Assembly: GCA_965552055.1 (NCBI GenBank)
Contig: CBEVQO010000002.1
Location: 96,001 to 160,000 of the forward strand
DNA: 64,000 nucleotides
Reading direction: 5' to 3'
Origin: an uncultured bacterium
GTDB lineage: Bacteria > Hydrothermota > UBA3073 > NMUJ01 > CBEVQO01
In this document: positions 1-64,000 of the stretch, in pieces
How the letters are laid out: each line of letters begins with the position of its first letter
How positions within the stretch are numbered: the first letter of the stretch is position 1
Notes under the pieces: model-generated
Seen by the model: only the letters and a program-made list of their open reading frames with translations
What the model was told of the DNA's origin: nothing
Database searches by the model: none
Position numbers and translations under genes: made by a program

Positions 1-96
1 TTTATTTCACCGATTTTTAAAGGCGTAAAAGTGAAAACTTTTTCTTTTATCTTTTCTGCTTCCTTATCGAGGTTGATTCCTTCCAATTTATCGTAT

Positions 97-2814
97 CTAT
101 CTCATAAATGTAACTTTCTCGATGTAACGGTTATTAGATGATTCTATCGAAACGAAATAAATTCCGCTGGATAAATCTTTTAAATCTATCGTCAATATAT
201 TTTTCCCCTGCTTTACTTTATTATATTCTGCAAATTTTACCATTCTACCTGCTATATCATATACTTTTATTTTTACTTTGTCCTTTTCCGGCAGAATTAA
301 ATAAATTTTCGCATAATCTTTTAAAGGATTTGGAGCTATTTTAACTGAAAATTTGTATATCCCTTTGTTCCCAATCGAGAGAGGACTGCTTAATGCTCTC
401 CATACCCTGAAACTGCTCGTCGATTTACTTACACTAACATTATTATTCCAGACAACAAGCCCATATAGTCCTGTATACGGTGCCGAGTAAGTAAATTCTT
501 TATAATTACCTGCAGTAACCGAATCACAAAAGCCTTCAGATTCATTCCTGTTCTTTATGTAAGAAACGGAATTTGATGAAAATATGGCTATACCAAAAGA
601 ACCTGCTCCTGAGAGACACTCGATACCAAGATAATACTGATTGCCACTATCAAGATATACATTAAAAATTTTTACAGGTTCATTATCGTTCACAACATAT
701 TCGGAAGACCAGCCTTCTGCTTGCAAAGTGTCTTCCGCAACATCCCATTCAATGTAATAATCACCTGTGCCTTCTTTCCTATAAACACCTGGATAATAGG
801 AAGAATAATTACCGTATCTTCCATCAACTACTATAAAATCTGTTAAGTTACCTTCATATTTAGATTCACTCACATATTTTGAAAAGCCATTATTTGCATC
901 AACATAATCTGTGTATAATCTTAAATTAAAGTCACCACCATTTAAAGATTTAATTCCAACAACCTGCCATATATCAGCTACATCGAATTTAAAGCCATCA
1001 CAATTTATGGGTTCAACAGGACTTAATTCTGTCCAGGGGTCTGGCGGTGTCTTGCAGATTTTTGGCACTCCTTCCTGTAGCTGAATCGGGGCAAACACCC
1101 ATTGCTTTGCCCATTTGTTGTTATCATAAGATAACTCAATGAATCTATCACGATTATCTATTTCAAGCTTCAAAGTGTGCCTCCCTCCCATTATAAGCAC
1201 GGGTACATCCTCTACATAAGCATACCAGCCAGATTGTAAAGGCTCAACATAATAAGATGCTTTTAATCTGTCGTCAACATAAAGGTAGAAATAAAAAGAA
1301 TCCGGCACATCAACGGGCGATGAATCAATCACTGCGAGGTCTACATAAGTCGAATCCACACCGGTTGGCTCAGAACCTATCAGGGTATCGGATACAGTAT
1401 TGCTTCCTTTTTCTTTTGATGGCACTACAGGGTAATCCCAGCCAGATGGAGTATAAACAGATAAATCGCATGATTTTGTAAGTGCATCGCTCGATGCAAA
1501 ATAAATATCATAGCCACCATGATAGGGAACATTCCTTTTATCTGTCCAGCAAATCCTTGGATGACTATCCGCAAAAAGCAACGAAGCATTCCTGTATTCG
1601 CACACAGCAGTAGATTTATCGGTTACAAGAAGTTCTGTCTTTGTCGCCCAGAAATCATTTGAGTAAATATAGTAAACATCTCCTGTTGTGCCATCCATAT
1701 AAACACAATATACAATGGAATCAATGGAATAAACATCGGGATAACAATCATCATAATTTAAGTAATTCGCAATCGCAATGTCCGAAGTGAAGTTTACACC
1801 ACCATCAGTAGAATACGCTCCATAAACATCCCAATCAGTATCGACATAAACTTGATAAACTATAAAGAAATAATTGGAATTCGCATGACATTGAGGATAA
1901 CGCTCATCATTGGTATATTCCGATATAGATACTTCTGTCCAGGTATTGCTTCCTAATCCGTTGTTATATTTATAATGGATGTCTCGGTCAGTTGATGAAT
2001 ACCACCATTCGTAAACCACTCCGACATGTGAGTCAGAAATGCTTACATCGGGATAAGTTTCATGATTGCTGGAACTTGCCAGACCATCGTGATAATCATA
2101 CCAGCTCAATCCACCATCATCCGAATACACATAACCTATATCATAATCAGTGCCATCACCATAATAATCAAACTGGAAAGCCACATAAATATAATTATCT
2201 TTTATAGCGATCGATGGATAACCGCAATCACCATACCATGTCCATGTATCTATACCCCACAGCTCCCATTTCTCACCATCAGGGGAAACCGCAAAGCAGA
2301 AATATGGTTGCGATGTAACATAATCTATTTGAAATACTACAAAAATTGTATCACCGGAATTTATTGCAATATCTGGATTTCTTAAATCCCATTCATCCGA
2401 ATATATTATCACAAGGTGCTCCCAGTGGTCTCCACCATCTTTTGACCTCGCAACAAGCACATCATAATACCCATCTGAGTCAAGATAATCAAATGCACAG
2501 TAAAGATTTCCATCACTATCTACTGCAATTTTGGGACGTTGCTGGTTATCCTCCCAGTTATTTATTGCTCTGTTAGGTGGCCATGTATTTTTTATCCCTT
2601 TTACCATGCCTGACTTTGCACCCTTTAAAACGCCTTTTTCACGCTTTATATAATTTAATTTTTCAGCAAAATGAATTCCAAATTTCCCATTGCATATTTT
2701 ATCAACATTACTTAAATTTAAAGTTTGATTAACCTTCCTGCCTTCTGGCAAAATATTATAATTCCTTGTAGGTTTATTTGAAATCAGAAAAGATATTAAA
2801 ACCAAAGCAATCAT
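97..2814 (-). CDS. Secreted protein with BNR/sialidase-like repeats, CARDB-like Ig domain and T9SS type-A C-terminal sorting domain
   Basis: 905-aa ORF with a hydrophobic N-terminus, Asp-box motifs (SKDGGDHW, SDDGGLSW, STDGGVNF) and a C-terminal IAPNP...IYDIAGRMV...LSSGIYFV sorting signature. Confidence 0.8.
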   Translation of the reverse strand: MIALVLISFLISNKPTRNYNILPEGRKVNQTLNLSNVDKICNGKFGIHFAEKLNYIKREKGVLKGAKSGMVKGIKNTWPPNRAINNWEDNQQRPKIAVDSDGNLYCAFDYLDSDGYYDVLVARSKDGGDHWEHLVIIYSDEWDLRNPDIAINSGDTIFVVFQIDYVTSQPYFCFAVSPDGEKWELWGIDTWTWYGDCGYPSIAIKDNYIYVAFQFDYYGDGTDYDIGYVYSDDGGLSWYDYHDGLASSSNHETYPDVSISDSHVGVVYEWWYSSTDRDIHYKYNNGLGSNTWTEVSISEYTNDERYPQCHANSNYFFIVYQVYVDTDWDVYGAYSTDGGVNFTSDIAIANYLNYDDCYPDVYSIDSIVYCVYMDGTTGDVYYIYSNDFWATKTELLVTDKSTAVCEYRNASLLFADSHPRICWTDKRNVPYHGGYDIYFASSDALTKSCDLSVYTPSGWDYPVVPSKEKGSNTVSDTLIGSEPTGVDSTYVDLAVIDSSPVDVPDSFYFYLYVDDRLKASYYVEPLQSGWYAYVEDVPVLIMGGRHTLKLEIDNRDRFIELSYDNNKWAKQWVFAPIQLQEGVPKICKTPPDPWTELSPVEPINCDGFKFDVADIWQVVGIKSLNGGDFNLRLYTDYVDANNGFSKYVSESKYEGNLTDFIVVDGRYGNYSSYYPGVYRKEGTGDYYIEWDVAEDTLQAEGWSSEYVVNDNEPVKIFNVYLDSGNQYYLGIECLSGAGSFGIAIFSSNSVSYIKNRNESEGFCDSVTAGNYKEFTYSAPYTGLYGLVVWNNNVSVSKSTSSFRVWRALSSPLSIGNKGIYKFSVKIAPNPLKDYAKIYLILPEKDKVKIKVYDIAGRMVKFAEYNKVKQGKNILTIDLKDLSSGIYFVSIESSNNRYIEKVTFMR

Positions 2815-5800
2815 TTTACCTTCACCACTTTTTCTTTCAGGTCAAAATCTTTTACCCTTAGCCTCACAAAATAAACCCCGGCACGCAAATCCCTCAAATC
2901 TATCTTTAACATCCTCTCCTTTACACCATCAAATTCCAACCGCTTCACAATTCTACCCGTACAATCATAAATTATCAACTTCAAATCATCTTCTTGAGGC
3001 AATTTACAATAAAGATTCAGATAAGATGTCAAAGGATTAGGTGAAAGGTTAAAAATCAAAGCATTACCTGCAAGGTCAACCCCATATTTCTTCTTTGAAC
3101 TCGTATAATAACTGTATTTATCAATATCAAAGCCGTATTTTGTAACAGAATAATCTGTAACCAATCTTATTTTTATCACACTACCCTGAACTTCATCCGA
3201 CCAGAAATTACCTTTCGCACCACTGTATCTTGCTATTTGATTATTGCTACCATCGTAAATATAAACAAAATCATAGCCCTGTTCTACATCGAAGTTTACA
3301 AAATGTACTTTCATCTTGTCTGCCCCTGTCCTCGCAATTATCCATGTGTTATCATAATAATTTGAATAGTTATGAGGCGTTGAAATTGATGTATCTACAT
3401 CCGTCCATACACCCTGTGATGCACCATCTACAGGCACAAATTTAATAGACATAGTATTACCCACACCAGAAGTATAAGCAAGACCCTTTGTGCCATCTTC
3501 ATTTTCAATACCTATCACAGTAGTGTAATCCGTTGTTATCGATTTATATGTCATCGTAATTGAATAATCGTTTCTGTTCAAAACAACTTGAAATGTTTGA
3601 AGATTATCATTTCCATAGTTTTTCACATTCTCCCATGATACCACAAAAACAGAATCATTGTATCCATATTTTATCTCACCATTTGCCGAAGGATTTAAAT
3701 CACGCCAGAATACCGCTATTAAAGCATTGGGTTCCGATGTGTTCGGGATATTACGGGGTTGATAGGAATTTGAGGTTGATGTAAAGCTTAAAAATCCATT
3801 ACTGCATACATTTATTGCATTGTAACTTCTACCGTAAAAAACAAAGTTCCATGGTAACGAAATTGTTTTTGTTTCATCATCTCCTGTCACTCCGGTTGAT
3901 GCAGATACATTCCACCACAGATAAGGGGTACTCACAATTTTATAATCTCCGACACCTGTTGTGCCACCAGGTGCTTCTCCTATTCCATGATTGTAAAAGA
4001 TTTGTTCAATTGTCGTTTTATGTGCCCCACCATATAAATTCTGGTCTGCCTGAATTATCGCCTGCCTGCCATCTATAAATTTGGCAGGATAATAAAATTC
4101 ACTCGCAAATATTATGGAATCTGCAATGTTTTTGCCAACTGCTTCTCTAATATCCCACAATGCACTGGAATAAATTTTTGAATCTTCATGCACTTCTCCA
4201 ACCCAATCGTCAGGATATCTGTAATCCTGTGAAATATCTCTTTGATATTGCTGTGCCATAACCCAATCACCGATAACCGGGTCGTTCGTTACAGATGCAG
4301 GGAAGTAATCGGAGTATGCTTCATCCATCGCACCTGACTGCCCTTCGTAAGGTAATGCATCTTCAGGATATACATGATGGGTTACTCCATGCGTATATTC
4401 ATGATATATCACATCTGCTGCCCTTGAAGTTTGCAAAAGATTTTGACCATCGCCATCACCAAGATAAATATTCTGGTCACGGGGATTATAAAATGCATTG
4501 GCATAATTTGTGCCATAATGAACCGTTACCTTTATCTGATAATCCATCCCATTAAATCCCAGAAATTTCTTGTAATAATCATGAATATAATTTATGTGAT
4601 AGAAAACATTTACTTCATCGCAATGTGTATTATTTGGCGGATAATCCCATGTCCATGTGACTTCTCCTTTTGCCCTTTTCGCAGGTGTAAACTGTATCGC
4701 AAAGGAATTTGAAGGCGCACCTGTATATGCTTTTCCTGCAGTTCCATCCTGATTTTCTATTCCTATCACTGTTGTTACATCATTTGTAATATTTTGATAC
4801 TGGAAAATAATAGTGCCATCGGATTTTAAAATTACCTGGAATGTCTGGGTATTTGAATTTGCATAGTTCTTTACTCCCTGCCATGTTACTACAAATTTCG
4901 TTGCATCGCTGTAATATGTTATTTCGCCTGTGGCTGAAGGATTTAAATCCCTCCAGAAAGGAGCAATTAGAGCATTTGGCTCATCACTATTGGGAATATC
5001 TTTCGGCTGATAAGAAGTGGATGTTGATGTAAAACTCAAAAATCCATTACTACAGATACTCACCTGATTATAATTAACACCATAAAAATTAAAGGTAAAG
5101 GGTAGCGAAAACACCTTGCTATCATCATCTCCAGTTATTCCTGTAGATGTCGATGTATAAATCCAGGAAAATGCCGGATACGAAATAGTATAATCAACAG
5201 TTGTTTGGGATTGTCCAATCGGTGTAAATTTATATGCTTTGCCATTGGCAATTGAAGAAAGGGCTTTTCCTTTTGTACCAGTTTCATTTTCTATCCCTGC
5301 GACTGTAGATACACCACCGGTTACAGATTGGTATTGAAAGACAATACTACCATCCTGATAAAGAATAACCTGAAATGTTTGTAGATCGGAATTTGCATAA
5401 TTTTTAACTCCCTGATAGGTAACAACAAATTTATCAGAATAATAACTTCCTGAATGTAAAATTTGACCCTGTGCAGATGGATTTAAATCACGCCAGAGAG
5501 GAGCAATCATAGCATTTGGCTCTTCACTATTTGGAATTGCTTTTGGCTGATATGAAGTAGAAGTTGATGTAAAACTCAAAAATCCGTTGCTACAAATTCT
5601 TACAGATGAGTATGATTTGCCGTAAAATGTGAAAGTAAAGGGCAATGTGATAGGTGCACTCACCTGGTCGTCACCGGTTATCCCTGCATCGGTCGTAACT
5701 CCTTCTGATATCCAGTTGTAAGTAACTTCTTCAACTCTATAATCTTCATTTAATGTTTCTTCACCTGTCGCAGGTACATAGTAATATACTACATCGTCAT

Positions 5801-6701
5801 AATCTTCATTATGTGCCCAGCAATAAGGACCTCGCAATGCAGATATTAAAGTATCATCAACTGCAAGATAGTAGTATCCATTTTCATCTGTGGTTGCTCT
5901 CTGTCCACCAACCCACACATATTCGTTGGGGAATGCACGCACCTCCATCGCATCACCACCTGTCAGCGGGAAAATTTTACCATAAACATATCCATAGGTG
6001 GCAAAACGCAAATCATTTAATTTTTTAACAACTTCACCTGAAATAGCATCAACATAATAAATCCAGTAGCCAAGTGGTTCTGTGCACCATATTTTTACTT
6101 TATAACATAATCTATAATCCAAACCTTCGGGCAATATCACAGGATATGCTGTGTCAACTTCAAAAGGTTTTTGCGGTGATAATTCTCTCAATGCACAGTT
6201 TATTGCATCTTCTTTTGATAAAACAGGATTAATATCAATACTTATATCGGGCTTAAAGTCGGATACCACCCAGAAAACGCTACCATCCTTTAAATGCACC
6301 TTCACAGCCCCACCTTCTACCTTTACTCCTTTATAATACTGTTCAAAATACAAATGATTTTCTTTCATTCTATCGTTTTGTGTCTTTAACTTCAATTCAT
6401 CCACTTTTATCCTGAATAAATCGTATTCTTTTTTCAAAAATCCTTTTGCTATCTGTTCGGGTGACCCCTTCTCTTTTTCCGTCATGAAATCATAAACAGA
6501 ATGGGGTAATCCTGTGTATTCGTCCCATATTATTTTTGGCTTACCTTTATATCTTGCGTAAAAATCTTTAAATGCCTTTTTACAATCTTCCCTTGGAGCT
6601 ATTTTTGGATATTCTTTCTTTTCTCCTTTAAAATGATACTCCGGCAAAAACGCAAATAGATTTAAAGGCAAAATGAATATTATCAACATTTTCTTCATCA
6701 T
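2811..6701 (-). CDS. Secreted M4/M36-like zinc metallopeptidase (FTP/PepSY propeptide, three nidogen-like repeats, CUB domain, T9SS C-terminal domain)
   Basis: Signal peptide; FEQYYKGVKVEGG (FTP); YYVDAISGEV (PepSY); NAFY, HEYTH and GAMDEAYSD thermolysin motifs; CUB motif FDVEQGYDFVYIYDG; C-terminal SPNP...LRAGVYFV. Confidence 0.88.
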   Translation of the reverse strand: MMKKMLIIFILPLNLFAFLPEYHFKGEKKEYPKIAPREDCKKAFKDFYARYKGKPKIIWDEYTGLPHSVYDFMTEKEKGSPEQIAKGFLKKEYDLFRIKVDELKLKTQNDRMKENHLYFEQYYKGVKVEGGAVKVHLKDGSVFWVVSDFKPDISIDINPVLSKEDAINCALRELSPQKPFEVDTAYPVILPEGLDYRLCYKVKIWCTEPLGYWIYYVDAISGEVVKKLNDLRFATYGYVYGKIFPLTGGDAMEVRAFPNEYVWVGGQRATTDENGYYYLAVDDTLISALRGPYCWAHNEDYDDVVYYYVPATGEETLNEDYRVEEVTYNWISEGVTTDAGITGDDQVSAPITLPFTFTFYGKSYSSVRICSNGFLSFTSTSTSYQPKAIPNSEEPNAMIAPLWRDLNPSAQGQILHSGSYYSDKFVVTYQGVKNYANSDLQTFQVILYQDGSIVFQYQSVTGGVSTVAGIENETGTKGKALSSIANGKAYKFTPIGQSQTTVDYTISYPAFSWIYTSTSTGITGDDDSKVFSLPFTFNFYGVNYNQVSICSNGFLSFTSTSTSYQPKDIPNSDEPNALIAPFWRDLNPSATGEITYYSDATKFVVTWQGVKNYANSNTQTFQVILKSDGTIIFQYQNITNDVTTVIGIENQDGTAGKAYTGAPSNSFAIQFTPAKRAKGEVTWTWDYPPNNTHCDEVNVFYHINYIHDYYKKFLGFNGMDYQIKVTVHYGTNYANAFYNPRDQNIYLGDGDGQNLLQTSRAADVIYHEYTHGVTHHVYPEDALPYEGQSGAMDEAYSDYFPASVTNDPVIGDWVMAQQYQRDISQDYRYPDDWVGEVHEDSKIYSSALWDIREAVGKNIADSIIFASEFYYPAKFIDGRQAIIQADQNLYGGAHKTTIEQIFYNHGIGEAPGGTTGVGDYKIVSTPYLWWNVSASTGVTGDDETKTISLPWNFVFYGRSYNAINVCSNGFLSFTSTSNSYQPRNIPNTSEPNALIAVFWRDLNPSANGEIKYGYNDSVFVVSWENVKNYGNDNLQTFQVVLNRNDYSITMTYKSITTDYTTVIGIENEDGTKGLAYTSGVGNTMSIKFVPVDGASQGVWTDVDTSISTPHNYSNYYDNTWIIARTGADKMKVHFVNFDVEQGYDFVYIYDGSNNQIARYSGAKGNFWSDEVQGSVIKIRLVTDYSVTKYGFDIDKYSYYTSSKKKYGVDLAGNALIFNLSPNPLTSYLNLYCKLPQEDDLKLIIYDCTGRIVKRLEFDGVKERMLKIDLRDLRAGVYFVRLRVKDFDLKEKVVKVK

Positions 6702-6703
6702 TT

Positions 6704-6730
6704 ATTATAATCCAATTTATTATTTGTCAA
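6704..6730 (-). promoter_or_regulatory. Sigma70-like promoter TTGACA-N15-TATAAT
   Basis: Perfect hexamers on the minus strand, 2-5 nt upstream of ATGATG. Confidence 0.7.
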
Positions 6731-6754
6731 TATTTTTTGAGAAATTTGGTGTTA

Positions 6755-6925
6755 AAATTTTTATTACGAGCGAAGCGAGTGCTTTACATATGGGTTGATA
6801 TGTCAGCCCATTACGGAATGTGGGTTATAGCAGGAGTTGTGTTTTATCTGCTGTTTACATATTTCAGCGATAGTGGCGGGCTGACTTAATCGGGAAGGTG
6901 GGGACAGCGGAGGAGGGGCTAAAAA
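6755..6925 (+). repeat. Structured intergenic repeat, copy 1
   Basis: Highly similar to 41321-41495; inverted repeat gtcagccc...gggctgac; G-rich end gggaaggtggggacagcggagg. Confidence 0.85.
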
Positions 6926-7524
6926 TTTTTTTTACAAAAATTTTTAAATCCACATTCTGAACATCTGGGGTTTCTTGGTAAACATATTTCTTTTCCAAAT
7001 CTTACTAAAACTTTGTTTATCCATCCCCAGTATTCTTTTTTTAAAATTTTTTTCAATTCTTTTTCTGTTTCTTCTGGCGTTTTTGTATTCACAATTCCTG
7101 TTCTATTCATGATTCTATGCACATGGGTATCGACTGGCAAAGCAGGTTTTCCAAATCCAAAAGCAAGCACACAGTTCGCTGTCTTGCGACCAACACCCGG
7201 CAATTTTAAAAGCTCATCAATATCCCTCGGCACCTCTCCCCCATATTCTTCTAAAATTTTTTGCGCTATCTCTTTTATCCTTTTTGCCTTCTGACGATAA
7301 AATCCAACAGGTTTTATTATCTCTTCAATCTCAGTTATATCAGCATTTACAAAATCTTCCGCTGTTTTAAACTTCTTAAAAAGTTTATCCGTTGTGGGAA
7401 AAGTTATCTCATCTTTTGTCCTATGTGATAAAATTGTGCCAATCAAAACTTTAAGAGGTTCTCTTTTTGTCAAAGTAAATCCATATTTTTCTTTCAGGAA
7501 TTCTACAAATTTTTCAATCTGCAT
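6919..7524 (-). CDS. nth: Endonuclease III (HhH-GPD glycosylase with 4Fe-4S cluster)
   Basis: LLKLPGVGRKTAN HhH motif, PVDTHVHR, C-terminal C-x6-C-x2-C-x5-C. Confidence 0.93.
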   Translation of the reverse strand: MQIEKFVEFLKEKYGFTLTKREPLKVLIGTILSHRTKDEITFPTTDKLFKKFKTAEDFVNADITEIEEIIKPVGFYRQKAKRIKEIAQKILEEYGGEVPRDIDELLKLPGVGRKTANCVLAFGFGKPALPVDTHVHRIMNRTGIVNTKTPEETEKELKKILKKEYWGWINKVLVRFGKEICLPRNPRCSECGFKNFCKKNF

Positions 7525-8452
7525 GAATTTCGATTACATCTTTGTCTTTTAGTTCCTCAAATCTATCAACCTTTTGACCCGGTAATCTTCCTTCGCCCCA
7601 TATTCTTGCATATTTAAAGTTGCGTGCTAAATCTTTGTGAAGAGCTTCTGCTGCATCTATCACCGTTGCACCTTTTTCAAGTATTAATGGGTCTGTATAA
7701 TCCGGTGGTTTGCCAGGTGCCTTCGTGAATACTCTTATTATCTCAAGCGCCTCAAATATCTTCTTTTTCATTTCGCTAAGCCCTTCGCCTGTTTTACCCG
7801 AAATCAAAATCAAATTTAAATCTGGATAAAATTCTTTTAAAACTTCTAACCTGTCTTTTGAAGATGGATCATCGCATTTGTTTCCACAATACAATATTTT
7901 TACATTATGTAATTTTCTCCTTTCTAACTCCTTTTTTATAACTTGCGGTTGTTCTATAACATCGTCATTACCCAAATCAAGTAATACAAGTATTAAATCA
8001 CAGGACCTGTATATATCTGTCATCCAGGGAAAATCTGCATTTATTGGTGGCATATCGAGAAATTGAAATTTTATCTCTTCAAAAGGCGTCATACCCACAT
8101 AGGGTTCCGTTGTCGTAAAAGGATAATCCGCAACTTTAACATCTGCACCCGTTAAAGTGTTAAAAAGTGTTGATTTACCACTATTTGGCATACCACACAG
8201 TCCTATCCTTCCAGCACCTTCTCTTGGAAATCTATACGAAAAGCCTCCCTTTTTCTGACGACGCTGGGCTTCTAACTGGTCCTGTAACTTTGCCATCTTT
8301 GCGCGCAACATTGCACGCAATTTATCCGTGCCTTTGTGATGCGGCATTATGGCAAGCATCTCCTTCAAATATTCTATCTTCTCTTCAAGTGAACTCGCTT
8401 CTCTAAATTTTTTCTCAACTTCAAAAAACTGTGGCGGTAAATTCGCAGGCAT
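7514..8452 (-). CDS. DRG/OBG-family GTPase with TGS domain
   Basis: MPANLPP start, HHKGT, GMPNSGKS, YPFTT, DMPP, NKCD, C-terminal TGS domain (FKYARIWG). Confidence 0.88.
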   Translation of the reverse strand: MPANLPPQFFEVEKKFREASSLEEKIEYLKEMLAIMPHHKGTDKLRAMLRAKMAKLQDQLEAQRRQKKGGFSYRFPREGAGRIGLCGMPNSGKSTLFNTLTGADVKVADYPFTTTEPYVGMTPFEEIKFQFLDMPPINADFPWMTDIYRSCDLILVLLDLGNDDVIEQPQVIKKELERRKLHNVKILYCGNKCDDPSSKDRLEVLKEFYPDLNLILISGKTGEGLSEMKKKIFEALEIIRVFTKAPGKPPDYTDPLILEKGATVIDAAEALHKDLARNFKYARIWGEGRLPGQKVDRFEELKDKDVIEIHAD

Positions 8453-8494
8453 TTTTAATAATTATAACAAAAATACTAATTTTGTCAACCTTTT

Positions 8495-9715
8495 TCATAA
8501 GACAGGAACAATCTGAGAACCATGGGGCATTATCAAAAATCTGGAAGAAGGATTTTTCTCTAAAATGTCATCTATCAACCTCTGCAAATCCTTTACTTTT
8601 TCCATCCTCAAAATTTTTGTGGTATTTTCATCGAGTTCAGAATAAAGATAAATTTTTGCTTTCTTGGTATATTGCACAATTTTTGCAGCTCTTTGCCATC
8701 CGACTTTGAAATTCTTCTTTATAAATTCTATCATCTCATCCGGATTTTCAAAACTTTTCATCATGTTAAAAAATTCATCGTTTCCTATTCCTTTTTCGCA
8801 ACATGCTACAAAAATTATCCTTCCTTTTTCTTTCACCACAGGCACACTCGCATCAAGGGCTTTTACCGCTTGATACAGCTCCCTATCCGAAGGAAATGGT
8901 GCACATGTTATTACGACATCTGGTTCTTCCGAAATTTTAATACATAAATTATTTTTGTAAAATTCCACTCCTGCAAAGAAAGCACAATGCAAATCACCAC
9001 AGAATACTTCGTAAATTTCATCACCGGAATATAAAACCTGAATTGAAAAAACTTTATCAAGCGGAAATAAATTTGCTCCATCCATCATATCAAGATGAAC
9101 AGGATTATTATCCAAATTCAAAATATTAGCATTTTCATCAAAACACAACTTGTGATTATGTTCTATTGTTTCATAATCAGCTAAACCCGGTAAAAAGCTC
9201 TTCCTTCCTCCCATAAATCCTGCAAAATAATGTGGCTCAACAGATGTTATTATCAGCAATTTATCAAAATGAGAAAGTCTTTTGTCAAATTTGACCTTTG
9301 TGCCTCTTTGGGTAAAGCCATACAACTCAGTTTCGCTCTCTGTATTATGATACATAATTTTATCTTTAAATTTATGATAAAACTTTCCCAAAATTTTTTG
9401 TAATTCATCGTCGGCTGGTGCTCTATGAGTTCCGCATGCTACCATCACAGTTATATCTTTGCCTTCCAGATAGCGATAAATCCTCTCCAGAACTTTCGCA
9501 GTAGGTGTTGACCTGGTATGATCATTAACAACTATCAACAGCTTTCCGGTATTTACAAAATCAAAGAAATTTTCCTTTTCCAAAGGATTTAATAACTTTT
9601 CTTCAAAATTTAAGTAATGCTTTTTTATTTCAACTTTATCAAGCACTTTCAAAACATTTTTATCCGGAATTTCTATTTTTAACTTTTGGTTTTTATATGG
9701 AAGTTTTATTTCCAT
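8495..9715 (-). CDS. larA: Nickel-dependent lactate racemase LarA-family protein
   Basis: VNDHTRSTP, ACGTHR, EPHYFAGFMGGRKSFLPG and LYQAVK motifs. Confidence 0.85.
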   Translation of the reverse strand: MEIKLPYKNQKLKIEIPDKNVLKVLDKVEIKKHYLNFEEKLLNPLEKENFFDFVNTGKLLIVVNDHTRSTPTAKVLERIYRYLEGKDITVMVACGTHRAPADDELQKILGKFYHKFKDKIMYHNTESETELYGFTQRGTKVKFDKRLSHFDKLLIITSVEPHYFAGFMGGRKSFLPGLADYETIEHNHKLCFDENANILNLDNNPVHLDMMDGANLFPLDKVFSIQVLYSGDEIYEVFCGDLHCAFFAGVEFYKNNLCIKISEEPDVVITCAPFPSDRELYQAVKALDASVPVVKEKGRIIFVACCEKGIGNDEFFNMMKSFENPDEMIEFIKKNFKVGWQRAAKIVQYTKKAKIYLYSELDENTTKILRMEKVKDLQRLIDDILEKNPSSRFLIMPHGSQIVPVL

Positions 9716-10755
9716 AGGGGTAAAGTTGTTTCTTTTTCTGCTTTCAGTTGTCTTCCACTTTTTACAGAAGAAATTATTGCCTGCATCTTTGTTATCTCGC
9801 CAACCATTAGATCCCTTGAATTCTGCAACATTGTTATTGCACTTGTAAAACGCTTATTTGCTTCGTTTAATAATTTTGTTAAACTTTTTTCCATCTCCTT
9901 TAGAGAAGAACTTAATTTCTGAATACTCAATGGAGGCTGTTTTATCCTTGTAAATACCTGCAAAAGTAAAAGAATAAAAGGCAATAATAAACTATAACTC
10001 AAAATTATAACTCCGCTCTTTGAAGCCTCTTCTCTCAATTTAAGACCTTCTTTTGTGAATACACAAATTTTATAAACAGTATCCGGAATAACTGCAATAC
10101 CAAAGCCTGCTGTCATATCCGGGTCGAGATACTTTGTTATTTTTTCAACCTGTAATCTTACAGCGCTTATTATTTTTCTTACTGCCTCTCGTTTGACCAT
10201 AGGATTTTCGTTTTCGGATTCTATTTTCTCAATTTCTTTTGTTGCCACAAATTTACTGTCTATCGGAATCACTTTATCATCTCCCGGTAAAGAGAGAGCA
10301 AATTCTACTCTTCCGCCTCTTATGGGATAATCTGTTTTTATCCATTCCGATGGTAAATCCTTAAGCACTTCTCTCACTTTTTCTTCTCCTACTTCCCCCT
10401 TTTCGGTGGCATAGCGTGTTTCAAGTCGTCTAACTGCTTCAAATATTTTCTCATCCTGACGATGATGGTGCTGTAAAAATTCGCCTATGGTTGCGAGTAC
10501 TTCTTTTATTTTTGAAGTTTCGCTCTGTGCTTCCTGATTTAATCTTTGAAGATTGTCAATCGCTTCTTTTGTTCTGGAACTTTGTTCTCTCAGCTGTGTT
10601 ACACTTTCGGTAAGAGATTGAATGGCTGACTGCGATTGCTCTACATTCGATAGTTTTTCACGCAAAACCGAAATCTCCGAAATAAATTTGTTATAAATCA
10701 AAAATAAAAGAACGAGAACAACGATTATAAGAATTATGGCATAAAGCCACATCAT
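9706..10755 (-). CDS. rmuC: DNA recombination protein RmuC family
   Basis: N-terminal TM helix, coiled coil, KGEVGE, IPIDSKF, KYLDP..TAGFGI; start moved to ATG 10755, downstream of a promoter at 10764-10790. Confidence 0.8.
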   Translation of the reverse strand: MMWLYAIILIIVVLVLLFLIYNKFISEISVLREKLSNVEQSQSAIQSLTESVTQLREQSSRTKEAIDNLQRLNQEAQSETSKIKEVLATIGEFLQHHHRQDEKIFEAVRRLETRYATEKGEVGEEKVREVLKDLPSEWIKTDYPIRGGRVEFALSLPGDDKVIPIDSKFVATKEIEKIESENENPMVKREAVRKIISAVRLQVEKITKYLDPDMTAGFGIAVIPDTVYKICVFTKEGLKLREEASKSGVIILSYSLLLPFILLLLQVFTRIKQPPLSIQKLSSSLKEMEKSLTKLLNEANKRFTSAITMLQNSRDLMVGEITKMQAIISSVKSGRQLKAEKETTLPLWK

Positions 10756-10799
10756 TACAAAAATTTTTAATAATTTTCCACCTTTGTCAACCAAAAATT

Positions 10800-12776
10800 T
10801 TATAAAATTTTTAGGATATTTTTCACTTTTGTAAGTCCTTCTTTTGCTTTATCGTAATGTGGGTCAATTTCAAGTGCTTTCTCAAACGCCATCTTCGCCT
10901 CTTCATACCTGCCCATCCCAAATAATGCTTCGCCCTTCCATCTCCATGCGATTTCGGCATCCTTCTCGGGATTTAATTTAATAAATTTCTCTGCTGTTTG
11001 AAGAGCTTCTTCATATTCTCCCAGCAAACAGCATGCTTCTGCAAGACCAAGCCAGCCATCGGGCAACATGGGATTCAATTCAACAACCCTGCAAAATGCC
11101 TCTTTCATCTCTTTGTATTTCTCCATATATCTATAAGTCCAGCCAAGTTCTGCATAAATCTCCCATTTATCACCTTCATATTTTAATGCTTCTTTAAAAG
11201 ATTTCTCTGATTCTTCGTAGTTTCTTAATTCAAAGAAAACTCTTCCTTTGTAAAACCATGCTGTTGAGTGCTCTGGCTTCATTTCGGTTACTTTATCGAG
11301 TATTTCAAGTGCTTTTTCAAATTCGCCAATTTCAAATAATGCCCTTCCTTTTATAAAAAGTGCCCTTACATCTTTTTCATCATTTTTTAATATTTCGTCC
11401 GCTATTTCAATTGCGCTCCAGTATTTTTTAAGTCCGATAAACGCACTTGCTTTGAGATGAAGTGCTTCCATATTTTTCTCTTTTTCAAGAACCGCATTAC
11501 ATAATTTTATCACTGATTGGTAATCTTTTGTCTCTTTCAACATAAGTTCTGCTTCTCTGATTATTGCATCTTTGCATGCTGGGTCAATCTTCCTTGCTTT
11601 CCTAAAAGCATTTATTGCCTTTTTATTTTCACCCATCTCTTCCAGCACTTTTCCAAGATAATACCAGTAAACGGGATTTTTCTCATCGTCTTCTATAGCT
11701 TTTTCTATACAATATTTTGCTTCCTTATAATTTCCTTCTTCCATGTATTCGATTGCATCCGAGAAAATCGTTGAAGCCGAATATTCTTCTTCTGGCAATT
11801 CTATTTTCTCCTTTATTATTTTATCTGATGGATTGCCGAAATGAGCATATCCGCACCATACTATTGACCTCTTTCTATAAAATTCATTGCGAAGTTCCAG
11901 AAGTATATGTCCTATTGTTTCGCCTTCCAGCATCTTTCTGTAAAATTTTACAGCAAAATTTGCACTATCATGTGAGGGAATTTTAAAAAATGAACCTATA
12001 TAATGTCTCACACCTGCTTCAACAAATCCTTTCGCAATATCAAAAGAAGTTTCACATGCATTTGCAAATATGAGGAAAACTTTTTCTAAAGGTAAATCTT
12101 TAACATCTTCCGCTTTTAACTTCTCTCCTTTGTAAAGTTTCCAGCCATCTTTTTCCGCATGCCCTATGTAATGAATTATGTTATATTTAAATAGATTCGC
12201 TTTGATTTCCTGTTTTGATGCCGTAAATCCGCCTCGCAAATCAAGTGATTTAATTCTTTTCTTTTTCTTCAATCTGCTTAATCTGTTGATGATTTCAATT
12301 GTTTCCAATTTTGCATCTTTTTCTATATCTCTATCTTCTGTTGGATTTTTTATTATAAGCATTTTTAAGGGTGGGTAAATTTTTTCGAATTTTCTTTCTC
12401 TTTTTATTCTTATAATGCGTGCAATTTGGAATTTAAGTCCCCAGAATTCATCATCATATATGATTTCATAAGGAATTTGTAAAAGCCCCTCTTCAACTTC
12501 AAAAAGCAATTTGCTTCCTTCTCTCAATCTTTTAAAAGCGGGTTCAAATTCTTTAAACATAACTTTAAATAAAGTTTTGCCAATAGATTTTATTTCCTCT
12601 GTAAACTCATCAAAATCTTTGCCCGGTATTACAATATTACATTTTTCATAAAATTTTTCGCAAATTTCCTTTATATTTTCTATTTTTATTTTTTTCTCGG
12701 TAATTCCTGCGTATCGGTGGATTTTAGGTCGCACAAGTATATAATCGTCGATTTTAAAAAGATGAATTTCTTTCAC
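10800..12776 (-). CDS. CHAT-domain (caspase-like) protease with C-terminal TPR array
   Basis: LQIPYE, IIHYIGHA (catalytic His), FANACET (catalytic Cys), FAVKFY, YAHFGNP, followed by many TPR repeats. Confidence 0.9.
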   Translation of the reverse strand: MKEIHLFKIDDYILVRPKIHRYAGITEKKIKIENIKEICEKFYEKCNIVIPGKDFDEFTEEIKSIGKTLFKVMFKEFEPAFKRLREGSKLLFEVEEGLLQIPYEIIYDDEFWGLKFQIARIIRIKRERKFEKIYPPLKMLIIKNPTEDRDIEKDAKLETIEIINRLSRLKKKKRIKSLDLRGGFTASKQEIKANLFKYNIIHYIGHAEKDGWKLYKGEKLKAEDVKDLPLEKVFLIFANACETSFDIAKGFVEAGVRHYIGSFFKIPSHDSANFAVKFYRKMLEGETIGHILLELRNEFYRKRSIVWCGYAHFGNPSDKIIKEKIELPEEEYSASTIFSDAIEYMEEGNYKEAKYCIEKAIEDDEKNPVYWYYLGKVLEEMGENKKAINAFRKARKIDPACKDAIIREAELMLKETKDYQSVIKLCNAVLEKEKNMEALHLKASAFIGLKKYWSAIEIADEILKNDEKDVRALFIKGRALFEIGEFEKALEILDKVTEMKPEHSTAWFYKGRVFFELRNYEESEKSFKEALKYEGDKWEIYAELGWTYRYMEKYKEMKEAFCRVVELNPMLPDGWLGLAEACCLLGEYEEALQTAEKFIKLNPEKDAEIAWRWKGEALFGMGRYEEAKMAFEKALEIDPHYDKAKEGLTKVKNILKIL

Positions 12777-12782
12777 AAATTT

Positions 12783-12809
12783 ATTATAATTTGCATTTTA
12801 TATTGTCAA
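12783..12809 (-). promoter_or_regulatory. Sigma70-like promoter TTGACA-N15-TATAAT of the CHAT-TPR gene
   Basis: Perfect hexamers; GTG start 6 nt downstream with no SD. Confidence 0.7.
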
Positions 12810-13108
12810 GAATTCTTCCAGTGAGGATGTGAGAGTCCCATTGTGAAAAATGTTTCAACGATATTTGCGATAAAATGCGAAAATTTGTGGGGAAATTTTA
12901 ATTTGCCTTCCAGTAAGAATTCAACAGTTTCGTGAATCAATATCCCTAACTTCTCAAACACCGAGCATTTTTGAAAAATGTAAATCTTATCATAAATCCA
13001 TGCACCCGTTTCCTTTTTCAATTTTATAACCTCTCCCTTTTCATCATGCAAAATAAGATTCACATCAGTAAGAACAATTTTTAAAGGAAAGTTTATTTTC
13101 TTTTTCAT
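12806..13108 (-). CDS. Small hypothetical protein with HExxE...H motif (possible minimal zincin-like metalloprotein)
   Basis: LIHETVEFLL...HKFSH; start overlaps the upstream stop. Confidence 0.55.
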   Translation of the reverse strand: MKKKINFPLKIVLTDVNLILHDEKGEVIKLKKETGAWIYDKIYIFQKCSVFEKLGILIHETVEFLLEGKLKFPHKFSHFIANIVETFFTMGLSHPHWKNS

Positions 13109-13485
13109 TCTCGTTGAAATTTGCCATTTTTATTTATTTCTATAAGAATTTTTTCAATTAGTTTATCAACTTCTTTAAGGCGAGACTCCTTTATTTCGAG
13201 ATCATAAGGAAATCCTTCAATCCATTCTTTTAATTCATAAAGAACATCTAAAATTTGCCCATCCGCTTTTTCTTCACAATAACCAAAGATAACTTCTTTT
13301 GCTTTTTCCCACCCGTTAATAAGTACTTTCCTAAACACTCTAAGCAGGAAATCTTTTTGTTCGTCTATACTTAATGTTATATTACCTTTCTTTATATCCT
13401 CAAATATTTTGCGTAGCTTTTCACAAAATTCAGATTCATCGCGAATGCGAAAAATCTCTTTGCAAATTTCCTTCCACTCTCTCAT
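13105..13485 (-). CDS. Hypothetical helical protein
   Basis: Strong SD AAGGAGGGAG before ATG 13485. Confidence 0.65.
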   Translation of the reverse strand: MREWKEICKEIFRIRDESEFCEKLRKIFEDIKKGNITLSIDEQKDFLLRVFRKVLINGWEKAKEVIFGYCEEKADGQILDVLYELKEWIEGFPYDLEIKESRLKEVDKLIEKILIEINKNGKFQRE

Positions 13486-13525
13486 AGCTCCCTCCTTTTT
13501 CATAACATTATTACATCTCATTACT

Positions 13526-16260
13526 TCACATTTTATTTTTAAGAATATTTAACCTTTGGTAGAATTTTCGATTATCTTTTAAATCGTCATAAGTTGAAAT
13601 AATCAACACTTTCCTTTCAAGGCGGGTACTTTCATCTATTTCTGAAAGTTTCCTTATCACAAAACCTGCTTTTTTATATTTTTCTTCTTTCTCTTTCTGA
13701 TGCCTTAAATATTTCTCATCTTCCATTCCATAGTGCTCCCATAGTATTTCTTTATCTTTGGATATTAATTTAAAATCGGGACATACTCCAATGTCGAGAT
13801 ACGCGGATAAAGGTTCATATTGATATTCTATCTCTGCTTTGCGCAAGAGATTAGCAATTAAGCATTCCTGCCAACTTCTTACTTTTTCTCCATTCAAAGT
13901 AATAATTCTCAAATTTTCGGGTAGCAATCTCACATCTATAGGATTATCAAACAAATATGTTTTTCTTTTTAATAGCTCGGAAGCACTTACATTGAGTAAA
14001 TTTGCAATGTGGTCTTCTACTATTATATAAAGCCGCCTCTGAGCACGAGTTACAGCGGTATACATCATCTCTCTCGATTTAAAATGCTTTAAACCTTTGG
14101 GAATAACCAATAACACATTTTCAAATTCACTTCCCTGACTCTTATGTATAGTTATGGCGTAAGCATAATCTAAATTTTCTCCTAACTGATTTAAATAAGC
14201 AAATTTCTTTGGAGGAAAGAAAAATTTAACTTTTCCATTTCTTAACACATATCCCATCATTCCGTTAAATACTTCTATTTTATAATCATTTTTAGTTTGA
14301 ATCACTTTGTCTCCCATATAAAACTGTTTTTGTAACACAATATCTGCTTTCTTTGCAAATCTGGATTCTTGGCGTAAAAAGAGACTTAAATTATAGGAGC
14401 CATTTTCACCTTTAATTCTAGTTGGGGTTAGAATCTGTAATTTATCCTCATATACTAAAAATTTATAAAAACCCTTTGCATCTACAGAAAAATCGTTTTC
14501 CCTGAGTAATTCCTCAATTGCTTTTTCCACCTCCTTTCGTATATTATTTTTAACAACTTTTACAGTTATGACTTCTTTCTCATCGGTTCTTATTGAAAAC
14601 TTATCCGCGTTATCTTCTGAAATTTTATTACTGAATAATTCATTTAATATTTGTTCTTTTATTGCATAAGGTGTATCTGTGAGAAATATTTTAGAGAACT
14701 CAACTATCTTTTTACATTCAGTACGAAGAATTTTTTCTAATTTTACAATACAATCCTTGTGGTTTTTCTGGAGATATTGATAAAGGTCATAGAAAGGCTT
14801 GCCAGCATCTACAGGCGGAAGTTGATTCACATCCCCTATCATTATAAAATACTGTAAATTGTTTTTATTGATAAGGGTAAGTAGCATCCCTAAAGTTTGA
14901 GTATCTACCATAGATGCTTCGTCTATAATTATGGCATCAAGCTTCTTTTTGCGTGATTCTTCTGGAACTTCTTTCAAAATAAAATATTCAAAGTCATAAA
15001 AATTGCGTAACTCAGTTGATATAAATCTGTGTATGGTTTTGACTTCAAGGATTCCTTTCAACTTTTCCATCGTTCTCATGGCTGCTTTTCCAGTAGGAGT
15101 TAATACTTTTATTTCTTTTAATCCATTTTTTAACATTGCTTTTACAAGTGCTTTTATTACATGTGTTTTTCCACTTCCAGCAGGGCCTGTTAAAATACCC
15201 ACTCTCTTTCTAAGAAGAGATTTAACCGCATTTATTTGCTCTTTTAATATTTCCTCGTATTCTTCTTGGATTAAATTTACGAATGCGTTTTCTTTCAAAT
15301 CTTCTTTGATTTCGTCCTCTGTTACATCAGCTTCAGGTTGTGGCAAGCTATTCAAATATTCGATTATTTCCCCTATTCTTTTTTCAAATCTTTTTACCTC
15401 TTTTAAAGTATAAACCCAAATTTCATCTCCATTTACTTTTACTTTATCTATTTCTACTTTTTCCTGAATGAAATTTTCGTATTCCTTTATTTTGTTTATA
15501 AACTCCTTCTGATTTATATCATAAATATCTTCTCTGTTTCTTCTTTTGAAATACTCCATAATTTCTAAATCTGTTAAAGATGTATGCCCTTCTTTTAAAG
15601 CTTGCTTTAATAAAGTAATCAACAATGCTCTTATTCTCTCCTTGTTTACACTATCAAATTTTTTGTTAAGTTCTTCAAAGCGCCTCTTTTCACCAAAATC
15701 AATTTCCTCAAAAGTTACAGGTTCTAATAATCTCTTCCTTTTTCTTTGAAATATAAATATAATTCCTGATAAGGTATTACAAAAATAGGATTTTCAAAAT
15801 CAACTTTTAAATCAAAAGATACATTAATCTTGTTTTTCTTACTGTCACTACTTATATTTGAAATTTCTTTTATTTTTAGACATGCTGCTATTATTTTATC
15901 CTCTGCTATTGGATTTTCTCTAATGTGTACCAGAGCATATCCCCCTTTCACTAACTCGAGCATTTCCGTTATCTCATCTTCCTTTCCTTTAGTTACTCCA
16001 TAAAACGCTCCCCAGAGTCTTCCAGTGCTGAAAAGTTCTTTTTCAATACCACAAGGTGGATTTTGAATTTCTTCTATTTTCTTTCCCGCACAATTCTCGC
16101 ATTTTTCTGTTCTTTTCTTATTTGCCCAATCCCAACCGTATTTTGTTGATTTTACCCAGTTAAAAGATTCGCAATAGACATTTTCCTTGGGATTACGGCA
16201 TATTCTCCCGTTCCAACCCATATCGTGCCATGCTACCATTACAGCAAGATGTTTAAACAT
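13526..16260 (-). pseudogene. RecD-like SF1B helicase with N-terminal WHD/Cys domain and C-terminal PD-(D/E)xK-like nuclease; split by an internal deletion and frameshift
   Basis: ORF 15724-16260 matches the N-terminus of the paralog at 19747-22593. A shifted frame at ~15730 resumes homology (PVTFEEID...KERIRALL). Motifs GPAGSGKT, IIDEASM, GDVNQLPPV, AITIHKSQGSE, YTAVTRA; C-terminal VRSWQE..IAN..YEP..PDF..WEHYG. Confidence 0.8.
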
Positions 16261-16278
16261 AACCCCCCCCTTTCTTTA

Positions 16279-16941
16279 TTAAAGTTTTTCTAATAAAATA
16301 TCAAAGCGCGCAATTATACTTTTTTCTTTTCTAATTTTAATGGTATAAACTTTTTTCTCAAAAAGTAAAGTTACAGGTTCTTTTGTCAATGTAGCGATTA
16401 GATTTCCATTTGCAAATAATAATGCTTCTGCATCTTCTATTGGTTTATTTTCTTCTTTGTCCTTTATTTCAATTAACTTCAGATTTATTTTATCATCTTT
16501 TGTCTGTACATCGAGTGTAACTTTTATCTTTTCTGTTTCGCTCTCAATTTTCCATGCGTTTGGCAGTTTTTTACCGCTCCGGGTAGTGATAAATGCTCTT
16601 TCTTCTATATGGGTGCTTCCGTATAACTGGCGTGTTGCTATCTGAAACAGCTTTATGGATAACAAAAGATGCAGGACAGTTGAACACATTTCTTTTTTCT
16701 TCTCTCTTTCCAGATATTTCTTTAAACTTTTCATTTCCATCACTTTGCGAAAACATGCATCACATTCTGTAAGATGCTTCTCAAACACTTCACGCAACTC
16801 ATCCGGCAGAGTGCCATCAACATATCCTGCTATCCAGTGTTCGTCATACTCTTTACAATCGGGTATGGGCTCCGTTTTTCTCATCTCTCTCAATGCCCTT
16901 AAGAGCCATTCAATATCATCGTTGTCAAAATCAGGACACAT
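16279..16941 (-). CDS. Zinc-finger (zf-HC2/ZAS) anti-sigma factor 1
   Basis: YVDGTL...FEKHLTECDAC (HxxxCxxC); overlaps the upstream sigma gene. Confidence 0.8.
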   Translation of the reverse strand: MCPDFDNDDIEWLLRALREMRKTEPIPDCKEYDEHWIAGYVDGTLPDELREVFEKHLTECDACFRKVMEMKSLKKYLEREKKKEMCSTVLHLLLSIKLFQIATRQLYGSTHIEERAFITTRSGKKLPNAWKIESETEKIKVTLDVQTKDDKINLKLIEIKDKEENKPIEDAEALLFANGNLIATLTKEPVTLLFEKKVYTIKIRKEKSIIARFDILLEKL

Positions 16942-17833
16942 TTTCCCTCCTTTTTATATTTTTGAATTTCTTTTCAATCTCCTTTCTTACTCTGTGAATA
17001 ATCTGGTCAACATAATTACGATTTATTCCTAAAAACTCTGCTATTTGTTCATAGCAGGGTCTCCTTGCACTCTCCGGGACAGCTTTCCCCTCCTTTAAAT
17101 ACTTTATTATCTGCCATTCTATTTTTGCATCCATTAAAACGAGTTCATCGGTTATTTCATCAATCCTTTTCTTTGTCAATTTCATTATGGTTAAAACTTC
17201 TCTCCTATCTTCAAGTATATTGAATTCAGGCCATAACCACAATTTAAAGACGATTCTTTTAAGAGGGGGAAGTTTCTCTATTTCTTTTCTTATTTCCCTG
17301 CAAGTCATTTCCGTTATAATTTTATTTTCTTCGGTTAGATAGCCAATCAGTCCTTTTGGAGGCTTTGTTTTAGCTCTGGTAAACTTCTTTTCTAACTCTT
17401 GCTCTCTTTTGCTTTTCTTCTCCGGAGACAATCTTTCTTCAATCTCTTCTAAATTTTTTTCATCCATTTTAATTTCGCGTAATTTTCTTATAAGAATGCG
17501 TGGAAGCCAATTTATAAAAATTCCTGTTATCCATGTTGTGAATTTAGCTTTTGTTCTGTGATTTGGATCGTATCGTTTTATTATTTCAAGATTTGACAAT
17601 AAATAATTATAAAGGAAATCTCTGCAAATATCTTCTTTTTCATCAGAATCTAACTCCTCGAGTATCTGGAATCCCATCTCTTCTTTTCCTCTGAGTTTAC
17701 TCAAAATAATGCGTTCAATAAGTCCCTTTAAAACAGAGATATACTTGTCGAGCGCAAAAATTGCTTTTTTGCAGGCATCTAAATCACAATTATGACACTT
17801 TTCTAATTGCTCTCGTGAAACTAACTCATTCAT
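16931..17833 (-). CDS. ECF-type sigma70 factor 1
   Basis: Region-2-like EDICRDF..RYDP..KAKFTTWITGIFIN; region-4-like IEKLPP..YEQIAEFLGINRNYVDQIIHRVRKEI. Confidence 0.75.
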   Translation of the reverse strand: MNELVSREQLEKCHNCDLDACKKAIFALDKYISVLKGLIERIILSKLRGKEEMGFQILEELDSDEKEDICRDFLYNYLLSNLEIIKRYDPNHRTKAKFTTWITGIFINWLPRILIRKLREIKMDEKNLEEIEERLSPEKKSKREQELEKKFTRAKTKPPKGLIGYLTEENKIITEMTCREIRKEIEKLPPLKRIVFKLWLWPEFNILEDRREVLTIMKLTKKRIDEITDELVLMDAKIEWQIIKYLKEGKAVPESARRPCYEQIAEFLGINRNYVDQIIHRVRKEIEKKFKNIKRRENVS

Positions 17834-17850
17834 GGTTCCCCCTTCACCTT

Positions 17851-17877
17851 ATTTTACATCAAATACAGCGTTGTCAA
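17851..17877 (-). promoter_or_regulatory. Sigma70-like promoter TTGACA-N15-TAAAAT for the ECF1 operon
   Basis: Hexamers upstream of an SD (GAAGGGGG) and ATG 17833. Confidence 0.65.
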
Positions 17878-17969
17878 TATCATTTTTTATTAGTTTAGAG
17901 AAAGATGCACGCAAACTATTCAAATAAACATTTATTGTATCTTCGAGTTTGTTTATAGTGTTATCAATG

Positions 17970-18179
17970 TCAATAAGTGCATCTCTCATCTCTTTGAATT
18001 TTTCCTTTATCTGCTGAATTTCCACATCCCGTTTTATATATTGGAGAAAGATAGAAAGTCGATGGAGATACTAGCATAACATTCTTTTCGTAGGCGTATG
18101 CAGGCTTAATAGGTATAACTTTTCGCCACCCGACTATTTTTATCCTGTCACAGCAATTAAATTGTTGATTCTTACCCAT
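17970..18179 (-). CDS. Small hypothetical protein or gene remnant
   Basis: 69 aa; SD AAGGAGGGGAG before the ATG. Confidence 0.4.
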   Translation of the reverse strand: MGKNQQFNCCDRIKIVGWRKVIPIKPAYAYEKNVMLVSPSTFYLSPIYKTGCGNSADKGKIQRDERCTY

Positions 18180-18203
18180 CTCCCCTCCTTTTGATTTGCA
18201 TCT

Positions 18204-18596
18204 TCAATTAAAATCATCTACTTCGTCCTTTGTGTTTAACTTTACAAAATCTTTTAATTCTTTCTCTTCTGCTTCTTCCAGTAAAACATAACAATTTCTG
18301 TTCTTGACTTTTTTAAATTCTAACAATGCAATTTCGGCAACATCAAAGAATTTCTGGAGCCCGCTGTAAATCCTCTCTGCCTCTTCTTTTATCCTTTGAG
18401 GAACTCTCTCTGGATAGGCACACATTATTCGCACCATTTGATTTAAATCCTGCAAAAATTTTACAGGAATAACCAGAACATCATATCTCACAAATTCTCT
18501 TTTTTCATTTAACATTATTAAAATATGATAACCCAGCAATTTACTCAATATCTTCATTGTATTTTTAAATGAACCTCCACTTTTTTCAATCCACAT
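18204..18596 (-). CDS. Hypothetical protein
   Basis: 130 aa; SD GGGGAGGT; overlaps the end of the ClpX-like gene. Confidence 0.6.
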   Translation of the reverse strand: MWIEKSGGSFKNTMKILSKLLGYHILIMLNEKREFVRYDVLVIPVKFLQDLNQMVRIMCAYPERVPQRIKEEAERIYSGLQKFFDVAEIALLEFKKVKNRNCYVLLEEAEEKELKDFVKLNTKDEVDDFN

Positions 18597-19716
18597 ATCT
18601 ACCTCCCCTTTTAGATTTGATTTTTACATTTAATTCGCCATTTTTTACATCGACAATTATTTTGCCTTCTTTTTGCTGACCGAATATTTCAAATGACATT
18701 TCTTCGAGATGACGCATTATAACGCTTTCTATCGCTCTTGCCCCTGTCTGACGCCTTACAGCTTCTTCTACAATGAAATCTTCTGCACGGGGAGTAATAC
18801 GAATCTCAAATCCTTCTTCCTGAAATTCGTTTTTCACCTCCTTCAGTTTCAAATGCAATATTTCTTTTAATGTCTTTTTATCAAGTGGCTCAAAAACAAT
18901 AATTCTCTGAAAGCGGGCAATGAGTTCTGGCAGAAATCCATAAGATTGAAACTTTGTTACATCTTCGGCGGTATACTGGTCTATTTCGTATGCTATTTTA
19001 TTTTCCACACTTTTTATTTCTTTTAAGAAACCTATTTCCTTTTTAACACTGTGGGTTAAAAATCCGCTAAATGCTCCTATTGCGAAAAATAAGATATTTG
19101 AAGTATCGATGTGACCTTCGAGTGACAAATCGTCTCTTCCGTAACTTACTTTAGAGCCTTCAACGAGTTTTAGTAATTCGCGCTGAACCCCGTATCCTGA
19201 TACATCCTTTGTCGTACCAGCACCGGCAAATCTAATATTGCTGTGACAACCCGCTATCTTGTCAAATTCATCTATCGCAACTACTCCGAATTTCGCAAGA
19301 AGCACATTGCCATGTGCAGCCTCTATCAATTTGTAAGGTATATTTAACACACTTTCGCCAACATAACCAGTTTCGGAATATTTCGTGATATCAATTATCA
19401 CATAAGGTAGTTTTAAAATTTTACCGAATAACAGTTCTATTATATAGGTCTTGCCGCATCCAGTTGGTCCCATCAATAAATAATTTGTCTTTGGTGGTAG
19501 ATTTTTCTTTTCTCCGCTTAATATTTTCTTTACTCTTTTGAAATGGCGATATGCAGCTACGCACATAGCTTTGCGAGCACGCTCCTGACCTCTGTAGCCA
19601 AGTTCCTCCAGCTTTTGATAAAGCTCCTGAGGAGTATAAAGCGGAGCAGACAGGAGTTTATTTATCGCAGCCTCATTTGCCTCAATATGTTCTCTATATC
19701 GATAAAATGGCTTCAT
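18586..19716 (-). CDS. ClpX-like AAA+ unfoldase lacking the N-terminal zinc-binding domain
   Basis: GQERARK, LLMGPTGCGKT, ETGYVGE, IDEFDKI, DVSGYGVQRELLKLVEG, IGF loop, GFLPELIARF, TGARAI. Confidence 0.85.
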   Translation of the reverse strand: MKPFYRYREHIEANEAAINKLLSAPLYTPQELYQKLEELGYRGQERARKAMCVAAYRHFKRVKKILSGEKKNLPPKTNYLLMGPTGCGKTYIIELLFGKILKLPYVIIDITKYSETGYVGESVLNIPYKLIEAAHGNVLLAKFGVVAIDEFDKIAGCHSNIRFAGAGTTKDVSGYGVQRELLKLVEGSKVSYGRDDLSLEGHIDTSNILFFAIGAFSGFLTHSVKKEIGFLKEIKSVENKIAYEIDQYTAEDVTKFQSYGFLPELIARFQRIIVFEPLDKKTLKEILHLKLKEVKNEFQEEGFEIRITPRAEDFIVEEAVRRQTGARAIESVIMRHLEEMSFEIFGQQKEGKIIVDVKNGELNVKIKSKRGGRYVD

Positions 19717-19731
19717 TTCACCTCCCCTTAT

Positions 19732-19761
19732 ATTATTACCTATTTCTCAAGTTTTCTTACA
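19732..19761 (-). promoter_or_regulatory. Island-specific bipartite motif TGTAAGAAAA-N13-TAAT (putative ECF promoter), copy 1
   Basis: TGTAAGAAAA cttgagaaatagg TAATAAT just upstream of the ClpX-like SD/ATG. Confidence 0.65.
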
Positions 19762-22593
19762 TAACTTTTCTAAATTTCCAAACAAATTTGTTTTCCTTTC
19801 TTTGATGGAAGAATGATGTATCTCCAGTAGTTTTGAAATATCTTCTTCTGTGATCAAATAAACACGATTGCGTGCCCTTGTTACGGCAGTATAAAGCATC
19901 TCACGGGTTAAAAAACTTTTGCTTAATCCTTTTGGAATTACAACTATCACATTGTCAAAATCACTACCCTGACTCTTATGGATGGTAATCGCATAAGCGT
20001 AATCAAGTTGTGAGAATTCATTTCTCTTATATTTAACCTCCCGATTTAAACAATGAAAATATATTTTCCGCTTTTTCACATAGATTTCTTTATCTTTCAC
20101 ATAGCCTATCATACCATTGAAAACCCATTTATCATAATTATTTACATTTTGGATAACCTTATCCTTTATTTTTTCTCTACACCAGAAATCATTCACATAC
20201 ATTTCGTCCTTCAATTCATCTGGTATAAATTTTGATTCACTCCTTATAAAATGATTTATCAATAAAGATGAAATTCTTCCTTTTTGACGGGTAGGTGTCA
20301 AAATTTCGAGTGCATCTTTTATGACCTCAAATTCAAAGAAATCGCCTTCACCATACTCTTCCATTATAACTTCTATTGCTTTTTCGATTTCTCCTTTTAT
20401 ATCTCCTTTCCCTATATGTTTAACAGTAACAACGGGTTTTCCTTCCTCATTTTTCAAACTATAAATCTCACCTTTAATTTCGTCACCGATTTTTATCCGT
20501 TCTTTACTTTGCATCATTTCTCTGAGAACTTTAATTTTCTCTCTTTCGGGTACACTTTCGAGGAAAAGTTTTGAGAATTCGGTTATTTTCTTTTGATTTG
20601 CTCTATAAATTTTACTCAATTCAACTATTTTGCCTTTTCCTGTATTTTTAAAGAAATTGTAAATATCATGAAATGGCTTGCCTGCCTCTACCGGGGGCAA
20701 TTGATTTACATCTCCCACAAATATAATGTGTTCCAGTGTATGCTTTTTTATTATCCTGAATAAATCTGCAAGCAATGATGTGCCAACCATTGATGCCTCA
20801 TCAATTATGAGTGCATGTATAGACAATTTTTTATCTTCTGGTATTCTCCTTTTTAAAACATAATAATCAAAATCAAAAAATTCTTTCATCTCTTGGGCAA
20901 TCAATCTATGAATTGTTGTTGCTTTTTCTCCTCCTATTTCTTTATTTATTTTTACAGTTGCTTTACCTGTTGGAGCCACGATTCTAACTTTTGCAAGTCC
21001 ATTTATCTGCAATGTATTTACTATTGCCCCAATTGTATGTGTCTTACCGCTCCCAGCAGGTCCAGTCAAAATACTAACATTAGAACTCAATACCTCTCTT
21101 ACTGCTGATATTTGCTCCAAATCAAATTTATCATCTTCGGGATACCTGTAGCCGATAGTGCCTTTTTTGAGTAATTCCTTTATCATTTCTTCTATTAGTT
21201 TTTCATCTTCTTTTACATCCTTCAAAGTAAAAATAATATCTTCTTCTCTTCTCTCAATTTCTACCTTTTCTCTGATGTAATCTTCGTATTGAGTAATCTT
21301 TTCAATAAAAGTATCAATGTCCATCGAAAGTTTTTCTCCTTTTTCCTTTAAATCGTTTAATGTAATAGAGGTATTGCCTTTTTTGAGTTCCTCTTTTAAA
21401 ATCTTTATGAGTAAAGCCCTTATTCTTTCTTTTGAGTAAGGAGAATAAAATCTTTTTCTGTATTTTTGCTCCCAGTTGTCTATCTCATCAAATGTTATAG
21501 GATGAATATCTTCTTTTGGATTGTAAATCATTTCTTCGCACAATAAATAAGGATTATTCTTTTCAACGAGATTTTTAATGTTTATAAAATTCTTTCTGAT
21601 TTGTTTCTTTATCTCTACCAGTTGTGATGGTAAAATTTCGTAATAAATTGCATAATCGTATAAGAATTTATGGAAATTATCGTTTTTGTGTATGATTTTT
21701 TCAAGTTCTTTTCTCATTTCTTCTTCACCTTCTTCTCCTTTTTCTTCCCATTTTGTAATGAATTGGGAGTATATTTCTCCAAAAGGCTCTTTGCCTTCCT
21801 TCAGCACATACATAACCGCTGGTAAGCCCGGATAAATAAATTTTCTGCCCTCAAGTTCCTCCAGTGCCATCTGAATCCGTGCAGGAAATTCTTCAAGCCT
21901 TAAAGCATCTTTTCTGAAATCCATATCTTCAATATATGCTTTTAGTTTCCCATCATCGTATTGTAAGATTTTCTCCAATTTTTTCAACGCCTCTTTAAGT
22001 ATAACACATGAAATTTCTGTTACAACGAAGTTTGCCATATTGCTAAAATATAACTTCCATTCGGGTCTAATATCAAGAACAAGGTCATCGGGAAAATCCT
22101 TGCCATATTCTTCAAAGTATTCTATCATCTCCTGATACGGAAGGATAAAAATTATATCTTCGGGCTTGAACTCAAAATCTATGAGTAACCCCTTTTTATC
22201 TTCTTTTAATTTTATATCGGAAGCTTTTGCACATCCTACTATTATTCTATTTTCGGAAAGTGGATTTTCACGGCAATAAAAGAATAAATAAGTACCTTTA
22301 CCCATCCTGCTTAAAAATTGATAAGTTTCTTCTTTTCTTAATCCTTTTATTCCGAAAAATTTACTGCTTCCTTTAAATTCACTGAAGAGTCCTATTTCCC
22401 ATACACAAGCTTCCCAGTTTAATGGAGGTTTTTTATCGGCAAATTCACCGCATCTTAATCTATCTCTGCTATATTTTCCGCGTCTTATATGCGAAAATGA
22501 TTCGCAATATTTATTCGCTAGCGGATTCCTGCAAATCCGCCCATTCCAGCCACTATCATGCCAGCATATAAGTATGGTAAGACATTTCATCAT
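19747..22593 (-). CDS. RecD-like SF1B helicase with N-terminal WHDxGWNGRIC domain (no C-terminal nuclease)
   Basis: GPAGSGKT, APTGKA, TIHRL, IIDEASM, GDVNQLPPV, FNGMIG, AITIHKSQGSD, YTAVTRA; SD GGAGG before ATG 22593. Confidence 0.88.
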   Translation of the reverse strand: MMKCLTILICWHDSGWNGRICRNPLANKYCESFSHIRRGKYSRDRLRCGEFADKKPPLNWEACVWEIGLFSEFKGSSKFFGIKGLRKEETYQFLSRMGKGTYLFFYCRENPLSENRIIVGCAKASDIKLKEDKKGLLIDFEFKPEDIIFILPYQEMIEYFEEYGKDFPDDLVLDIRPEWKLYFSNMANFVVTEISCVILKEALKKLEKILQYDDGKLKAYIEDMDFRKDALRLEEFPARIQMALEELEGRKFIYPGLPAVMYVLKEGKEPFGEIYSQFITKWEEKGEEGEEEMRKELEKIIHKNDNFHKFLYDYAIYYEILPSQLVEIKKQIRKNFINIKNLVEKNNPYLLCEEMIYNPKEDIHPITFDEIDNWEQKYRKRFYSPYSKERIRALLIKILKEELKKGNTSITLNDLKEKGEKLSMDIDTFIEKITQYEDYIREKVEIERREEDIIFTLKDVKEDEKLIEEMIKELLKKGTIGYRYPEDDKFDLEQISAVREVLSSNVSILTGPAGSGKTHTIGAIVNTLQINGLAKVRIVAPTGKATVKINKEIGGEKATTIHRLIAQEMKEFFDFDYYVLKRRIPEDKKLSIHALIIDEASMVGTSLLADLFRIIKKHTLEHIIFVGDVNQLPPVEAGKPFHDIYNFFKNTGKGKIVELSKIYRANQKKITEFSKLFLESVPEREKIKVLREMMQSKERIKIGDEIKGEIYSLKNEEGKPVVTVKHIGKGDIKGEIEKAIEVIMEEYGEGDFFEFEVIKDALEILTPTRQKGRISSLLINHFIRSESKFIPDELKDEMYVNDFWCREKIKDKVIQNVNNYDKWVFNGMIGYVKDKEIYVKKRKIYFHCLNREVKYKRNEFSQLDYAYAITIHKSQGSDFDNVIVVIPKGLSKSFLTREMLYTAVTRARNRVYLITEEDISKLLEIHHSSIKERKTNLFGNLEKLCKKT

Positions 22594-22624
22594 AGCGGCA
22601 CCTCCATTACTATCTTCTCTCCTT

Positions 22625-23323
22625 TCAAATATCCAAAAATTTTGTCGTTCGTTTGACAGCGTTTTCAATCTCTCTCATATCCTGTGCTGTTAGCGGAGGA
22701 GAATATATACCCCTTACCACCCACAATCCCGATTTTCTTATTTCCCATTTCGGAGAATGTAACCCAAGCCAGTTAGAGGAAGGTTTACATAGCGAACAAT
22801 TTGCCAAAGTACCTATGAGCTTGTTTTCTATCTCTTTCCTGTTGCTTTCATTATCCCATAAAATAAACCTGAAACTGAATTGAGTGCGCAATATTTGGGT
22901 TATTTTTTCTTCTATTTCTTTCTCTTTTTCAATATCTCTCAAGTGACCGAATCTCTCTCGATTTTTTCTTGGAGTAAAATCAATTTCCCATACTTCGAGA
23001 TATGGGTCGTTTTCTCGATTCAACAATGCCCTGCCTAAATTTTTTCTAAAGATACTTCTATCGGAAGGTTTCGGTTTATTTCTATTCCATTCTGTTCTCC
23101 TATTTATAAGAAAATGGTCAGCGATGCGTGATTTAAAATTTTCTTTCTTATGTGTGCCAACACGAACAATCCTCATCTTTTCGCCACCATGTCCCCATTT
23201 CTCTCCTTCTTCATAGAAAAAATAAATTCCACTATCGGGTAGTGTAACAATATCAAAAGGATACTTTATTACAGGTAGTGTCTCCAGAATTTCATGTAAC
23301 CATTTACATTTTTCTTCTATCAT
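22625..23323 (-). CDS. Putative GIY-YIG-like nuclease
   Basis: SGIYFF...IVRVGT...FKSRIADH...EIENKLI pattern. Confidence 0.6.
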   Translation of the reverse strand: MIEEKCKWLHEILETLPVIKYPFDIVTLPDSGIYFFYEEGEKWGHGGEKMRIVRVGTHKKENFKSRIADHFLINRRTEWNRNKPKPSDRSIFRKNLGRALLNRENDPYLEVWEIDFTPRKNRERFGHLRDIEKEKEIEEKITQILRTQFSFRFILWDNESNRKEIENKLIGTLANCSLCKPSSNWLGLHSPKWEIRKSGLWVVRGIYSPPLTAQDMREIENAVKRTTKFLDI

Positions 23324-23347
23324 CGTTCCTCCTTATTATTAAATCTT

Positions 23348-23554
23348 TTATTCCTGTTCGACTTTGGGTTCCCAATTTCCGCACACTTCGTTATCTCTCC
23401 TTTTATCCTGCCAGTATCCGCACCAGCCCTCTGCAGATGTTTCGCCCTCTTCACAGGTAACTTCAATATACCCTGTCGCAGGATTGTAGTAACTGCCACT
23501 AAAATATTTGCAAGTAGCACAACATCTTATATCTGGTCTGATTGAATAACGCAT
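23348..23554 (-). CDS. Small Cys-rich (Zn-binding?) protein
   Basis: CCATCKYF...C...GWC...C..WE; SD GGAGGGG; coupled to the AGOG stop codon. Confidence 0.6.
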   Translation of the reverse strand: MRYSIRPDIRCCATCKYFSGSYYNPATGYIEVTCEEGETSAEGWCGYWQDKRRDNEVCGNWEPKVEQE

Positions 23555-24330
23555 TACCCCTCCTTTTTTATTTTTACAAGTTTTTCACCTATTTCCTTTA
23601 TCCCCAATTTTTCAAAATATTTAATGATTTCGCTCGGTGTCAGGGGTGCTATCTGCCATATTAAACTATCAAGATGCAACATTGTTATTCTTTTATCGTT
23701 TTTCCTGATTTCAGTTAAAATCTCTGTCCATACTTGCCTTATTTCTTCATCCGATTGTATGCCAAATAACTCTTTGGTAAATTTTCTGACCCTTGAATCA
23801 ACCGGAATGGGAATCGGTGTAAAATCAAAATTGTGCTCACCTTTTATTAACAGTGCGATACCGAGGCATTTCATCGCAAAACAAATTGTTTTCGCAGATT
23901 TATTCTGCCCCATTATAAAAGCAAGTTTATTCCATATATTCAGGAAATCTGTTGCAATACTTTGTGGAGTGCTTTCCCATATTTCTCTTGCAAGTTCACT
24001 TCTAAAATATTTTTCAAGGCGATTTAATTTTGCTGTTCTCATTCTTTCATTTTCGTAGAATCTTGCAAGATAAAGATGAAGTTCTTTTAATGTGGAAGGT
24101 GCAGGTAGATTCTGGAGTTTCTGTCTTATCACGGGCCAGTATGCTATTTCTGCTTTGCCTTTTAGCTGATAATCATTCAGTCCCACAGCGAGCATAAGAT
24201 TTGCGAATGCACCGAATTTGTATCTGTCAGCAAATATGTGAAGATGCTTCCACTCGGGCTCATTATGTACAATGCTGTCCCATGCATTATAAGGTATTTG
24301 ACCCAATATTTTGGCAATTTCTCCTTTCAT
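23554..24330 (-). CDS. N-glycosylase/DNA lyase, AGOG family (archaeal-type 8-oxoG glycosylase)
   Basis: DYQLKGKAE..YW, AKTICFAMK, IPIPVDSRV, HLDSLIW. Confidence 0.8.
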   Translation of the reverse strand: MKGEIAKILGQIPYNAWDSIVHNEPEWKHLHIFADRYKFGAFANLMLAVGLNDYQLKGKAEIAYWPVIRQKLQNLPAPSTLKELHLYLARFYENERMRTAKLNRLEKYFRSELAREIWESTPQSIATDFLNIWNKLAFIMGQNKSAKTICFAMKCLGIALLIKGEHNFDFTPIPIPVDSRVRKFTKELFGIQSDEEIRQVWTEILTEIRKNDKRITMLHLDSLIWQIAPLTPSEIIKYFEKLGIKEIGEKLVKIKKEG

Positions 24331-24342
24331 TTCACCCCTCTT

Positions 24343-27300
24343 TTATTTAAATTTTATTTCTTTTACTTTTTTATCCGATACATCGTAAAACTCAATCACT
24401 TCTAATCGAGGGAATTTTTCTTTTGTTATTTTACTCACATCGCAATCTTCATCAACTTTTAATCTTTTTATATTTTTAGGTAATTTTTCGGGGTCAATTG
24501 AACTAATTTTTATCGGCCAAACTCTCCTCATATCAACTTCTTCTACTTCATCAAGTTTACTTAAATCAATATCATGCGCACCTATTCTTTTAACACTTCG
24601 AGGTATAACATCGTAGGTTAACTTCTTTAAAGGTGTTTTCCTAACATCAAGTTCTTCAAGTTCTTCCATTCCGCTCAAATCTATTTCTCTCAAATTTTCA
24701 CATCTATAAGCATCTATCCTTTTCACTCTCTTTGGTAACTTTCTGTAATCAAGAGAGGTTATGGAAGTCCAGCTTACATCAAGTTCTTCAATCTCTTCAA
24801 GTTCACTCAAATCTATATCACCTGCTCCTATTTTCTTTACACTACGCGGTATAACATAATAGGTCAACTTCTTTAAAGGGGTTTCCCTTACATCAAGCAC
24901 TTCAAGTCCTTCCACCCCGCTCAAATCTATTTCTCTCAAATTTTCGCACCGCCAAGCATCTATCCTTTTCACTCTCTTTGGTAACTTCCTGTAATCAAGA
25001 GAAGTTATGGAAGTCCATCTTACATCAAGCTCTTCAAGTTCTTCCATTCCACTCAAATTCATTTCTCTCAGATTTTTGCATCCGGAAGCATTTATCCGCC
25101 TCACTCTCTTTGGTAACTTTCTGTAATCAAGAGAGGTTATGGAAGTCCTGCTTACATCAAGTTCTTCAATCTCTTCGAGTTCACTTAAATCTATATCACC
25201 TGCTCCTATTTTCTTCACACTGCGGGGTATAACATCATAGGTCAACTTCTTTAAAGATGTTTCCCTAACATCAAGCTCTTCGATTCCTTCAATCCTGCTC
25301 AAATCTATTTCTTTCAGATTTTCGCACTCATAGACATCTATCCTTTTCACTCTCTTTGGCAATTTCCTGTAATCAAGAGAGGTTACGGAAGTCCTGCTTA
25401 TATTAAGTTCCGCAAGTCCTTCCATTCCACTCAAATCTATTTCTCTTAGATTTTGGCAGTAAGAAGCATCTATCCTTTTTACTTTCTCTGGTAACTTTCT
25501 GTAATCAAGAGAGGTTATGGAAGTCCAGCTTACGTCAAGTTCTTCAAGTTCTTCAAGTTCACTCAAATCTATATCACCTGCTCCTATTTTCTTTACACTG
25601 CGGGGTATAACATCATAGGTCAACTTCTTTAAAGGTGTTTCCTTCACATCAAGTTTTTCAAGCCCTTCAATTCCACTCAAATCTATTTCTCTCAAATTTT
25701 TACACTTGGAGGCATATATCATTTTCACTCTCTTTGGCAATTTATTAAGAGAAGTTATGGAAGTCCTGCTTACATCAAGTTCTTCAAGCCCTTCCATCCT
25801 ACTCAAATCTATTTTTATCAGATTTTCGCACCGACGAGCATCTATCCTTTTAACTTTCTTTGGTAATTTCTTGTAATTAAGAGAAGTTATGGAAGTCCTA
25901 CTCACATCAAGTACTTCAAGTTCTTCCATTCTGCTCAAATCTATTCCTTTCAAATTTTCGCAGTCGGAAGCATTTATCATTTTCACTCTTTTCGGTAACT
26001 TCCTGTAATCAAGAGAGGTTATGGGAGTCTCATTTACATAAAGTTCTTCAAGTTCTTCCATTCCGCTCAAATCTATTTCTCTCAAATTTTCGCATTCAGG
26101 GGCATGCATCATTTTCACTCTCTTTGGTAACTTCCTGTAATCAAGAGAGGTTATGGGAGTCCAGCTTACATCAAGCACTTCAAGTTCTTCAAGTTCACTC
26201 AAATCTATATCACCTGCTCCTATTATCTTCACACTTCGAGGTATAACATCATAGGTCAGCTTCTTTAAATGTGTTTCCCTCACATCAAGCACTTCAAGTC
26301 CTTCAATTCCACTCAAATCTATTTCTCTCAGATTTTTGCAGTAAGAAGCATCTATCATTTTCACTCTCTTTGGTAACTTTCTGTAATCAAGAGAGGTTAT
26401 GGAAGTCACGCTTACATCAAGTTCATCAAGTTCTTCGAGCTTTTCAATTCCACTCAAATCTATTTCTCTGAGATTTTCGCACCACGAAGCATCTATCTTT
26501 TTCACTCTTTTTGGTAATTTCTTGTAATCAAGAGAGGTTATGGAAGTCCTGCTTACATCAAGTTCTTCAATCTCTTCAAGTTCACTTAAATCTATATCAC
26601 CTGCTCCTATTTTCTTCACACTGCGAGGTATAACATCATAGGTCAACTTCTTTAAAGGTGTTTCCCTCACATCAAGTTCTTCAAGCCCTTCAATTCCGCT
26701 CAAATCTATTTCTTTCAAATTTTCGCAGTCGGAAGCATTTATCTTTTTCACTCTTTTTGGTAATTTCCGGTAATCAAGAGAGGTTATGGAAGTCCCGCTT
26801 ACATTAAGTGTTTCAAGTTCTTTCATTCCACTCAAATCTATTTCTCTGAGATTTTTGCATCCAGAAGCATCTATCCATTTCACTCTCTTTGGTAATTTCT
26901 TAAGAGAGGTTATGGAAGTCCTACTCACATTAAGCACTTCGAGTTCTTCCACCCCGCTCAAATCTATTTCTTTCAAATTTTCGCAGTCGGAAGCATTTAT
27001 CTTTTTCACTCTTTTTGGTAATTTCCGGTAATCAAGAGAGGTTATGGAAGTCCCGCTTACATTAAGTGTTTCAAGTTCTTTCATTCCACTCAAATCTATT
27101 TCTCTGAGATTTTTGCATCCAGAAGCATCTATCCATTTCACTCTCTTTGGTAATTTCTTAAGAGAGGTTATGGAAGTCCTACTCACATTAAGCACTTCGA
27201 GTTCTTCCATTCCGCTCAAATCTATTTCTTTCAAATTTTCGCACCACGAAGCATCTATCTTTTTCACTCTCTTTGGTGACTTTCTGTAATCAAGAGAGGT

Positions 27301-27702
27301 TATGGAAGTCCCGCTTACATTAAGTTCTTCAAGTTCTTCAAATTCACTCAAATCTATTTCACCTGCTCTTATTCTCTTCACACTTCGAGGTATGACATCA
27401 CAGGTCAACTTCTTTAAAGGTGTTTCTCTCACATCAAGTTCTTCAAGTTCTTCCATTCCGCTCAAATCTATTTCTCTCAAATTTTCGCATCCATAAGCAT
27501 CTATCTTTTTCACTCTCTTTGGTAACTTTCTGTAATCAAGAGAGGTTATAGAAGTCTCGCTCACATCAAGTTCCTTAATTTCTTCGAGTTTATGCAGGTC
27601 ATCGCTTTCATACACTTCTGCATCTTCTATACGCAATTCTCTAATGAATTCATCCCATACCACTTTGACTCCCCACTTTTTCAAAAATTCTTCCATTTTC
27701 AT
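24343..27702 (-). CDS. Large cytoplasmic leucine-rich repeat protein
   Basis: 1119 aa of alternating LEELDVSxTSITSLDYRKLPKRVK and xIDAxxCxNLREIDLSG units; no signal peptide. Confidence 0.9.
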   Translation of the reverse strand: MKMEEFLKKWGVKVVWDEFIRELRIEDAEVYESDDLHKLEEIKELDVSETSITSLDYRKLPKRVKKIDAYGCENLREIDLSGMEELEELDVRETPLKKLTCDVIPRSVKRIRAGEIDLSEFEELEELNVSGTSITSLDYRKSPKRVKKIDASWCENLKEIDLSGMEELEVLNVSRTSITSLKKLPKRVKWIDASGCKNLREIDLSGMKELETLNVSGTSITSLDYRKLPKRVKKINASDCENLKEIDLSGVEELEVLNVSRTSITSLKKLPKRVKWIDASGCKNLREIDLSGMKELETLNVSGTSITSLDYRKLPKRVKKINASDCENLKEIDLSGIEGLEELDVRETPLKKLTYDVIPRSVKKIGAGDIDLSELEEIEELDVSRTSITSLDYKKLPKRVKKIDASWCENLREIDLSGIEKLEELDELDVSVTSITSLDYRKLPKRVKMIDASYCKNLREIDLSGIEGLEVLDVRETHLKKLTYDVIPRSVKIIGAGDIDLSELEELEVLDVSWTPITSLDYRKLPKRVKMMHAPECENLREIDLSGMEELEELYVNETPITSLDYRKLPKRVKMINASDCENLKGIDLSRMEELEVLDVSRTSITSLNYKKLPKKVKRIDARRCENLIKIDLSRMEGLEELDVSRTSITSLNKLPKRVKMIYASKCKNLREIDLSGIEGLEKLDVKETPLKKLTYDVIPRSVKKIGAGDIDLSELEELEELDVSWTSITSLDYRKLPEKVKRIDASYCQNLREIDLSGMEGLAELNISRTSVTSLDYRKLPKRVKRIDVYECENLKEIDLSRIEGIEELDVRETSLKKLTYDVIPRSVKKIGAGDIDLSELEEIEELDVSRTSITSLDYRKLPKRVRRINASGCKNLREMNLSGMEELEELDVRWTSITSLDYRKLPKRVKRIDAWRCENLREIDLSGVEGLEVLDVRETPLKKLTYYVIPRSVKKIGAGDIDLSELEEIEELDVSWTSITSLDYRKLPKRVKRIDAYRCENLREIDLSGMEELEELDVRKTPLKKLTYDVIPRSVKRIGAHDIDLSKLDEVEEVDMRRVWPIKISSIDPEKLPKNIKRLKVDEDCDVSKITKEKFPRLEVIEFYDVSDKKVKEIKFK
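26696..27243. repeat. Near-perfect 258-bp tandem duplication within the LRR gene
   Basis: Sequence from 26701 recurs at 26959 (86 codons). Confidence 0.85.
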
Positions 27703-27715
27703 TTTACCCCTCCCA

Positions 27716-28402
27716 TTATAATGTTGTGAGGTCTAATTTTATTTTCAGTAAAATTTCTTTTTCTTTTCTTATGATGCATAGGAAACTCTTTTTCTCAATT
27801 GGGAAAGTTACCTCTTTTTCACCCACCGCTATGAGATTGGCATCTTCATACACCTCAAACACAAAATCTTTAATTTCTTCTTCCTTCTCTTTATCCTTAA
27901 CCTTTTCCACTATTAATTTTATTTTGCCATCTAAATTTACAAATTTTAAAGTTGCATCTACTTTTTTTGAAGTTACTTCATATATGCTTTCCCTAAGCGT
28001 TGCTGTCCTGTGCTTGTGAGGTCCTCCTCGCAGTGCACGACGCCTTGCCTTCATTCTAACCTTTGCGGAAATGTTCCATAGATTAACAATGTTTAAAAAA
28101 TATGCTCCACGGCGTGTTATTAAAAAGGCAATCACAGGTAGTTTCGCAAGATTCTTTATCCTTTCTTTTTCTTCAGCCGATAATTTCATTTCTTCATCCC
28201 AGCAAAAATCTATAACCCTCTGTAAACAATAATCGCAAACCTCAAGATGACTGATGAATTGCAGATGTTGATAAAGAGGAAGTTTTCCTTTTAAAAATTT
28301 CACAATATAATCATCATCGTATTTATCACATTTTCTGGATAATGCCCTTTCTCTGTAAACAGAAGATAGCCATTGGAGTGCCTTTTCGAACTCGTCCTTC
28401 AT
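27716..28402 (-). CDS. Zinc-finger (zf-HC2/ZAS) anti-sigma factor 2
   Basis: FISHLEVCDYC; C-terminal domain similar to anti-sigma 1 (KDKE..NLIA..IRKEK). Confidence 0.78.
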   Translation of the reverse strand: MKDEFEKALQWLSSVYRERALSRKCDKYDDDYIVKFLKGKLPLYQHLQFISHLEVCDYCLQRVIDFCWDEEMKLSAEEKERIKNLAKLPVIAFLITRRGAYFLNIVNLWNISAKVRMKARRRALRGGPHKHRTATLRESIYEVTSKKVDATLKFVNLDGKIKLIVEKVKDKEKEEEIKDFVFEVYEDANLIAVGEKEVTFPIEKKSFLCIIRKEKEILLKIKLDLTTL

Positions 28403-29079
28403 CCTATCTCCTTTTCAACTTCTTTCCATAATTTCTCCAATTCTTTTTTGATGTCGGTGAGAATCCTGCTCACATAATTTGGAGTTTTGTTGACTATGCG
28501 GGATATCCGGCGGGGAGGGAGACCCTCCCCTTCTAAATAACTTTGAATCCATACCCTCGCTATGAACTTCTTTGCGCCACGAAGCTTCTGCAGGTAGGCG
28601 TCAACTTTTGTTCGAAAGAGTTTCAGTTTCTTTTCAAATCTTTTTTCTTCCTCTTCCTGTATTATCTCACCTTCAAGGTCATCCGTTACTTTTGAAGAGA
28701 TTAAAGATTCTACATCACTATCTTCGTCTTTTGCTAAATCAGTAAATGGTATTATCTGTGGTTCTTTCTTTTCTTTACGAAGCTGGTTCATAAGCCAGTA
28801 TTTGAAGCATTTATTACTCCATGCGAGAAATGAGCCTTTTTCTGGATTGAATTTTTTAATTTGTTTTCCCATAATGAGATAATAGTACAAGAATCTACAA
28901 ACGAATTCTTCGATTTTTGTGGAAGAAAAGTAAATGTTCTTTGAGATAAGCAATCGCTTGCATCTTTTCCAGAACAGCTCTATTACTTTTTCGATATCAC
29001 CAAACATTTTGGCACAAGATTCATCTTTACACCTATAACATTCCATTGCGTATTTTTTGATTATAATGTCTTTCACCAA
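28399..29079 (-). CDS. ECF-type sigma70 factor 2
   Basis: KFNPEKGSFLAWSNKCFKYWLMNQLRK (region 2); ISRIVNKTPNYVSRILTDIKKEL (region 4). Confidence 0.72.
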   Translation of the reverse strand: MVKDIIIKKYAMECYRCKDESCAKMFGDIEKVIELFWKRCKRLLISKNIYFSSTKIEEFVCRFLYYYLIMGKQIKKFNPEKGSFLAWSNKCFKYWLMNQLRKEKKEPQIIPFTDLAKDEDSDVESLISSKVTDDLEGEIIQEEEEKRFEKKLKLFRTKVDAYLQKLRGAKKFIARVWIQSYLEGEGLPPRRISRIVNKTPNYVSRILTDIKKELEKLWKEVEKEIG

Positions 29080-30264
29080 TCATTTTATACCCGCTGTGGA
29101 TATGTCAAGCAATTTTTCGTCTATCTCGAATCCAAGATGATTTCTCATTCTGTATTTTTTGATGACATTTTCGCCCCTCTTTAACCCATAAAGGTCTGCC
29201 AGTGTCCATCTTTCTTTATATTTGAGGAATTTTATTTTGTCTTCGCATCCCCAGTATTCGAGCAATTTTTTCGCTTCATCCTGAGTATGGGGACGCAATT
29301 CAATAGCTGCAAATGTCCTGCCTGCTCTCATAAATGCAGGGTCTATCTCCCTTTCGATATTGGTGGTTATTATGATGCGTGAAGGTATCTGCACTATTCC
29401 GCCTGTCAGTGAAAGGAGGTCACCTGTAACATCAATCCCTGTTTCTTTGCGTGGCTTTACAAATTTATCGAGGTCATCGAGCAAAATTATCATACCATCT
29501 GCTACTTCTTCAAGGAAAGATAAAGATTTCAAAACAGGTTCCTGACGCACCACGAGCAATTCGTTTTTGCCTGCGAATCTGCAAACATGATGCGCAAACC
29601 AGCTTTTGCCAGTGCCACATTCACCAAACAGGAAAAGAACAATCTCATTCGAATTAAGATAATCCTCTATAAACTGCTTTACATCACCATATTTTTCTTT
29701 AATGACAGGATATTTGAGATTCAGCTCTTCTGGTTCATCACAATGCACATATTGTTTGAACCATAATGATTTGGGCTCTCCGAAATCTCGCTCTACAACC
29801 ATAATTTTCACATTTATTCTTATGTATTTGGGTTTGACTTTATCCTTAACTTTGTATTTTTTTAGCCATTTTTCAATTTTCTTTCCAAAGATTTCTTCTG
29901 CTTCTTTACTGCAGAAAAATGCAAAGATATCAACAATTGCTACTTTGTTTTCCGCAACTTCCATTCTGAAGAAACAATTAGCAAATCCTTTAAGAGAAGG
30001 AAATGTCACCATAACATCGTAACCTCGACCTTTATTTACTATTATTTCCCTTTCTTTATCCAGTTTCTTCATCTCCTCATCGAATTCTTTAAAGAATTTC
30101 TCTTCGGAACATGATACCATCATTGAGATTCTTCTCGTAAATAAGTTCTTGTTTGCGTCAAGGAGTTTCAACAGCTTTATCACTCTGTACTGTCTTAAAA
30201 AGCTATTTACAGGCTCAATATCGTCTATATCTAAATTTATCTGAAATTTATCTTTTAGAGTCAT
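29080..30264 (-). CDS. AAA+ ATPase with uncharacterised N-terminal domain
   Basis: GECGTGKS, IILLDD, IIITTN, IDPAFMRAGR. Confidence 0.8.
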   Translation of the reverse strand: MTLKDKFQINLDIDDIEPVNSFLRQYRVIKLLKLLDANKNLFTRRISMMVSCSEEKFFKEFDEEMKKLDKEREIIVNKGRGYDVMVTFPSLKGFANCFFRMEVAENKVAIVDIFAFFCSKEAEEIFGKKIEKWLKKYKVKDKVKPKYIRINVKIMVVERDFGEPKSLWFKQYVHCDEPEELNLKYPVIKEKYGDVKQFIEDYLNSNEIVLFLFGECGTGKSWFAHHVCRFAGKNELLVVRQEPVLKSLSFLEEVADGMIILLDDLDKFVKPRKETGIDVTGDLLSLTGGIVQIPSRIIITTNIEREIDPAFMRAGRTFAAIELRPHTQDEAKKLLEYWGCEDKIKFLKYKERWTLADLYGLKRGENVIKKYRMRNHLGFEIDEKLLDISTAGIK

Positions 30265-30285
30265 AACCCCTCCTTTTAACTTAAA

Positions 30286-30864
30286 TCACACAATATTTAA
30301 CCTTAACAAATAGTAATAATCTCCTATTATGCTTAAGCATAAAGCAAATGTATTGATATCATCGGTATCCTTTCCGAACAACTTTGACATAAGTTTAGAA
30401 ATTTCTCTATAATTATATATTTTCTTACCGCGCTTGAAATTATAAATTTCATTCAATTTAACATGTGTAAAAATTGTTTTCTTTGTTAGGATATTCATTA
30501 CAGTTTTAGTTATCCCTGAATGAGTGATTTCAAAATGATATAATTCGTTTTTCTTTTCATCGATATAATAATCGGTAGCGGCTTTTGCAGGCCAGATGAT
30601 AATTGTATTCGTTATCGTTTTTATGATATTTATTCTGGAAACAATGTATTTGAATATCCTTCTTGATAAAATCAATTGGGAGAAACTTCTTACAGGGAGT
30701 ATCCATACGATGACACCTTCTATATTTCCCGAGATTTTATTCTTTTTAAGATAAATTTTGTAATCTTTTTTCATCAGCGGTAGAATCAGAAAATAAAGTA
30801 TTCTTATGAGAACTGTCTCCACAGCTTTAAACAAGTTTGCCATTATAATGTTTTTTAACTTCAT
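30286..30864 (-). CDS. Hypothetical protein
   Basis: 192 aa; SD AAGGAGGGTG. Confidence 0.55.
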   Translation of the reverse strand: MKLKNIIMANLFKAVETVLIRILYFLILPLMKKDYKIYLKKNKISGNIEGVIVWILPVRSFSQLILSRRIFKYIVSRINIIKTITNTIIIWPAKAATDYYIDEKKNELYHFEITHSGITKTVMNILTKKTIFTHVKLNEIYNFKRGKKIYNYREISKLMSKLFGKDTDDINTFALCLSIIGDYYYLLRLNIV

Positions 30865-30917
30865 TTCACCCTCCTTTTATTGCCCGCCCCGATGGGGCAA
30901 GATTTAAATTCTATAAC

Positions 30918-31142
30918 TTATGCACTTTTCTTATTGATTTTTGCTGCAATAGAAGCGAGCATCGCTATTATCACACCAGGTAAGGAAAATAAGAGCATCC
31001 AGAGTGCTTTACCATAATCGTACACAGCATCGGCTACTCCTTTTCCTCCGTAGGGAATATGTACTGCCTCCGAATAAAATGCAATAGAAATTATAAGACA
31101 AATAGCGAACCATATCCAACCAATGACACTTAATGCTCTCAT
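30918..31142 (-). CDS. Small two-TM membrane protein
   Basis: Two hydrophobic segments; SD GGAGGGGGAG. Confidence 0.7.
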   Translation of the reverse strand: MRALSVIGWIWFAICLIISIAFYSEAVHIPYGGKGVADAVYDYGKALWMLLFSLPGVIIAMLASIAAKINKKSA

Positions 31143-31190
31143 CTCCCCCTCCTTCTTATTATTTTAACGCCCCATCGGAGCAGGCAAAAT

Positions 31191-31742
31191 TTATCGTAAA
31201 CATTCAAATGAACTCAAAACTTTTTTAATAAGTTTTTCCATCTCACCGCCTACCGCCTGATGAAGATAATCTGTATTAATCGTCCACCAGACATTATATA
31301 TTGCAAAAGGTTCAAAATGCAGATAATAAAATCGTGAATATAAACCAAAAGGATGCAATGTCACCACTAAATGCCATTTCCTATCTTTACTGTCATAAAT
31401 ATAAGAGCGACCTTGAATTATCCAGCCTTCTATTTTATCGCCAATGCATGCTGCTGCAAGATATTCGGATATAGACTTTTCATCCCATCTTTGTGGTGAT
31501 GGAAATGAAATTATTCCAATGCATAATCCATACCTGACAGGTGTTTCATAGTCGCCTACTTTAGCACTATAAACAGTGCCATACGCACCCATGTCAACAG
31601 TGCGTTCTGTTTTTACATAAAAGTCAGGAACCTTTACTTTGAATAAGCCACTCGGATGACGATACCATTTCATATCCACACAGAATGCTCCACTTCCGTC
31701 TACAATAAAAATCATAAACAATACTATTTTTAAATACTTCAT
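31191..31742 (-). CDS. Exported hypothetical protein
   Basis: MKYLKIVLFMIFIV signal-like start after SD GGAGGGGG. Confidence 0.65.
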   Translation of the reverse strand: MKYLKIVLFMIFIVDGSGAFCVDMKWYRHPSGLFKVKVPDFYVKTERTVDMGAYGTVYSAKVGDYETPVRYGLCIGIISFPSPQRWDEKSISEYLAAACIGDKIEGWIIQGRSYIYDSKDRKWHLVVTLHPFGLYSRFYYLHFEPFAIYNVWWTINTDYLHQAVGGEMEKLIKKVLSSFECLR

Positions 31743-31807
31743 AACCCCCTCCTTCCCCATCGGAGCAGGCAAAATTTACTTTCGATTTTCAAAGAGCTCT
31801 CTCAATT

Positions 31808-31838
31808 ATTTATTACTTCTTTCATGTATTTTCTTACA
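31808..31838 (-). promoter_or_regulatory. Putative ECF promoter, copy 2
   Basis: TGTAAGAAAA tacatgaaagaag TAATAAAT. Confidence 0.6.
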
Positions 31839-32478
31839 CAAATTTTTTAATGAGTTCATCTTTGTATGCATCTGTCATTTCTTCTCGCTCTCTTGCTCTC
31901 ATTTTTTCATTATATTCTTTAACTGCTTCTTTTATCCTTCTGCGTAAGTTCTCCGGACTCGAAGCATAACCCAGTATTTTATTGAACTGAGAAAGAATAT
32001 AGCGTAAATGTAAAGGTGTGGGAATTAATACACTTAATGGTATTTTTTGCTCCTCACCAAATACATTTTTTGTTCTTTTCCATATTATGAAGTAAAATTC
32101 TTTGTAATCTGCAACTACTTCAAAATCTTCATACCCATAAATGTATTTAAATCTGACTTCTTCGGGCTTCACTTCTACTTTTTCACACTTTATCCATTTA
32201 AGACAATCAAGCACTTCTTCGAGTTTTAAAGGTTTATATTTGCCACCCTGACATATTGCTGTCATAAAGCGCCCCTGATCCGGACGCTGATGTAACCTGC
32301 ATTCTATCATCGTTTTTACCATTTTTGCAGATAAATGACTACTACTGCTCTCAACAAATCGATAACCTTTCAGTTCTGCCCATACCGGCATAATAACACG
32401 AATATCATAGGGATTGTAAATATACCAATCCCAAATACCTTCTAATTCTGCCCACACAGGATTTTTAATTTTTAACAT
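31834..32478 (-). CDS. Hypothetical protein
   Basis: SD AAGGAGGTG before ATG 32478. Confidence 0.65.
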   Translation of the reverse strand: MLKIKNPVWAELEGIWDWYIYNPYDIRVIMPVWAELKGYRFVESSSSHLSAKMVKTMIECRLHQRPDQGRFMTAICQGGKYKPLKLEEVLDCLKWIKCEKVEVKPEEVRFKYIYGYEDFEVVADYKEFYFIIWKRTKNVFGEEQKIPLSVLIPTPLHLRYILSQFNKILGYASSPENLRRRIKEAVKEYNEKMRAREREEMTDAYKDELIKKFV

Positions 32479-32504
32479 ATCACCTCCTTTTTGCCATCTC
32501 ATAT

Positions 32505-32535
32505 TTATATTAAACTAAATTACGATTTTCTTACA
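32505..32535 (-). promoter_or_regulatory. Putative ECF promoter, copy 3
   Basis: TGTAAGAAAA tcgtaatttagtt TAATATAA. Confidence 0.6.
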
Positions 32536-33790
32536 AATCTATTTTCAGAATTAACCAGTCGTTCCTTTTAAAGGGCTTTTCATCTGTCGTTAATAATATT
32601 TTTCTTTTAGCTTTTAAATTAAGATATTTCTTCCATTCTTCGCCTCTCCATAATCCGTCTGTTAGTATTACAAGCATATCCTGTGCTTTTATCCGCTTAC
32701 TTACTTCAGCGAGCGCTTCTGTAGGGTCTGTTCCACCCCTACCTTTTATCTTAAAACTCACTTTATTGGTAAATCTCTTAAAACCATAAAATTTAACATC
32801 CCAGCATCCCCAGTAAACTTCTGCTTCTTTGCTCATGCTTTTAATCTCTCCCATAAATTGTTGGAGTTGTTTTTTGTCTATACTTCCACTCGTATCTAAA
32901 AGGACGAAAACCCTGCCCTTTTCGAGATATAATCTCCCTTTCGCATCCGGTACCTTTCTGCTGGGACGCTTCCATGTGGGAATGCAAAAACTCGAAATCC
33001 ATTCCCTGTAATATGTGCGTAAAAGGCGTTTCCAGTTTACTTTGCTTTTAAATAGAATATCAACAAGTTCTTCCAAGCCAGCGGGAAGATATCCTGCTGT
33101 TTTTGCTAATACCAAAGCACGCCTGAACTCATCCCTGATTTTTTCCTTTTCTTCATCTCTGACTCCCGAACCCTCGCTAGGATATTTCTTTTCTTCTCCT
33201 CCGGCTCCTGAACCCTCGCTAGGATATTTCTTTTCTTCTCCTCCGGCTCCTGAACTCTCATCTCCTAAATCCTTGCGAGGATAAAGGTCGCTTCCTTTTA
33301 TAATATTAAGGATACGGTCTATTCTTATTTTTCCCGATTTTACCTTTGATAATAATTCTTTGTAAATTTCTTCGGTACTCATCCTTTTTATTTCATATAC
33401 GGATTTTCCAATCAATTGAGCGATTGTAAAAGGAGTTATTTCCCTGTAAGATAGTTTGAAATTAAGTTCATCTAAGTATTGATTGACTTTGCAATCGGCT
33501 GCTATATTCCATAGCAGGGCATCTATTTCATCCAGATTTTTTATCCTTTCGCAGTGTTCAAGCACTATATGAAGCAACTCGTGAAATAATAATTTAACGC
33601 CTTCTGCAATTGTGTGAATTTTTGATGTATTCAAAAAGATTTCCAATCCATTCGTATAAGCCGGAACTTCAGATTCTTCGTCTATTCTTAGATATTTCTG
33701 AACCTTCCACAACACAGGGACAAAAAAGGGAAATAATACAGAACTAATTTCAATCGCTGCTTCAAATATGCTTTTCAACAGGTTGCTCAT
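32531..33790 (-). CDS. DUF2201-like metallopeptidase-vWA protein 1
   Basis: AYTNG, HELLH (HExxH), WNIAADCKVN, MIDAS DTSGS, GRGGTD, ILTDG. Confidence 0.87.
   Translation of the reverse strand: MSNLLKSIFEAAIEISSVLFPFFVPVLWKVQKYLRIDEESEVPAYTNGLEIFLNTSKIHTIAEGVKLLFHELLHIVLEHCERIKNLDEIDALLWNIAADCKVNQYLDELNFKLSYREITPFTIAQLIGKSVYEIKRMSTEEIYKELLSKVKSGKIRIDRILNIIKGSDLYPRKDLGDESSGAGGEEKKYPSEGSGAGGEEKKYPSEGSGVRDEEKEKIRDEFRRALVLAKTAGYLPAGLEELVDILFKSKVNWKRLLRTYYREWISSFCIPTWKRPSRKVPDAKGRLYLEKGRVFVLLDTSGSIDKKQLQQFMGEIKSMSKEAEVYWGCWDVKFYGFKRFTNKVSFKIKGRGGTDPTEALAEVSKRIKAQDMLVILTDGLWRGEEWKKYLNLKAKRKILLTTDEKPFKRNDWLILKIDL
33168..33255. repeat. 42-bp coding tandem repeat (GSGAGGEEKKYPSE) in the vWA1 linker
   Basis: gaaccctcgctaggatatttcttttcttctcctccggctcct occurs twice. 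Confidence 0.85.
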
Positions 33791-33802
33791 AATACCTCCT
33801 TT

Positions 33803-34936
33803 TTACCATTCTTTTTTAAACTTTGCAACTTTTGTTCCTAAATCTTTAATTAATTCTTTGAGAGATGTATCTATCATTTTGAGCATTTCTTCGTAAATTT
33901 CTCTCCTCTTTTTGACTGGCAACATCCTGAAGAAAAGAGAAAGAGTAAGCATCACCATTTCTCTGTCCTCAGAAAGAGCAGGAATGAAAATCACTTCCTC
34001 AATTTTCTTATATTTTTCAGGGAAATTTTTTAACAAATAGTGAGCAAGATGTGTGAAAAAGAGATATTTTATATCCATCGTTTTCAATTTATCTCCGGGA
34101 TATTTTTTATTCTTAATACACTCTTCTATATCCGGGAAATTCCTTGTTACTTTGATAAACTGATAAAATTTACTTCCAACTTCGCCTCCCAAAAATGCCT
34201 GACAATCTTCTTCGTAATACTTTTCATTTTTGTTTAGAAATTCGCTGAGCATCGTCCAGCTTCTTGGAGTCGGATAAGGTTCTACAGCTGTACCCGAATC
34301 AGGTGGTTTGTAAAAATCCTCCGGAAACTTCATCAAATATGCTATTACATTGGGGTTAGTTCTCTCTTTTGTTGACTCATAAGAAATCCATTCTTTAACG
34401 GTGGCAGGTTCAACTTCATATACTGCTGCGCGATTCATTATCGGAGTGGCTAATTCTGTTGCTACATCGCTGTATTCCGGGGGATTGCCTGCACCCACCA
34501 CCATTACATCGGGATGAAGTTTCAACCATCCAACTCTTTTATCCAGCAACAATTTGAATAAAATGCTCTGTACATCGGGACGCAATGTGTTAGATATTTC
34601 ATCCAGAAATAATACACCCGGACACTTACTTAATGCATGCAATGGTCTGTTATACTTGAACTGAAGCTTTCCATCATTTTCACGGGGTATAAAGAAATCT
34701 TCCTGTGTAACCTCATATAATCTAATATCGAGCAAGATAAAGGAATTTTTAATTTCTCCGTCGGACAAACTATCATCCCACTCCAGATATTTCAATCCCA
34801 TCTCTTTTGCTTTTTGTTCTGCAAATTCATGAACCTGCTCAGATTTACCGATACCAGGACCTCCAAATAGTATCACAGTGCGAGGATAATGACGATTGAG
34901 TGTCTCCAATACACGATTTATTTTTAATTTCTTCAT
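33803..34936 (-). CDS. MoxR-like AAA ATPase 1
   Basis: GGPGIGKS, LFLDEI, GAGN, MNR, PTPRSW; SD before ATG 34936. Confidence 0.87.
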   Translation of the reverse strand: MKKLKINRVLETLNRHYPRTVILFGGPGIGKSEQVHEFAEQKAKEMGLKYLEWDDSLSDGEIKNSFILLDIRLYEVTQEDFFIPRENDGKLQFKYNRPLHALSKCPGVLFLDEISNTLRPDVQSILFKLLLDKRVGWLKLHPDVMVVGAGNPPEYSDVATELATPIMNRAAVYEVEPATVKEWISYESTKERTNPNVIAYLMKFPEDFYKPPDSGTAVEPYPTPRSWTMLSEFLNKNEKYYEEDCQAFLGGEVGSKFYQFIKVTRNFPDIEECIKNKKYPGDKLKTMDIKYLFFTHLAHYLLKNFPEKYKKIEEVIFIPALSEDREMVMLTLSLFFRMLPVKKRREIYEEMLKMIDTSLKELIKDLGTKVAKFKKEW

Positions 34937-34949
34937 AACACCCCCCAGC

Positions 34950-35420
34950 TTATTGAAAGAGGCAAATAAAAGATGCAATTGATGTGAGCCTGTCATTTAA
35001 ATTGTTAAGAATTGAGGTGACATCTCTTTTTAATTCTTCTTTACTCTTGATATTCTTCTTCCATATCATAAAATAAGTTGAAATTATTTTGATTGAATAA
35101 CCTTTCACTCCGAGAGATTTGTATATATCTTGCATTATACAACCTCTTATGTCCTTATTTTGAAATGAACCCATGTATTTGCTGAAAAGATAAATCAGTT
35201 TTTCGAATTCAATTGTGAGAAATACTTTGTAGTGCTCTCGCTTCACAATCCACATTATAAGTTGAGTATCGTATCCAAATTGTTTCAGCAGAGTTTGTTT
35301 AACTTGAATCTCATATCCATTTTCTCCCAGTAATTTACCTGTTAAATCGAAAGGAAACTGAACCTTTGATTCCAAATCATGCATAATTTCTCTCATTTCA
35401 CACTGTAATTGCTTAATCAT
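34950..35420 (-). CDS. Hypothetical protein
   Basis: SD AAGGAGGTG; C-terminus resembles the neighbouring ORF. Confidence 0.65.
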   Translation of the reverse strand: MIKQLQCEMREIMHDLESKVQFPFDLTGKLLGENGYEIQVKQTLLKQFGYDTQLIMWIVKREHYKVFLTIEFEKLIYLFSKYMGSFQNKDIRGCIMQDIYKSLGVKGYSIKIISTYFMIWKKNIKSKEELKRDVTSILNNLNDRLTSIASFICLFQ

Positions 35421-35444
35421 AACACCTCCTTTAAATTTATAATT

Positions 35445-35942
35445 TTAGCCGTAAGCCCGTTGTTGATATAATATCATCATAATATCGTTGAGAACCGAGA
35501 TGCAAAATTGTTTCACTTTTGTTTCACTATATATATCTCTTGCTATACGGAGGAAACCCTTTCCAACATCAACTTTATAACCTCTTAATTTAAGCCGGTT
35601 ATATATTTCCCCCAAAATGCATCTTTTTACATTTTTGATTACTTTCTTTATTTTTTTCTCTTCCTTTTTATCTTTAATTTTTATCACTGCATTTGGACAG
35701 CCAACTGCAACCCATATTCTATAAATCTTGGACCTTTTAACAATGCGAAGCATAATCCGGGCAGTGATGTTGAAATCAGGGAAATTAATCAACACGGTGG
35801 ATTTACCATCAATCTGAAAATCCGAGCTGTTATCACCAAGCTGGCATATTGTAAGGCAAGGTGGGTTCTTAACACCCAGATATATCGCACGCATAATCCT
35901 TGCCCCGGCTCCAAAGCACAAAAAATCATGCATACGAAACAT
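35445..35942 (-). CDS. Hypothetical protein
   Basis: SD GGGGGGTG before ATG 35942. Confidence 0.6.
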   Translation of the reverse strand: MFRMHDFLCFGAGARIMRAIYLGVKNPPCLTICQLGDNSSDFQIDGKSTVLINFPDFNITARIMLRIVKRSKIYRIWVAVGCPNAVIKIKDKKEEKKIKKVIKNVKRCILGEIYNRLKLRGYKVDVGKGFLRIARDIYSETKVKQFCISVLNDIMMILYQQRAYG

Positions 35943-35965
35943 AACACCCCCCTTGTTTCTCATTA

Positions 35966-35995
35966 ATTATTACTGCTTTTGATTATTTTCTTACA
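35966..35995 (-). promoter_or_regulatory. Putative ECF promoter, copy 4
   Basis: TGTAAGAAAA taatcaaaagcag TAATAAT. Confidence 0.6.
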
Positions 35996-37217
35996 AATCT
36001 ATTTTCAAAATTGTCCAGTCATTTCTCCTGAAAGGTTTTTTACTCGTAGTCAAAAGCAATTTTCTTTTCGCATTTATATTAAGATATTTTTTCCACTCAT
36101 TTCCATACCATTCCCCATCCGTAAGAATTACAAGCATATCATGTGGTTTTATAACTTTTTTAACTTCCTTTAAAGCTTTTGTAGGGTCTGTTCCACCTCT
36201 CCCTCTTATCTTGAATTTTGTTTCACTATTTTTTACCTTTTGCAAACCGTAGAAATCAACATCCCAGCATCCCCAGTAAACTTCTGCATCCTTATTCATA
36301 GTTTTTATCTCAGCCATAAACTGTTCAAGTTCAGCATGCCCGATACTACCGCTTGTATCTACGAGTACATAAACTTTACCTTTTCCCAAATATAATTTGC
36401 CTTTGACATCGGGAACTTTTCTGCTCGGACGCTTCCATGTTGATACACAAAAATGAGATATCCATTCACGGAAATATGTACGCAAAAATCTCTTCCAGTT
36501 TATCTTGCTTTTGTCTTTTGCATCCACAACCTCTTCCATCTTTGCTGCTACATTGCCAGCACTCTTCAGCGCTTCTGTTATACCCCGCCTAATTTCATCA
36601 AGGTCTATATCTTCAAATTGATTTCCCACACCTGCTCCCTCTTCACATTCTTCCATATCTTCATCTACTTCAATAACTTCAGGTATGCATCCACTTGATA
36701 AACATTCCAGTAAATCCCAATCTACTTCTTTTAATCTACCTCGACATTTTTTTACAATCTTTATCTCATGAATCTTCACTACTTCGGCGAGTTTTAAATA
36801 AATTTGTTCTGTTGTCATTTTCTCTATTTGCTGTGGAGAAAAGCCAGTTAATCCTTCAATGATTCTCGCTGTTTGCATATCCTTCGTCTTTAAACCGAGT
36901 TTTGACATTATTGCATTCACTTTACAATCTGCTGCAAGATTCCACAATAATCTATTTCTTTTATCCATAAATTTCAATCTTAAAGGATGTTCAAGAATAT
37001 AATGGAAGAAAACATGCAAAAAATTTATGCATTCTTCTCCTGTGCTTAACCTCTCGGGGTTTACCCTTATTATCCTGCCATCTGTCTTTACAGGTGTGTC
37101 CATTTCTCTATCTTCTACAACTGCTTTTTCAACCCTGTATAATGCTGGCAAAAGAAAATGTGCTTTGGAAACCGTTAATAATTGCCTTACCTTTTTAATT
37201 AATGTTGCGGTATCCAT
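35991..37217 (-). CDS. DUF2201-like metallopeptidase-vWA protein 2 (HExxH degenerate)
   Basis: KTDG, HVFFH in place of HExxH, WNLAADCKVN, DTSGS, GRGGTD, ILTDG. Confidence 0.85.
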   Translation of the reverse strand: MDTATLIKKVRQLLTVSKAHFLLPALYRVEKAVVEDREMDTPVKTDGRIIRVNPERLSTGEECINFLHVFFHYILEHPLRLKFMDKRNRLLWNLAADCKVNAIMSKLGLKTKDMQTARIIEGLTGFSPQQIEKMTTEQIYLKLAEVVKIHEIKIVKKCRGRLKEVDWDLLECLSSGCIPEVIEVDEDMEECEEGAGVGNQFEDIDLDEIRRGITEALKSAGNVAAKMEEVVDAKDKSKINWKRFLRTYFREWISHFCVSTWKRPSRKVPDVKGKLYLGKGKVYVLVDTSGSIGHAELEQFMAEIKTMNKDAEVYWGCWDVDFYGLQKVKNSETKFKIRGRGGTDPTKALKEVKKVIKPHDMLVILTDGEWYGNEWKKYLNINAKRKLLLTTSKKPFRRNDWTILKIDL

Positions 37218-37229
37218 TTTTACCTCCCG

Positions 37230-38336
37230 CTATGTTGCGATTAACTCATCTGCGGATTCAATTCTACTGCTCAATAATTCTCTAAGTTCTACATGCATTA
37301 TCTGGAGTATCTTCTCTATCTCATCTTTTTTCCATCCTTTTAAAATTGCGTGCAATGTAACTACAAGAAATTCTTTATTTCTTTTCAGCATGCGTAGCAG
37401 GATTTTATTTTCAACTTCTTTATACCTGTCTGGATGTTTCCTCACCCACATTGCCACATGGAAAGCAAAATTATATAATTTATCTATTGAATTTATCGTA
37501 TGTAGTTTTAGCGGATTCTTCAAAATATCTTCAACCGATGGTATCCTATATCTCGTTGATAAGAAAAAGTTACTCCCCACTTCTCCTCCCAGGAATGCCT
37601 GACAATCTGCTTCAGTGAAATCCGGATTGTTATTCAGGAAGCAGGATAAAAGTGTCCAGCTTCTAGGTGTAGGATAAGGTTCTGATGTTGCTCCTTTTTG
37701 CGGTGGCAGATAAAAATGCTCCGGATGTTTCAATAAATAAGTGGCGACATAGTGATTGAGGCGACCCTTCTCTGTTTCATAAGAAATCCATTCTTTAACA
37801 CTTACATGCTCCACCTCATATATGGCTGCACGGTTCATTATCGGAGTGGCTAACTCCGTTGCTACTTCGCTGTATTCGGGTGGATTACCCGCACCTATAA
37901 CCATCACATCTTTATGAAGCTTTAGCCATCCAACTCTTTTATCGAGTAACAATTTAAACAAAATGCTCTGCACATCCGGGCGAACGGTATTTGAGATTTC
38001 ATCAAGGAAAAGCACACCGGGATGTTGACCCAAAGCTCTCAGAGGTCTGTTATATTTGAAAACTATGCCGTCAGAAGTTTCACGGGGAATAAAGAAATCT
38101 TCGGGAGTAACTTCATACAATCTCATATCCAGAAGTATAAATGCATTCTTTAAATCTCCTTCTGTAAGCCTATCATCCCATTCCACAAAGTTCAGTCCCA
38201 ATTTCTCTGCTTTCTCCCTGGCAAACTCCCTAACCTGTTCGGATTTGCCGATGCCAGGTCCACCAAAGAATATCACCGTCCCGGGAAAATGTTTATGCAG
38301 GGTTTCTTTTATCTCATTTACCTTGATTTTAACCAT
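37230..38336 (-). CDS. MoxR-like AAA ATPase 2
   Basis: GGPGIGKS, LFLDEI, PTPRSW; close paralog of 33803-34936. Confidence 0.87.
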   Translation of the reverse strand: MVKIKVNEIKETLHKHFPGTVIFFGGPGIGKSEQVREFAREKAEKLGLNFVEWDDRLTEGDLKNAFILLDMRLYEVTPEDFFIPRETSDGIVFKYNRPLRALGQHPGVLFLDEISNTVRPDVQSILFKLLLDKRVGWLKLHKDVMVIGAGNPPEYSEVATELATPIMNRAAIYEVEHVSVKEWISYETEKGRLNHYVATYLLKHPEHFYLPPQKGATSEPYPTPRSWTLLSCFLNNNPDFTEADCQAFLGGEVGSNFFLSTRYRIPSVEDILKNPLKLHTINSIDKLYNFAFHVAMWVRKHPDRYKEVENKILLRMLKRNKEFLVVTLHAILKGWKKDEIEKILQIMHVELRELLSSRIESADELIAT

Positions 38337-38361
38337 ATCACCCCCTTATGCTACTTCATTA

Positions 38362-38391
38362 ATATTTACCCTCTTTTACAAATTTCTTACA
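38362..38391 (-). promoter_or_regulatory. Putative ECF promoter, copy 5 (head of island)
   Basis: TGTAAGAAAT ttgtaaaagaggg TAAATAT; fully intergenic. Confidence 0.6.
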
Positions 38392-38429
38392 AATTTTTGT
38401 TGACAAAAGAATAATTTGTTTAATATTCT

Positions 38430-40112
38430 GTGATGAAATTCAAATTTTTAATGCTTCTTCTTTTACCATCTGTGTTATTTGCGAGAGAGTTAAAAGATTA
38501 TTTATTAGAGATTTCTTCTGCAATACCGCTTTCCATTCGTGGTAAGAGACTCGCTGTTATAAATTTTTACGATAGATATTACAAACAAAGAAGAATCTTA
38601 TCAAAAGAAATAGAATCAATTTTTTCAGGCATTCTTGTTGATAAATTTAAAGTTGTTGAAAGAGAAAGGATAAAAGACATAATAAAAGTTTTACAGGTTG
38701 AAATGCAACCCATTTTTGATGAATCCACCGTCGTCAAAATAGGCAAACTCGCAGGTGCTGAATTGCTGTTAACAGGGGATTACAAAGTGGACGAAAAAGA
38801 AATCATTTTAAGGACAAAAATTATAGAACTTAAATCCGGAATCGTTGAATTTGACAAAAAAATTGAACTACCCCGTAATTGCGTGGATTACGAGATGCTG
38901 GGATTCGAAAAAGTACCACTACCTGAACGCAAATTGAGGTTAACGATGTTTAAACCCGAAGGCAACATCTCACAAAACATCCTCGACGAAATAAAGAACA
39001 GAGCACTTCATATATTATCGGAGTGCAAGAAAATTCAATTTGTAGAACCATGGGCTGAACATGACCTCGAAATATCAGTAAAGATAAACAAAGCACCTGA
39101 AAGAAAAATACAGGGAGAAAATGAAAAAGTACCAATTGATGGCTTTACAATAAATGTAAGTATGAAAAATTTAAAGACAGGAGAAGTTAAGATGAGCAAA
39201 GCTGTAACAGTCCTCGAAGAAGATATCGTAAATGCTGTGTTAAACTCTTTAAAAATTTTCCTGAACGAAATAACTGTAGCAGGCGGGATAAAGCGTGTGG
39301 AAGATAAAACTGCGTTCTTAAATATCGGAAGAAATAACGGCGTTGATAAAAACCAATATTTTTATATAAAAGACCCAATGGGTGATATCGCAGGTAAATT
39401 GATAATCGAAGAAGTAAGCGAAAATTCAGCAAAAGGCAGAATAATTGAAGGTAAAGATATCTTCGCAGGATATGCGACAGAACTGATGCCAGATAAAGAA
39501 GAGAAAAAGAGATTGGAAAAAGAACTTGCGATCATGGAAAGAAAATATGAAAATGCCATCCAAAAATACATATCAGAATGGATAAGATTTCACTCACCCA
39601 AAAGCAGGATAAAACTATTTGCGGGATATGGACATTATTTTGATAAACAACAGGATGAATCCTTCAACTATGTTGAGCTTATTCCCAATATTTACGGAGG
39701 TGCGGTATTCTTTGGCAACCATCCTAATTTTCACCTATTTTTGAAATATTGCTATTTAATGACATCAGACAGCATGCATTCTCAAAATATAACTTCGCAT
39801 TCCGGTACCATTGGAGGTAGATTTCAGTTTGCGTTTTCACTTTCTTCGATTAAAATTTCCCCTTATTTAACACTGGGAATAGGAGGCGGTTACTTCACAT
39901 ATACCGAATCTTCGTGGCAGGATGAATGGTGGGCTGTGCTGTGCGATGTAACAGGCGGAGTAGAATTTGTACATGCTTCACAAAAGGGCATCTTCTTACA
40001 ATATTATGTAATGAAAAGATTGTGGAAAAGCGAACCCCAGATTACTTCTCTCTCCAATTTTAAAGAAGATTTCGGTGCAATAATTTTCGGTATATCAATC
40101 TGGTTCAAATGA
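38430..40112 (+). CDS. Exported CsgG/FlgO-like plus FlgT-C-like protein with C-terminal beta-barrel-like region
   Basis: Signal peptide; FKVVERE..IGKLAGAELLLTG; AFLNIGRNNGV; aromatic C-terminus. Confidence 0.7.
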   Translation: MMKFKFLMLLLLPSVLFARELKDYLLEISSAIPLSIRGKRLAVINFYDRYYKQRRILSKEIESIFSGILVDKFKVVERERIKDIIKVLQVEMQPIFDESTVVKIGKLAGAELLLTGDYKVDEKEIILRTKIIELKSGIVEFDKKIELPRNCVDYEMLGFEKVPLPERKLRLTMFKPEGNISQNILDEIKNRALHILSECKKIQFVEPWAEHDLEISVKINKAPERKIQGENEKVPIDGFTINVSMKNLKTGEVKMSKAVTVLEEDIVNAVLNSLKIFLNEITVAGGIKRVEDKTAFLNIGRNNGVDKNQYFYIKDPMGDIAGKLIIEEVSENSAKGRIIEGKDIFAGYATELMPDKEEKKRLEKELAIMERKYENAIQKYISEWIRFHSPKSRIKLFAGYGHYFDKQQDESFNYVELIPNIYGGAVFFGNHPNFHLFLKYCYLMTSDSMHSQNITSHSGTIGGRFQFAFSLSSIKISPYLTLGIGGGYFTYTESSWQDEWWAVLCDVTGGVEFVHASQKGIFLQYYVMKRLWKSEPQITSLSNFKEDFGAIIFGISIWFK

Positions 40113-40867
40113 GGGGATGCTTTACATTTATACTGGGACTGATAATAGGTGCTCTTGGATTTTATTTCTTCCTGAACAAAGGGTACGGCAATTTGAAGAG
40201 AGATGTTAAAATAGCAATTAAAAAATGGAAAGGCGAAGAAATTTATACAAAACCCTCTTATACCCATAAAACGAAAAAAAGAAAAAGAAGCAAACATAAA
40301 AAGAAAGAAAAAGTCCGGAAAAAATTTGATTTAAAAGAGAAAATTACGATAGCTTGGCAGGATAGTTTAAAAAATTTGAGAAAAAGAATAAAATGGCTCA
40401 CGGATGATAAAGAAGAAAAAATAGAGTGGTTTTACAAAAGAAAAGAAGAGATAAAGGAGAAGCTCGCGCACAAATGCGGGATTGGTGTCGATAAATTTGA
40501 TAGATTTATAAGAAAAAACATTTACAAAGCATGGCAGGATAGTGTAAATAAATTGAAAAAAGCAATAGGTGAATGGCCAACAGAGGAACAATATAAATGG
40601 TTTGAAAACAGGAAAAATGTAATAAAAGCAAAATTGTCAAAAGTTATTGGAATAACACAACAAAAATTTGATAAATTGATAAATCAGAACTTCTATAAAG
40701 CATGGGTTGATAGTTTAAAGGAAATAAAAAATAAAATGAAATGGCTGACAGAGGAAAAAGAAAGGGAATATAAATGGTTTAAAAGCAGAAAAGAGGAAAT
40801 AAAGCGGAAACTTGCAAAGAAATATGGACTTACTTTAAAGCAACTCGAAGATTTACTTAAACGCTGA
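40109..40867 (+). CDS. Membrane-anchored Lys-rich protein with three internal repeats
   Basis: N-terminal TM helix; AWxDS...WF..RK..IK.KL occurs three times. Confidence 0.7.
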   Translation: MRGCFTFILGLIIGALGFYFFLNKGYGNLKRDVKIAIKKWKGEEIYTKPSYTHKTKKRKRSKHKKKEKVRKKFDLKEKITIAWQDSLKNLRKRIKWLTDDKEEKIEWFYKRKEEIKEKLAHKCGIGVDKFDRFIRKNIYKAWQDSVNKLKKAIGEWPTEEQYKWFENRKNVIKAKLSKVIGITQQKFDKLINQNFYKAWVDSLKEIKNKMKWLTEEKEREYKWFKSRKEEIKRKLAKKYGLTLKQLEDLLKR

Positions 40868-41227
40868 ATGAATTAAAATTTCTACCATCGGCATCTCTGG
40901 TGAGCGTGGATTTGGTATTACCCTCTTTTTACTCATATCAACTATCAGGTCTAACTGCTCAAGTATTATTTGACCTACAAGAGGCTGAGTGCCTTCGGGC
41001 TCTGCCAGAACATTAAATTCACCTGCCCTGCCACATAACTCCACTGTTACAATGCCATAAATCGATTTCGTTTTTACTTCTCGCATTTTCCTTAGATTTA
41101 ACTTGTTGATAATATTTTGTGGTAAAACTAGCATCGTTGCTCCTGTGTCAATAACACCTTCTACCTCTACTTTCTTCTCGGGTTCAAAAACATTTATAAT
41201 TTTTATTTTCTCAACCACTTTTCCCAT
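40853..41227 (-). CDS. Clan AA (retropepsin-like) aspartyl protease
   Basis: VIDTGATMLVLP, PLVGQIILEQLDL. Confidence 0.8.
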   Translation of the reverse strand: MGKVVEKIKIINVFEPEKKVEVEGVIDTGATMLVLPQNIINKLNLRKMREVKTKSIYGIVTVELCGRAGEFNVLAEPEGTQPLVGQIILEQLDLIVDMSKKRVIPNPRSPEMPMVEILIHSAFK

Positions 41228-41320
41228 TTTATTCCTATTAATTATAATCTTCTCTTTAAAATGTCAAGCCAAAATTTATATAGTTGCAGTCAACCCGAGC
41301 TTGGACGATTAAAATTTTTA

Positions 41321-41495
41321 AATTTTTAATGCGAGGCGTAGCCGAGCACATTACATATGGGTTGATATGTCAGCCCATTACGGGTTTTGGGTTATAGCAG
41401 GGGATTCTGGCTTTATCCTCTGTCTGCGTATTTCAGCGATAGGAGTGGGCTGACTTAATCGGGAAGGTGGGGACAGCGGAGGCGGGGCTAAAAAT
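41321..41495 (+). repeat. Structured intergenic repeat, copy 2
   Basis: gcgaggcgtagccgagc...gtcagccca...tgggctgac...gggaaggtggggacagcggaggcgggg. Confidence 0.85.
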
Positions 41496-41497
41496 AT

Positions 41498-41524
41498 TTG
41501 ACAAAAATTAAAATTGAATAAAAT
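41498..41524 (+). promoter_or_regulatory. Promoter TTGACA-N15-TAAAAT; mnmG apparently leaderless
   Basis: ATG 5 nt after the -10 box; no SD. Confidence 0.7.
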
Positions 41525-41529
41525 AAAGT

Positions 41530-43392
41530 ATGGTGTATCCCGAAAAATTTGATGTCATCGTTGTTGGTGGTGGGCATGCTGGATGCGAAGCTGCCCTTGC
41601 CTGTGCACGAATGGGACTTAAAACTCTTTTACTCACCTTAAATCTTGATACAATCGGTCAAATGAGCTGTAATCCTTCTGTTGGTGGCATTGGCAAAAGT
41701 CATCTTGTTTTTGAAGTTGATGCACTTGGTGGAGAAATCGGTTTTAACACCGACAAAACAGGTATTGGCTTTAAAATGCTGAATACAAGTAAGGGACCTG
41801 CTGTCTGGGCTCTGAGAGCTCAGGTTGACCGCAAGCGATATAGAGAAGAGATGCAAAAGCAAATATTTAATCAAAAAAATTTAAAGGTAAAACAGGTGCA
41901 TGTTGGTGAAATTTTGTTAGAACCCAATGGAAAAAGGGTTAAAGGTGTGAAATCTGAATCTGGTATGGAATATCATTGCGATGCAGTTATTCTTACTACA
42001 GGTACTTTTTTGAACGGCACAATACATATTGGGTTGAAGCATTTTTCAGCAGGTAGATTGGGAGAGCCACCTGCAACGGAGCTTGCAAAATGTCTCGTAG
42101 AACTTGGCTTTAAACTGGGAAGGTTGAAAACAGGAACTTCTCCCCGTGTTGACGGAAGAACAATTGACTTTTCAAAACTTCAGCGTCATCCCCAGGATGA
42201 AGCCAAATGGCATTTCTCACACAGGACAAAAGAATTTTCACCACCAAAAGTTGACTGCTGGATGACACATACAACACCAGAAACCCACGAAATTATACTG
42301 AAAAATCTGGATAGGTCCCCCCTATATACCGGTAAAATAACGGGAACAGGTGTTAGATACTGTCCATCACTCGAAGATAAAGTTGTGAAATTTAGAGATA
42401 AAGCACATCATCAGGTAATTATAGAGCCAGATGGTCTCGACACTCATGAATATTATCTAAATGGTGTATCTACTTCTCTACCCGAAGATGTACAGATTCA
42501 GTATTTGAGGACGATACCAGGGCTCGAAAAGGTTGAAGTAATAAGACCCGGATACGGAATTGAATATGATTTTGTTTTCCCTTCACAAATCTATCCAACT
42601 ATGGAGACAAAAAAGATAGAAAATCTATATTTTGCAGGTCAAATAAATGGCACAACGGGTTATGAAGAAGCTGCTGCTCAGGGCATAATCGCTGGCATAA
42701 ATGCGGCTCTCAAACTAAAAGGCAAACCCCCATTTATACCCAAAAGGTCAGAAAGTTATCTTGGAGTTTTGATTGATGACCTGACAACAAAAGAGATAAC
42801 AGAACCTTACAGGATGTTTACAACCCGTGCAGAATATCGCCTTATTTTACGACAGGACAACGCAGATGAAAGATTGATGAAATACGGAGTGGAATTTGGA
42901 CTCGTATCGCCGGAAGAATACGAAAAAGTATTGAAAAGAAAAGAAAGAGTGCAGAAGAAAATTTTTGATTTGAAAACAAAAAAAGTATCACCCGAAGAAA
43001 TAAACCCGATTCTGGAGAAAAAAGGAAGTTCTAAAATAAAGGTAAAAACATCCCTCTACGATATTTTGAAGCGTCCAGAAATCAAATATGATGATATAAA
43101 AGAATTTGCAGGAGATTTGCCCGATAAAGAACGCTTACAGGTTGAAACCGAAATAAAATATGAAGGATATATTGAGAAGATGAAAAGAGATGCAAAAAGA
43201 ATGGAAGAATATGAAAATAAAATTATACCCGATTGGATAGATTACGATAAGATACAGAATTTATCATTTGAAGCCCGTGAGAAGTTGAAGAAATTGCGTC
43301 CAATGACACTTGGTCAGGCATCACGCATAGACGGTGTAACACCAGCAGATATCTTCGCAATACTCGTAGAAATGAAGAAAAATCAAAGATGA
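41530..43392 (+). CDS. mnmG: tRNA uridine 5-carboxymethylaminomethyl modification enzyme
   Basis: VVGGGHAGCEAA, MSCNPSVGG, RYCPSLEDK, AGQINGTTGYEEAAAQG. Confidence 0.97.
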   Translation: MVYPEKFDVIVVGGGHAGCEAALACARMGLKTLLLTLNLDTIGQMSCNPSVGGIGKSHLVFEVDALGGEIGFNTDKTGIGFKMLNTSKGPAVWALRAQVDRKRYREEMQKQIFNQKNLKVKQVHVGEILLEPNGKRVKGVKSESGMEYHCDAVILTTGTFLNGTIHIGLKHFSAGRLGEPPATELAKCLVELGFKLGRLKTGTSPRVDGRTIDFSKLQRHPQDEAKWHFSHRTKEFSPPKVDCWMTHTTPETHEIILKNLDRSPLYTGKITGTGVRYCPSLEDKVVKFRDKAHHQVIIEPDGLDTHEYYLNGVSTSLPEDVQIQYLRTIPGLEKVEVIRPGYGIEYDFVFPSQIYPTMETKKIENLYFAGQINGTTGYEEAAAQGIIAGINAALKLKGKPPFIPKRSESYLGVLIDDLTTKEITEPYRMFTTRAEYRLILRQDNADERLMKYGVEFGLVSPEEYEKVLKRKERVQKKIFDLKTKKVSPEEINPILEKKGSSKIKVKTSLYDILKRPEIKYDDIKEFAGDLPDKERLQVETEIKYEGYIEKMKRDAKRMEEYENKIIPDWIDYDKIQNLSFEAREKLKKLRPMTLGQASRIDGVTPADIFAILVEMKKNQR

Positions 43393-43990
43393 AAAAAATA
43401 TATATTTTTGTTATCGCATCGCTAATTGTAATAACATGCAAAAAGAATAACAAATTATTGAATTTAAAGAAATAGGAAACTGGGCTTATCAATTGCAGAA
43501 TGCAAATCCTGATGAAATAGATTATTCAAGAGATGGGACAAATGAAAAAAGGTATAAGATAGAAGCGGAGGATTATAGATTTTACTGGAAAAGTGAGTGG
43601 GATAGTGTTCCACCCGACTGGCTTGGCGAAGAAAACCCTGAATGGCATGGAAATTATGCAGTAAAATACTGGTATAAAGAGTGGAAAGATATAATTTTTC
43701 AATATCTTGATACTGTAATCTCACAGGGCTTTATGGGTGTTTATCTTGATAAAATTGATGATAAAATTTGTAATGGAAATTGCAGAGTATTGCAGACAAA
43801 AGGGTGAAAACTTTTATATAATTCACAAAATGGAGAAAACATCCTTGAATATGATGATGTAAGTTATCATGTGACTATGTTGATGATGGTACGGGATACT
43901 GTGGCAGGAATAAATATAGAATTGAGGATTATATAAATAAGGCAAAAAAGTATGGTTTTATACCTTATTGTGCGAGAGCAGACCGTGAAT
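43389..43990 (+). pseudogene. Degraded GH114/TM1410-like (endo-alpha-1,4-polygalactosaminidase-like) lipoprotein gene
   Basis: Signal-like MKKIYIFVIASLIVITC, then a frameshift; fragments WAYQLQ, DYSRDG, EAEDYRFYW, ENPEWHGNYAVKYW, GFMGVYLD; premature stops. Confidence 0.7.
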
Positions 43991-44013
43991 TCCTTTCTGA
44001 CAAGCAATAAAAT

Positions 44014-45684
44014 TCATTTTACCTTTATTATCTTTTTCATAGTAGAAAGGTGTTTCAATTTTATTCTGATAAAATATACTCCCGAAGAAATATTCAAAGA
44101 AACTCTGTGTCCTCTTTTTCCGTGCGTCAATGTAAAACATTTTATCAATCTACCATTTATGTCGAAAATCTGCAAACTCGCATCGTAACTTAGTATTTCG
44201 GGAAATATTATTTTTAACTCATTTGAAGATGTTAATAGTGTCGGATAAATTTCAATTTTCGTTTTTTCTTTTCTTTCTTTTATTGCTTCTGGATGATATT
44301 CATATGCTCCTATATCAATTGCGTTCCCATAGGGTCTTTCATTATATTCAAGGTCAACATCGGGTGCACCTTCTGCTGTACCTGCATCTATTGCAGGACT
44401 CCCCTCTTTTAAATGGAAATCGCCTTCTGTTCCCCATGCAGGACGAACAAAAAGAGGGTCACCATAAATATTGCCTTCTCCCAAAGCAAAAATACTATCG
44501 GAAGTATATTCCCTGCCATTCGCATAAACCTGTACATCTTCGTTTATATAAAATAGATTGTGGTCAGCAGTTAAATTCACAGCATTGCCAAAATAAACCC
44601 TTCTTCCGCCCGATATAATTGTATTGCGTAAAAGAACATTTATAGGTGCATTTGCAGAATACTGGAAATAAGCGGAGTAATGATTGCGAGATGGCACATC
44701 GTATGCCGTTATATTTATAAATTCAAAATAACCATTTGTATCTTCCGATTCAACAACAATTAATGACCATGGCGTAGGTGTAGTATCTCTATCTCCTGTA
44801 CCGTAAATAAGTACATTAACTGCTTTGCTTGAATCGCCCCATAATTTCAATCCATCAGCCCAGTTATTTGCAATAATACAATTATGAACGAAAGTACGAC
44901 GAGATTTTGAATCGATTCCATCTCCTCTATTGTGCTCCGAAATAACATTGTATATTTCGAGCGGACCTTCAGAAGGCTCCATACCTATTCCATCAGGTCT
45001 ATCATAAGGTGAAATCGTATCCCGTCCCATATAAAAATATCCTGCATATCCCAGATAAGTATTATCAATTATGACATTACGCCAGCCATAAGATGTTCCA
45101 GCAGGAGCAGAAATGGCACTCATACCCGTATGATGAATAGAGCATCCAGATACTCTAACATCTTCAATATCTCCTGCGAAATTTATACCGCATTCTTCAA
45201 GATGGTGCATTACTACATTTTCTATGATAATGTGTGAAACAAAAGCACCTGCACCGGCTGCACCGCCTGCCTCTATCCCTTCACGCATACCACCAGAATA
45301 AGGTGTATCAATATAACTGGTTAATTCGAGATTCGCAATTTTTACATAACTGAGATTCGAAATATCTATCGCAGAAAGTAAACTTCCTTTACCTGCGAGA
45401 ACAGGCAAACTATCTCCATATCCCATTATCACAGTATAAGCGGTTTGTGTACCTGATGGAGGTGTTATCATATCATCGTAATAAGTTGATAAAACATAGG
45501 TTCCGGGTAACATTATCAGAGTATCGCCAGGAGAAATTTGTTTTGAGCCATAACCCGGTGTAGCCCATGGATGCTCGTAAGTGCCCGGATTCGTATCATT
45601 GCCCGAAGGCGAAACATAGTATGTAGTGGCATATAACTCGTCTAGAAAAAATATAACCCCTATAAAAATAAAAAGACGCATCAT
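44014..45684 (-). CDS. Secreted right-handed beta-helix protein (DUF1565/choice-of-anchor Q-like) with T9SS C-terminal domain
   Basis: TYYVSPSGNDTNPGT, DGIDSK, DFHLKEGSPAIDAG, DIGAYE, C-terminal IFDINGR..SSGVYF. Confidence 0.82.
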   Translation of the reverse strand: MMRLFIFIGVIFFLDELYATTYYVSPSGNDTNPGTYEHPWATPGYGSKQISPGDTLIMLPGTYVLSTYYDDMITPPSGTQTAYTVIMGYGDSLPVLAGKGSLLSAIDISNLSYVKIANLELTSYIDTPYSGGMREGIEAGGAAGAGAFVSHIIIENVVMHHLEECGINFAGDIEDVRVSGCSIHHTGMSAISAPAGTSYGWRNVIIDNTYLGYAGYFYMGRDTISPYDRPDGIGMEPSEGPLEIYNVISEHNRGDGIDSKSRRTFVHNCIIANNWADGLKLWGDSSKAVNVLIYGTGDRDTTPTPWSLIVVESEDTNGYFEFINITAYDVPSRNHYSAYFQYSANAPINVLLRNTIISGGRRVYFGNAVNLTADHNLFYINEDVQVYANGREYTSDSIFALGEGNIYGDPLFVRPAWGTEGDFHLKEGSPAIDAGTAEGAPDVDLEYNERPYGNAIDIGAYEYHPEAIKERKEKTKIEIYPTLLTSSNELKIIFPEILSYDASLQIFDINGRLIKCFTLTHGKRGHRVSLNISSGVYFIRIKLKHLSTMKKIIKVK

Positions 45685-45861
45685 ACCCTCCTTACCAATT
45701 ATAAACATTTCACAAGGGTGTCAATTAAAAATTAAACCGGAATCTCAATTCTCCTTAATTCATAAGTGCAAATGCTTCGATAGCAAGTAATGCAGATAAA
45801 TATCTTTTGCATTATTAAAATACTTCTTTGACATCTCAATCGCAAAATGTCAAGTTAAAAC

Positions 45862-45888
45862 TTGACAGAGCAACAAATTGATTAAAAT
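45862..45888 (+). promoter_or_regulatory. Promoter TTGACA-N15-TAAAAT; glyQ apparently leaderless
   Basis: ATG 5 nt after the -10 box. Confidence 0.7.
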
Positions 45889-45893
45889 AAGAG

Positions 45894-46751
45894 ATGACTT
45901 TTCAGGATGTAGTTTTGAAGTTATCGGATTACTGGAGAAAGAAAGGTTGTCTCATCACCCAGCCCTATCCCACAGAGACAGGTGCTTTAACTTTTGACCC
46001 CTTTACCTTTTTCAAAGTGCTCGATAAGGAACCATGGCGGGTGGCATATTACGGAATATCAAAGCGTCCAAAAGATGGAAGATACGCAGAAAATCCCAAT
46101 CGCTTACAGCAATTTTATCAATATCAGGTTATTTTAAAACCACCACCGGATGATGTGCAAGAATTGTATCTTAAAAGTTTAGAACATATTGGAATTAACT
46201 TGAAAGAGCATGATGTTAGATTTGTTGAAGATGACTGGGAATCCGAAGCACTTGGAGCACGAGGACTCGGCTGGGAAGTATGGCTCGATGGCCTTGAAAT
46301 CACGCAATTTACCTATTTTCAGGAAGTAGCAGGATTCAAATTAAATCCACCTTCTGTGGAATTAACTTATGGACTTGAAAGAATTTGCATGTTTTTACAG
46401 AAAAAGGACAATGTATTTGAGATAGAATGGGGAGCAGGAATAAAATATGGCGAACTTTTTAAAAAATCGGAATATGAATTTTGTAGATTTAACTATGACG
46501 ATGCAAATGTTGAATTATACAGAAAGTTATTTGACGATTTTGAAAAAGAAGCTATAAGATTTTTAACAGAATTAAAGTTACTGGCACCTGGATACGATTA
46601 TGTAATGAAGTGTTCCCACATTTTAAACATTCTTGATGCAAGAAGGGCAATAGGTCCTGAGGAGCGTAAAACATACATTGCTCGTGTAAGAAAACTTGCG
46701 CATCTTGCAGCAAAATTATATCTTGAGCAAAAATACGGGGAGGTGAAATGA
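45894..46751 (+). CDS. glyQ: Glycine-tRNA ligase alpha subunit
   Basis: MTFQD, DGRYAENPNRLQ, GWEVWLDGLEITQFTYFQ, ELTYGLER. Confidence 0.96.
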   Translation: MTFQDVVLKLSDYWRKKGCLITQPYPTETGALTFDPFTFFKVLDKEPWRVAYYGISKRPKDGRYAENPNRLQQFYQYQVILKPPPDDVQELYLKSLEHIGINLKEHDVRFVEDDWESEALGARGLGWEVWLDGLEITQFTYFQEVAGFKLNPPSVELTYGLERICMFLQKKDNVFEIEWGAGIKYGELFKKSEYEFCRFNYDDANVELYRKLFDDFEKEAIRFLTELKLLAPGYDYVMKCSHILNILDARRAIGPEERKTYIARVRKLAHLAAKLYLEQKYGEVK

Positions 46752-48904
46752 TTCTTTGCTTATTTTTAAGCATTTTTTATGGATACGGTAGTGCGAGTTC
46801 ACTTGGGGCATACGGCGTTATAGCAAATCCCGCTGGAATGAAAATAAGAACAGAATACGGAAGCTTCTCAATCTTGCGGTATCCAATGCTTACATCTGTA
46901 ACATATCTCGGGGATATCGGATTTTGCACAATATCTGACACTCTCACAAAAATAAAATTACTTCCTGAAAATTACATCATCAGTATTGCACCTTTATCTC
47001 TTCAAAAAGGCGAATTAACGCTCTTCGGAGGTTATTCTTTCATAAAGAAAAAAGATAAAAAATTTCATAGAATAGGATTTCTTTTGCCACTTTCTGACAA
47101 AATATTTCTGGGCTCACATTTCACATATAGTGATGATAAATTGAATTATGAAGCAGGAATTTTCGCAAGACCTTTAAAATTTGTGGATATAAAAGTAGAT
47201 GTTATAAAAGACACATCTTTAGAATATAATTTGGGAGCACTTTTTAAAATTCAGAATTTCGAATTCTGGGGAGACTATCTTTTAAATGTGAAAAGATATA
47301 GAGCAGGTTTTCTTTTCAAATACAAGAGACTTGGATTTGGTGTTTTTTATGACAAAGGTATCTCTTTTGAATTGTGCTTTCTGAAAAGAAGCGTACCTCT
47401 GGCTTTCTTGAAAAAGAAAAGAATTGCAGAAGTTGTTGTCAAAGGAAGTTATCCCGAGATTAAAATTAAGGGCGATTTGATGTTCGGCTTCAAACCTGTC
47501 CCCTATTTTTATAATTTCCTATCAAAAATTCATAAACTCTCAAAGATAAAAGGCATAAAAGCGGTCTTATTTAATCTAAAAGATTTTAATATGTCCTATG
47601 CACAGGTTGAAGAAGTAAGAGAAGAAATTATGAAATTGAAGAAAAAAGGAGTTAAGATTATCTTTTACTCACCCCATTATGGTCCTCTTTCCTATTATCT
47701 TGCAAGTTGTGGTGATTATGTGATAATATCTCCCATGGGCGAAATTTATCTCGGTGGATTAGCGGTTTATTCTGTGCATTTTAAGAAAACATTAGACAAA
47801 CTCGATATCGAAGTTGATACTTTTCGGGTAGGGAAATACAAATCCGCAATAGAGGCATTTGCAAGGGATAAGATGTCGGATGAAGATAGAGAACAAACCA
47901 TGACTTTTTTAAAAGACTTATGGAAAGAAATATCATCAAAAATATGCGAGAGATTAAAAATTACTGAAGATTCTCTTATGAAAATTGTGAATGAAAAAAT
48001 CATTTTGAATGACAGAGAAGCCGTTTCACTGGGATTTTGTGATACTTTTCTTTATGAATGGGAAGTTAAAAATTTTGTAAAGAAAAAAATTGGTAGATAT
48101 AAAATAACTCCGATTGATAAAATTCTATCTGATTTTTCTTCTGAAAAATCATTTTTTGCACCCAAGATTGCTGTTGTGATTGCAGAAGGTAACATAATCC
48201 TTGGCGAAAGTAATTATTCGCAACATTTTTTATTTGGCGAACAGAAACTGATAGGTTCAGAAACCATGAAAAAGATTTTTTCACAGATAGAGCGCGATAA
48301 AAGGATTAAGGGAGTTGTTTTCAGGGTAAATTCCGGAGGAGGTGATGCTCTTGCATCGGAAATTATTGCAAAATCACTGGAGAAATGCAGAAAAAAGAAA
48401 CCAGTAGTTGTATCAATGGGCGAAATGGCAGCTTCTGGTGGATATTACATATCATGCCTATCAGATAAAATTTATGCCGATAAAATGACGCTAACAGGGT
48501 CAATAGGTGTACTTTCTTTAAAACTCATACTCAAAGGTTTATATGATAAACTTGGCATCACCTTTGACACATTAAAAATCGGAGAACATGCTTTGATGTG
48601 GTCGGATTTAAGAAAAATGAATGAAAAAGAAAGAAAAAGGGTAAAAGAACTAATTAAATGGTTTTATGATAAATTTATAGAAAGAGTATCAGAAGGCAGG
48701 GGCTTATCAAAATCATATGTTGATTCGATTGCCCAGGGAAGAATCTGGTCAGGACTCTCTGCTCTTAACCTAAAATTAATCGACAAAAATGGAAATATTT
48801 TTGATGCAATTGAAGAAGTTAAAAATCTGGCAAAAGTAAAAAAGCCAGAAATTGAAGTTATTATTTTACCGAAAAAGAAGAAAAGAAAATTATTACCATT
48901 TTAA
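46748..48904 (+). CDS. sppA: Signal peptide peptidase SppA with N-terminal extension
   Basis: YYLAS, GKYKSAIE, RVNSGGG, SMGEMAASGGYYI, TGSIGV, QGRIWSG. Confidence 0.9.
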   Translation: MILCLFLSIFYGYGSASSLGAYGVIANPAGMKIRTEYGSFSILRYPMLTSVTYLGDIGFCTISDTLTKIKLLPENYIISIAPLSLQKGELTLFGGYSFIKKKDKKFHRIGFLLPLSDKIFLGSHFTYSDDKLNYEAGIFARPLKFVDIKVDVIKDTSLEYNLGALFKIQNFEFWGDYLLNVKRYRAGFLFKYKRLGFGVFYDKGISFELCFLKRSVPLAFLKKKRIAEVVVKGSYPEIKIKGDLMFGFKPVPYFYNFLSKIHKLSKIKGIKAVLFNLKDFNMSYAQVEEVREEIMKLKKKGVKIIFYSPHYGPLSYYLASCGDYVIISPMGEIYLGGLAVYSVHFKKTLDKLDIEVDTFRVGKYKSAIEAFARDKMSDEDREQTMTFLKDLWKEISSKICERLKITEDSLMKIVNEKIILNDREAVSLGFCDTFLYEWEVKNFVKKKIGRYKITPIDKILSDFSSEKSFFAPKIAVVIAEGNIILGESNYSQHFLFGEQKLIGSETMKKIFSQIERDKRIKGVVFRVNSGGGDALASEIIAKSLEKCRKKKPVVVSMGEMAASGGYYISCLSDKIYADKMTLTGSIGVLSLKLILKGLYDKLGITFDTLKIGEHALMWSDLRKMNEKERKRVKELIKWFYDKFIERVSEGRGLSKSYVDSIAQGRIWSGLSALNLKLIDKNGNIFDAIEEVKNLAKVKKPEIEVIILPKKKKRKLLPF

Positions 48905-48907
48905 ATT

Positions 48908-49861
48908 ATGAGAGCTTTATCTCTTTTTTCTGGGGGACTTGATAGTTTACTTGCTACCAGATTGATTCAAGAACAGGGTATAGAGGTCATCGGTGTATTT
49001 TTCAGGACACCCTTTTTAGCGGTTGGCACAGAAAACAAAGTTAAGAAAATGGCAAAGATGGTTGGAATTCCTCTTTTCGTTGTCTTTTTGGGAAGAGAAT
49101 ATATTGAACTTATAAAAAATCCACCCCATGGTTATGGTGAAAATATGAATCCATGTCTTGACTGTCACGCCATGATGGCGAAAAAAGCAAAAATGCTAAT
49201 GGAAAAACTGGGAGCGAAATTTCTGATAACAGGAGAAGTAGTTGGAGAAAGAGGAAGCCAAACCCGTCCTTATATGCGTTACATTGAGAAATATGCAGGA
49301 TTAAAAGATTTAATTTTAAGACCTCTTTCTGCAAAAATTTTACCCGAAACTATACCGGAAAAAGAAAAATGGGTAAATCGTGAGAAATTATTGGGAATAA
49401 GTGGCAGAAGCAGAAAACCTCAATTTGAACTCGCACAGAAATACGGATTCAAAGATTTTCCAACACCTTCCGGTGGATGCCTTATTACAGACCCGACCTT
49501 CTGCCAAAGATTAAAAGATGCTTTTGAACATGGAGAAGATTCTCTCGAAAGAATAGAATTACTAAAATATGGAAGACATTTCAGATTAAAATCCGGTGCA
49601 AAAGTAGTTGTCGCAAGAAATGATTTTGAATCAAGGAAAATCAAAAGGCTGGCAATTTACGGAGATTATTTGATACAGTGTCACAAAGAAAAAGCACCTC
49701 TCACATTACTTATGGGCGACGAAAATGATTTAGAGGAAGCCATAAAATATTGTATAAAATATTCAAAAATGAAAAAAGGGACTTATACCGTAAGACAGAA
49801 AGGCAAAGGTATTTTATACAGGGCGAATTTTGACACCGAAGTGTCTGAGAGCATCAAGTAA
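48908..49861 (+). CDS. PP-loop tRNA thiolation-family protein (ThiI/MnmA-like)
   Basis: FSGGLDS, MNPCLDCH, ITGEV, LRPLSAK, PSGGCL, GRHFR. Confidence 0.8.
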   Translation: MRALSLFSGGLDSLLATRLIQEQGIEVIGVFFRTPFLAVGTENKVKKMAKMVGIPLFVVFLGREYIELIKNPPHGYGENMNPCLDCHAMMAKKAKMLMEKLGAKFLITGEVVGERGSQTRPYMRYIEKYAGLKDLILRPLSAKILPETIPEKEKWVNREKLLGISGRSRKPQFELAQKYGFKDFPTPSGGCLITDPTFCQRLKDAFEHGEDSLERIELLKYGRHFRLKSGAKVVVARNDFESRKIKRLAIYGDYLIQCHKEKAPLTLLMGDENDLEEAIKYCIKYSKMKKGTYTVRQKGKGILYRANFDTEVSESIK

Positions 49862-50182
49862 AGAATATTTTATCGTCAAAAAATCAAGCAGTCCCACTTC
49901 TTTTATTATGTCTTCCGCAAGAGAAGATAGATTTATCAGCACAATATCGCCTCCAAGACCCCTTGCCGTCTTGGTAAGATAAATTATCACTCCAAGACCC
50001 TGTGTGGAAATAAATTCCATATCTTTAAGATCAAGTATTATCTTTATCTCTCCTTCTTTTATCCTTTTTTCAAAGTAATCCAGTAACACTTGGGAAGATG
50101 TATCATCAAGAGCAAAATTAATCTTATAAACGGGTATACCCTTTACCTCTTCGTATTCCAGTTTTATTCCTTCTTTTTTCAT
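49814..50182 (-). CDS. STAS-domain anti-sigma antagonist
   Basis: IILDLKDMEFISTQGLG. Confidence 0.85.
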   Translation of the reverse strand: MKKEGIKLEYEEVKGIPVYKINFALDDTSSQVLLDYFEKRIKEGEIKIILDLKDMEFISTQGLGVIIYLTKTARGLGGDIVLINLSSLAEDIIKEVGLLDFLTIKYSLLDALRHFGVKIRPV

Positions 50183-50526
50183 TTGAATTTCAATAATGCC
50201 TCATCAAGTGTATCAGTTACATTAAGAACGGATAGCAGTTGCACTTCGTTCAATATATCCCAGTTTGGTGAAGACAGTTCACATATCACGAGGTCACCAC
50301 CTCTTTCCCTTGCCATACGAGTAATAGCAACAAGAGCACCCAATCCCTGGGTTGATATAAAATCAACTTTCCTCATGTGAAATACTATTTTGCGCCTGCC
50401 ACTTTTAATTTCTTCTGCCATAAAATCAATTAGAGATTGTGAAGTCATTTCATCAAGAGGTGTCGCAATATAATACACAGATACATCTCCATGCTCTTCA
50501 CGCCAAAATTTGGCAACCTCAGCCAT
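50179..50526 (-). CDS. STAS-domain anti-sigma antagonist
   Basis: VDFISTQGLG. Confidence 0.85.
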   Translation of the reverse strand: MAEVAKFWREEHGDVSVYYIATPLDEMTSQSLIDFMAEEIKSGRRKIVFHMRKVDFISTQGLGALVAITRMARERGGDLVICELSSPNWDILNEVQLLSVLNVTDTLDEALLKFK

Positions 50527-50875
50527 TATCCCCCCTTATTATTGAAATTGCTTCTTTAACTGATGAACACATATCAATCACTTCCGGTATGCCCACAGCT
50601 TTTATTATTTCGGAAATTTTTTTGTTTAAATTAGCTATTATAAACCTGCCTCCTTTGTTTTTACAATTAACACTAAGGGTAAATAAAGCAGCTATCCCAT
50701 TGGTAGATATAAAATTTACATCACCCATATCAACGATAAGATTGGGTGACTCTTTCTCAATGTAAGATTTGGCTTCTTCAAAAAATTTGCGAGCATATTC
50801 CTCATCCATATCACCCGATAGATAAAACACACCAACATCATTTACCTTCTCAAATTTGAAATTATCTACGCACAT
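50519..50875 (-). CDS. STAS-domain anti-sigma antagonist
   Basis: LSGDMD, LIVDMGDVNFISTNG. Confidence 0.85.
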   Translation of the reverse strand: MCVDNFKFEKVNDVGVFYLSGDMDEEYARKFFEEAKSYIEKESPNLIVDMGDVNFISTNGIAALFTLSVNCKNKGGRFIIANLNKKISEIIKAVGIPEVIDMCSSVKEAISIIRGDNG

Positions 50876-53262
50876 ACTATATTCAAAAGCTTGCCCTTCA
50901 CATAAATTATACGCTTTATCTCTTTACCCTCTGTAAATCTTTTAACATTCCAGTGAGAAAGCGCTTTCTCCTTAATTTCTTCTTCCCCAGCATCAGCAGG
51001 TACCTCAATCTCACCCCTTACCTTGCTATTCACCTGCACCACTATTTTTATCTTTTCTTCTTTTATCTCTTTGTAAGATGGCCATTCTGTTCTGAAAACA
51101 GATTCTTTTTTGCCAATTTTATGCCACAGTTCTTCTGCTAAATGCGGTGCAAAAGGTGCTAAAAGCTTTATATAGTTGAAAAGCGCCCAGCCAAAAGCAG
51201 GGTCACTATCTTTACCCTGTAATTCGTTCAAAAATTCCATAAGAGAAGCAATTCCCGTATTCAAACCAAAATTCTCAATCTGTTGGGTTATTCTCTTTAT
51301 ATATTTATGGGTCAATCTGTAAACAGGACTATCAACATCGGGTTCCCTTTCTGTAACTTTATCAATGTTTTGCTCAAAGAAGTTAAATAACCTTCTTATA
51401 AATCTCCTTGCTCCTGTTACATTCTTATCCATCCAGATTCCATCTTTATCAGGCGGTCCCATAAACAAAATAGCAAGACGGGCTACATCCGCTCCTTCTT
51501 TCTCAACAAAAGGACCAACTTCAACTACATTTCCCTTTGACTTCGACATAACCTGACCCTTCTCATCCTTTACCATACCCTGATTGAACAACTTTATGGC
51601 TGGCTCATCAACATTAACCCAGCCTTTATCATAAAGGAACTTTGTCATAAAACGGAAATAAAGAAGATGACCCGTAGCATGCTCAGCACCACCTATATAA
51701 AGGTCTATCGGCATCCAGATTTTCACTTTCTCAGGTTCAAACGGCTTTTTGTCATTTTTAGGGTCAATGTATCTCAGGAAATACCAGGACGAACACATAA
51801 ATGTATCCATGGTATCTGTATCACGCTTCGCCTCTCCTCCACATTTTGGACATTTCGTATTCACAAACTCAGGAACAGATGCAAGTGGAGATTTGCCCCG
51901 TGGTGCATAATCTTTTACTTCAGGAAGCAAAACAGGTAAATCTTCTTCGGGCACAGGAACGATTCCACATTTTTCACAATAAATTATAGGAATAGGTGCA
52001 CCCCAGTATCTCTGACGGGAAATGAGCCAGTCCCTCAACCTGTATGTTACCTTTTTGCGACCAAATCCCTTTTCATTAAACCACTCTATAAGCTGCGGTA
52101 TCGCTTCTTCAGATGTTTTACCCGTAAACTCACCCGAATTTATCATTATGCCCTTTTCAGTAAAAGCACCATTAGAAAAATCCCATTCGCCTTCCTTTGG
52201 CTTTATAACCTGTTTCACAGGAAGATTATATTGCTGGGCAAACTCAAAATCTCGCTGATCATGAGCAGGCACACCCATAACAGCTCCTGTGCCATAAAGA
52301 GGCAATACATAATCCGCAACATAAAGAGGCACTCTTTCACCATTCACAGGATTAATGACATATTTCCCGGTAAAATAGCCATTCTTCTGAAATTGACGCT
52401 CATATTCAGGACGCCTTAAAACATCTTCAATAAATCTTGAAAGTCCAGAATCTTTTTTAGAAAGCTCAATCGCAACTGGATGCTCAGGTGCAATTGCAAG
52501 AAATGTGACACCAAAAACGGTATCAGGACGGGTGGTGAAAACAGATATTTTACCACCATCAAATTCAAAATCAATTTCTGCACCTTCACTCCTTCCTATC
52601 CAGTATTCCTGCATTCTTTTTATCTCATCTGGCCAGTCTTTTAACTTTTTAAGGTCATTTAATAACCTTTCGGCATAAGCAGTAATCTTTATAAACCATT
52701 GATTTAGAGATTTTTTACCAACCTGAGAGCCACACCTCCAGCATCTACCTTCTATAACCTGCTCATTCGCAAGAACTGTCTGACAGCCAGGACACCAGTT
52801 GACATAAGCCTCTTTCTTATAAGCAAGTCCACTCTTATACAACTGCAAAAATAACCATTGCGTCCACTTATAATAATCGGGATTGCAGGAAATAACTTCC
52901 CTGTCCCAATCATAACTTATACCAACGAGTTTCAAACTTTTCCTTGATTTCTCAATGTTATTCATGGTCCACTCACGGGGATGTATTCCCCTCAAAATAG
53001 CAGCATTCTCGGCAGGCAAACCAAAAGCATCCCAGCCCATGGGATGTAAAACCTGATAACCCCTCATCCACTTATAACGAGCAATGGTATCACCTATCAC
53101 ATAATTCCTCAAATGTCCCATATGCATATCACCGGAAGGATAAGGAAACATACAGAGCAAATAAAATTTCTTCTTCGGATTGTCAGAAACTTTAAAAATA
53201 CCTTCACTCTCCCAGAATTCCTGCCACTTCCTTTCTACCTCTTTAAAATCATACTTCTCCAT
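50866..53262 (-). CDS. leuS: Leucine-tRNA ligase
   Basis: MFPYPSG.MHMGH, GWDAFGLPAENAA, RDWLISRQRYWG, VMSKSKGN. Confidence 0.97.
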   Translation of the reverse strand: MEKYDFKEVERKWQEFWESEGIFKVSDNPKKKFYLLCMFPYPSGDMHMGHLRNYVIGDTIARYKWMRGYQVLHPMGWDAFGLPAENAAILRGIHPREWTMNNIEKSRKSLKLVGISYDWDREVISCNPDYYKWTQWLFLQLYKSGLAYKKEAYVNWCPGCQTVLANEQVIEGRCWRCGSQVGKKSLNQWFIKITAYAERLLNDLKKLKDWPDEIKRMQEYWIGRSEGAEIDFEFDGGKISVFTTRPDTVFGVTFLAIAPEHPVAIELSKKDSGLSRFIEDVLRRPEYERQFQKNGYFTGKYVINPVNGERVPLYVADYVLPLYGTGAVMGVPAHDQRDFEFAQQYNLPVKQVIKPKEGEWDFSNGAFTEKGIMINSGEFTGKTSEEAIPQLIEWFNEKGFGRKKVTYRLRDWLISRQRYWGAPIPIIYCEKCGIVPVPEEDLPVLLPEVKDYAPRGKSPLASVPEFVNTKCPKCGGEAKRDTDTMDTFMCSSWYFLRYIDPKNDKKPFEPEKVKIWMPIDLYIGGAEHATGHLLYFRFMTKFLYDKGWVNVDEPAIKLFNQGMVKDEKGQVMSKSKGNVVEVGPFVEKEGADVARLAILFMGPPDKDGIWMDKNVTGARRFIRRLFNFFEQNIDKVTEREPDVDSPVYRLTHKYIKRITQQIENFGLNTGIASLMEFLNELQGKDSDPAFGWALFNYIKLLAPFAPHLAEELWHKIGKKESVFRTEWPSYKEIKEEKIKIVVQVNSKVRGEIEVPADAGEEEIKEKALSHWNVKRFTEGKEIKRIIYVKGKLLNIVCA

Positions 53263-53272
53263 AATCTTTTAA

Positions 53273-53299
53273 ATTATATCTATTTTTCGATTTTGTCAA
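53273..53299 (-). promoter_or_regulatory. Promoter TTGACA-N15-TATAAT of leuS
   Basis: Perfect hexamers 10 nt upstream of the ATG. Confidence 0.7.
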
Positions 53300-53302
53300 G
53301 TA

Positions 53303-53559
53303 TTTTTTGCCCCGCCTCCCAGTCCCCACCTTCCCATGTGCACACCCCGAGCACAGCACAAGCACCATTAACCCTTTCAACGCACTTCTCACACCTTTCC
53401 CGTAATAAGTCAAATTCCCAACCAAACCATTGCCACACTCAAAAACCACCTAAGCACTTTAAAAGCCCTATCCTCCAACAAAATGCGGTTCAGCTTATGT
53501 GCTCGGGGTGTGACAAAAGACCCTTATGTAACAGGCTCGGCTACGCCTCGCATTAAAAA
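53303..53559 (-). repeat. Structured intergenic repeat, copy 3 (longer, inverted)
   Basis: Same termini as copy 2; different 15-bp inner stem cacaccccgagcaca/tgtgctcggggtgtg. Confidence 0.8.
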
Positions 53560-53597
53560 CTTTACCCTTGACATTTTCTGTTTTTTGTTATAATGTT

Positions 53598-54251
53598 ATG
53601 ATGAAAATAAACCACAAAATTATAATCCTCTTATTTTCTTATATGGTTTCGCTTGCAGTCACCACCCAAAATTCACGGTGTTATCGATTAAAAATGGGGA
53701 TATTTTTTTCGAATTATCGCCTTTTTCAAACGAATTGGACAGGTGTCAATAAAAGTGGTTACAGCTGGAATGGTCCTTCGGGAAGTTATACGAATCGTTT
53801 GAATATCGGACTTTATTTTTTATACCTTTTAAACAAAACAGTAACAATAGGAGTAGATATTTCATATTATCATCTTAAATTGAGTGAAAGTATCGGATGT
53901 ACTGATTACTATCTTCATAAACTTAAAATTTTAAACATTTCTCCAACCATAGAGCATAAGGTTTATAAAACCAGTTTACTCACTTTATATGAAGCTGCAG
54001 GAATATCATTGTGTAATAATATTTTATCACTCGATTATTACGAAAAAACTTTCTACGGTATCACATTCAATATCTTTATAAATTTGGGAATAGATTTCAG
54101 ATGCAGGGATAAAATGATTATAGGTCCAATTATAAAAATAAATTACTACCATAAAAAGATAAAATGGAATAAATCATTTACTTTCATCTCCAACGAGAAA
54201 AACGCCCTGCCATTAAGTGGAATTGAATTAGGATTAAGATGCCTGTTTTAA
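53598..54251 (+). CDS. Putative outer-membrane beta-barrel protein
   Basis: Signal-like N-terminus, alternating aromatic strands, C-terminal Phe; the TTG at 53568 is the -35 box of its promoter. Confidence 0.55.
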   Translation: MMKINHKIIILLFSYMVSLAVTTQNSRCYRLKMGIFFSNYRLFQTNWTGVNKSGYSWNGPSGSYTNRLNIGLYFLYLLNKTVTIGVDISYYHLKLSESIGCTDYYLHKLKILNISPTIEHKVYKTSLLTLYEAAGISLCNNILSLDYYEKTFYGITFNIFINLGIDFRCRDKMIIGPIIKINYYHKKIKWNKSFTFISNEKNALPLSGIELGLRCLF

Positions 54252-54309
54252 AAATCCAAAAATTGTTGACAAACTCACATCAAGATTAAAATTAATGAGG
54301 GAGGGGAGT

Positions 54310-55563
54310 ATGTGGCGTTATATCTTACCAATATTAATAAGTGTAGGATTGGGTGCACAAACAGTAAAGGTTGGATACGGATACTCAACCGAACACGATG
54401 TGAAAACAGCCGTGAAAAAAGCAGTAGCCGATATGACAAAAGCAATAGGAGAAGAACCAGACTGGGTAATGGTAGTATCAACCGTGCTCTACGACTCAGA
54501 TGCACTCATAAAAGAATTATCATCTCAGTTAAAGAAAGCCAAAATATACGGAGAGACAAGTTGCCTTGGAGTAGTTGTGCCCGATGGCTTCATAACAGGA
54601 GAAAAAGGTGCACTCGCAGTATTGGGTGTAAAATCCGATAAAATAACTTTCGGAGTGGGATATGCCGAAATTGGAACAAATCCCAGGGATGCAGGCAAAA
54701 AAGCAGTTAAAGCAGCAATCGCAGATGCCGGTAAGACAATAAAAGAAAAGCCCAAAATAATCCTGATGTGCGCAACACCCGGCGAAGAAGAGGATATCCT
54801 CGCAGGTATCGCAGAAGTTGTCGGTAAAGATGTGCCTGTTTACGGAGGCTCAGCTGCAGACAATGATATATCCGGTAAATGGAAAGTATTTGCACGCAAT
54901 AAAGCACTATCTAAAGGCGTAGTATTAACCGTAGTTTATACCGATTTAAAAATAGGACACGCTTATGCATCGGGATATGTTGGCACCGGCAAGAAAGGTG
55001 TTGTAACAAAAGCAGAAGCAAGAAGGATTTACGAAATAGATGGTAAACCATGTGCAGATGTGTTCAACGAATGGACAGGCGGAAAATATACCGAAGCAAT
55101 CAAGAAATGCGAGGTAATACTTGGACCTGCATCTTTCACACCACTTGCAAGAAGATTCATGGTCGGAAAAGAAGAAAAATGGGTATCAATTCATCCGCAC
55201 AAGTTCTACGAGGATAAATCTCTATCTGTGTTCGCAAAGGTAAACACAGGAGATACTCTCTATCTGATTGAAGGAAGCCCGGAGATACTGCTCGAAAGAC
55301 CAAAGCCCCTCGTCAAAAAAGCACTGTTAAAAGGTGGGATAAAAACAGAAGATGTAGCTTTCGGAATATTCATCTATTGCGCAGGAACTATGCTCGCAAT
55401 AAAAGATAAATTCCCAGAAATACCAGGTGCTATAAAGACATTGCTCGGAGGAAAGCCTTTCATCGGTGCATGTACCTTCGGAGAACAGGGACAGGTGAGC
55501 CCTGCTTACGGAAACTTCCACGGAAATTTGATGTGCTCGATGACTATCTTCGGTGCAAAATAA
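54310..55563 (+). CDS. FIST N/C-domain sensor protein with apparent signal peptide
   Basis: [38 protein letters not shown]. Confidence 0.85.
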
Positions 55564-57325
55564 ATTGAGAAGCTTAAAATTTGAAATCTTATTCACAGTA
55601 GAGCTCGTAATAATAATACTCTGTATTATAACAGGTTTATATTATGTGCGTCTGGAAAACAAAACTGCATTTCAGCGCTTCTGCTCAAACATAAAAGCAA
55701 CAACCGATGAAATCGGCTTCTCGGCAAAAGATGGATTGTTACTCGCAGATAAAAATCTCATCGAATTAAGTATCAAAGAAAAACTTGTCCAAACAAAACT
55801 TGAACCTTACGAAATAATACTTTATTCAAAAGATGGAAAATTTATATGGGGAAGCAGTAAAGGTTTGCTCTCGTATGAGCCACTATTATCGCGAGAAAGT
55901 AAATGCGAACTTATAAAAAGGAATTCAAAAAAATTAATCCAATGCATAAGTGAAATTAAATCGGGCTCAATGACACTGGGATATTGCAAAGCAGTTTATG
56001 AACTCACACAATACTTACATGAAGTACGCAGAAATATAAGAAACATCTTATTGTTATGCATTATGTTTCTCACAATAGGTGCAGGTGCAACCCTTCTGTT
56101 ATCACGGCGATTGATAAAACCAATTGATAAATTAAAAGAAACAGCCCTCAAAGTAGCTTCAGGGGATTACAGCTCGAGAGCAAATGTTTCTTCAAAAAAT
56201 GAAATCGGCTTGCTCGCAAGCACATTTAATGAAATGCTCGATAAACTGCAGGAAAAAACAGAGAGAGAAAAAGAAATAATGGAAGAACTAAAAAAGTTTT
56301 CCGATGAGCTGGAAAAAAGCGTAGCAGAAGTAGTAAAAATATTCAATAAACTGGCAGAAGGTGACTTATCAACCGAAATCAATTTAAATCCCAAATATGA
56401 ACCTTTAAAAGAATTAAGCGTTTCATTAAATCAAATGATAAAAGATTTATCAACATTAATATTAAGAGTAAAACAAATTAGCACCGTTGTGATAAATACA
56501 GCAGAAGAAGTGAATAAATTAACTCACAGAGTTACATCGGGTGTTGAACAACAGGAAAAACAGGCAGAAGAAACATCATCATCGGTTGGAGAAGTATTGC
56601 ACACCATAACATCACTTGCACAAAAAGCACAGATGATTAAAGAAGAAGCAGAATCTTCACTGAATTCCGCGGAAAATGGTAAAAAACTGGTAGAAGAAGC
56701 AGTTAATCGTATCAATGAATTAAACGATGCAATAAATAATGTGGCTGAAAAAATAACGGGTTTAACAGAAAATGCTTCGGCTATCGGTGGTATCATTAAC
56801 ACAATCGAAGATATATCCGAACAAATAAATTTGCTGGCATTAAATGCATCAATAGAAGCAGCTCGTGCAGGCGAATATGGAAGGGGATTTTCCGTTGTGG
56901 CAGATGAGGTGCGTAAATTGGCTGAAAACACAAGAAACGCAGCATCTCAAATCAGTTTCATATTAAAAAATATTCAAACACAAACAGCAGAATCAAGAGA
57001 ATTAACAGAAGAAGCGAGTAAAATTTCGAAAGAAACAGTAAATTATGCATCGCAGGCAAAAGATGCCTTATCAAAAATTGTGGAAGATTCAAGAAATTTA
57101 ACAATGTATGTGGCAGATATGGCAAGAGCAGAAGAAGAGGAAACATCAGCAGTCGAAATGATATCCCAGAAGGTAAATTCAATTTTACAGATATCAAAGG
57201 AAAGCGCTGAAATAGCAGAAAGAGTCAGCAAATCAATGGAAAATTTATTGGCAGAAATTCAGGAAATGGGAAAATTCATAGTAAAATTTAAAATATCAGA
57301 AGAAAAATCCATAAAACCTGTATAA
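55553..57325 (+). CDS. Methyl-accepting chemotaxis protein (two TM, HAMP)
   Basis: [36 protein letters not shown]. Confidence 0.93.
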
Positions 57326-57550
57326 TTAAAGTAGACGCTTAATATTAACGCTATCGTCGGACAAATTATGAATTATCTTAAAAGTTGCTTCTCCCGACCT
57401 TACATAAAAAATTCTATGACGCTTCCTCGTCTCAAAATCTTCTCTCAATTCCTGATAAACAATCTCATCAACATCATAATCTTTCCCCTCAAATTTAAAT
57501 TTAACAGGAAAAGTTTTGCCCCTGTGACTCTCAAACCATTTCACTTCCAT
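57326..57550 (-). CDS. Small hypothetical protein
   Basis: 74 aa; PVKFKFEGKDYDVDEI; protein-like composition. Confidence 0.6.
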   Translation of the reverse strand: MEVKWFESHRGKTFPVKFKFEGKDYDVDEIVYQELREDFETRKRHRIFYVRSGEATFKIIHNLSDDSVNIKRLL

Positions 57551-57608
57551 ATCTCATATTCAAAATTTTTCTCTTATCCACAGCACCGTCCTTTCGTCAT
57601 CTTCTTCC

Positions 57609-57863
57609 TCAAAGTAATTTCTTCTTTTCCTTAATTAATTCCTTAACTCGCTCAAATGCTTCTTTTTCGTTATAAACTTTGCCCTTCTTTAAGCCTTCTA
57701 AGGCAATCTCAATTCCAGCCTGTTCGTCAAGATAATACTTAATAGCACGCCTTATTATATCTCCTCTGCTCCTCTCCAGCTCCTCGGCTACTTCGTCAAT
57801 TAATCCCAAATATTCCTCGGGTATCTTAAAAGATACCGTCACCATCTTACCCTCTTTGCGCAT
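57609..57863 (-). CDS. Ribbon-helix-helix (CopG-like) protein, antitoxin-like
   Basis: TVSFKIPE..IDEVA..RSRGDIIRRAIKYYL. Confidence 0.8.
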   Translation of the reverse strand: MRKEGKMVTVSFKIPEEYLGLIDEVAEELERSRGDIIRRAIKYYLDEQAGIEIALEGLKKGKVYNEKEAFERVKELIKEKKKLL

Positions 57864-59016
57864 AACACCCTCCTTGTAATACTTTACAGGGATTTATTTT
57901 CATACTCCTTATTTTCACAATTTTACCAGAATTCAGATAAACTTTGGGAACCCTGCGGGTAAAACCAGTGGTTATCTCATAGTTAATGGTTTCTGCATGA
58001 GAAGCAACTTCTTCTACAGGTATTTTCTTTCCATTATATTCTCCTATCAAAATAGCAACATCCCCCTCTTTAACCTTAATATTTGTAACATCAACCATGA
58101 ACAAATCCATACAAACTCTACCAACTATTTTCGCATATTCACCATTTATTATAACTCTGCCACGATTGGATAAAAGACGGGGATAACCATCACCATACCC
58201 AGCAGATACAACAGCTATACGCATATCATGGGAAGCAAAAAATGTCCTTCCATAACTAACACTTTCACCCTTCTTTAAATCTTTAACCTGAGAAATTTTA
58301 GCCTTGAAACTTAAAACAGGTTTCACAGAAATTTTTTCTTTTAACCTATCATCAGGATATAAGCCATAAAGCAAAATACCGGGACGAACGGCATTAAAAT
58401 AAGACTCTCCTTTCGTCAAAATAGCAGAACTATTCGCACAATGAATAAAAGGAATGTCCAAATCAACAAAATTTAAAATTTCATTAAAGCGCCGTAATTG
58501 AGTATTTACAAAGCCATCTTCTACCTCGGCATCTGCAAAATGAGTGCAAATACCTTCAATAAATATCCTCTTAAATTTTTTGATTTCTTTCCAGAATTTA
58601 TCAAACTCATAATATGGAACACCAAGGCGATGCATACCGGTATCAACCTTTATATGAACCTTGGCACATTTGCCCTGACTCTCTGCTTCTTTCTCTAATC
58701 TATCAATGAAAGAAAGATTATAAGCAACAGTTGAAAAATCATTCTCTATTATCTCTTTTGCAAAATCCCTTTCTTCTGTCATTAATAAAACCTTCTTTGC
58801 AATATCTTTAATTTCGATGGCTTCTTCAATCGTTGCCACAGCAAAAAATCTGCAACCACATTCCGTAAGCGCTGATACACACTCAGGAGCTCCATGACCA
58901 TAGGCATCAGCTTTTACAACTGCTATTATCTCCCTATCACCCACTCTCTCCTTTATCTTTTGATAATTATAACATAAAAAATCCAAATTTATTTCAAGCC
59001 AGTTGCGAAATCTCAT
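57847..59016 (-). CDS. alr: Alanine racemase
   Basis: AVVKADAYGHG, HIKVDTGMHRLG, HCANS, VRPG, GYGDG, GRVCMD, TINYE. Confidence 0.96.
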   Translation of the reverse strand: MRFRNWLEINLDFLCYNYQKIKERVGDREIIAVVKADAYGHGAPECVSALTECGCRFFAVATIEEAIEIKDIAKKVLLMTEERDFAKEIIENDFSTVAYNLSFIDRLEKEAESQGKCAKVHIKVDTGMHRLGVPYYEFDKFWKEIKKFKRIFIEGICTHFADAEVEDGFVNTQLRRFNEILNFVDLDIPFIHCANSSAILTKGESYFNAVRPGILLYGLYPDDRLKEKISVKPVLSFKAKISQVKDLKKGESVSYGRTFFASHDMRIAVVSAGYGDGYPRLLSNRGRVIINGEYAKIVGRVCMDLFMVDVTNIKVKEGDVAILIGEYNGKKIPVEEVASHAETINYEITTGFTRRVPKVYLNSGKIVKIRSMKINPCKVLQGGCYAQRG

Positions 59017-59100
59017 CTTTTATTATAATCTTGCTACAAAAAAGTCAAGATAAACTTCGGAAATTTCTTTTGAAAAATTTGAAAAATTCACCTTTAGAAA

Positions 59101-59150
59101 TGGGTCACGGAGGGCAAGCCCTCCGAAAAAATCTCTGGGTGGGCGGGATA
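59101..59150 (+). other. GC-rich hairpin plus G-rich tract in a divergent intergenic region
   Basis: cggagggc-aa-gccctccg stem followed by gggtgggcggg. Confidence 0.5.
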
Positions 59151-59196
59151 AACAAAATAAAACCTTGACAAAATCATATGGGGAATAAAAATTAAT

Positions 59197-60693
59197 GTGC
59201 GACTATCTTTGAGAAATAAATTGATACTCTTTACAGGAAGCTTGGTTGCAGTAGTTTTCTTTATAACAAGTATCATTGCGATAAAAAGGGAAACCAGAAT
59301 AATAAAAGATAGATTGATAGAAAGAGGCAAAGCTATGTGTCAAACCATTTCTTTATCGAATCTCGATGCCTTCATTTATAAAGATATCGCTTCGATGATG
59401 AAATTACAGGATGCAGTTTCTGCACTCAAAAATCAACCAGATGTTATTTATGCAATGGTCATAGATACTACTTTTTCGGTGCTCGCACATACATCAGCTT
59501 CAATGATAGGTAAACAAAGTCCTGTCCTTCAGGGCAAATTACTATGTCAGGGAGAAAATTTCCAGGTGCTCGAAAGTAAAATAAAAAATGAAAAAAGTTT
59601 TATAATCACTATGGATATCGTAAACCCGGATTACGGAGATAGATATGGAAAAGTGATAGTTGCTCTTTCTCAAAAAAGATTATTAAAAGAAGTTGCAAAA
59701 CTTCGAAACAAAATTTTTTCTTTAAGTATAATAGCAATCGGTGGGACAATTTTTGTATTAATAGTGCTGGCACAATTCATAACAAGACCATTAACGGAAC
59801 TGCGAAAAGGAATAACAGACCTAGCAAAAGGTAATCTCAATGTAAAAATAAAGGTAAATTCAAAAGACGAACTCGGAGAACTCGCCGAATGGTTTAACAA
59901 AATGGTAACCGATTTAAAACAACATATTGAATTTGAAATAAAAGCAAAAAGAGAAGAAGAAAGAATAAAAAGAGAGTTAGATATGGCAAGGATGATTCAA
60001 AGAAACCTTTTACCCAAAATACTTCCAACATTACCCGGCTTCAAAATAGCACAAAAATATTTGCCAGCATACGAAGTTAGTGGAGATTATTTCGATTTCA
60101 TACCCGTAAATAAAGATTGCCTCGGAATAATAATAGCTGATATAATGGGAAAAGGGGTACCAGCTGGTCTTGTTATGACAGAAGTGCGCTCCGCAATACA
60201 TGTATTCGCAAAAGGTGAAACTTCTCCCTTGAAAGTGCTATCAATGCTTAACTCATACATACTGCCGGGAATAACTCAGCCACTATTTGTAACAATGTTT
60301 TATTGCATACTCAATTCAAAAGAAAATATGATAAAATATGTGTCGGCAGGTCATCCGCCACCCGTTGTAGTATCAAACAAAGGTATAAAATTGCTAGAAA
60401 CAAGAGGAATACCAGTAGGAGTGCTGGGAGATGAATTCCAGGAAATGGTAGAAGAAAAAGAAGAAAAAATAGAGAAAGGAGATTTAATAGTGCTTTATAC
60501 AGATGGAATTACAGAAGCTCGAAATAACTCAAATGAACTCTTTGGCAGAGAAAGATTAATCGAAATACTCAAGAAAAATTATGAAGAAAATCCCGAAAAA
60601 ATAGTTGACATAATCACAAATTCAATAAATAAATGGATGGGCGGAAAGCATCAATCTGATGATATTGCTCTGGTGGTGATAAAAAAGGAATGA
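59197..60693 (+). CDS. Membrane HAMP-SpoIIE (PP2C/RsbU-like) phosphatase
   Basis: EVSGDYFDF, IADIMGKG, SAGHPP, LYTDGITEA, SDDIAL. Confidence 0.92.
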   Translation: MRLSLRNKLILFTGSLVAVVFFITSIIAIKRETRIIKDRLIERGKAMCQTISLSNLDAFIYKDIASMMKLQDAVSALKNQPDVIYAMVIDTTFSVLAHTSASMIGKQSPVLQGKLLCQGENFQVLESKIKNEKSFIITMDIVNPDYGDRYGKVIVALSQKRLLKEVAKLRNKIFSLSIIAIGGTIFVLIVLAQFITRPLTELRKGITDLAKGNLNVKIKVNSKDELGELAEWFNKMVTDLKQHIEFEIKAKREEERIKRELDMARMIQRNLLPKILPTLPGFKIAQKYLPAYEVSGDYFDFIPVNKDCLGIIIADIMGKGVPAGLVMTEVRSAIHVFAKGETSPLKVLSMLNSYILPGITQPLFVTMFYCILNSKENMIKYVSAGHPPPVVVSNKGIKLLETRGIPVGVLGDEFQEMVEEKEEKIEKGDLIVLYTDGITEARNNSNELFGRERLIEILKKNYEENPEKIVDIITNSINKWMGGKHQSDDIALVVIKKE

Positions 60694-61223
60694 ACGAAAT
60701 AATTTACATATTCTTAATAGCACAGGTAGTAAGAGCACCTGCAAAAGTACAACTATCGGTATTCTCCAGAATATTGCCATTCGAACAAAATCTCGGTAAA
60801 AGAACAGAAAATGATACATTAACAATCTGGCTAATTTACTCAAAAGATGTTAAAGAATCCGTAAAAATGAAAGAAGATTTTTTAAATGCTTTTCATTCGT
60901 TGAAAAATAAGGCAATAGGCGGATATCCATTAAAATGCAGTGAAATCGAGATAAACGATAAAGCCACATTAAACAATATGAAGAAAGGAATAGCTTACAT
61001 CACCGCAATAGGAATAGATAATCTGAATAAAATATTGAAAATAGCAGAGCAAAATAAAATCTTCACCATAACGGGTGAACCGGGATATGTGGAAAAGGGT
61101 GTGGCAATGAGCGTGGTACTGGTTTACAAAAGACCACAGGTATGCCTGAATCTTATGGCTTGTCAAACGGCTGGTGCTAAATTCAATCCTCAAATAATGC
61201 AATTTATAAAAACAATAAAATGA
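60690..61223 (+). CDS. YfiR/DUF4154-family periplasmic protein
   Basis: IFTIT..YVEKGVAMSV..PQVCLNL..AGAKF. Confidence 0.7.
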   Translation: MNEIIYIFLIAQVVRAPAKVQLSVFSRILPFEQNLGKRTENDTLTIWLIYSKDVKESVKMKEDFLNAFHSLKNKAIGGYPLKCSEIEINDKATLNNMKKGIAYITAIGIDNLNKILKIAEQNKIFTITGEPGYVEKGVAMSVVLVYKRPQVCLNLMACQTAGAKFNPQIMQFIKTIK

Positions 61224-62314
61224 TTTTAGCATTTATCTTAAGTGCTACAGTTGCAGGAATAGTGGGAGAAAAAGGAACAGGCATTCTATTATCCAATGCA
61301 TCGATTTATATAAACAATAAACTTGTGGCAAAAAGCGATATAAATGGATTTTTCACATTAACACAGATAGACACAGGCGAATATATCTTCACTGTTAAAT
61401 TAAAAGGTTACAAAGAATTCAGCCAGAAAATAAAAATTAAAGAAGGCATGAATAACATCGTTATCCCACTGGAAAAAATCAAAACAAAATTACCCTATCG
61501 GCTTAAAAGAGTCGCAATCATTATCTCTAAAAAAATAAAGGCATATGAAGAAATGAAAAAGGGATTCGAATCAACCTGTGCAGGAGAATTCGATGAATTT
61601 ACATTGCAAAATGGAAAAATACCAAAATTTAATCCCGAAAAATACGATTTATTATGCGCAATAGGAACGGATGCTGTGAATGCAATTAAAAAATATGAAA
61701 AACCAAAAATATTTATAGGGGTGCTAAATCCTTCAAATGAACTGAAAAAATATAAATTCACAGGAGTAAGTATAAACATAGATTATGGCGAAATAATAAG
61801 AGCAACGAAAAATCTATTGCCTTACATGAAAAAAGTATGCATAATTTACAAAGATATAAATCCTGATTTGATAAAAGAAATCAAAAATGCAAAAGACATT
61901 GTGGGTTTTGAGTTGGTTGAATACAAAGTAAAAGACCTGAAAGAAGCAAAGAAAATTCTTAACAGAATAAATGATATTGATGTTTATGTAATGATGCCCG
62001 ATGAGTTGAATTTATCTTCAAAATATTTTGATTATCTTTTAAAAAAGAGTTATGAAAAAGGTTTTCACATAGTTGGTTTATCTGAGAAATTCGTTGCGAA
62101 GGGTGGGAGCTTTTGTCTGTGGGTCGATATGGAAGATATGGGAAGACAGGCTGGAGAACTTGCAAATGAAATCTTACTGGCAGAAACAAAACCAGAAGAA
62201 TTGCCATTTGAAAAAGTAAGAAAAACCAAATTGATAATAAATTTAAAAACATTCAAAAAATTAAACACAAAAATCCCGGAAATCTTTATTAAGAAAGCAT
62301 ACAAAATTTATTGA
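61220..62314 (+). CDS. Carboxypeptidase-regulatory-like domain fused to an ABC substrate-binding-like domain
   Basis: SDINGFFTL..GEY..KGY; AIGT, TGVS, FVAKG, MGRQAGELA..IL, LIINLK. Confidence 0.72.
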   Translation: MILAFILSATVAGIVGEKGTGILLSNASIYINNKLVAKSDINGFFTLTQIDTGEYIFTVKLKGYKEFSQKIKIKEGMNNIVIPLEKIKTKLPYRLKRVAIIISKKIKAYEEMKKGFESTCAGEFDEFTLQNGKIPKFNPEKYDLLCAIGTDAVNAIKKYEKPKIFIGVLNPSNELKKYKFTGVSINIDYGEIIRATKNLLPYMKKVCIIYKDINPDLIKEIKNAKDIVGFELVEYKVKDLKEAKKILNRINDIDVYVMMPDELNLSSKYFDYLLKKSYEKGFHIVGLSEKFVAKGGSFCLWVDMEDMGRQAGELANEILLAETKPEELPFEKVRKTKLIINLKTFKKLNTKIPEIFIKKAYKIY

Positions 62315-63124
62315 TTATTCAAAAATTATCCTGTTTTTATAATTTTTGACATCAACAGAATCTATGGGTGTAAATTTCTTAATAAAAGCACAAACAGCAT
62401 TTGTGTAAAATCTTCTGGTATCAAACTTCTTTTCGTCAGGCATCTTTTCTATTGCAATGAAATCATCTCCACCGATAAATGCAATATAATCGTTTATAAG
62501 GATATTGTAGGAAGAGTCAGGATGAACTAATTTACCATTTATCTTTATGGAATCTATCCTTTCTCCTTCTCTTATTATTTCAAAACCTGTTGGGTCGATT
62601 TCTTGAGCAGGCTTCAATGTATCGATGAAGACCTGAACATTATATGATACCTGTAAAAAACCACCTTTACCGATACACGCTGCACTACGCTCAAATATGC
62701 TCTTTAACTCACTACCACTTACATTGCGTAATAAAACTATGCGATTGCTGAAAGGCAAAACTCCTTTAACAAAGGAGTCGGTTATCGGAAAGTTCTCCGT
62801 GCGAACAGTACCAGGTGGCAGATAGTCGTGTAACCTTATTCCACCTGAGTTTTGTAATGCACAATCTATCCTCAAAGTATCTTTAAAAATGCTATCATTT
62901 GCATACCATAATACAGCATCACATATAATATCACCCAATAAATTTTCACCTCGTCGGAGTACCTCTCGCCTGCCATCTAACATTGTATCAACAACGATGT
63001 AGCCAAGAATATCACCTCGGGGAACAATTTCACCTGAATACTCAACAACAGGAACAGGTGTCTCCTTACAACATAACACCATTATCAAAAATAATATTAT
63101 CGAAAGCTTAGAACGCATAACCAA
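62315..63124 (-). CDS. Lipoprotein with 5'-nucleotidase C-terminal domain only
   Basis: Lipobox-like VLCC; RRGENLLGDIICDA, NSGGIR, LPFSN, FLQVS, NDYIA.GGD. Confidence 0.8.
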   Translation of the reverse strand: MVMRSKLSIILFLIMVLCCKETPVPVVEYSGEIVPRGDILGYIVVDTMLDGRREVLRRGENLLGDIICDAVLWYANDSIFKDTLRIDCALQNSGGIRLHDYLPPGTVRTENFPITDSFVKGVLPFSNRIVLLRNVSGSELKSIFERSAACIGKGGFLQVSYNVQVFIDTLKPAQEIDPTGFEIIREGERIDSIKINGKLVHPDSSYNILINDYIAFIGGDDFIAIEKMPDEKKFDTRRFYTNAVCAFIKKFTPIDSVDVKNYKNRIIFE

Positions 63125-64000
63125 CCCTTATCAGGAACATACTACCGGGTTGAATTAATCCTTTTTTGCCGAATACATCGATGTTTGATGTCTCAACAGG
63201 GTCAGAATATTTCCGCATAATCTGTAAGTTTATCATACTTATTTTTAAGAATAAATTGTTCATGGAATGCAGGAAAGCGATACCTGTTTCCAGATAAGGA
63301 GGGATGCTTGCAGTATGCAGACGCTCAAGCTCCATCCTCCTGTTGGAAGTAAGGGTATCAAGGTAGTTACCATAATTTATCGTCCACCTTATAATTGTTC
63401 TTTTTCTTATGCGAAAATCAATCCCTGCATTTATTCTCAAACGAGGTATATTACGCAACCAGGTGCCATCCCATGCTTTTATCGCATAAAGATAGGGCTC
63501 ACCAAGTTCCCTATTCCAGTAGAAGACAGAATTAAACAACGAAAGGTTTAAAAATAAACCTGTATTAAAAAGCATACCCCTGAGCTCAAAAGCACCTCCA
63601 TAAGATTTAACATCTCCTATATTTTTGTAATAGCCAAGCTGACCGCCACCATGAGGGTCAAAAGCCCTTATACAGCCAGACAATTCGCTGTAAAATCCGT
63701 TAACCCTTATTTTTAACTTTAAAAGACGATAGGTTATTGAAGCCTCATAAGTCCTTATCAATTCAGGTGATAATGTGCTGTCACCCCATATTGCATCCAC
63801 ACCAGTATTACTCCTGTCATAAAGTTCTTTAAAGGTAGGAGCCCTGAATGCCTGTCCAAACAGCAATTTAATTGAAAGTGGCTTAACAGGAGTAAAAACA
63901 AGACCAACACGGGGATTTATCGGTGATTTTTCGACATCACTGTATTTGTCAAATCTAAAACCAAGAGTCAATCTCATTAGATGTGTTCTGTAACATTTTT
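63108..64000 (-). CDS. TonB-dependent receptor, C-terminal part (truncated by the window edge)
   Basis: LGFRFDKYS, NPRVGL, GQAFRAPTFKELY, LSPE..RTYE, terminal GYAF. Confidence 0.85.
   Translation of the reverse strand, partial: KCYRTHLMRLTLGFRFDKYSDVEKSPINPRVGLVFTPVKPLSIKLLFGQAFRAPTFKELYDRSNTGVDAIWGDSTLSPELIRTYEASITYRLLKLKIRVNGFYSELSGCIRAFDPHGGGQLGYYKNIGDVKSYGGAFELRGMLFNTGLFLNLSLFNSVFYWNRELGEPYLYAIKAWDGTWLRNIPRLRINAGIDFRIRKRTIIRWTINYGNYLDTLTSNRRMELERLHTASIPPYLETGIAFLHSMNNLFLKISMINLQIMRKYSDPVETSNIDVFGKKGLIQPGSMFLIRVGYAF

Follow-up and report, generated by a model that had tools for sequence, protein, structure and literature searches.

Does a CHAT protease encoded among ECF-type sigma and anti-sigma genes operate as a regulatory switch without CRISPR, and does such a switch govern the defence-like genes that surround it? 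These questions are raised by a 28-kb island in the window, the stretch of 64,000 nucleotides from an uncultured bacterium analysed here. The sequence-only reading had proposed a new defence cascade, in which LRR and TPR sensing triggers CHAT cleavage of an anti-sigma, a ClpX-like ATPase clears the product and the freed ECF sigma drives helicase and nuclease effectors. Much of the inventory behind that proposal is sound. The ~28 kb of genes are indeed co-oriented, with all 25 ORFs of at least 100 aa between 10800 and 38336 on the minus strand (Table 1). Family profiles recover the AGOG protein, the ClpX-like ATPase, the LRR array and both MoxR/vWA pairs, and searches of the window found neither cas genes nor CRISPR arrays, as the earlier reading had stated, and no Rfam match; the only cas1 gene lies on C1, not in the window. 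The nearest genomes to the source belong to the same order only. Contigs of run X1, which is possibly the source sample, touch 30 of 30 bins of 8000-27900, and none of them spans the island.

Table 1. Features of the island, with positions in the window
Feature	Position	Strand
CHAT-TPR protease (658 aa) with N-terminal CHAT and intact H206/C241; signal and TM segments absent	10800..12776	-
Housekeeping-type promoter TTGACA-N15-TATAAT, immediately before CHAT gene	12783..12809	-
Two short hypothetical ORFs (138 and 100 aa in size); no informative family	12806..13521	-
PDC-S68-like helicase-nuclease copy 1, broken; C-terminal nuclease region kept	13526..16260	-
Soluble anti-sigma 1: zinc-finger helical domain and beta-sandwich; predicted cut ITTR121↓SG	16279..16941	-
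ECF-type sigma 1, 300 aa, with insertion	16931..17833	-
Housekeeping-type promoter TTGACA-N15-TAAAAT, before sigma 1	17851..17877	-
Hypothetical protein, 130 aa; ECF-type site with one mismatch at 18623-18649	18204..18596	-
ClpX-like ATPase without N-terminal zinc domain; Walker A, GYVG and IGF motif kept	18586..19716	-
Exact ECF-type motif TGTAAGAAA-N13-GTAA, before ClpX-like gene	19735..19761	-
PDC-S68-like helicase copy 2, stops short of C-terminal nuclease domain	19747..22668	-
PDC-M57B homologue; PDC-M57A partner not found	22625..23323	-
AGOG N-glycosylase/DNA lyase	23554..24330	-
Stand-alone cytoplasmic LRR array, ~25 units of 38-47 aa; no effector domain	24343..27702	-
Soluble anti-sigma 2; predicted cut ALR125↓GG	27716..28402	-
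ECF-type sigma 2; housekeeping-type promoter at 29108	28399..29079	-
AAA ATPase, best match phrog_14322	29080..30264	-
Three hypothetical ORFs and 74-aa membrane ORF; exact ECF-type site at 31812-31838 and one-mismatch site at 32509-32535	30286..32502	-
MoxR (AAA_5) and DUF2201 vWA pair 1; vWA with HExxH	32531..34996	-
Two paralogous hypothetical ORFs, 156 and 172 aa; exact ECF-type site at 35969-35995	34950..35963	-
MoxR and DUF2201 vWA pair 2; HExxH lost in vWA	35991..38336	-
Exact ECF-type site in non-coding DNA, island head	38365..38391	-

The protease is as intact as it had appeared. Its N-terminal CHAT domain (PF12770, E 1.7e-16) is accompanied by TPRs, and H206 and C241 lie in canonical motifs that are invariant across 56 aligned CHAT domains. 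We collected relatives with the domain alone, the full-length query being swamped by TPR matches. CHAT, anti-sigma and ECF genes recur together as a conserved operon outside this phylum, in others: directly upstream of the CHAT gene, 59 of the 80 best relatives carry a gene for a soluble HxxxCxxC zinc-finger anti-sigma (56 of 71 among those with 1.5 kb of upstream DNA), and 51 of the 80 have an ECF sigma in addition. The ORFs before these anti-sigma genes match TIGR02937 in 51 of 53 cases. The linkage also holds in reverse, in that 11 of 13 anti-sigmas found independently of CHAT in 281 sampled genomes are CHAT-linked (10 directly before a CHAT gene and one within 3 kb); the other two comprise one at a contig end and one orphan. 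The window CHAT falls with the anti-sigma-adjacent clade (SH-aLRT 92 in a quick tree), as a long branch with ~30% identity to all relatives, and its gene lies 3.5 kb from anti-sigma 1, not adjacent to it.

Both sigma/zinc-finger anti-sigma pairs are confirmed. The two sigmas are divergent ECF-type proteins (TIGR02937, E 6e-11 and 2e-8, both slightly below the curated cut-off), each sigma gene is followed by a gene for an HxxxCxxC protein, and the two pairs are paralogous. For sigma 1, the 50% library contains no further cluster and no true viral relative was found, and a direct search with anti-sigma 1 returned a near-identical protein as its sole match. A profile made without the window proteins matches anti-sigma 1 (E 1.6e-15) and anti-sigma 2 (E 1.3e-6) over their length; both belong to the CHAT-linked anti-sigma family, which is conserved across several phyla. 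Members of this family are soluble, the highest 19-residue hydropathy among 56 proteins being 1.46. Fold searches relate the N-terminal domain to RslA, RsiW and MucA, and otherwise return generic beta-sandwiches. With Foldseek, neither model had a match at E 0.001, the best rows for sigma 1 all being sigma factors; matches in an Atlas search were all below 0.9.

Invariance in the family is limited to the zinc His/Cys/Cys and a single arginine, R121 in anti-sigma 1 and R125 in anti-sigma 2. The arginine occupies its column in 56 of 56 aligned rows, and an alignment-free motif recovers it in 48 of 56 proteins, against 5.2 in shuffled sequences. In the structure model of the anti-sigma it is located at the turn between two strands. 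A pattern search identified two full-length family members in G275 without the arginine motif, and the arginine is missing from the aligned position of a 143-aa anti-sigma-related protein beside the second CHAT of the present genome.

Reading these patterns from sequence, we lean towards a switch in which CHAT would cut the anti-sigma after the conserved arginine and free the sigma for a small local gene set at ECF-type promoters. The switch may be produced constitutively and kept off; beside this proposal stands the observation that CHAT and both sigma/anti-sigma pairs are preceded by housekeeping-type promoters. A cytoplasmic signal, probably read via the TPRs, would activate CHAT. The cut would part the sigma-binding zinc domain from the C-terminal beta-sandwich, and the fragment may then be cleared by general proteolysis. 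Targets of the freed sigma would be the MoxR/vWA pairs, the small proteins and the two ATPases (AAA and ClpX-like), with a response to conflict or stress as the probable output.

The promoter evidence is local. The motif TGTAAGAAA-N13-GTAA, also given as TGTAAG-N16-GTAA, occurs four times in the 2.2-Mb genome, each time within the island, which holds four exact and two one-mismatch sites. They are restricted to the front of the MoxR/vWA block, the small genes and the ClpX-like gene; a scan of the island found no ECF-type site before CHAT, the sigmas, the anti-sigmas, LRR, AGOG, PDC-M57B or the helicases. Contrary to the earlier claim, the motif is not common to all island genes. De novo, it was found in 4 of 25 upstream regions, a count that none of 68 gene blocks attains. 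At three of the six sites, the TAA of the motif doubles as a stop codon. Two sites fall at the ends of the vWA paralogues. This leaves three to four independent sites. Upstream of the sigma genes of relatives the motif is not enriched (5 of 52, against 4.3). Two other ECF/CHAT loci have a repeated ECF-type motif of their own (L016, two sites; L019, three sites). Housekeeping-type promoters of this genome typically have the 15-bp spacer seen here, with 292 such sites and only 25 with a 17-bp spacer; a terminator scan and a scan for promoters with 16-18 bp spacers remained at chance level.

The switch could instead be real but serve general stress or envelope signalling, with the island as a hotspot at which unrelated genes accrete, some of them in decay. 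Recurrent neighbours of the CHAT relatives are indeed housekeeping or secreted proteins (H+-pyrophosphatase, Rrf2, BNR propellers, TPR/Ig secreted proteins and outer-membrane transporters), PADLOC matches only 5 of their 118 nearest neighbours, each a lone match, and many relatives are fused to a class 3 cyclase domain. The island also has ordinary codon usage, and neither codon usage nor GC gives a sign of recent arrival. However, both ECF/CHAT loci of this genome lie amid defence-like genes, and the motif-bearing MoxR (AAA_5) and vWA (DUF2201) pairs match the phage families phrog_1297 and phrog_1314 and have a patchy distribution across the phylum (8 of 272). No viral MoxR locus was found. 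We consider this alternative unlikely. A defence role for this island is plausible, but defence does not characterise the module among its relatives.

A second alternative, which we regard as improbable, keeps the proteins and changes their relation: the arginine loop could be a CHAT inhibitor or pseudo-substrate, or the anti-sigmas could respond through their zinc site to redox conditions while CHAT has other targets. Each has a precedent, as PCi both inhibits PCaspase and is cut by it (10.1101/2023.06.23.546230) and oxidants can release zinc anti-sigmas (PMC11506125); the island CHAT, moreover, has its own promoter and lies apart from the pairs. On the other hand, the tight gene linkage in both directions speaks against this alternative, and the residues around the arginine, with S or G at P1' in 46 of 56 anti-sigmas and a hydrophobic P2, suit a cleavage site.

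The remaining cargo bears on the original cascade. None of the 80 CHAT-relative loci has an LRR, helicase, PDC-M57B, AGOG, MoxR or vWA homologue (E 1e-4). This leaves LRR sensing unsupported, although the LRR gene comes immediately after anti-sigma 2 and the variation of its 1119-aa product is confined to few positions per repeat in a nearly invariant frame. The ClpX-like ATPase scores 229 bits against an equivalog cut-off of 359 and lacks the N-terminal zinc-binding domain. Its orthologues (50-62%) occur in nine genomes, none of which carries a PF12770 match, and the flanking DNA retrieved for them shows no CHAT or zinc-finger gene; the gene itself lies downstream of an ECF-type promoter, and a canonical clpP-clpX operon is present elsewhere in the genome, which leaves a dedicated ClpX step unsupported too. 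A metagenome scan gave one close relative of this gene, on a 3-kb contig with unrelated neighbours. The lone ClpX match among the 80 loci was an 880-aa ClpB-like protein.

The PADLOC run, which the earlier reading had suggested, assigned three sets of ORFs to candidate systems and gave strong HMM matches to PDC-S68 and PDC-M57B, with both systems incomplete; our literature search found no paper naming PDC-S68 or PDC-M57. The two RecD-like helicases are present as PDC-S68 homologues, but neither is whole: complete PDC-S68 is one helicase-nuclease of ~1200 aa, copy 1 has lost ~195 codons internally and is frameshifted near 15727, and the match of copy 2 stops at position 1083-1085 of the 1221 in the profile. 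The GIY-YIG label of a third gene was not returned by Pfam; the protein matches PDC-M57B (E 1e-64), and among 29 proteins searched with PADLOC profiles only B was matched. With the helicases broken, lacking an ECF-type promoter and absent beside the 80 relatives, ECF control of helicase and nuclease genes is unsupported as well. We take the LRR, AGOG and PDC-M57B genes and the broken helicases to be, most likely, cargo specific to this lineage that was inserted between genes of the switch, and most defence-like island genes are probably passengers.

Despite the co-orientation of the genes, the second ECF/CHAT locus adjoining LeoA/LeoBC-like dynamins and the cut-then-degrade sequence documented for CalpT (10.1101/2024.05.08.593097), we therefore find it highly doubtful that the full cascade is one anti-phage system. 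A narrower, CRISPR-free innate immune circuit with an animal-like design, in which the diversifying cytoplasmic LRR array would sense an invader protein and thereby activate CHAT, the caspase-like CHAT-TPR would cut both anti-sigmas at the arginine and the ECFs would switch on the MoxR-vWA and ClpX-like machines, appears similarly far from likely. What stands of the CRISPR-independent cascade is its CHAT/anti-sigma/ECF core, through gene order in both directions and the invariant arginine; its LRR, ClpX and helicase/nuclease steps are unsupported.

Substrates are known for only a minority of bacterial CHAT proteases. The family described here offers a named candidate substrate with a predicted cut residue (R121/R125) and candidate promoters, and three genes suffice to ask whether a soluble CHAT-anti-sigma-ECF switch can work independently of CRISPR and of any membrane. 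Taken as a whole, the island is less general, being a single-genome mosaic. We found no description of this soluble family in the literature searched, which mostly excludes subscription journals. A CRISPR-free path from CHAT to a regulator is nevertheless less new than claimed, being preceded by HetF-PatU3, the ECF54 context and DdvS/DdvA.

PatU3 holds DUF1822 and HetZ is sigma-like; none of the 56 anti-sigmas matches DUF1822 (E 0.01). In Anabaena, the CRISPR-free CHAT protease HetF cuts the inhibitor PatU3 at R117↓S118, after Arg, and so relieves the regulator HetZ, whose gene shares an operon with that of the inhibitor (PMC9457339). The invariant anti-sigma arginine resembles this cut. The role of HetF-PatU3 is developmental. 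In the ECF54 context, an ECF gene and a CHAT-TPR gene likewise occur together, along with a +1 gene that encodes a carboxypeptidase-regulatory-like domain (Casas-Pastor 2021, PMC7826278). That Pfam domain is matched weakly by 11 of the 56 anti-sigma family members (E <=0.01, best 2.5e-4), the window proteins not among them. ECF54 is actinobacterial, reported without an anti-sigma and with a subtilase and the promoter GTATCAG/CTCC, its mechanism not being tested there (PMC7826278); in the island, the +1 gene encodes a zinc anti-sigma domain, a subtilase is absent and the promoter motif differs.

In DdvS/DdvA of Myxococcus xanthus, an ECF, a zinc anti-sigma and a TPR-CHAT govern a 26-kb island with four GTAA-n16-CGT promoters (PMC11506125, PMC6061681). 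As in our island, the zinc anti-sigma domain is N-terminal and encoded after the ECF gene. DdvA, however, is described as a single transmembrane protein with periplasmic TPR-CHAT, whereas the island anti-sigma and CHAT are separate and soluble and come without CBASS or CRISPR cargo. The four island sites, GTAA-n16-(A/G)GT, have the spacing of the DdvS sites with the C replaced (PMC6061681).

In type III-E Csx29-Csx30-CASP-sigma, TPR-CHAT cuts an anti-sigma within its C-terminal domain and sigma motifs are local to the locus, but Cas7-11 and target RNA are required (PMC10028731), and the window has neither cas genes nor an array. The island CHAT is N-terminal, a domain order reversed relative to type III-E, with the catalytic His/Cys present, and sigma 1 reaches 17.7 bits against the CASP-sigma profile NF041236, below its cut-off of 100. 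CalpL-CalpT-CalpS similarly joins protease, anti-sigma and ECF in a cut followed by degradation (10.1101/2024.05.08.593097); CalpL is a Lon-SAVED protease activated by cA4 and the Calp degron ends in LAA, whereas the predicted island cut would end in Arg. If the proposed switch is correct, the type III-E, DdvA and ECF54 arrangements would be special cases of one widespread switch that gains different local outputs.

The predicted protease-gated sigma switch is real and conserved, with a candidate cut site and local promoters, and its host is a mosaic island of a single genome. The window corresponds to G000:C2:96001-160000, and its source genome (G000; 2.2 Mb, 97% complete) has relatives only at the order level. 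In the island's gene chain, every one of the 25 ORFs of at least 100 aa is encoded on the minus strand. Pfam, NCBIfam and PADLOC confirmed much of the gene content assigned in the sequence-only reading: the CHAT-TPR protein, a pair of divergent ECF-type sigmas with an HxxxCxxC protein after each, the LRR array, the ClpX-like ATPase, AGOG and two MoxR/DUF2201 pairs. The two helicases are present as PDC-S68 homologues, both incomplete; one lacks ~195 codons and is frameshifted, and the other stops short of the nuclease domain. A 232-aa ORF matches PDC-M57B (PADLOC), with no A subunit found.

Several smaller features were observed. The second vWA protein lacks the HExxH that the first retains. 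A previously unlisted 68-aa Cys-rich ORF lies between AGOG and PDC-M57B, and the stretch between sigma 1 and the 130-aa gene holds a short ORF in two frames; a contig of sequencing run X1, possibly the source sample, shows small indel differences there. A divergent 560-aa gene weakly matches a CsgG-like Pfam family, and several CHAT relatives carry this family in fusion with CHAT and a cyclase. For a ~185-bp dispersed repeat (24 near-full copies and 74 matches in G000), no terminal inverted repeat of at least 10 bp was found. As stated earlier, the window contains no cas gene or CRISPR array; a cas1 locus with an array, which by eye looks like type I, is found on contig C1, with two near-identical ORFs (141/150 aa) in tandem immediately before the cas operon.

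With the CHAT domain alone as query, a relative turned up in 1/271 of the phylum's other genomes, and therefore the window CHAT gene is not core there, a possibility that had been raised against the island. Generic CHAT domains occur in 56/272 phylum genomes, and a sigma or zinc anti-sigma gene lies beside CHAT at 5 of 42 such loci among the matches listed. A GTDB scan with an alignment of close CHAT relatives yielded 292 confirmed stretches, the best 80 of which were retained and come from Omnitrophota, Desulfobacterota, Planctomycetota and others. Directly upstream of CHAT, 59 of these 80 encode an HxxxCxxC protein of 140-330 aa (56/71 where the upstream DNA extends for 1.5 kb). The HxxxCxxC genes are in turn preceded by 53 ORFs, 51 of which match TIGR02937. 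A profile of the 59 proteins, with the window proteins left out, matches both window anti-sigmas end to end (E 1.6e-15 for anti-sigma 1, 1.3e-6 for anti-sigma 2). The reverse test recovered 14 full-length anti-sigma family members in 12 of 281 sampled genomes; with the seed genome left out, 10/13 stand directly before a CHAT gene, and the others have CHAT 3 kb away on the opposite strand, lie at a contig end or are orphan (one each). The best 80 already included one of these 13, and the co-occurrence counts overstate independence because the genomes are partly kin. In each of five additional loci from a single genome, CHAT is at most two genes away. A quick tree joins the long-branched window CHAT to the anti-sigma-adjacent clade and separates it from the other CHATs of the phylum (SH-aLRT 92). 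One genome (G275; L089, L223-L227) holds seven anti-sigma family members, one fused to a sigma domain.

Among 56 aligned anti-sigmas, invariance is limited to four columns: the zinc His, Cys and Cys, and one Arg that lies ~105 residues before the C-terminus. Leu or Val predominates at P2, and P1' is Ser or Gly in 46/56. Without alignment, the Arg motif falls within the expected interval in 48/56 proteins, whereas shuffles give 5.2 (at most 11) and other intervals 1-6. A looser pattern is present in 13/13 reverse-test anti-sigmas and missing from two full-length family members in G275 and from a related 143-aa protein at the second CHAT locus of G000. The structure model combines a helical zinc domain resembling RslA/RsiW with a beta-sandwich, and places R121 in a turn between strands; no transmembrane segment was found in the aligned family members. 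The CHAT protease HetF cuts PatU3 at the R117/S118 bond, and R117 mutants resist (PMC9457339). We infer that CHAT cleaves the anti-sigma at the conserved Arg.

G000 has four exact copies of TGTAAGAAA-N13-GTAA, all of them on the coding strand of the island. Because the pattern had been read from these same sites, a blind word test was run; it returned the motif as the best 9+4 word of the island's 25 upstream regions (4/25), a count attained by 0/68 control blocks of 26 genes. At three sites TAA doubles as a stop codon, and two sites are the ends of paralogous vWA genes. The motif had been thought common to all island genes; it precedes the ClpX-like gene, the MoxR/vWA pairs and small ORFs, but not LRR, AGOG, PDC-M57B or the helicases. 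Upstream of the sigma genes of relatives it shows no enrichment (5/52 vs 4.3). CHAT and both sigma genes have promoters of the type TTGACA-N15-TA(T/A)AAT, and housekeeping-type promoters in G000 number 292 with a 15-bp spacer vs 25 at 17 bp.

Private motifs of like shape occur at two other ECF/CHAT loci. L016, the second such locus of G000, encodes an ECF, a small beta-sandwich protein and TPR-CHAT; next come genes for an M48 peptidase, DUF1232 and three dynamin-like proteins with matches to LeoA and LeoBC. The motif of this locus, TGTCAY-N16-CGTAT, has two sites there and four in the genome. L019, from another genome, carries ECF, 562-aa zinc anti-sigma, TPR-CHAT, DUF1232 and DUF445 genes; TGAAAG-N17-CGTATA has three sites, one before the sigma gene, with 0 in G000 and 0 in 300 shuffles.

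Feature coordinates (window positions unless a contig or locus is named)
Feature	Position	Remark
Island gene chain	10800-38336	minus strand
Anti-sigma 1	16279-16941	Arg: R121
Anti-sigma 2	27716-28402	Arg: R125
Helicase frameshift	near 15727	
Short ORF in two frames	17880-18160	
ClpX-like gene	18586-19716	
Cys-rich ORF	23350-23555	
Second vWA protein	35991-37217	
CsgG-like gene	38430-40112	
Dispersed repeat	41308-41500, 6752-6930	
Island motif, exact	38391, 35995, 31838, 19761	coding strand
Island motif, one mismatch	32535, 18649	
Housekeeping-type promoters	10790, 12809, 17877, 29108, 38400	
Tandem ORFs	G000:C1:367243-368117	
L016 locus	G000:C2:344800-356000	L016:1816-13002
L016 motif	G000:C2:351630, 352355	
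L019 locus	L019:5362-13188	G031:C60

The co-occurrence proposed for the island holds elsewhere for CHAT, anti-sigma and ECF (59 loci with the anti-sigma, 51 of them also with an ECF match) but not for the cargo: among 1002 ORFs of the best 80 CHAT loci, LRR, helicases, PDC-M57B, AGOG, MoxR and vWA are all unmatched at E 1e-4. The sole ClpX match there is an 880-aa ClpB-like protein. Orthologues of the ClpX-like ATPase (50-62% identity) occur in 9/271 phylum genomes, none with a PF12770 match, and neither a CHAT domain nor a zinc-finger gene lies near them (2-40 kb neighbourhoods, some contigs short). The ATPase lacks the N-terminal zinc domain, and a canonical clpP-clpX operon is present in G000. 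Because the ECF-type motif precedes its gene, it reads as an output of the switch; alternatively, it may act in feedback. The zinc-domain-free paralogue is a mobile family, recurring (L067-L080, L182) at 50-69% identity in changing contexts with macro domain, DUF2130, MoxR, reverse transcriptase and AIPR genes. The LRR units have a near-invariant frame with few variable positions each, a pattern that would fit a binding surface; no close homologue (best 27% identity) and no CHAT link elsewhere were found.

Recurrent neighbours in relatives are H+-pyrophosphatase, Rrf2, BNR propellers, secreted TPR/Ig proteins and outer-membrane transporters. PADLOC matched 5 of 118 nearest neighbours, each alone (the 124 nearest of 495, minus three shadow ORFs and three pyrophosphatases). 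A putative conflict role in G000 is plausible, since both its ECF/CHAT loci sit among defence-like genes (PDC-S68 and PDC-M57B in the island, the matches to LeoA and LeoBC at L016) and phage families are among the matches of the MoxR/vWA pairs.

In the literature searched, this soluble CHAT/anti-sigma/ECF family is not described. The nearest published arrangement to the island core is the ECF54 context, with ECF, a carboxypeptidase-regulatory-like gene at +1 and CHAT-TPR, presented in the available text without anti-sigma or mechanism (PMC7826278). We propose that the switch would work like DdvS/DdvA, Csx29/Csx30/CASP-sigma, CalpL/T/S and HetF/PatU3, although by the tested features it is a member of none. 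The four DdvS promoters read GTAA-n16-CGT, with spacing equal to that of the island motif (PMC6061681).

What the first reader, a model, noticed from the sequence alone, without database searches (positions are those of the whole stretch)
24343..27702. LRR protein with a fixed scaffold and hypervariable concave-face residues (VLR/NLR-like receptor)
Repeat frameworks are nearly identical, even at DNA level, but the exposed beta-strand positions vary strongly. One unit type shows DVSE/DVRE/NVSG/NVSR/DVSV/DVSW/YVNE/DVRW/DVRK. The other shows DAYG/DASW/DASG/NASD/DASY/HAPE/DARR/YASK/DVYE/DAWR/DAYR. These are the ligand-binding positions of LRRs, rich in W/Y/R. The protein has no signal peptide or effector domain and lies directly downstream of ECF2/anti-sigma 2. 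Inference: a diversifying intracellular sensor or decoy.
Basis: partly seen in the sequence, partly recalled or inferred. Interest (0 to 1): 0.78.

Follow-up and report, generated by a model that had tools for sequence, protein, structure and literature searches.

The report
Expanded, shuffled leucine-rich-repeat binding protein
An uncultured bacterium carries a 48-repeat leucine-rich-repeat protein, about eight times the repeat count of its short relatives, whose repeats share a scaffold but differ at the predicted binding face; it likely serves as a fast-changing binder of foreign proteins, a pattern already known from other repeat receptors, and its target is unknown.

Summary
ORF 24343-27702 (-) encodes 1119 aa: an N-cap, 48 LRR units of four types and a C-cap, with no signal peptide or effector domain. 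Amino-acid change concentrates at LRR positions 3, 5, 7 and 8 (dN/dS 0.56 against 0.18 elsewhere, p=8e-4), and 9 of 12 tryptophans lie there. Corrections: scaffolds are 87-90% identical, positions 7-8 lie in the loop after the strand, and positive selection is shown only weakly; a neutral binding face under gene conversion reproduces the mean variation, and only one site (B8) tends to exceed it. It is not VLR-, DGR- or NLR-like in mechanism: no donor cassettes, reverse transcriptase or NTPase module were found. It is the expanded member of a small stand-alone family (five short relatives: four DPANN archaea, one bacterium) that varies at the same positions; the bacterial relative has no sigma or CHAT neighbours. 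Related populations with 98-99% identical flanks show 6-12% divergent repeats and new unit variants. The same pattern appears in 8 of 8 control LRR arrays. Best reading: a cytoplasmic binder or decoy in a candidate defence island, diversified by ordinary repeat recombination.

The parts
24343..27702 (-). LRR gene, 1119 aa, predicted 129 kDa, pI 5.35; stand-alone, no signal peptide or membrane segment
   Evidence: model and fold search
27580..27702 (-). N-cap and first irregular LRR (aa 1-41), shared with the short DPANN and G118 relatives
   Evidence: alignments
24547..27579 (-). 48 LRR units (aa 42-1052): 17 AB pairs and 7 CD pairs; variable positions 3, 5, 7, 8; units are mosaics of each other
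26696..27209 (-). exact 256-nt tandem duplication (26954-27209 and 26696-26951, period 258); recent event or assembly error
24343..24546 (-). C-cap (aa 1053-1119), shared with the short relatives
27716..28402 (-). soluble anti-sigma-like protein 2 (zf-HC2-like motif), 13 nt upstream of the LRR gene
   Evidence: 29% identical to anti-sigma 1, E 2e-15; Atlas clusters with zf-HC2 in 35-41% of members; no Pfam hit itself
28399..29079 (-). ECF-type sigma factor 2 (context)
   Evidence: TIGR02937 E 2.4e-8, below the curated cut-off
29080..30264 (-). AAA ATPase heading the gene run (context)
   Evidence: PF00004 E 3e-8
23554..24330 (-). AGOG-family N-glycosylase/DNA lyase, 12 nt downstream of the LRR gene (context)
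   Evidence: PF09171 E 1.8e-24
22625..23323 (-). PADLOC PDC-M57B-like protein (context)
   Evidence: E 1.4e-64
19747..22668 (-). RecD2-like helicase, PADLOC PDC-S68 (context); a second copy lies in two pieces at 15724-16260 and 13526-15625
   Evidence: E 1.9e-100 and 3e-105
18586..19716 (-). ClpX-like ATPase (context)
   Evidence: NF003745 E 7e-68, below cut-off
16279..17833 (-). ECF sigma 1 (16931-17833) and zf-HC2 anti-sigma 1 (16279-16941) (context)
10800..12776 (-). CHAT-TPR protease, His and Cys motifs present, 11.5 kb downstream of the LRR gene (context)
   Evidence: PF12770 E 1.7e-16; sequence

Best explanation
This is a stand-alone 48-unit LRR protein without signal peptide, predicted to be a cytoplasmic solenoid, that likely arose by about eightfold tandem amplification of a short three-pair ancestor and likely acts as a binder or decoy for fast-changing foreign proteins, its target being unknown. 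Shown: the anatomy, purifying selection on the scaffold, concentration of change at positions 3, 5, 7 and 8, mosaic units, short relatives with the same caps and the same variable positions, and more divergent repeats than flanks in related populations. Inferred: unequal crossing-over and gene conversion between units keep the scaffold alike and re-deal the variable residues; the long concave face offers many small binding patches in one chain; selection for new specificity acts at least on B8; the gene is co-transcribed with the sigma/anti-sigma genes of a candidate defence island and works by sequestering its ligand, not by switching an NTPase.
For: Concave against other positions: Fisher p=8e-4; codon model omega 1.34 against 0.28, B8 5.5 (p=2e-5), A8 2.7 (p=0.02); non-synonymous columns reach nucleotide diversity 0.70 while 12 four-fold sites reach at most 0.34; 9 of 12 Trp at four variable positions. 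LRR fold: InlF Z 21.3, rmsd 5.0, 289 aligned. Mosaic units: A-half and B-half distances uncorrelated (rho 0.085), 481 of 780 site pairs incompatible. Family: five short relatives, 14 different dipeptides at B7-8 in 14 units, 8 aromatic. Populations X1-X3: flanks differ by 1.3-2.1%, LRR pieces by 6.4-11.5%, with unit variants absent from this gene. Neighbours match PADLOC candidate defence families, CHAT and ECF/zf-HC2.
Against: No ligand is known. A neutral face with gene conversion reaches the observed mean concave divergence in 286 of 1161, 342 of 681 and 67 of 354 simulations, and the top-site value in 14, 25 and 39 of them; class omega is not significantly above 1 (p=0.14). The G118 relative sits among housekeeping genes, which gives no support for a defence role of the family. 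Short-read assemblies of such repeats are unreliable (PMC12222747, passages), so unit order here and joints in X1-X3 may be partly artefactual, and the pieces in X1-X3 are not bridged to the island, so they may be paralogues.
Confidence: 0.5

Rival explanations
1. Runaway repeat amplification with a relaxed face: the scaffold is kept for folding, the exposed concave positions drift freely, and no selection for new ligands acts.
For: Simulated neutral face matches the mean variation (P 0.19-0.50); pairwise dN/dS of the face is 0.56; the same pattern appears in 19 of 23 control repeat families.
Against: B8 exceeds the neutral model in two of three settings (1.2% and 3.7% of runs; 11% with rate variation); exposed convex positions are not relaxed in the same way; aromatic residues recur at B7-8 in distant relatives; the 3.36-kb frame is intact.
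Confidence: 0.22
2. Specificity subunit of a split signalling chain: ligand binding to the LRR would activate the CHAT protease, which would cleave the soluble anti-sigma, ClpX would clear it, and the ECF sigma would switch on defence genes.
For: Gene order and 12-13 nt gaps; island holds CHAT-TPR, two sigma/anti-sigma pairs and a ClpX-like gene; a sigma, zf-HC2 protein and TPR-CHAT run occurs in G031; precedent of CHAT-regulated sigma factors (PMC10028731 passages; PMC11506125 listing).
Against: The G031 module has no LRR gene; G118 has the LRR but no CHAT in a 94% complete genome and no sigma neighbours; four relatives are labelled archaeal; the CHAT protein has its own TPR domain and lies 11.5 kb away.
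Confidence: 0.12
3. Inhibitor or immunity protein for a host or rival enzyme, for example the neighbouring glycosylase, nuclease or helicase, in the manner of ribonuclease inhibitor (recalled analogy).
For: Acidic protein (pI 5.35) placed 12 nt before the AGOG gene and upstream of DNA-processing genes.
Against: A fixed partner predicts a conserved face; the face differs from unit to unit and between populations whose flanking genes are 98-99% identical.
Confidence: 0.08
4. Programmed diversification (VLR-like cassette assembly or a diversity-generating retroelement).
For: Several variable codons keep a fixed third base (NNG at A8 and B3, NAT at B5).
Against: No second copy or cassette in the genome by tblastn or blastn; no RVT_1 in a 97% complete genome, control ringing in 3 of 14; adenine columns are not the variable ones (20 of 47 against 28 of 36 guanine columns).
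Confidence: 0.03
5. TALE-like code: the 7-8 dipeptide of each unit would read one base of a nucleic acid.
For: Two adjacent variable residues per near-identical unit.
Against: Four to six positions vary, not two; the protein is acidic; the same positions vary in protein-binding LRRs of plant NLRs and a Roc-COR-TIR protein.
Confidence: 0.03

Closest known systems
Fungal NLR sensors with high internal repeat conservation (Podospora het-d/het-e WD40; ANK and TPR NLRs; PMC4986451 and PMC12222747, passages read)
   Same: Repeats over 80% identical, concerted evolution, repeat shuffling, a few hypervariable positions on the binding face
   Different: Those are NACHT/NB-ARC proteins with effectors and use WD, ANK or TPR repeats; this is a prokaryotic LRR-only protein
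Brown-algal ROCO LRR-GTPases (PMC3341825, passages read) and bacterial LRR-Roc-COR-TIR proteins such as P0160
   Same: Near-identical LRR units with variable concave-face residues; unit gain, loss and shuffling
   Different: No Roc-COR, TIR or other signalling domain in this protein; no exon structure
[quoted passage not shown]
   Same: LRR solenoid with a constant frame and a variable concave surface
   Different: No donor cassettes, no somatic assembly, no secretion or anchor, no Cys-rich caps; about 48 units against about 5-8
IRREKO and 'Bacterial' LRR classes (PMC2946307, passages read); internalin InlF, SDS22 and Leptospira LIC11098 as nearest solved folds
   Same: B units carry the LxxLDL nested motif with a second short strand; A and C units end in an LP motif; intracellular IRREKO proteins are described
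   Different: 22-residue units in an alternating AB/CD super-motif with its own caps; identity to solved structures 10-25%
CHAT-protease/anti-sigma/ECF-sigma defence modules (CASP of type III-E CRISPR, PMC10028731 passages; DdvA/DdvS, PMC11506125 listing)
   Same: The island holds a CHAT-TPR protease, soluble anti-sigma/ECF pairs and a ClpX-like gene
   Different: The passages and listing seen mention no LRR component; the link of this LRR to the module is not conserved in G118 or G031

Membership tests
LRR solenoid proteins | Tandem LxxLxLxxN/C/T repeats folding into a parallel beta-sheet solenoid | tested here: met
   model (mean pLDDT 71, pTM 0.39) matches LRR chains at Z up to 21.3
IRREKO LRR class | 21-residue nested unit LxxLxLxxNxLxxLDLxxxxx with strands on both faces | tested here: inconclusive
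   B units have the nested motif and a second strand at 14-16 but are 22 residues and alternate with LP-ending units
NLR / STAND receptors | Central NACHT or NB-ARC module and N-terminal effector in the same chain | tested here: not met
   Only LRR families; the chain is caps plus repeats. One NACHT match over the cut-off lies on another contig
Roco (LRR-Roc-COR) proteins | Roc-COR tandem after the LRRs | tested here: not met
   None in the protein; no Roc match over the cut-off in the genome
VLR-type assembled receptors | Incomplete germline gene with flanking donor LRR cassettes | tested here: not met
   tblastn and blastn of the 15 contigs find only the gene itself; unassembled repeats cannot be excluded
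VLR-type assembled receptors | Clone-to-clone diversity made within one lineage | not testable with these tools
   Only assembled contigs of three other samples were available
VLR-type assembled receptors | Variable residues on the concave face | tested here: met
DGR target proteins | Reverse transcriptase, template repeat and adenine-specific variation | tested here: not met
High-internal-conservation repeat sensors (HET-E type) | Repeat identity above about 80-85% with concerted evolution | tested here: met
   82-89% DNA identity within types; mosaic units, PHI-like p 0.02-0.06
High-internal-conservation repeat sensors (HET-E type) | Diversifying selection at a few surface codons | tested here: inconclusive
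   B8 omega 5.5-12.9 in the codon model but reached by 1-11% of neutral conversion simulations
High-internal-conservation repeat sensors (HET-E type) | Allelic variation in repeat content among strains | tested here: inconclusive
   Divergent pieces, joints and new unit variants in X1-X3; short contigs, not bridged to the flanks
CHAT/anti-sigma/ECF defence module | Conserved linkage of the gene to CHAT and sigma/anti-sigma genes | tested here: not met
   Linked here but not in G118; module without LRR in G031; loci of the four archaeal relatives could not be fetched

The most novel reading that the evidence does not exclude
A prokaryotic antibody-like receptor: a stand-alone LRR whose binding face is re-dealt across a population by repeat recombination and which acts in trans as the exchangeable sensor of a CHAT-protease, anti-sigma, ClpX, ECF-sigma defence cascade, i.e. 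a split NLR-like system with a transcriptional output.
Probability: 0.12. Interest if true: 0.8.

Novelty: new variant of a known kind. Interest (0 to 1): 0.4.

Why it matters
If the best reading holds, prokaryotes use effector-less LRR binders whose specificity is tuned by repeat amplification and shuffling, and a small family shared by DPANN archaea and a bacterial phylum gives a natural series (3 against 24 repeat pairs) in which to test it. The alternating scaffold with four free positions is also a natural, probably heat-stable binder framework. The pattern itself is common among recently amplified LRR arrays, which limits the surprise; the interest would rise sharply only if a ligand or a link to the sigma cascade were shown.

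Tried and rejected
Full-length orthologues: none among 454 hits of similar length (the 120 listed are at most 33% identical), 35 shorter hits, the best 150 of 9702 representatives (at most 44%), 8 metagenome loci (21-31%), 60 relatives (0 of 60) or phage records (at most 27%). Loci of the DPANN relatives: not found in genome or viral contigs with the patterns used. Relatives of anti-sigma 2 in genome contigs and of sigma 2 in 271 genomes of the phylum: none at the thresholds used; six anti-sigma-1 loci were read and only G031 resembled the island. RT_RNaseH search uninformative because the control did not ring. Promoter scan not above chance (20 against 26.3 expected); no tRNA in the window; island GC 34.7% against 35.7-35.8% in the flanks, so no sign of recent transfer. 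No RNA holder listed. First simulation was mis-calibrated (synonymous divergence too high) and is not used; the class-level test on the framework-only tree did not converge. The complex predictor was not available, so LRR-anti-sigma binding is untested; Foldseek was not available and VIA-align was used instead. Paper searches for a description of this family or of a stand-alone prokaryotic LRR sensor listed none; the library lacks most subscription papers. LypABC (PMC13236601, passages) has no LRR subunit in the passages seen and was dropped as a precedent.
Full report
The gene and its repeats. The window lies on contig C2 of a 2.23-Mb, 97% complete genome of about 36% GC; no call names the lineage. 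ORF 24343-27702 (-) encodes 1119 aa. Parsing gives a 41-aa N-cap, 48 units and a 67-aa C-cap. Units fall into four types, A (17), B (17), C (7) and D (7), always as AB or CD pairs, in the order ABCDABABABABABCDABABCDABABABABCDABABCDABABCDABCD. Higher-order 378-nt blocks of about 89% identity recur and one 256-nt block is duplicated exactly. The single-sequence model (mean pLDDT 71, pTM 0.39) is an LRR solenoid; nearest solved chains are InlF (Z 21.3, rmsd 5.0, 289 aligned), SDS22 (Z 21.0) and LIC11098 (Z 20.3), covering the first 700 residues. There is no hydrophobic segment and no non-LRR domain.

Where the variation lies. Entropy peaks at B8 (2.70 bits), A8 (2.06), B3 (1.90), B7 (1.57) and B5 (1.38); C and D units are nearly constant at 7-8. 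With positions 2, 3, 5, 7, 8, 10 of the LRR consensus defined beforehand as concave (established LRR numbering), minimum-change counts are 46 non-synonymous to 18 synonymous there and 29 to 40 elsewhere (p=8e-4); pairwise dN/dS is 0.56 against 0.18 for core and 0.18 for convex positions. Scaffold identity is 87-90% and about 30% of synonymous sites differ, so the scaffold is under purifying selection, not merely young. In the model positions 3-5 are on the main strand, and 7-8 in the loop behind it (the three 20-aa A units were left out). W, Y and R are 31 of 68 residues at A8, B3, B7, B8 against 124 of 1119 overall.

Selection or release? A codon model on 16 of 17 AB pairs (the exact duplicate dropped) gives omega 0.28 for the framework and 1.34 for the face (not different from 1, p=0.14), with B8 at 5.5 (p=2e-5), A8 2.7 (p=0.02) and B3 2.6 (p=0.04); on a framework-only tree B8 is 12.9 and A8 3.6, but the class-level fit did not converge. 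Non-synonymous columns reach diversity 0.70, while 12 four-fold sites reach at most 0.34; two-fold synonymous sites are more variable than these. Because the units are mosaics (481 of 780 informative site pairs incompatible; A-half and B-half distances uncorrelated, rho 0.085; PHI-like p 0.02-0.06), tree-based tests can mislead. I therefore simulated a neutral face under gene conversion, keeping runs with matching synonymous divergence: the observed mean was reached in 286 of 1161, 342 of 681 and 67 of 354 runs, the top-site value in 14 of 1161, 25 of 681 and 39 of 354. So the face is released from constraint, and positive selection is suggested for B8 only.

No programmed mechanism. tblastn, blastn and a motif scan of all 15 contigs find only this gene. 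No RVT_1 domain was found. Variation is not tied to adenines (20 of 47 A columns variable, 28 of 36 G columns). VLR-like assembly and a retroelement are therefore unlikely; ordinary unequal crossing-over and conversion suffice (inference).

A small family. Searches with the protein found no orthologue, but one hit, P0294, shares the N-cap, AB pair and C-cap. A profile then found P0300, P0220 and the partial P0301, labelled Pacearchaeota and Aenigmatarchaeota by their sources, and, in 1 of 271 other genomes of the phylum, a full-length match in G118 (E 4e-46; four further genomes gave only weak generic matches). The four complete relatives are 247-332 aa with three AB pairs, against 24 pairs here; identities are 33-38%. 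They vary at the same positions: 14 different dipeptides at B7-8 in 14 units, 8 with an aromatic residue; entropy 2.6-2.9 bits at positions 7-8 in the archaeal units. The G118 gene follows a photolyase; I recognised no sigma, anti-sigma or CHAT gene in 39 kb of its contig (by eye; the contig ends 1.4 kb downstream), and the genome (94% complete) has no CHAT match.

Related populations. Three vent or sediment metagenome runs hold the island. Listed contig pieces on the flanking genes differ by 57 of 4542, 82 of 3872 and 14 of 1049 bases; pieces on the LRR gene by 79 of 1229, 75 of 654 and 44 of 651 (from the longest pieces listed, at likeness thresholds 85 and 80). Seven joints connect non-adjacent units. 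A C-type unit with T and G at positions 7-8, absent from this gene, occurs in X1 and X3, and loose ends read by eye as further A- and B-type variants. The last repeats and C-cap are nearly identical in X1 (2 of 250). Caveats: the pieces are 107-302 nt, none of those listed bridges to the anti-sigma gene, so paralogues are possible, and short-read assembly of such repeats is unreliable (PMC12222747, passages).

How special is the pattern? Among 312 fetched proteins, 20 gave 23 repeat families of at least 8 units; the concave positions were more variable than the convex in 19 of 23, and in 8 of 8 with at least 70% internal identity (two of them one cluster), 5 of which peak at position 7 or 8. 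These include TIR-NB-ARC-LRR proteins and an LRR-Roc-COR-TIR protein. The literature describes the same behaviour for fungal NLR repeats (PMC4986451, passages), brown-algal ROCO LRRs (PMC3341825, passages) and VLRs (PMC3900441, passages); bacterial NACHT proteins with LRR sensors are known (10.1101/2022.07.19.500537, passages). Earlier notes of this scan report similar arrays in other genomes (unchecked AI notes). Searches for a description of this family listed none.

Context. Genes from 9706 to 38336 all lie on the minus strand and include CHAT-TPR, two ECF/anti-sigma pairs, a ClpX-like ATPase, two PDC-S68 RecD-like helicases (one in two pieces), PDC-M57B, AGOG and two AAA plus vWA-peptidase pairs. 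The LRR gene is 13 nt behind anti-sigma 2 and 12 nt before AGOG, with no minus-strand terminator-like site between 31300 and 23100, so co-transcription is likely. A sigma, zf-HC2, TPR-CHAT run exists in G031 without an LRR, and CHAT-controlled sigma factors are known (PMC10028731, passages). The cascade is thus plausible on its own, but nothing beyond gene order ties the LRR to it; binding was not tested.

Verdict. Real and well supported as a stand-alone LRR with a constant scaffold and a variable predicted binding face, the expanded member of an apparently undescribed small family. Most likely a binder or decoy for variable foreign proteins, diversified by repeat recombination (0.5); rivals are drift on a relaxed face (0.22), sensor of the CHAT-sigma cascade (0.12), inhibitor of a neighbouring enzyme (0.08), programmed diversification (0.03) and a nucleic-acid code (0.03). 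New variant of a known kind; interest 0.4. Supplementary files of the cited papers were not read; the protein table of PMC2946307 could list related intracellular LRR proteins.

Noticed in passing
window 13526-16260 (-): The second PDC-S68 RecD-like helicase is in two pieces: 15724-16260 matches profile positions 1-79 and 13526-15625 matches about 487-1197; the intact paralogue is 19747-22668.
   Followed up: no
window 32525-38345 (-): Tandem duplication (spacing about 3.4 kb, 71-86% DNA identity) of an AAA ATPase plus DUF2201 vWA-metallopeptidase pair at the head of the island.
   Followed up: no
window 33143-33268: Three 42-nt tandem units inside the vWA-peptidase gene; a contig of run X2 lacks one unit (joint 33162-33205), a repeat-number polymorphism.
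   Followed up: partly
window 31170-31208 and 31755-31793: A 39-nt direct repeat (first 24 nt identical) brackets the 193-aa ORF 31191-31772, as if the gene had been inserted with a duplication.
   Followed up: no
window 30384-30413 (+): A perfect 12-of-12 sigma-70 consensus promoter on the plus strand inside ORF 30286-30864, antisense to the island.
   Followed up: no
window 23554-24330 (-): An AGOG glycosylase, a family that I recall as archaeal, in a bacterial island next to an LRR whose closest relatives are labelled DPANN archaea; possible exchange with archaea, not tested.
   Followed up: no
L035:7396-12853 (G031): ECF sigma, 187-aa protein, 562-aa zf-HC2 protein and TPR-CHAT whose TPR units look internally conserved with variable positions.
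   Followed up: partly
L051:7391-18887 (G084): An LRR gene (501 aa, SDS22-like units) embedded in a run of paralogous genes that share a QRTIGNQAVQ-type N-terminal motif.
   Followed up: no
window 49814-50875 (-): Three tandem small proteins that look like STAS anti-anti-sigma factors downstream of leucyl-tRNA ligase (by eye).
   Followed up: no
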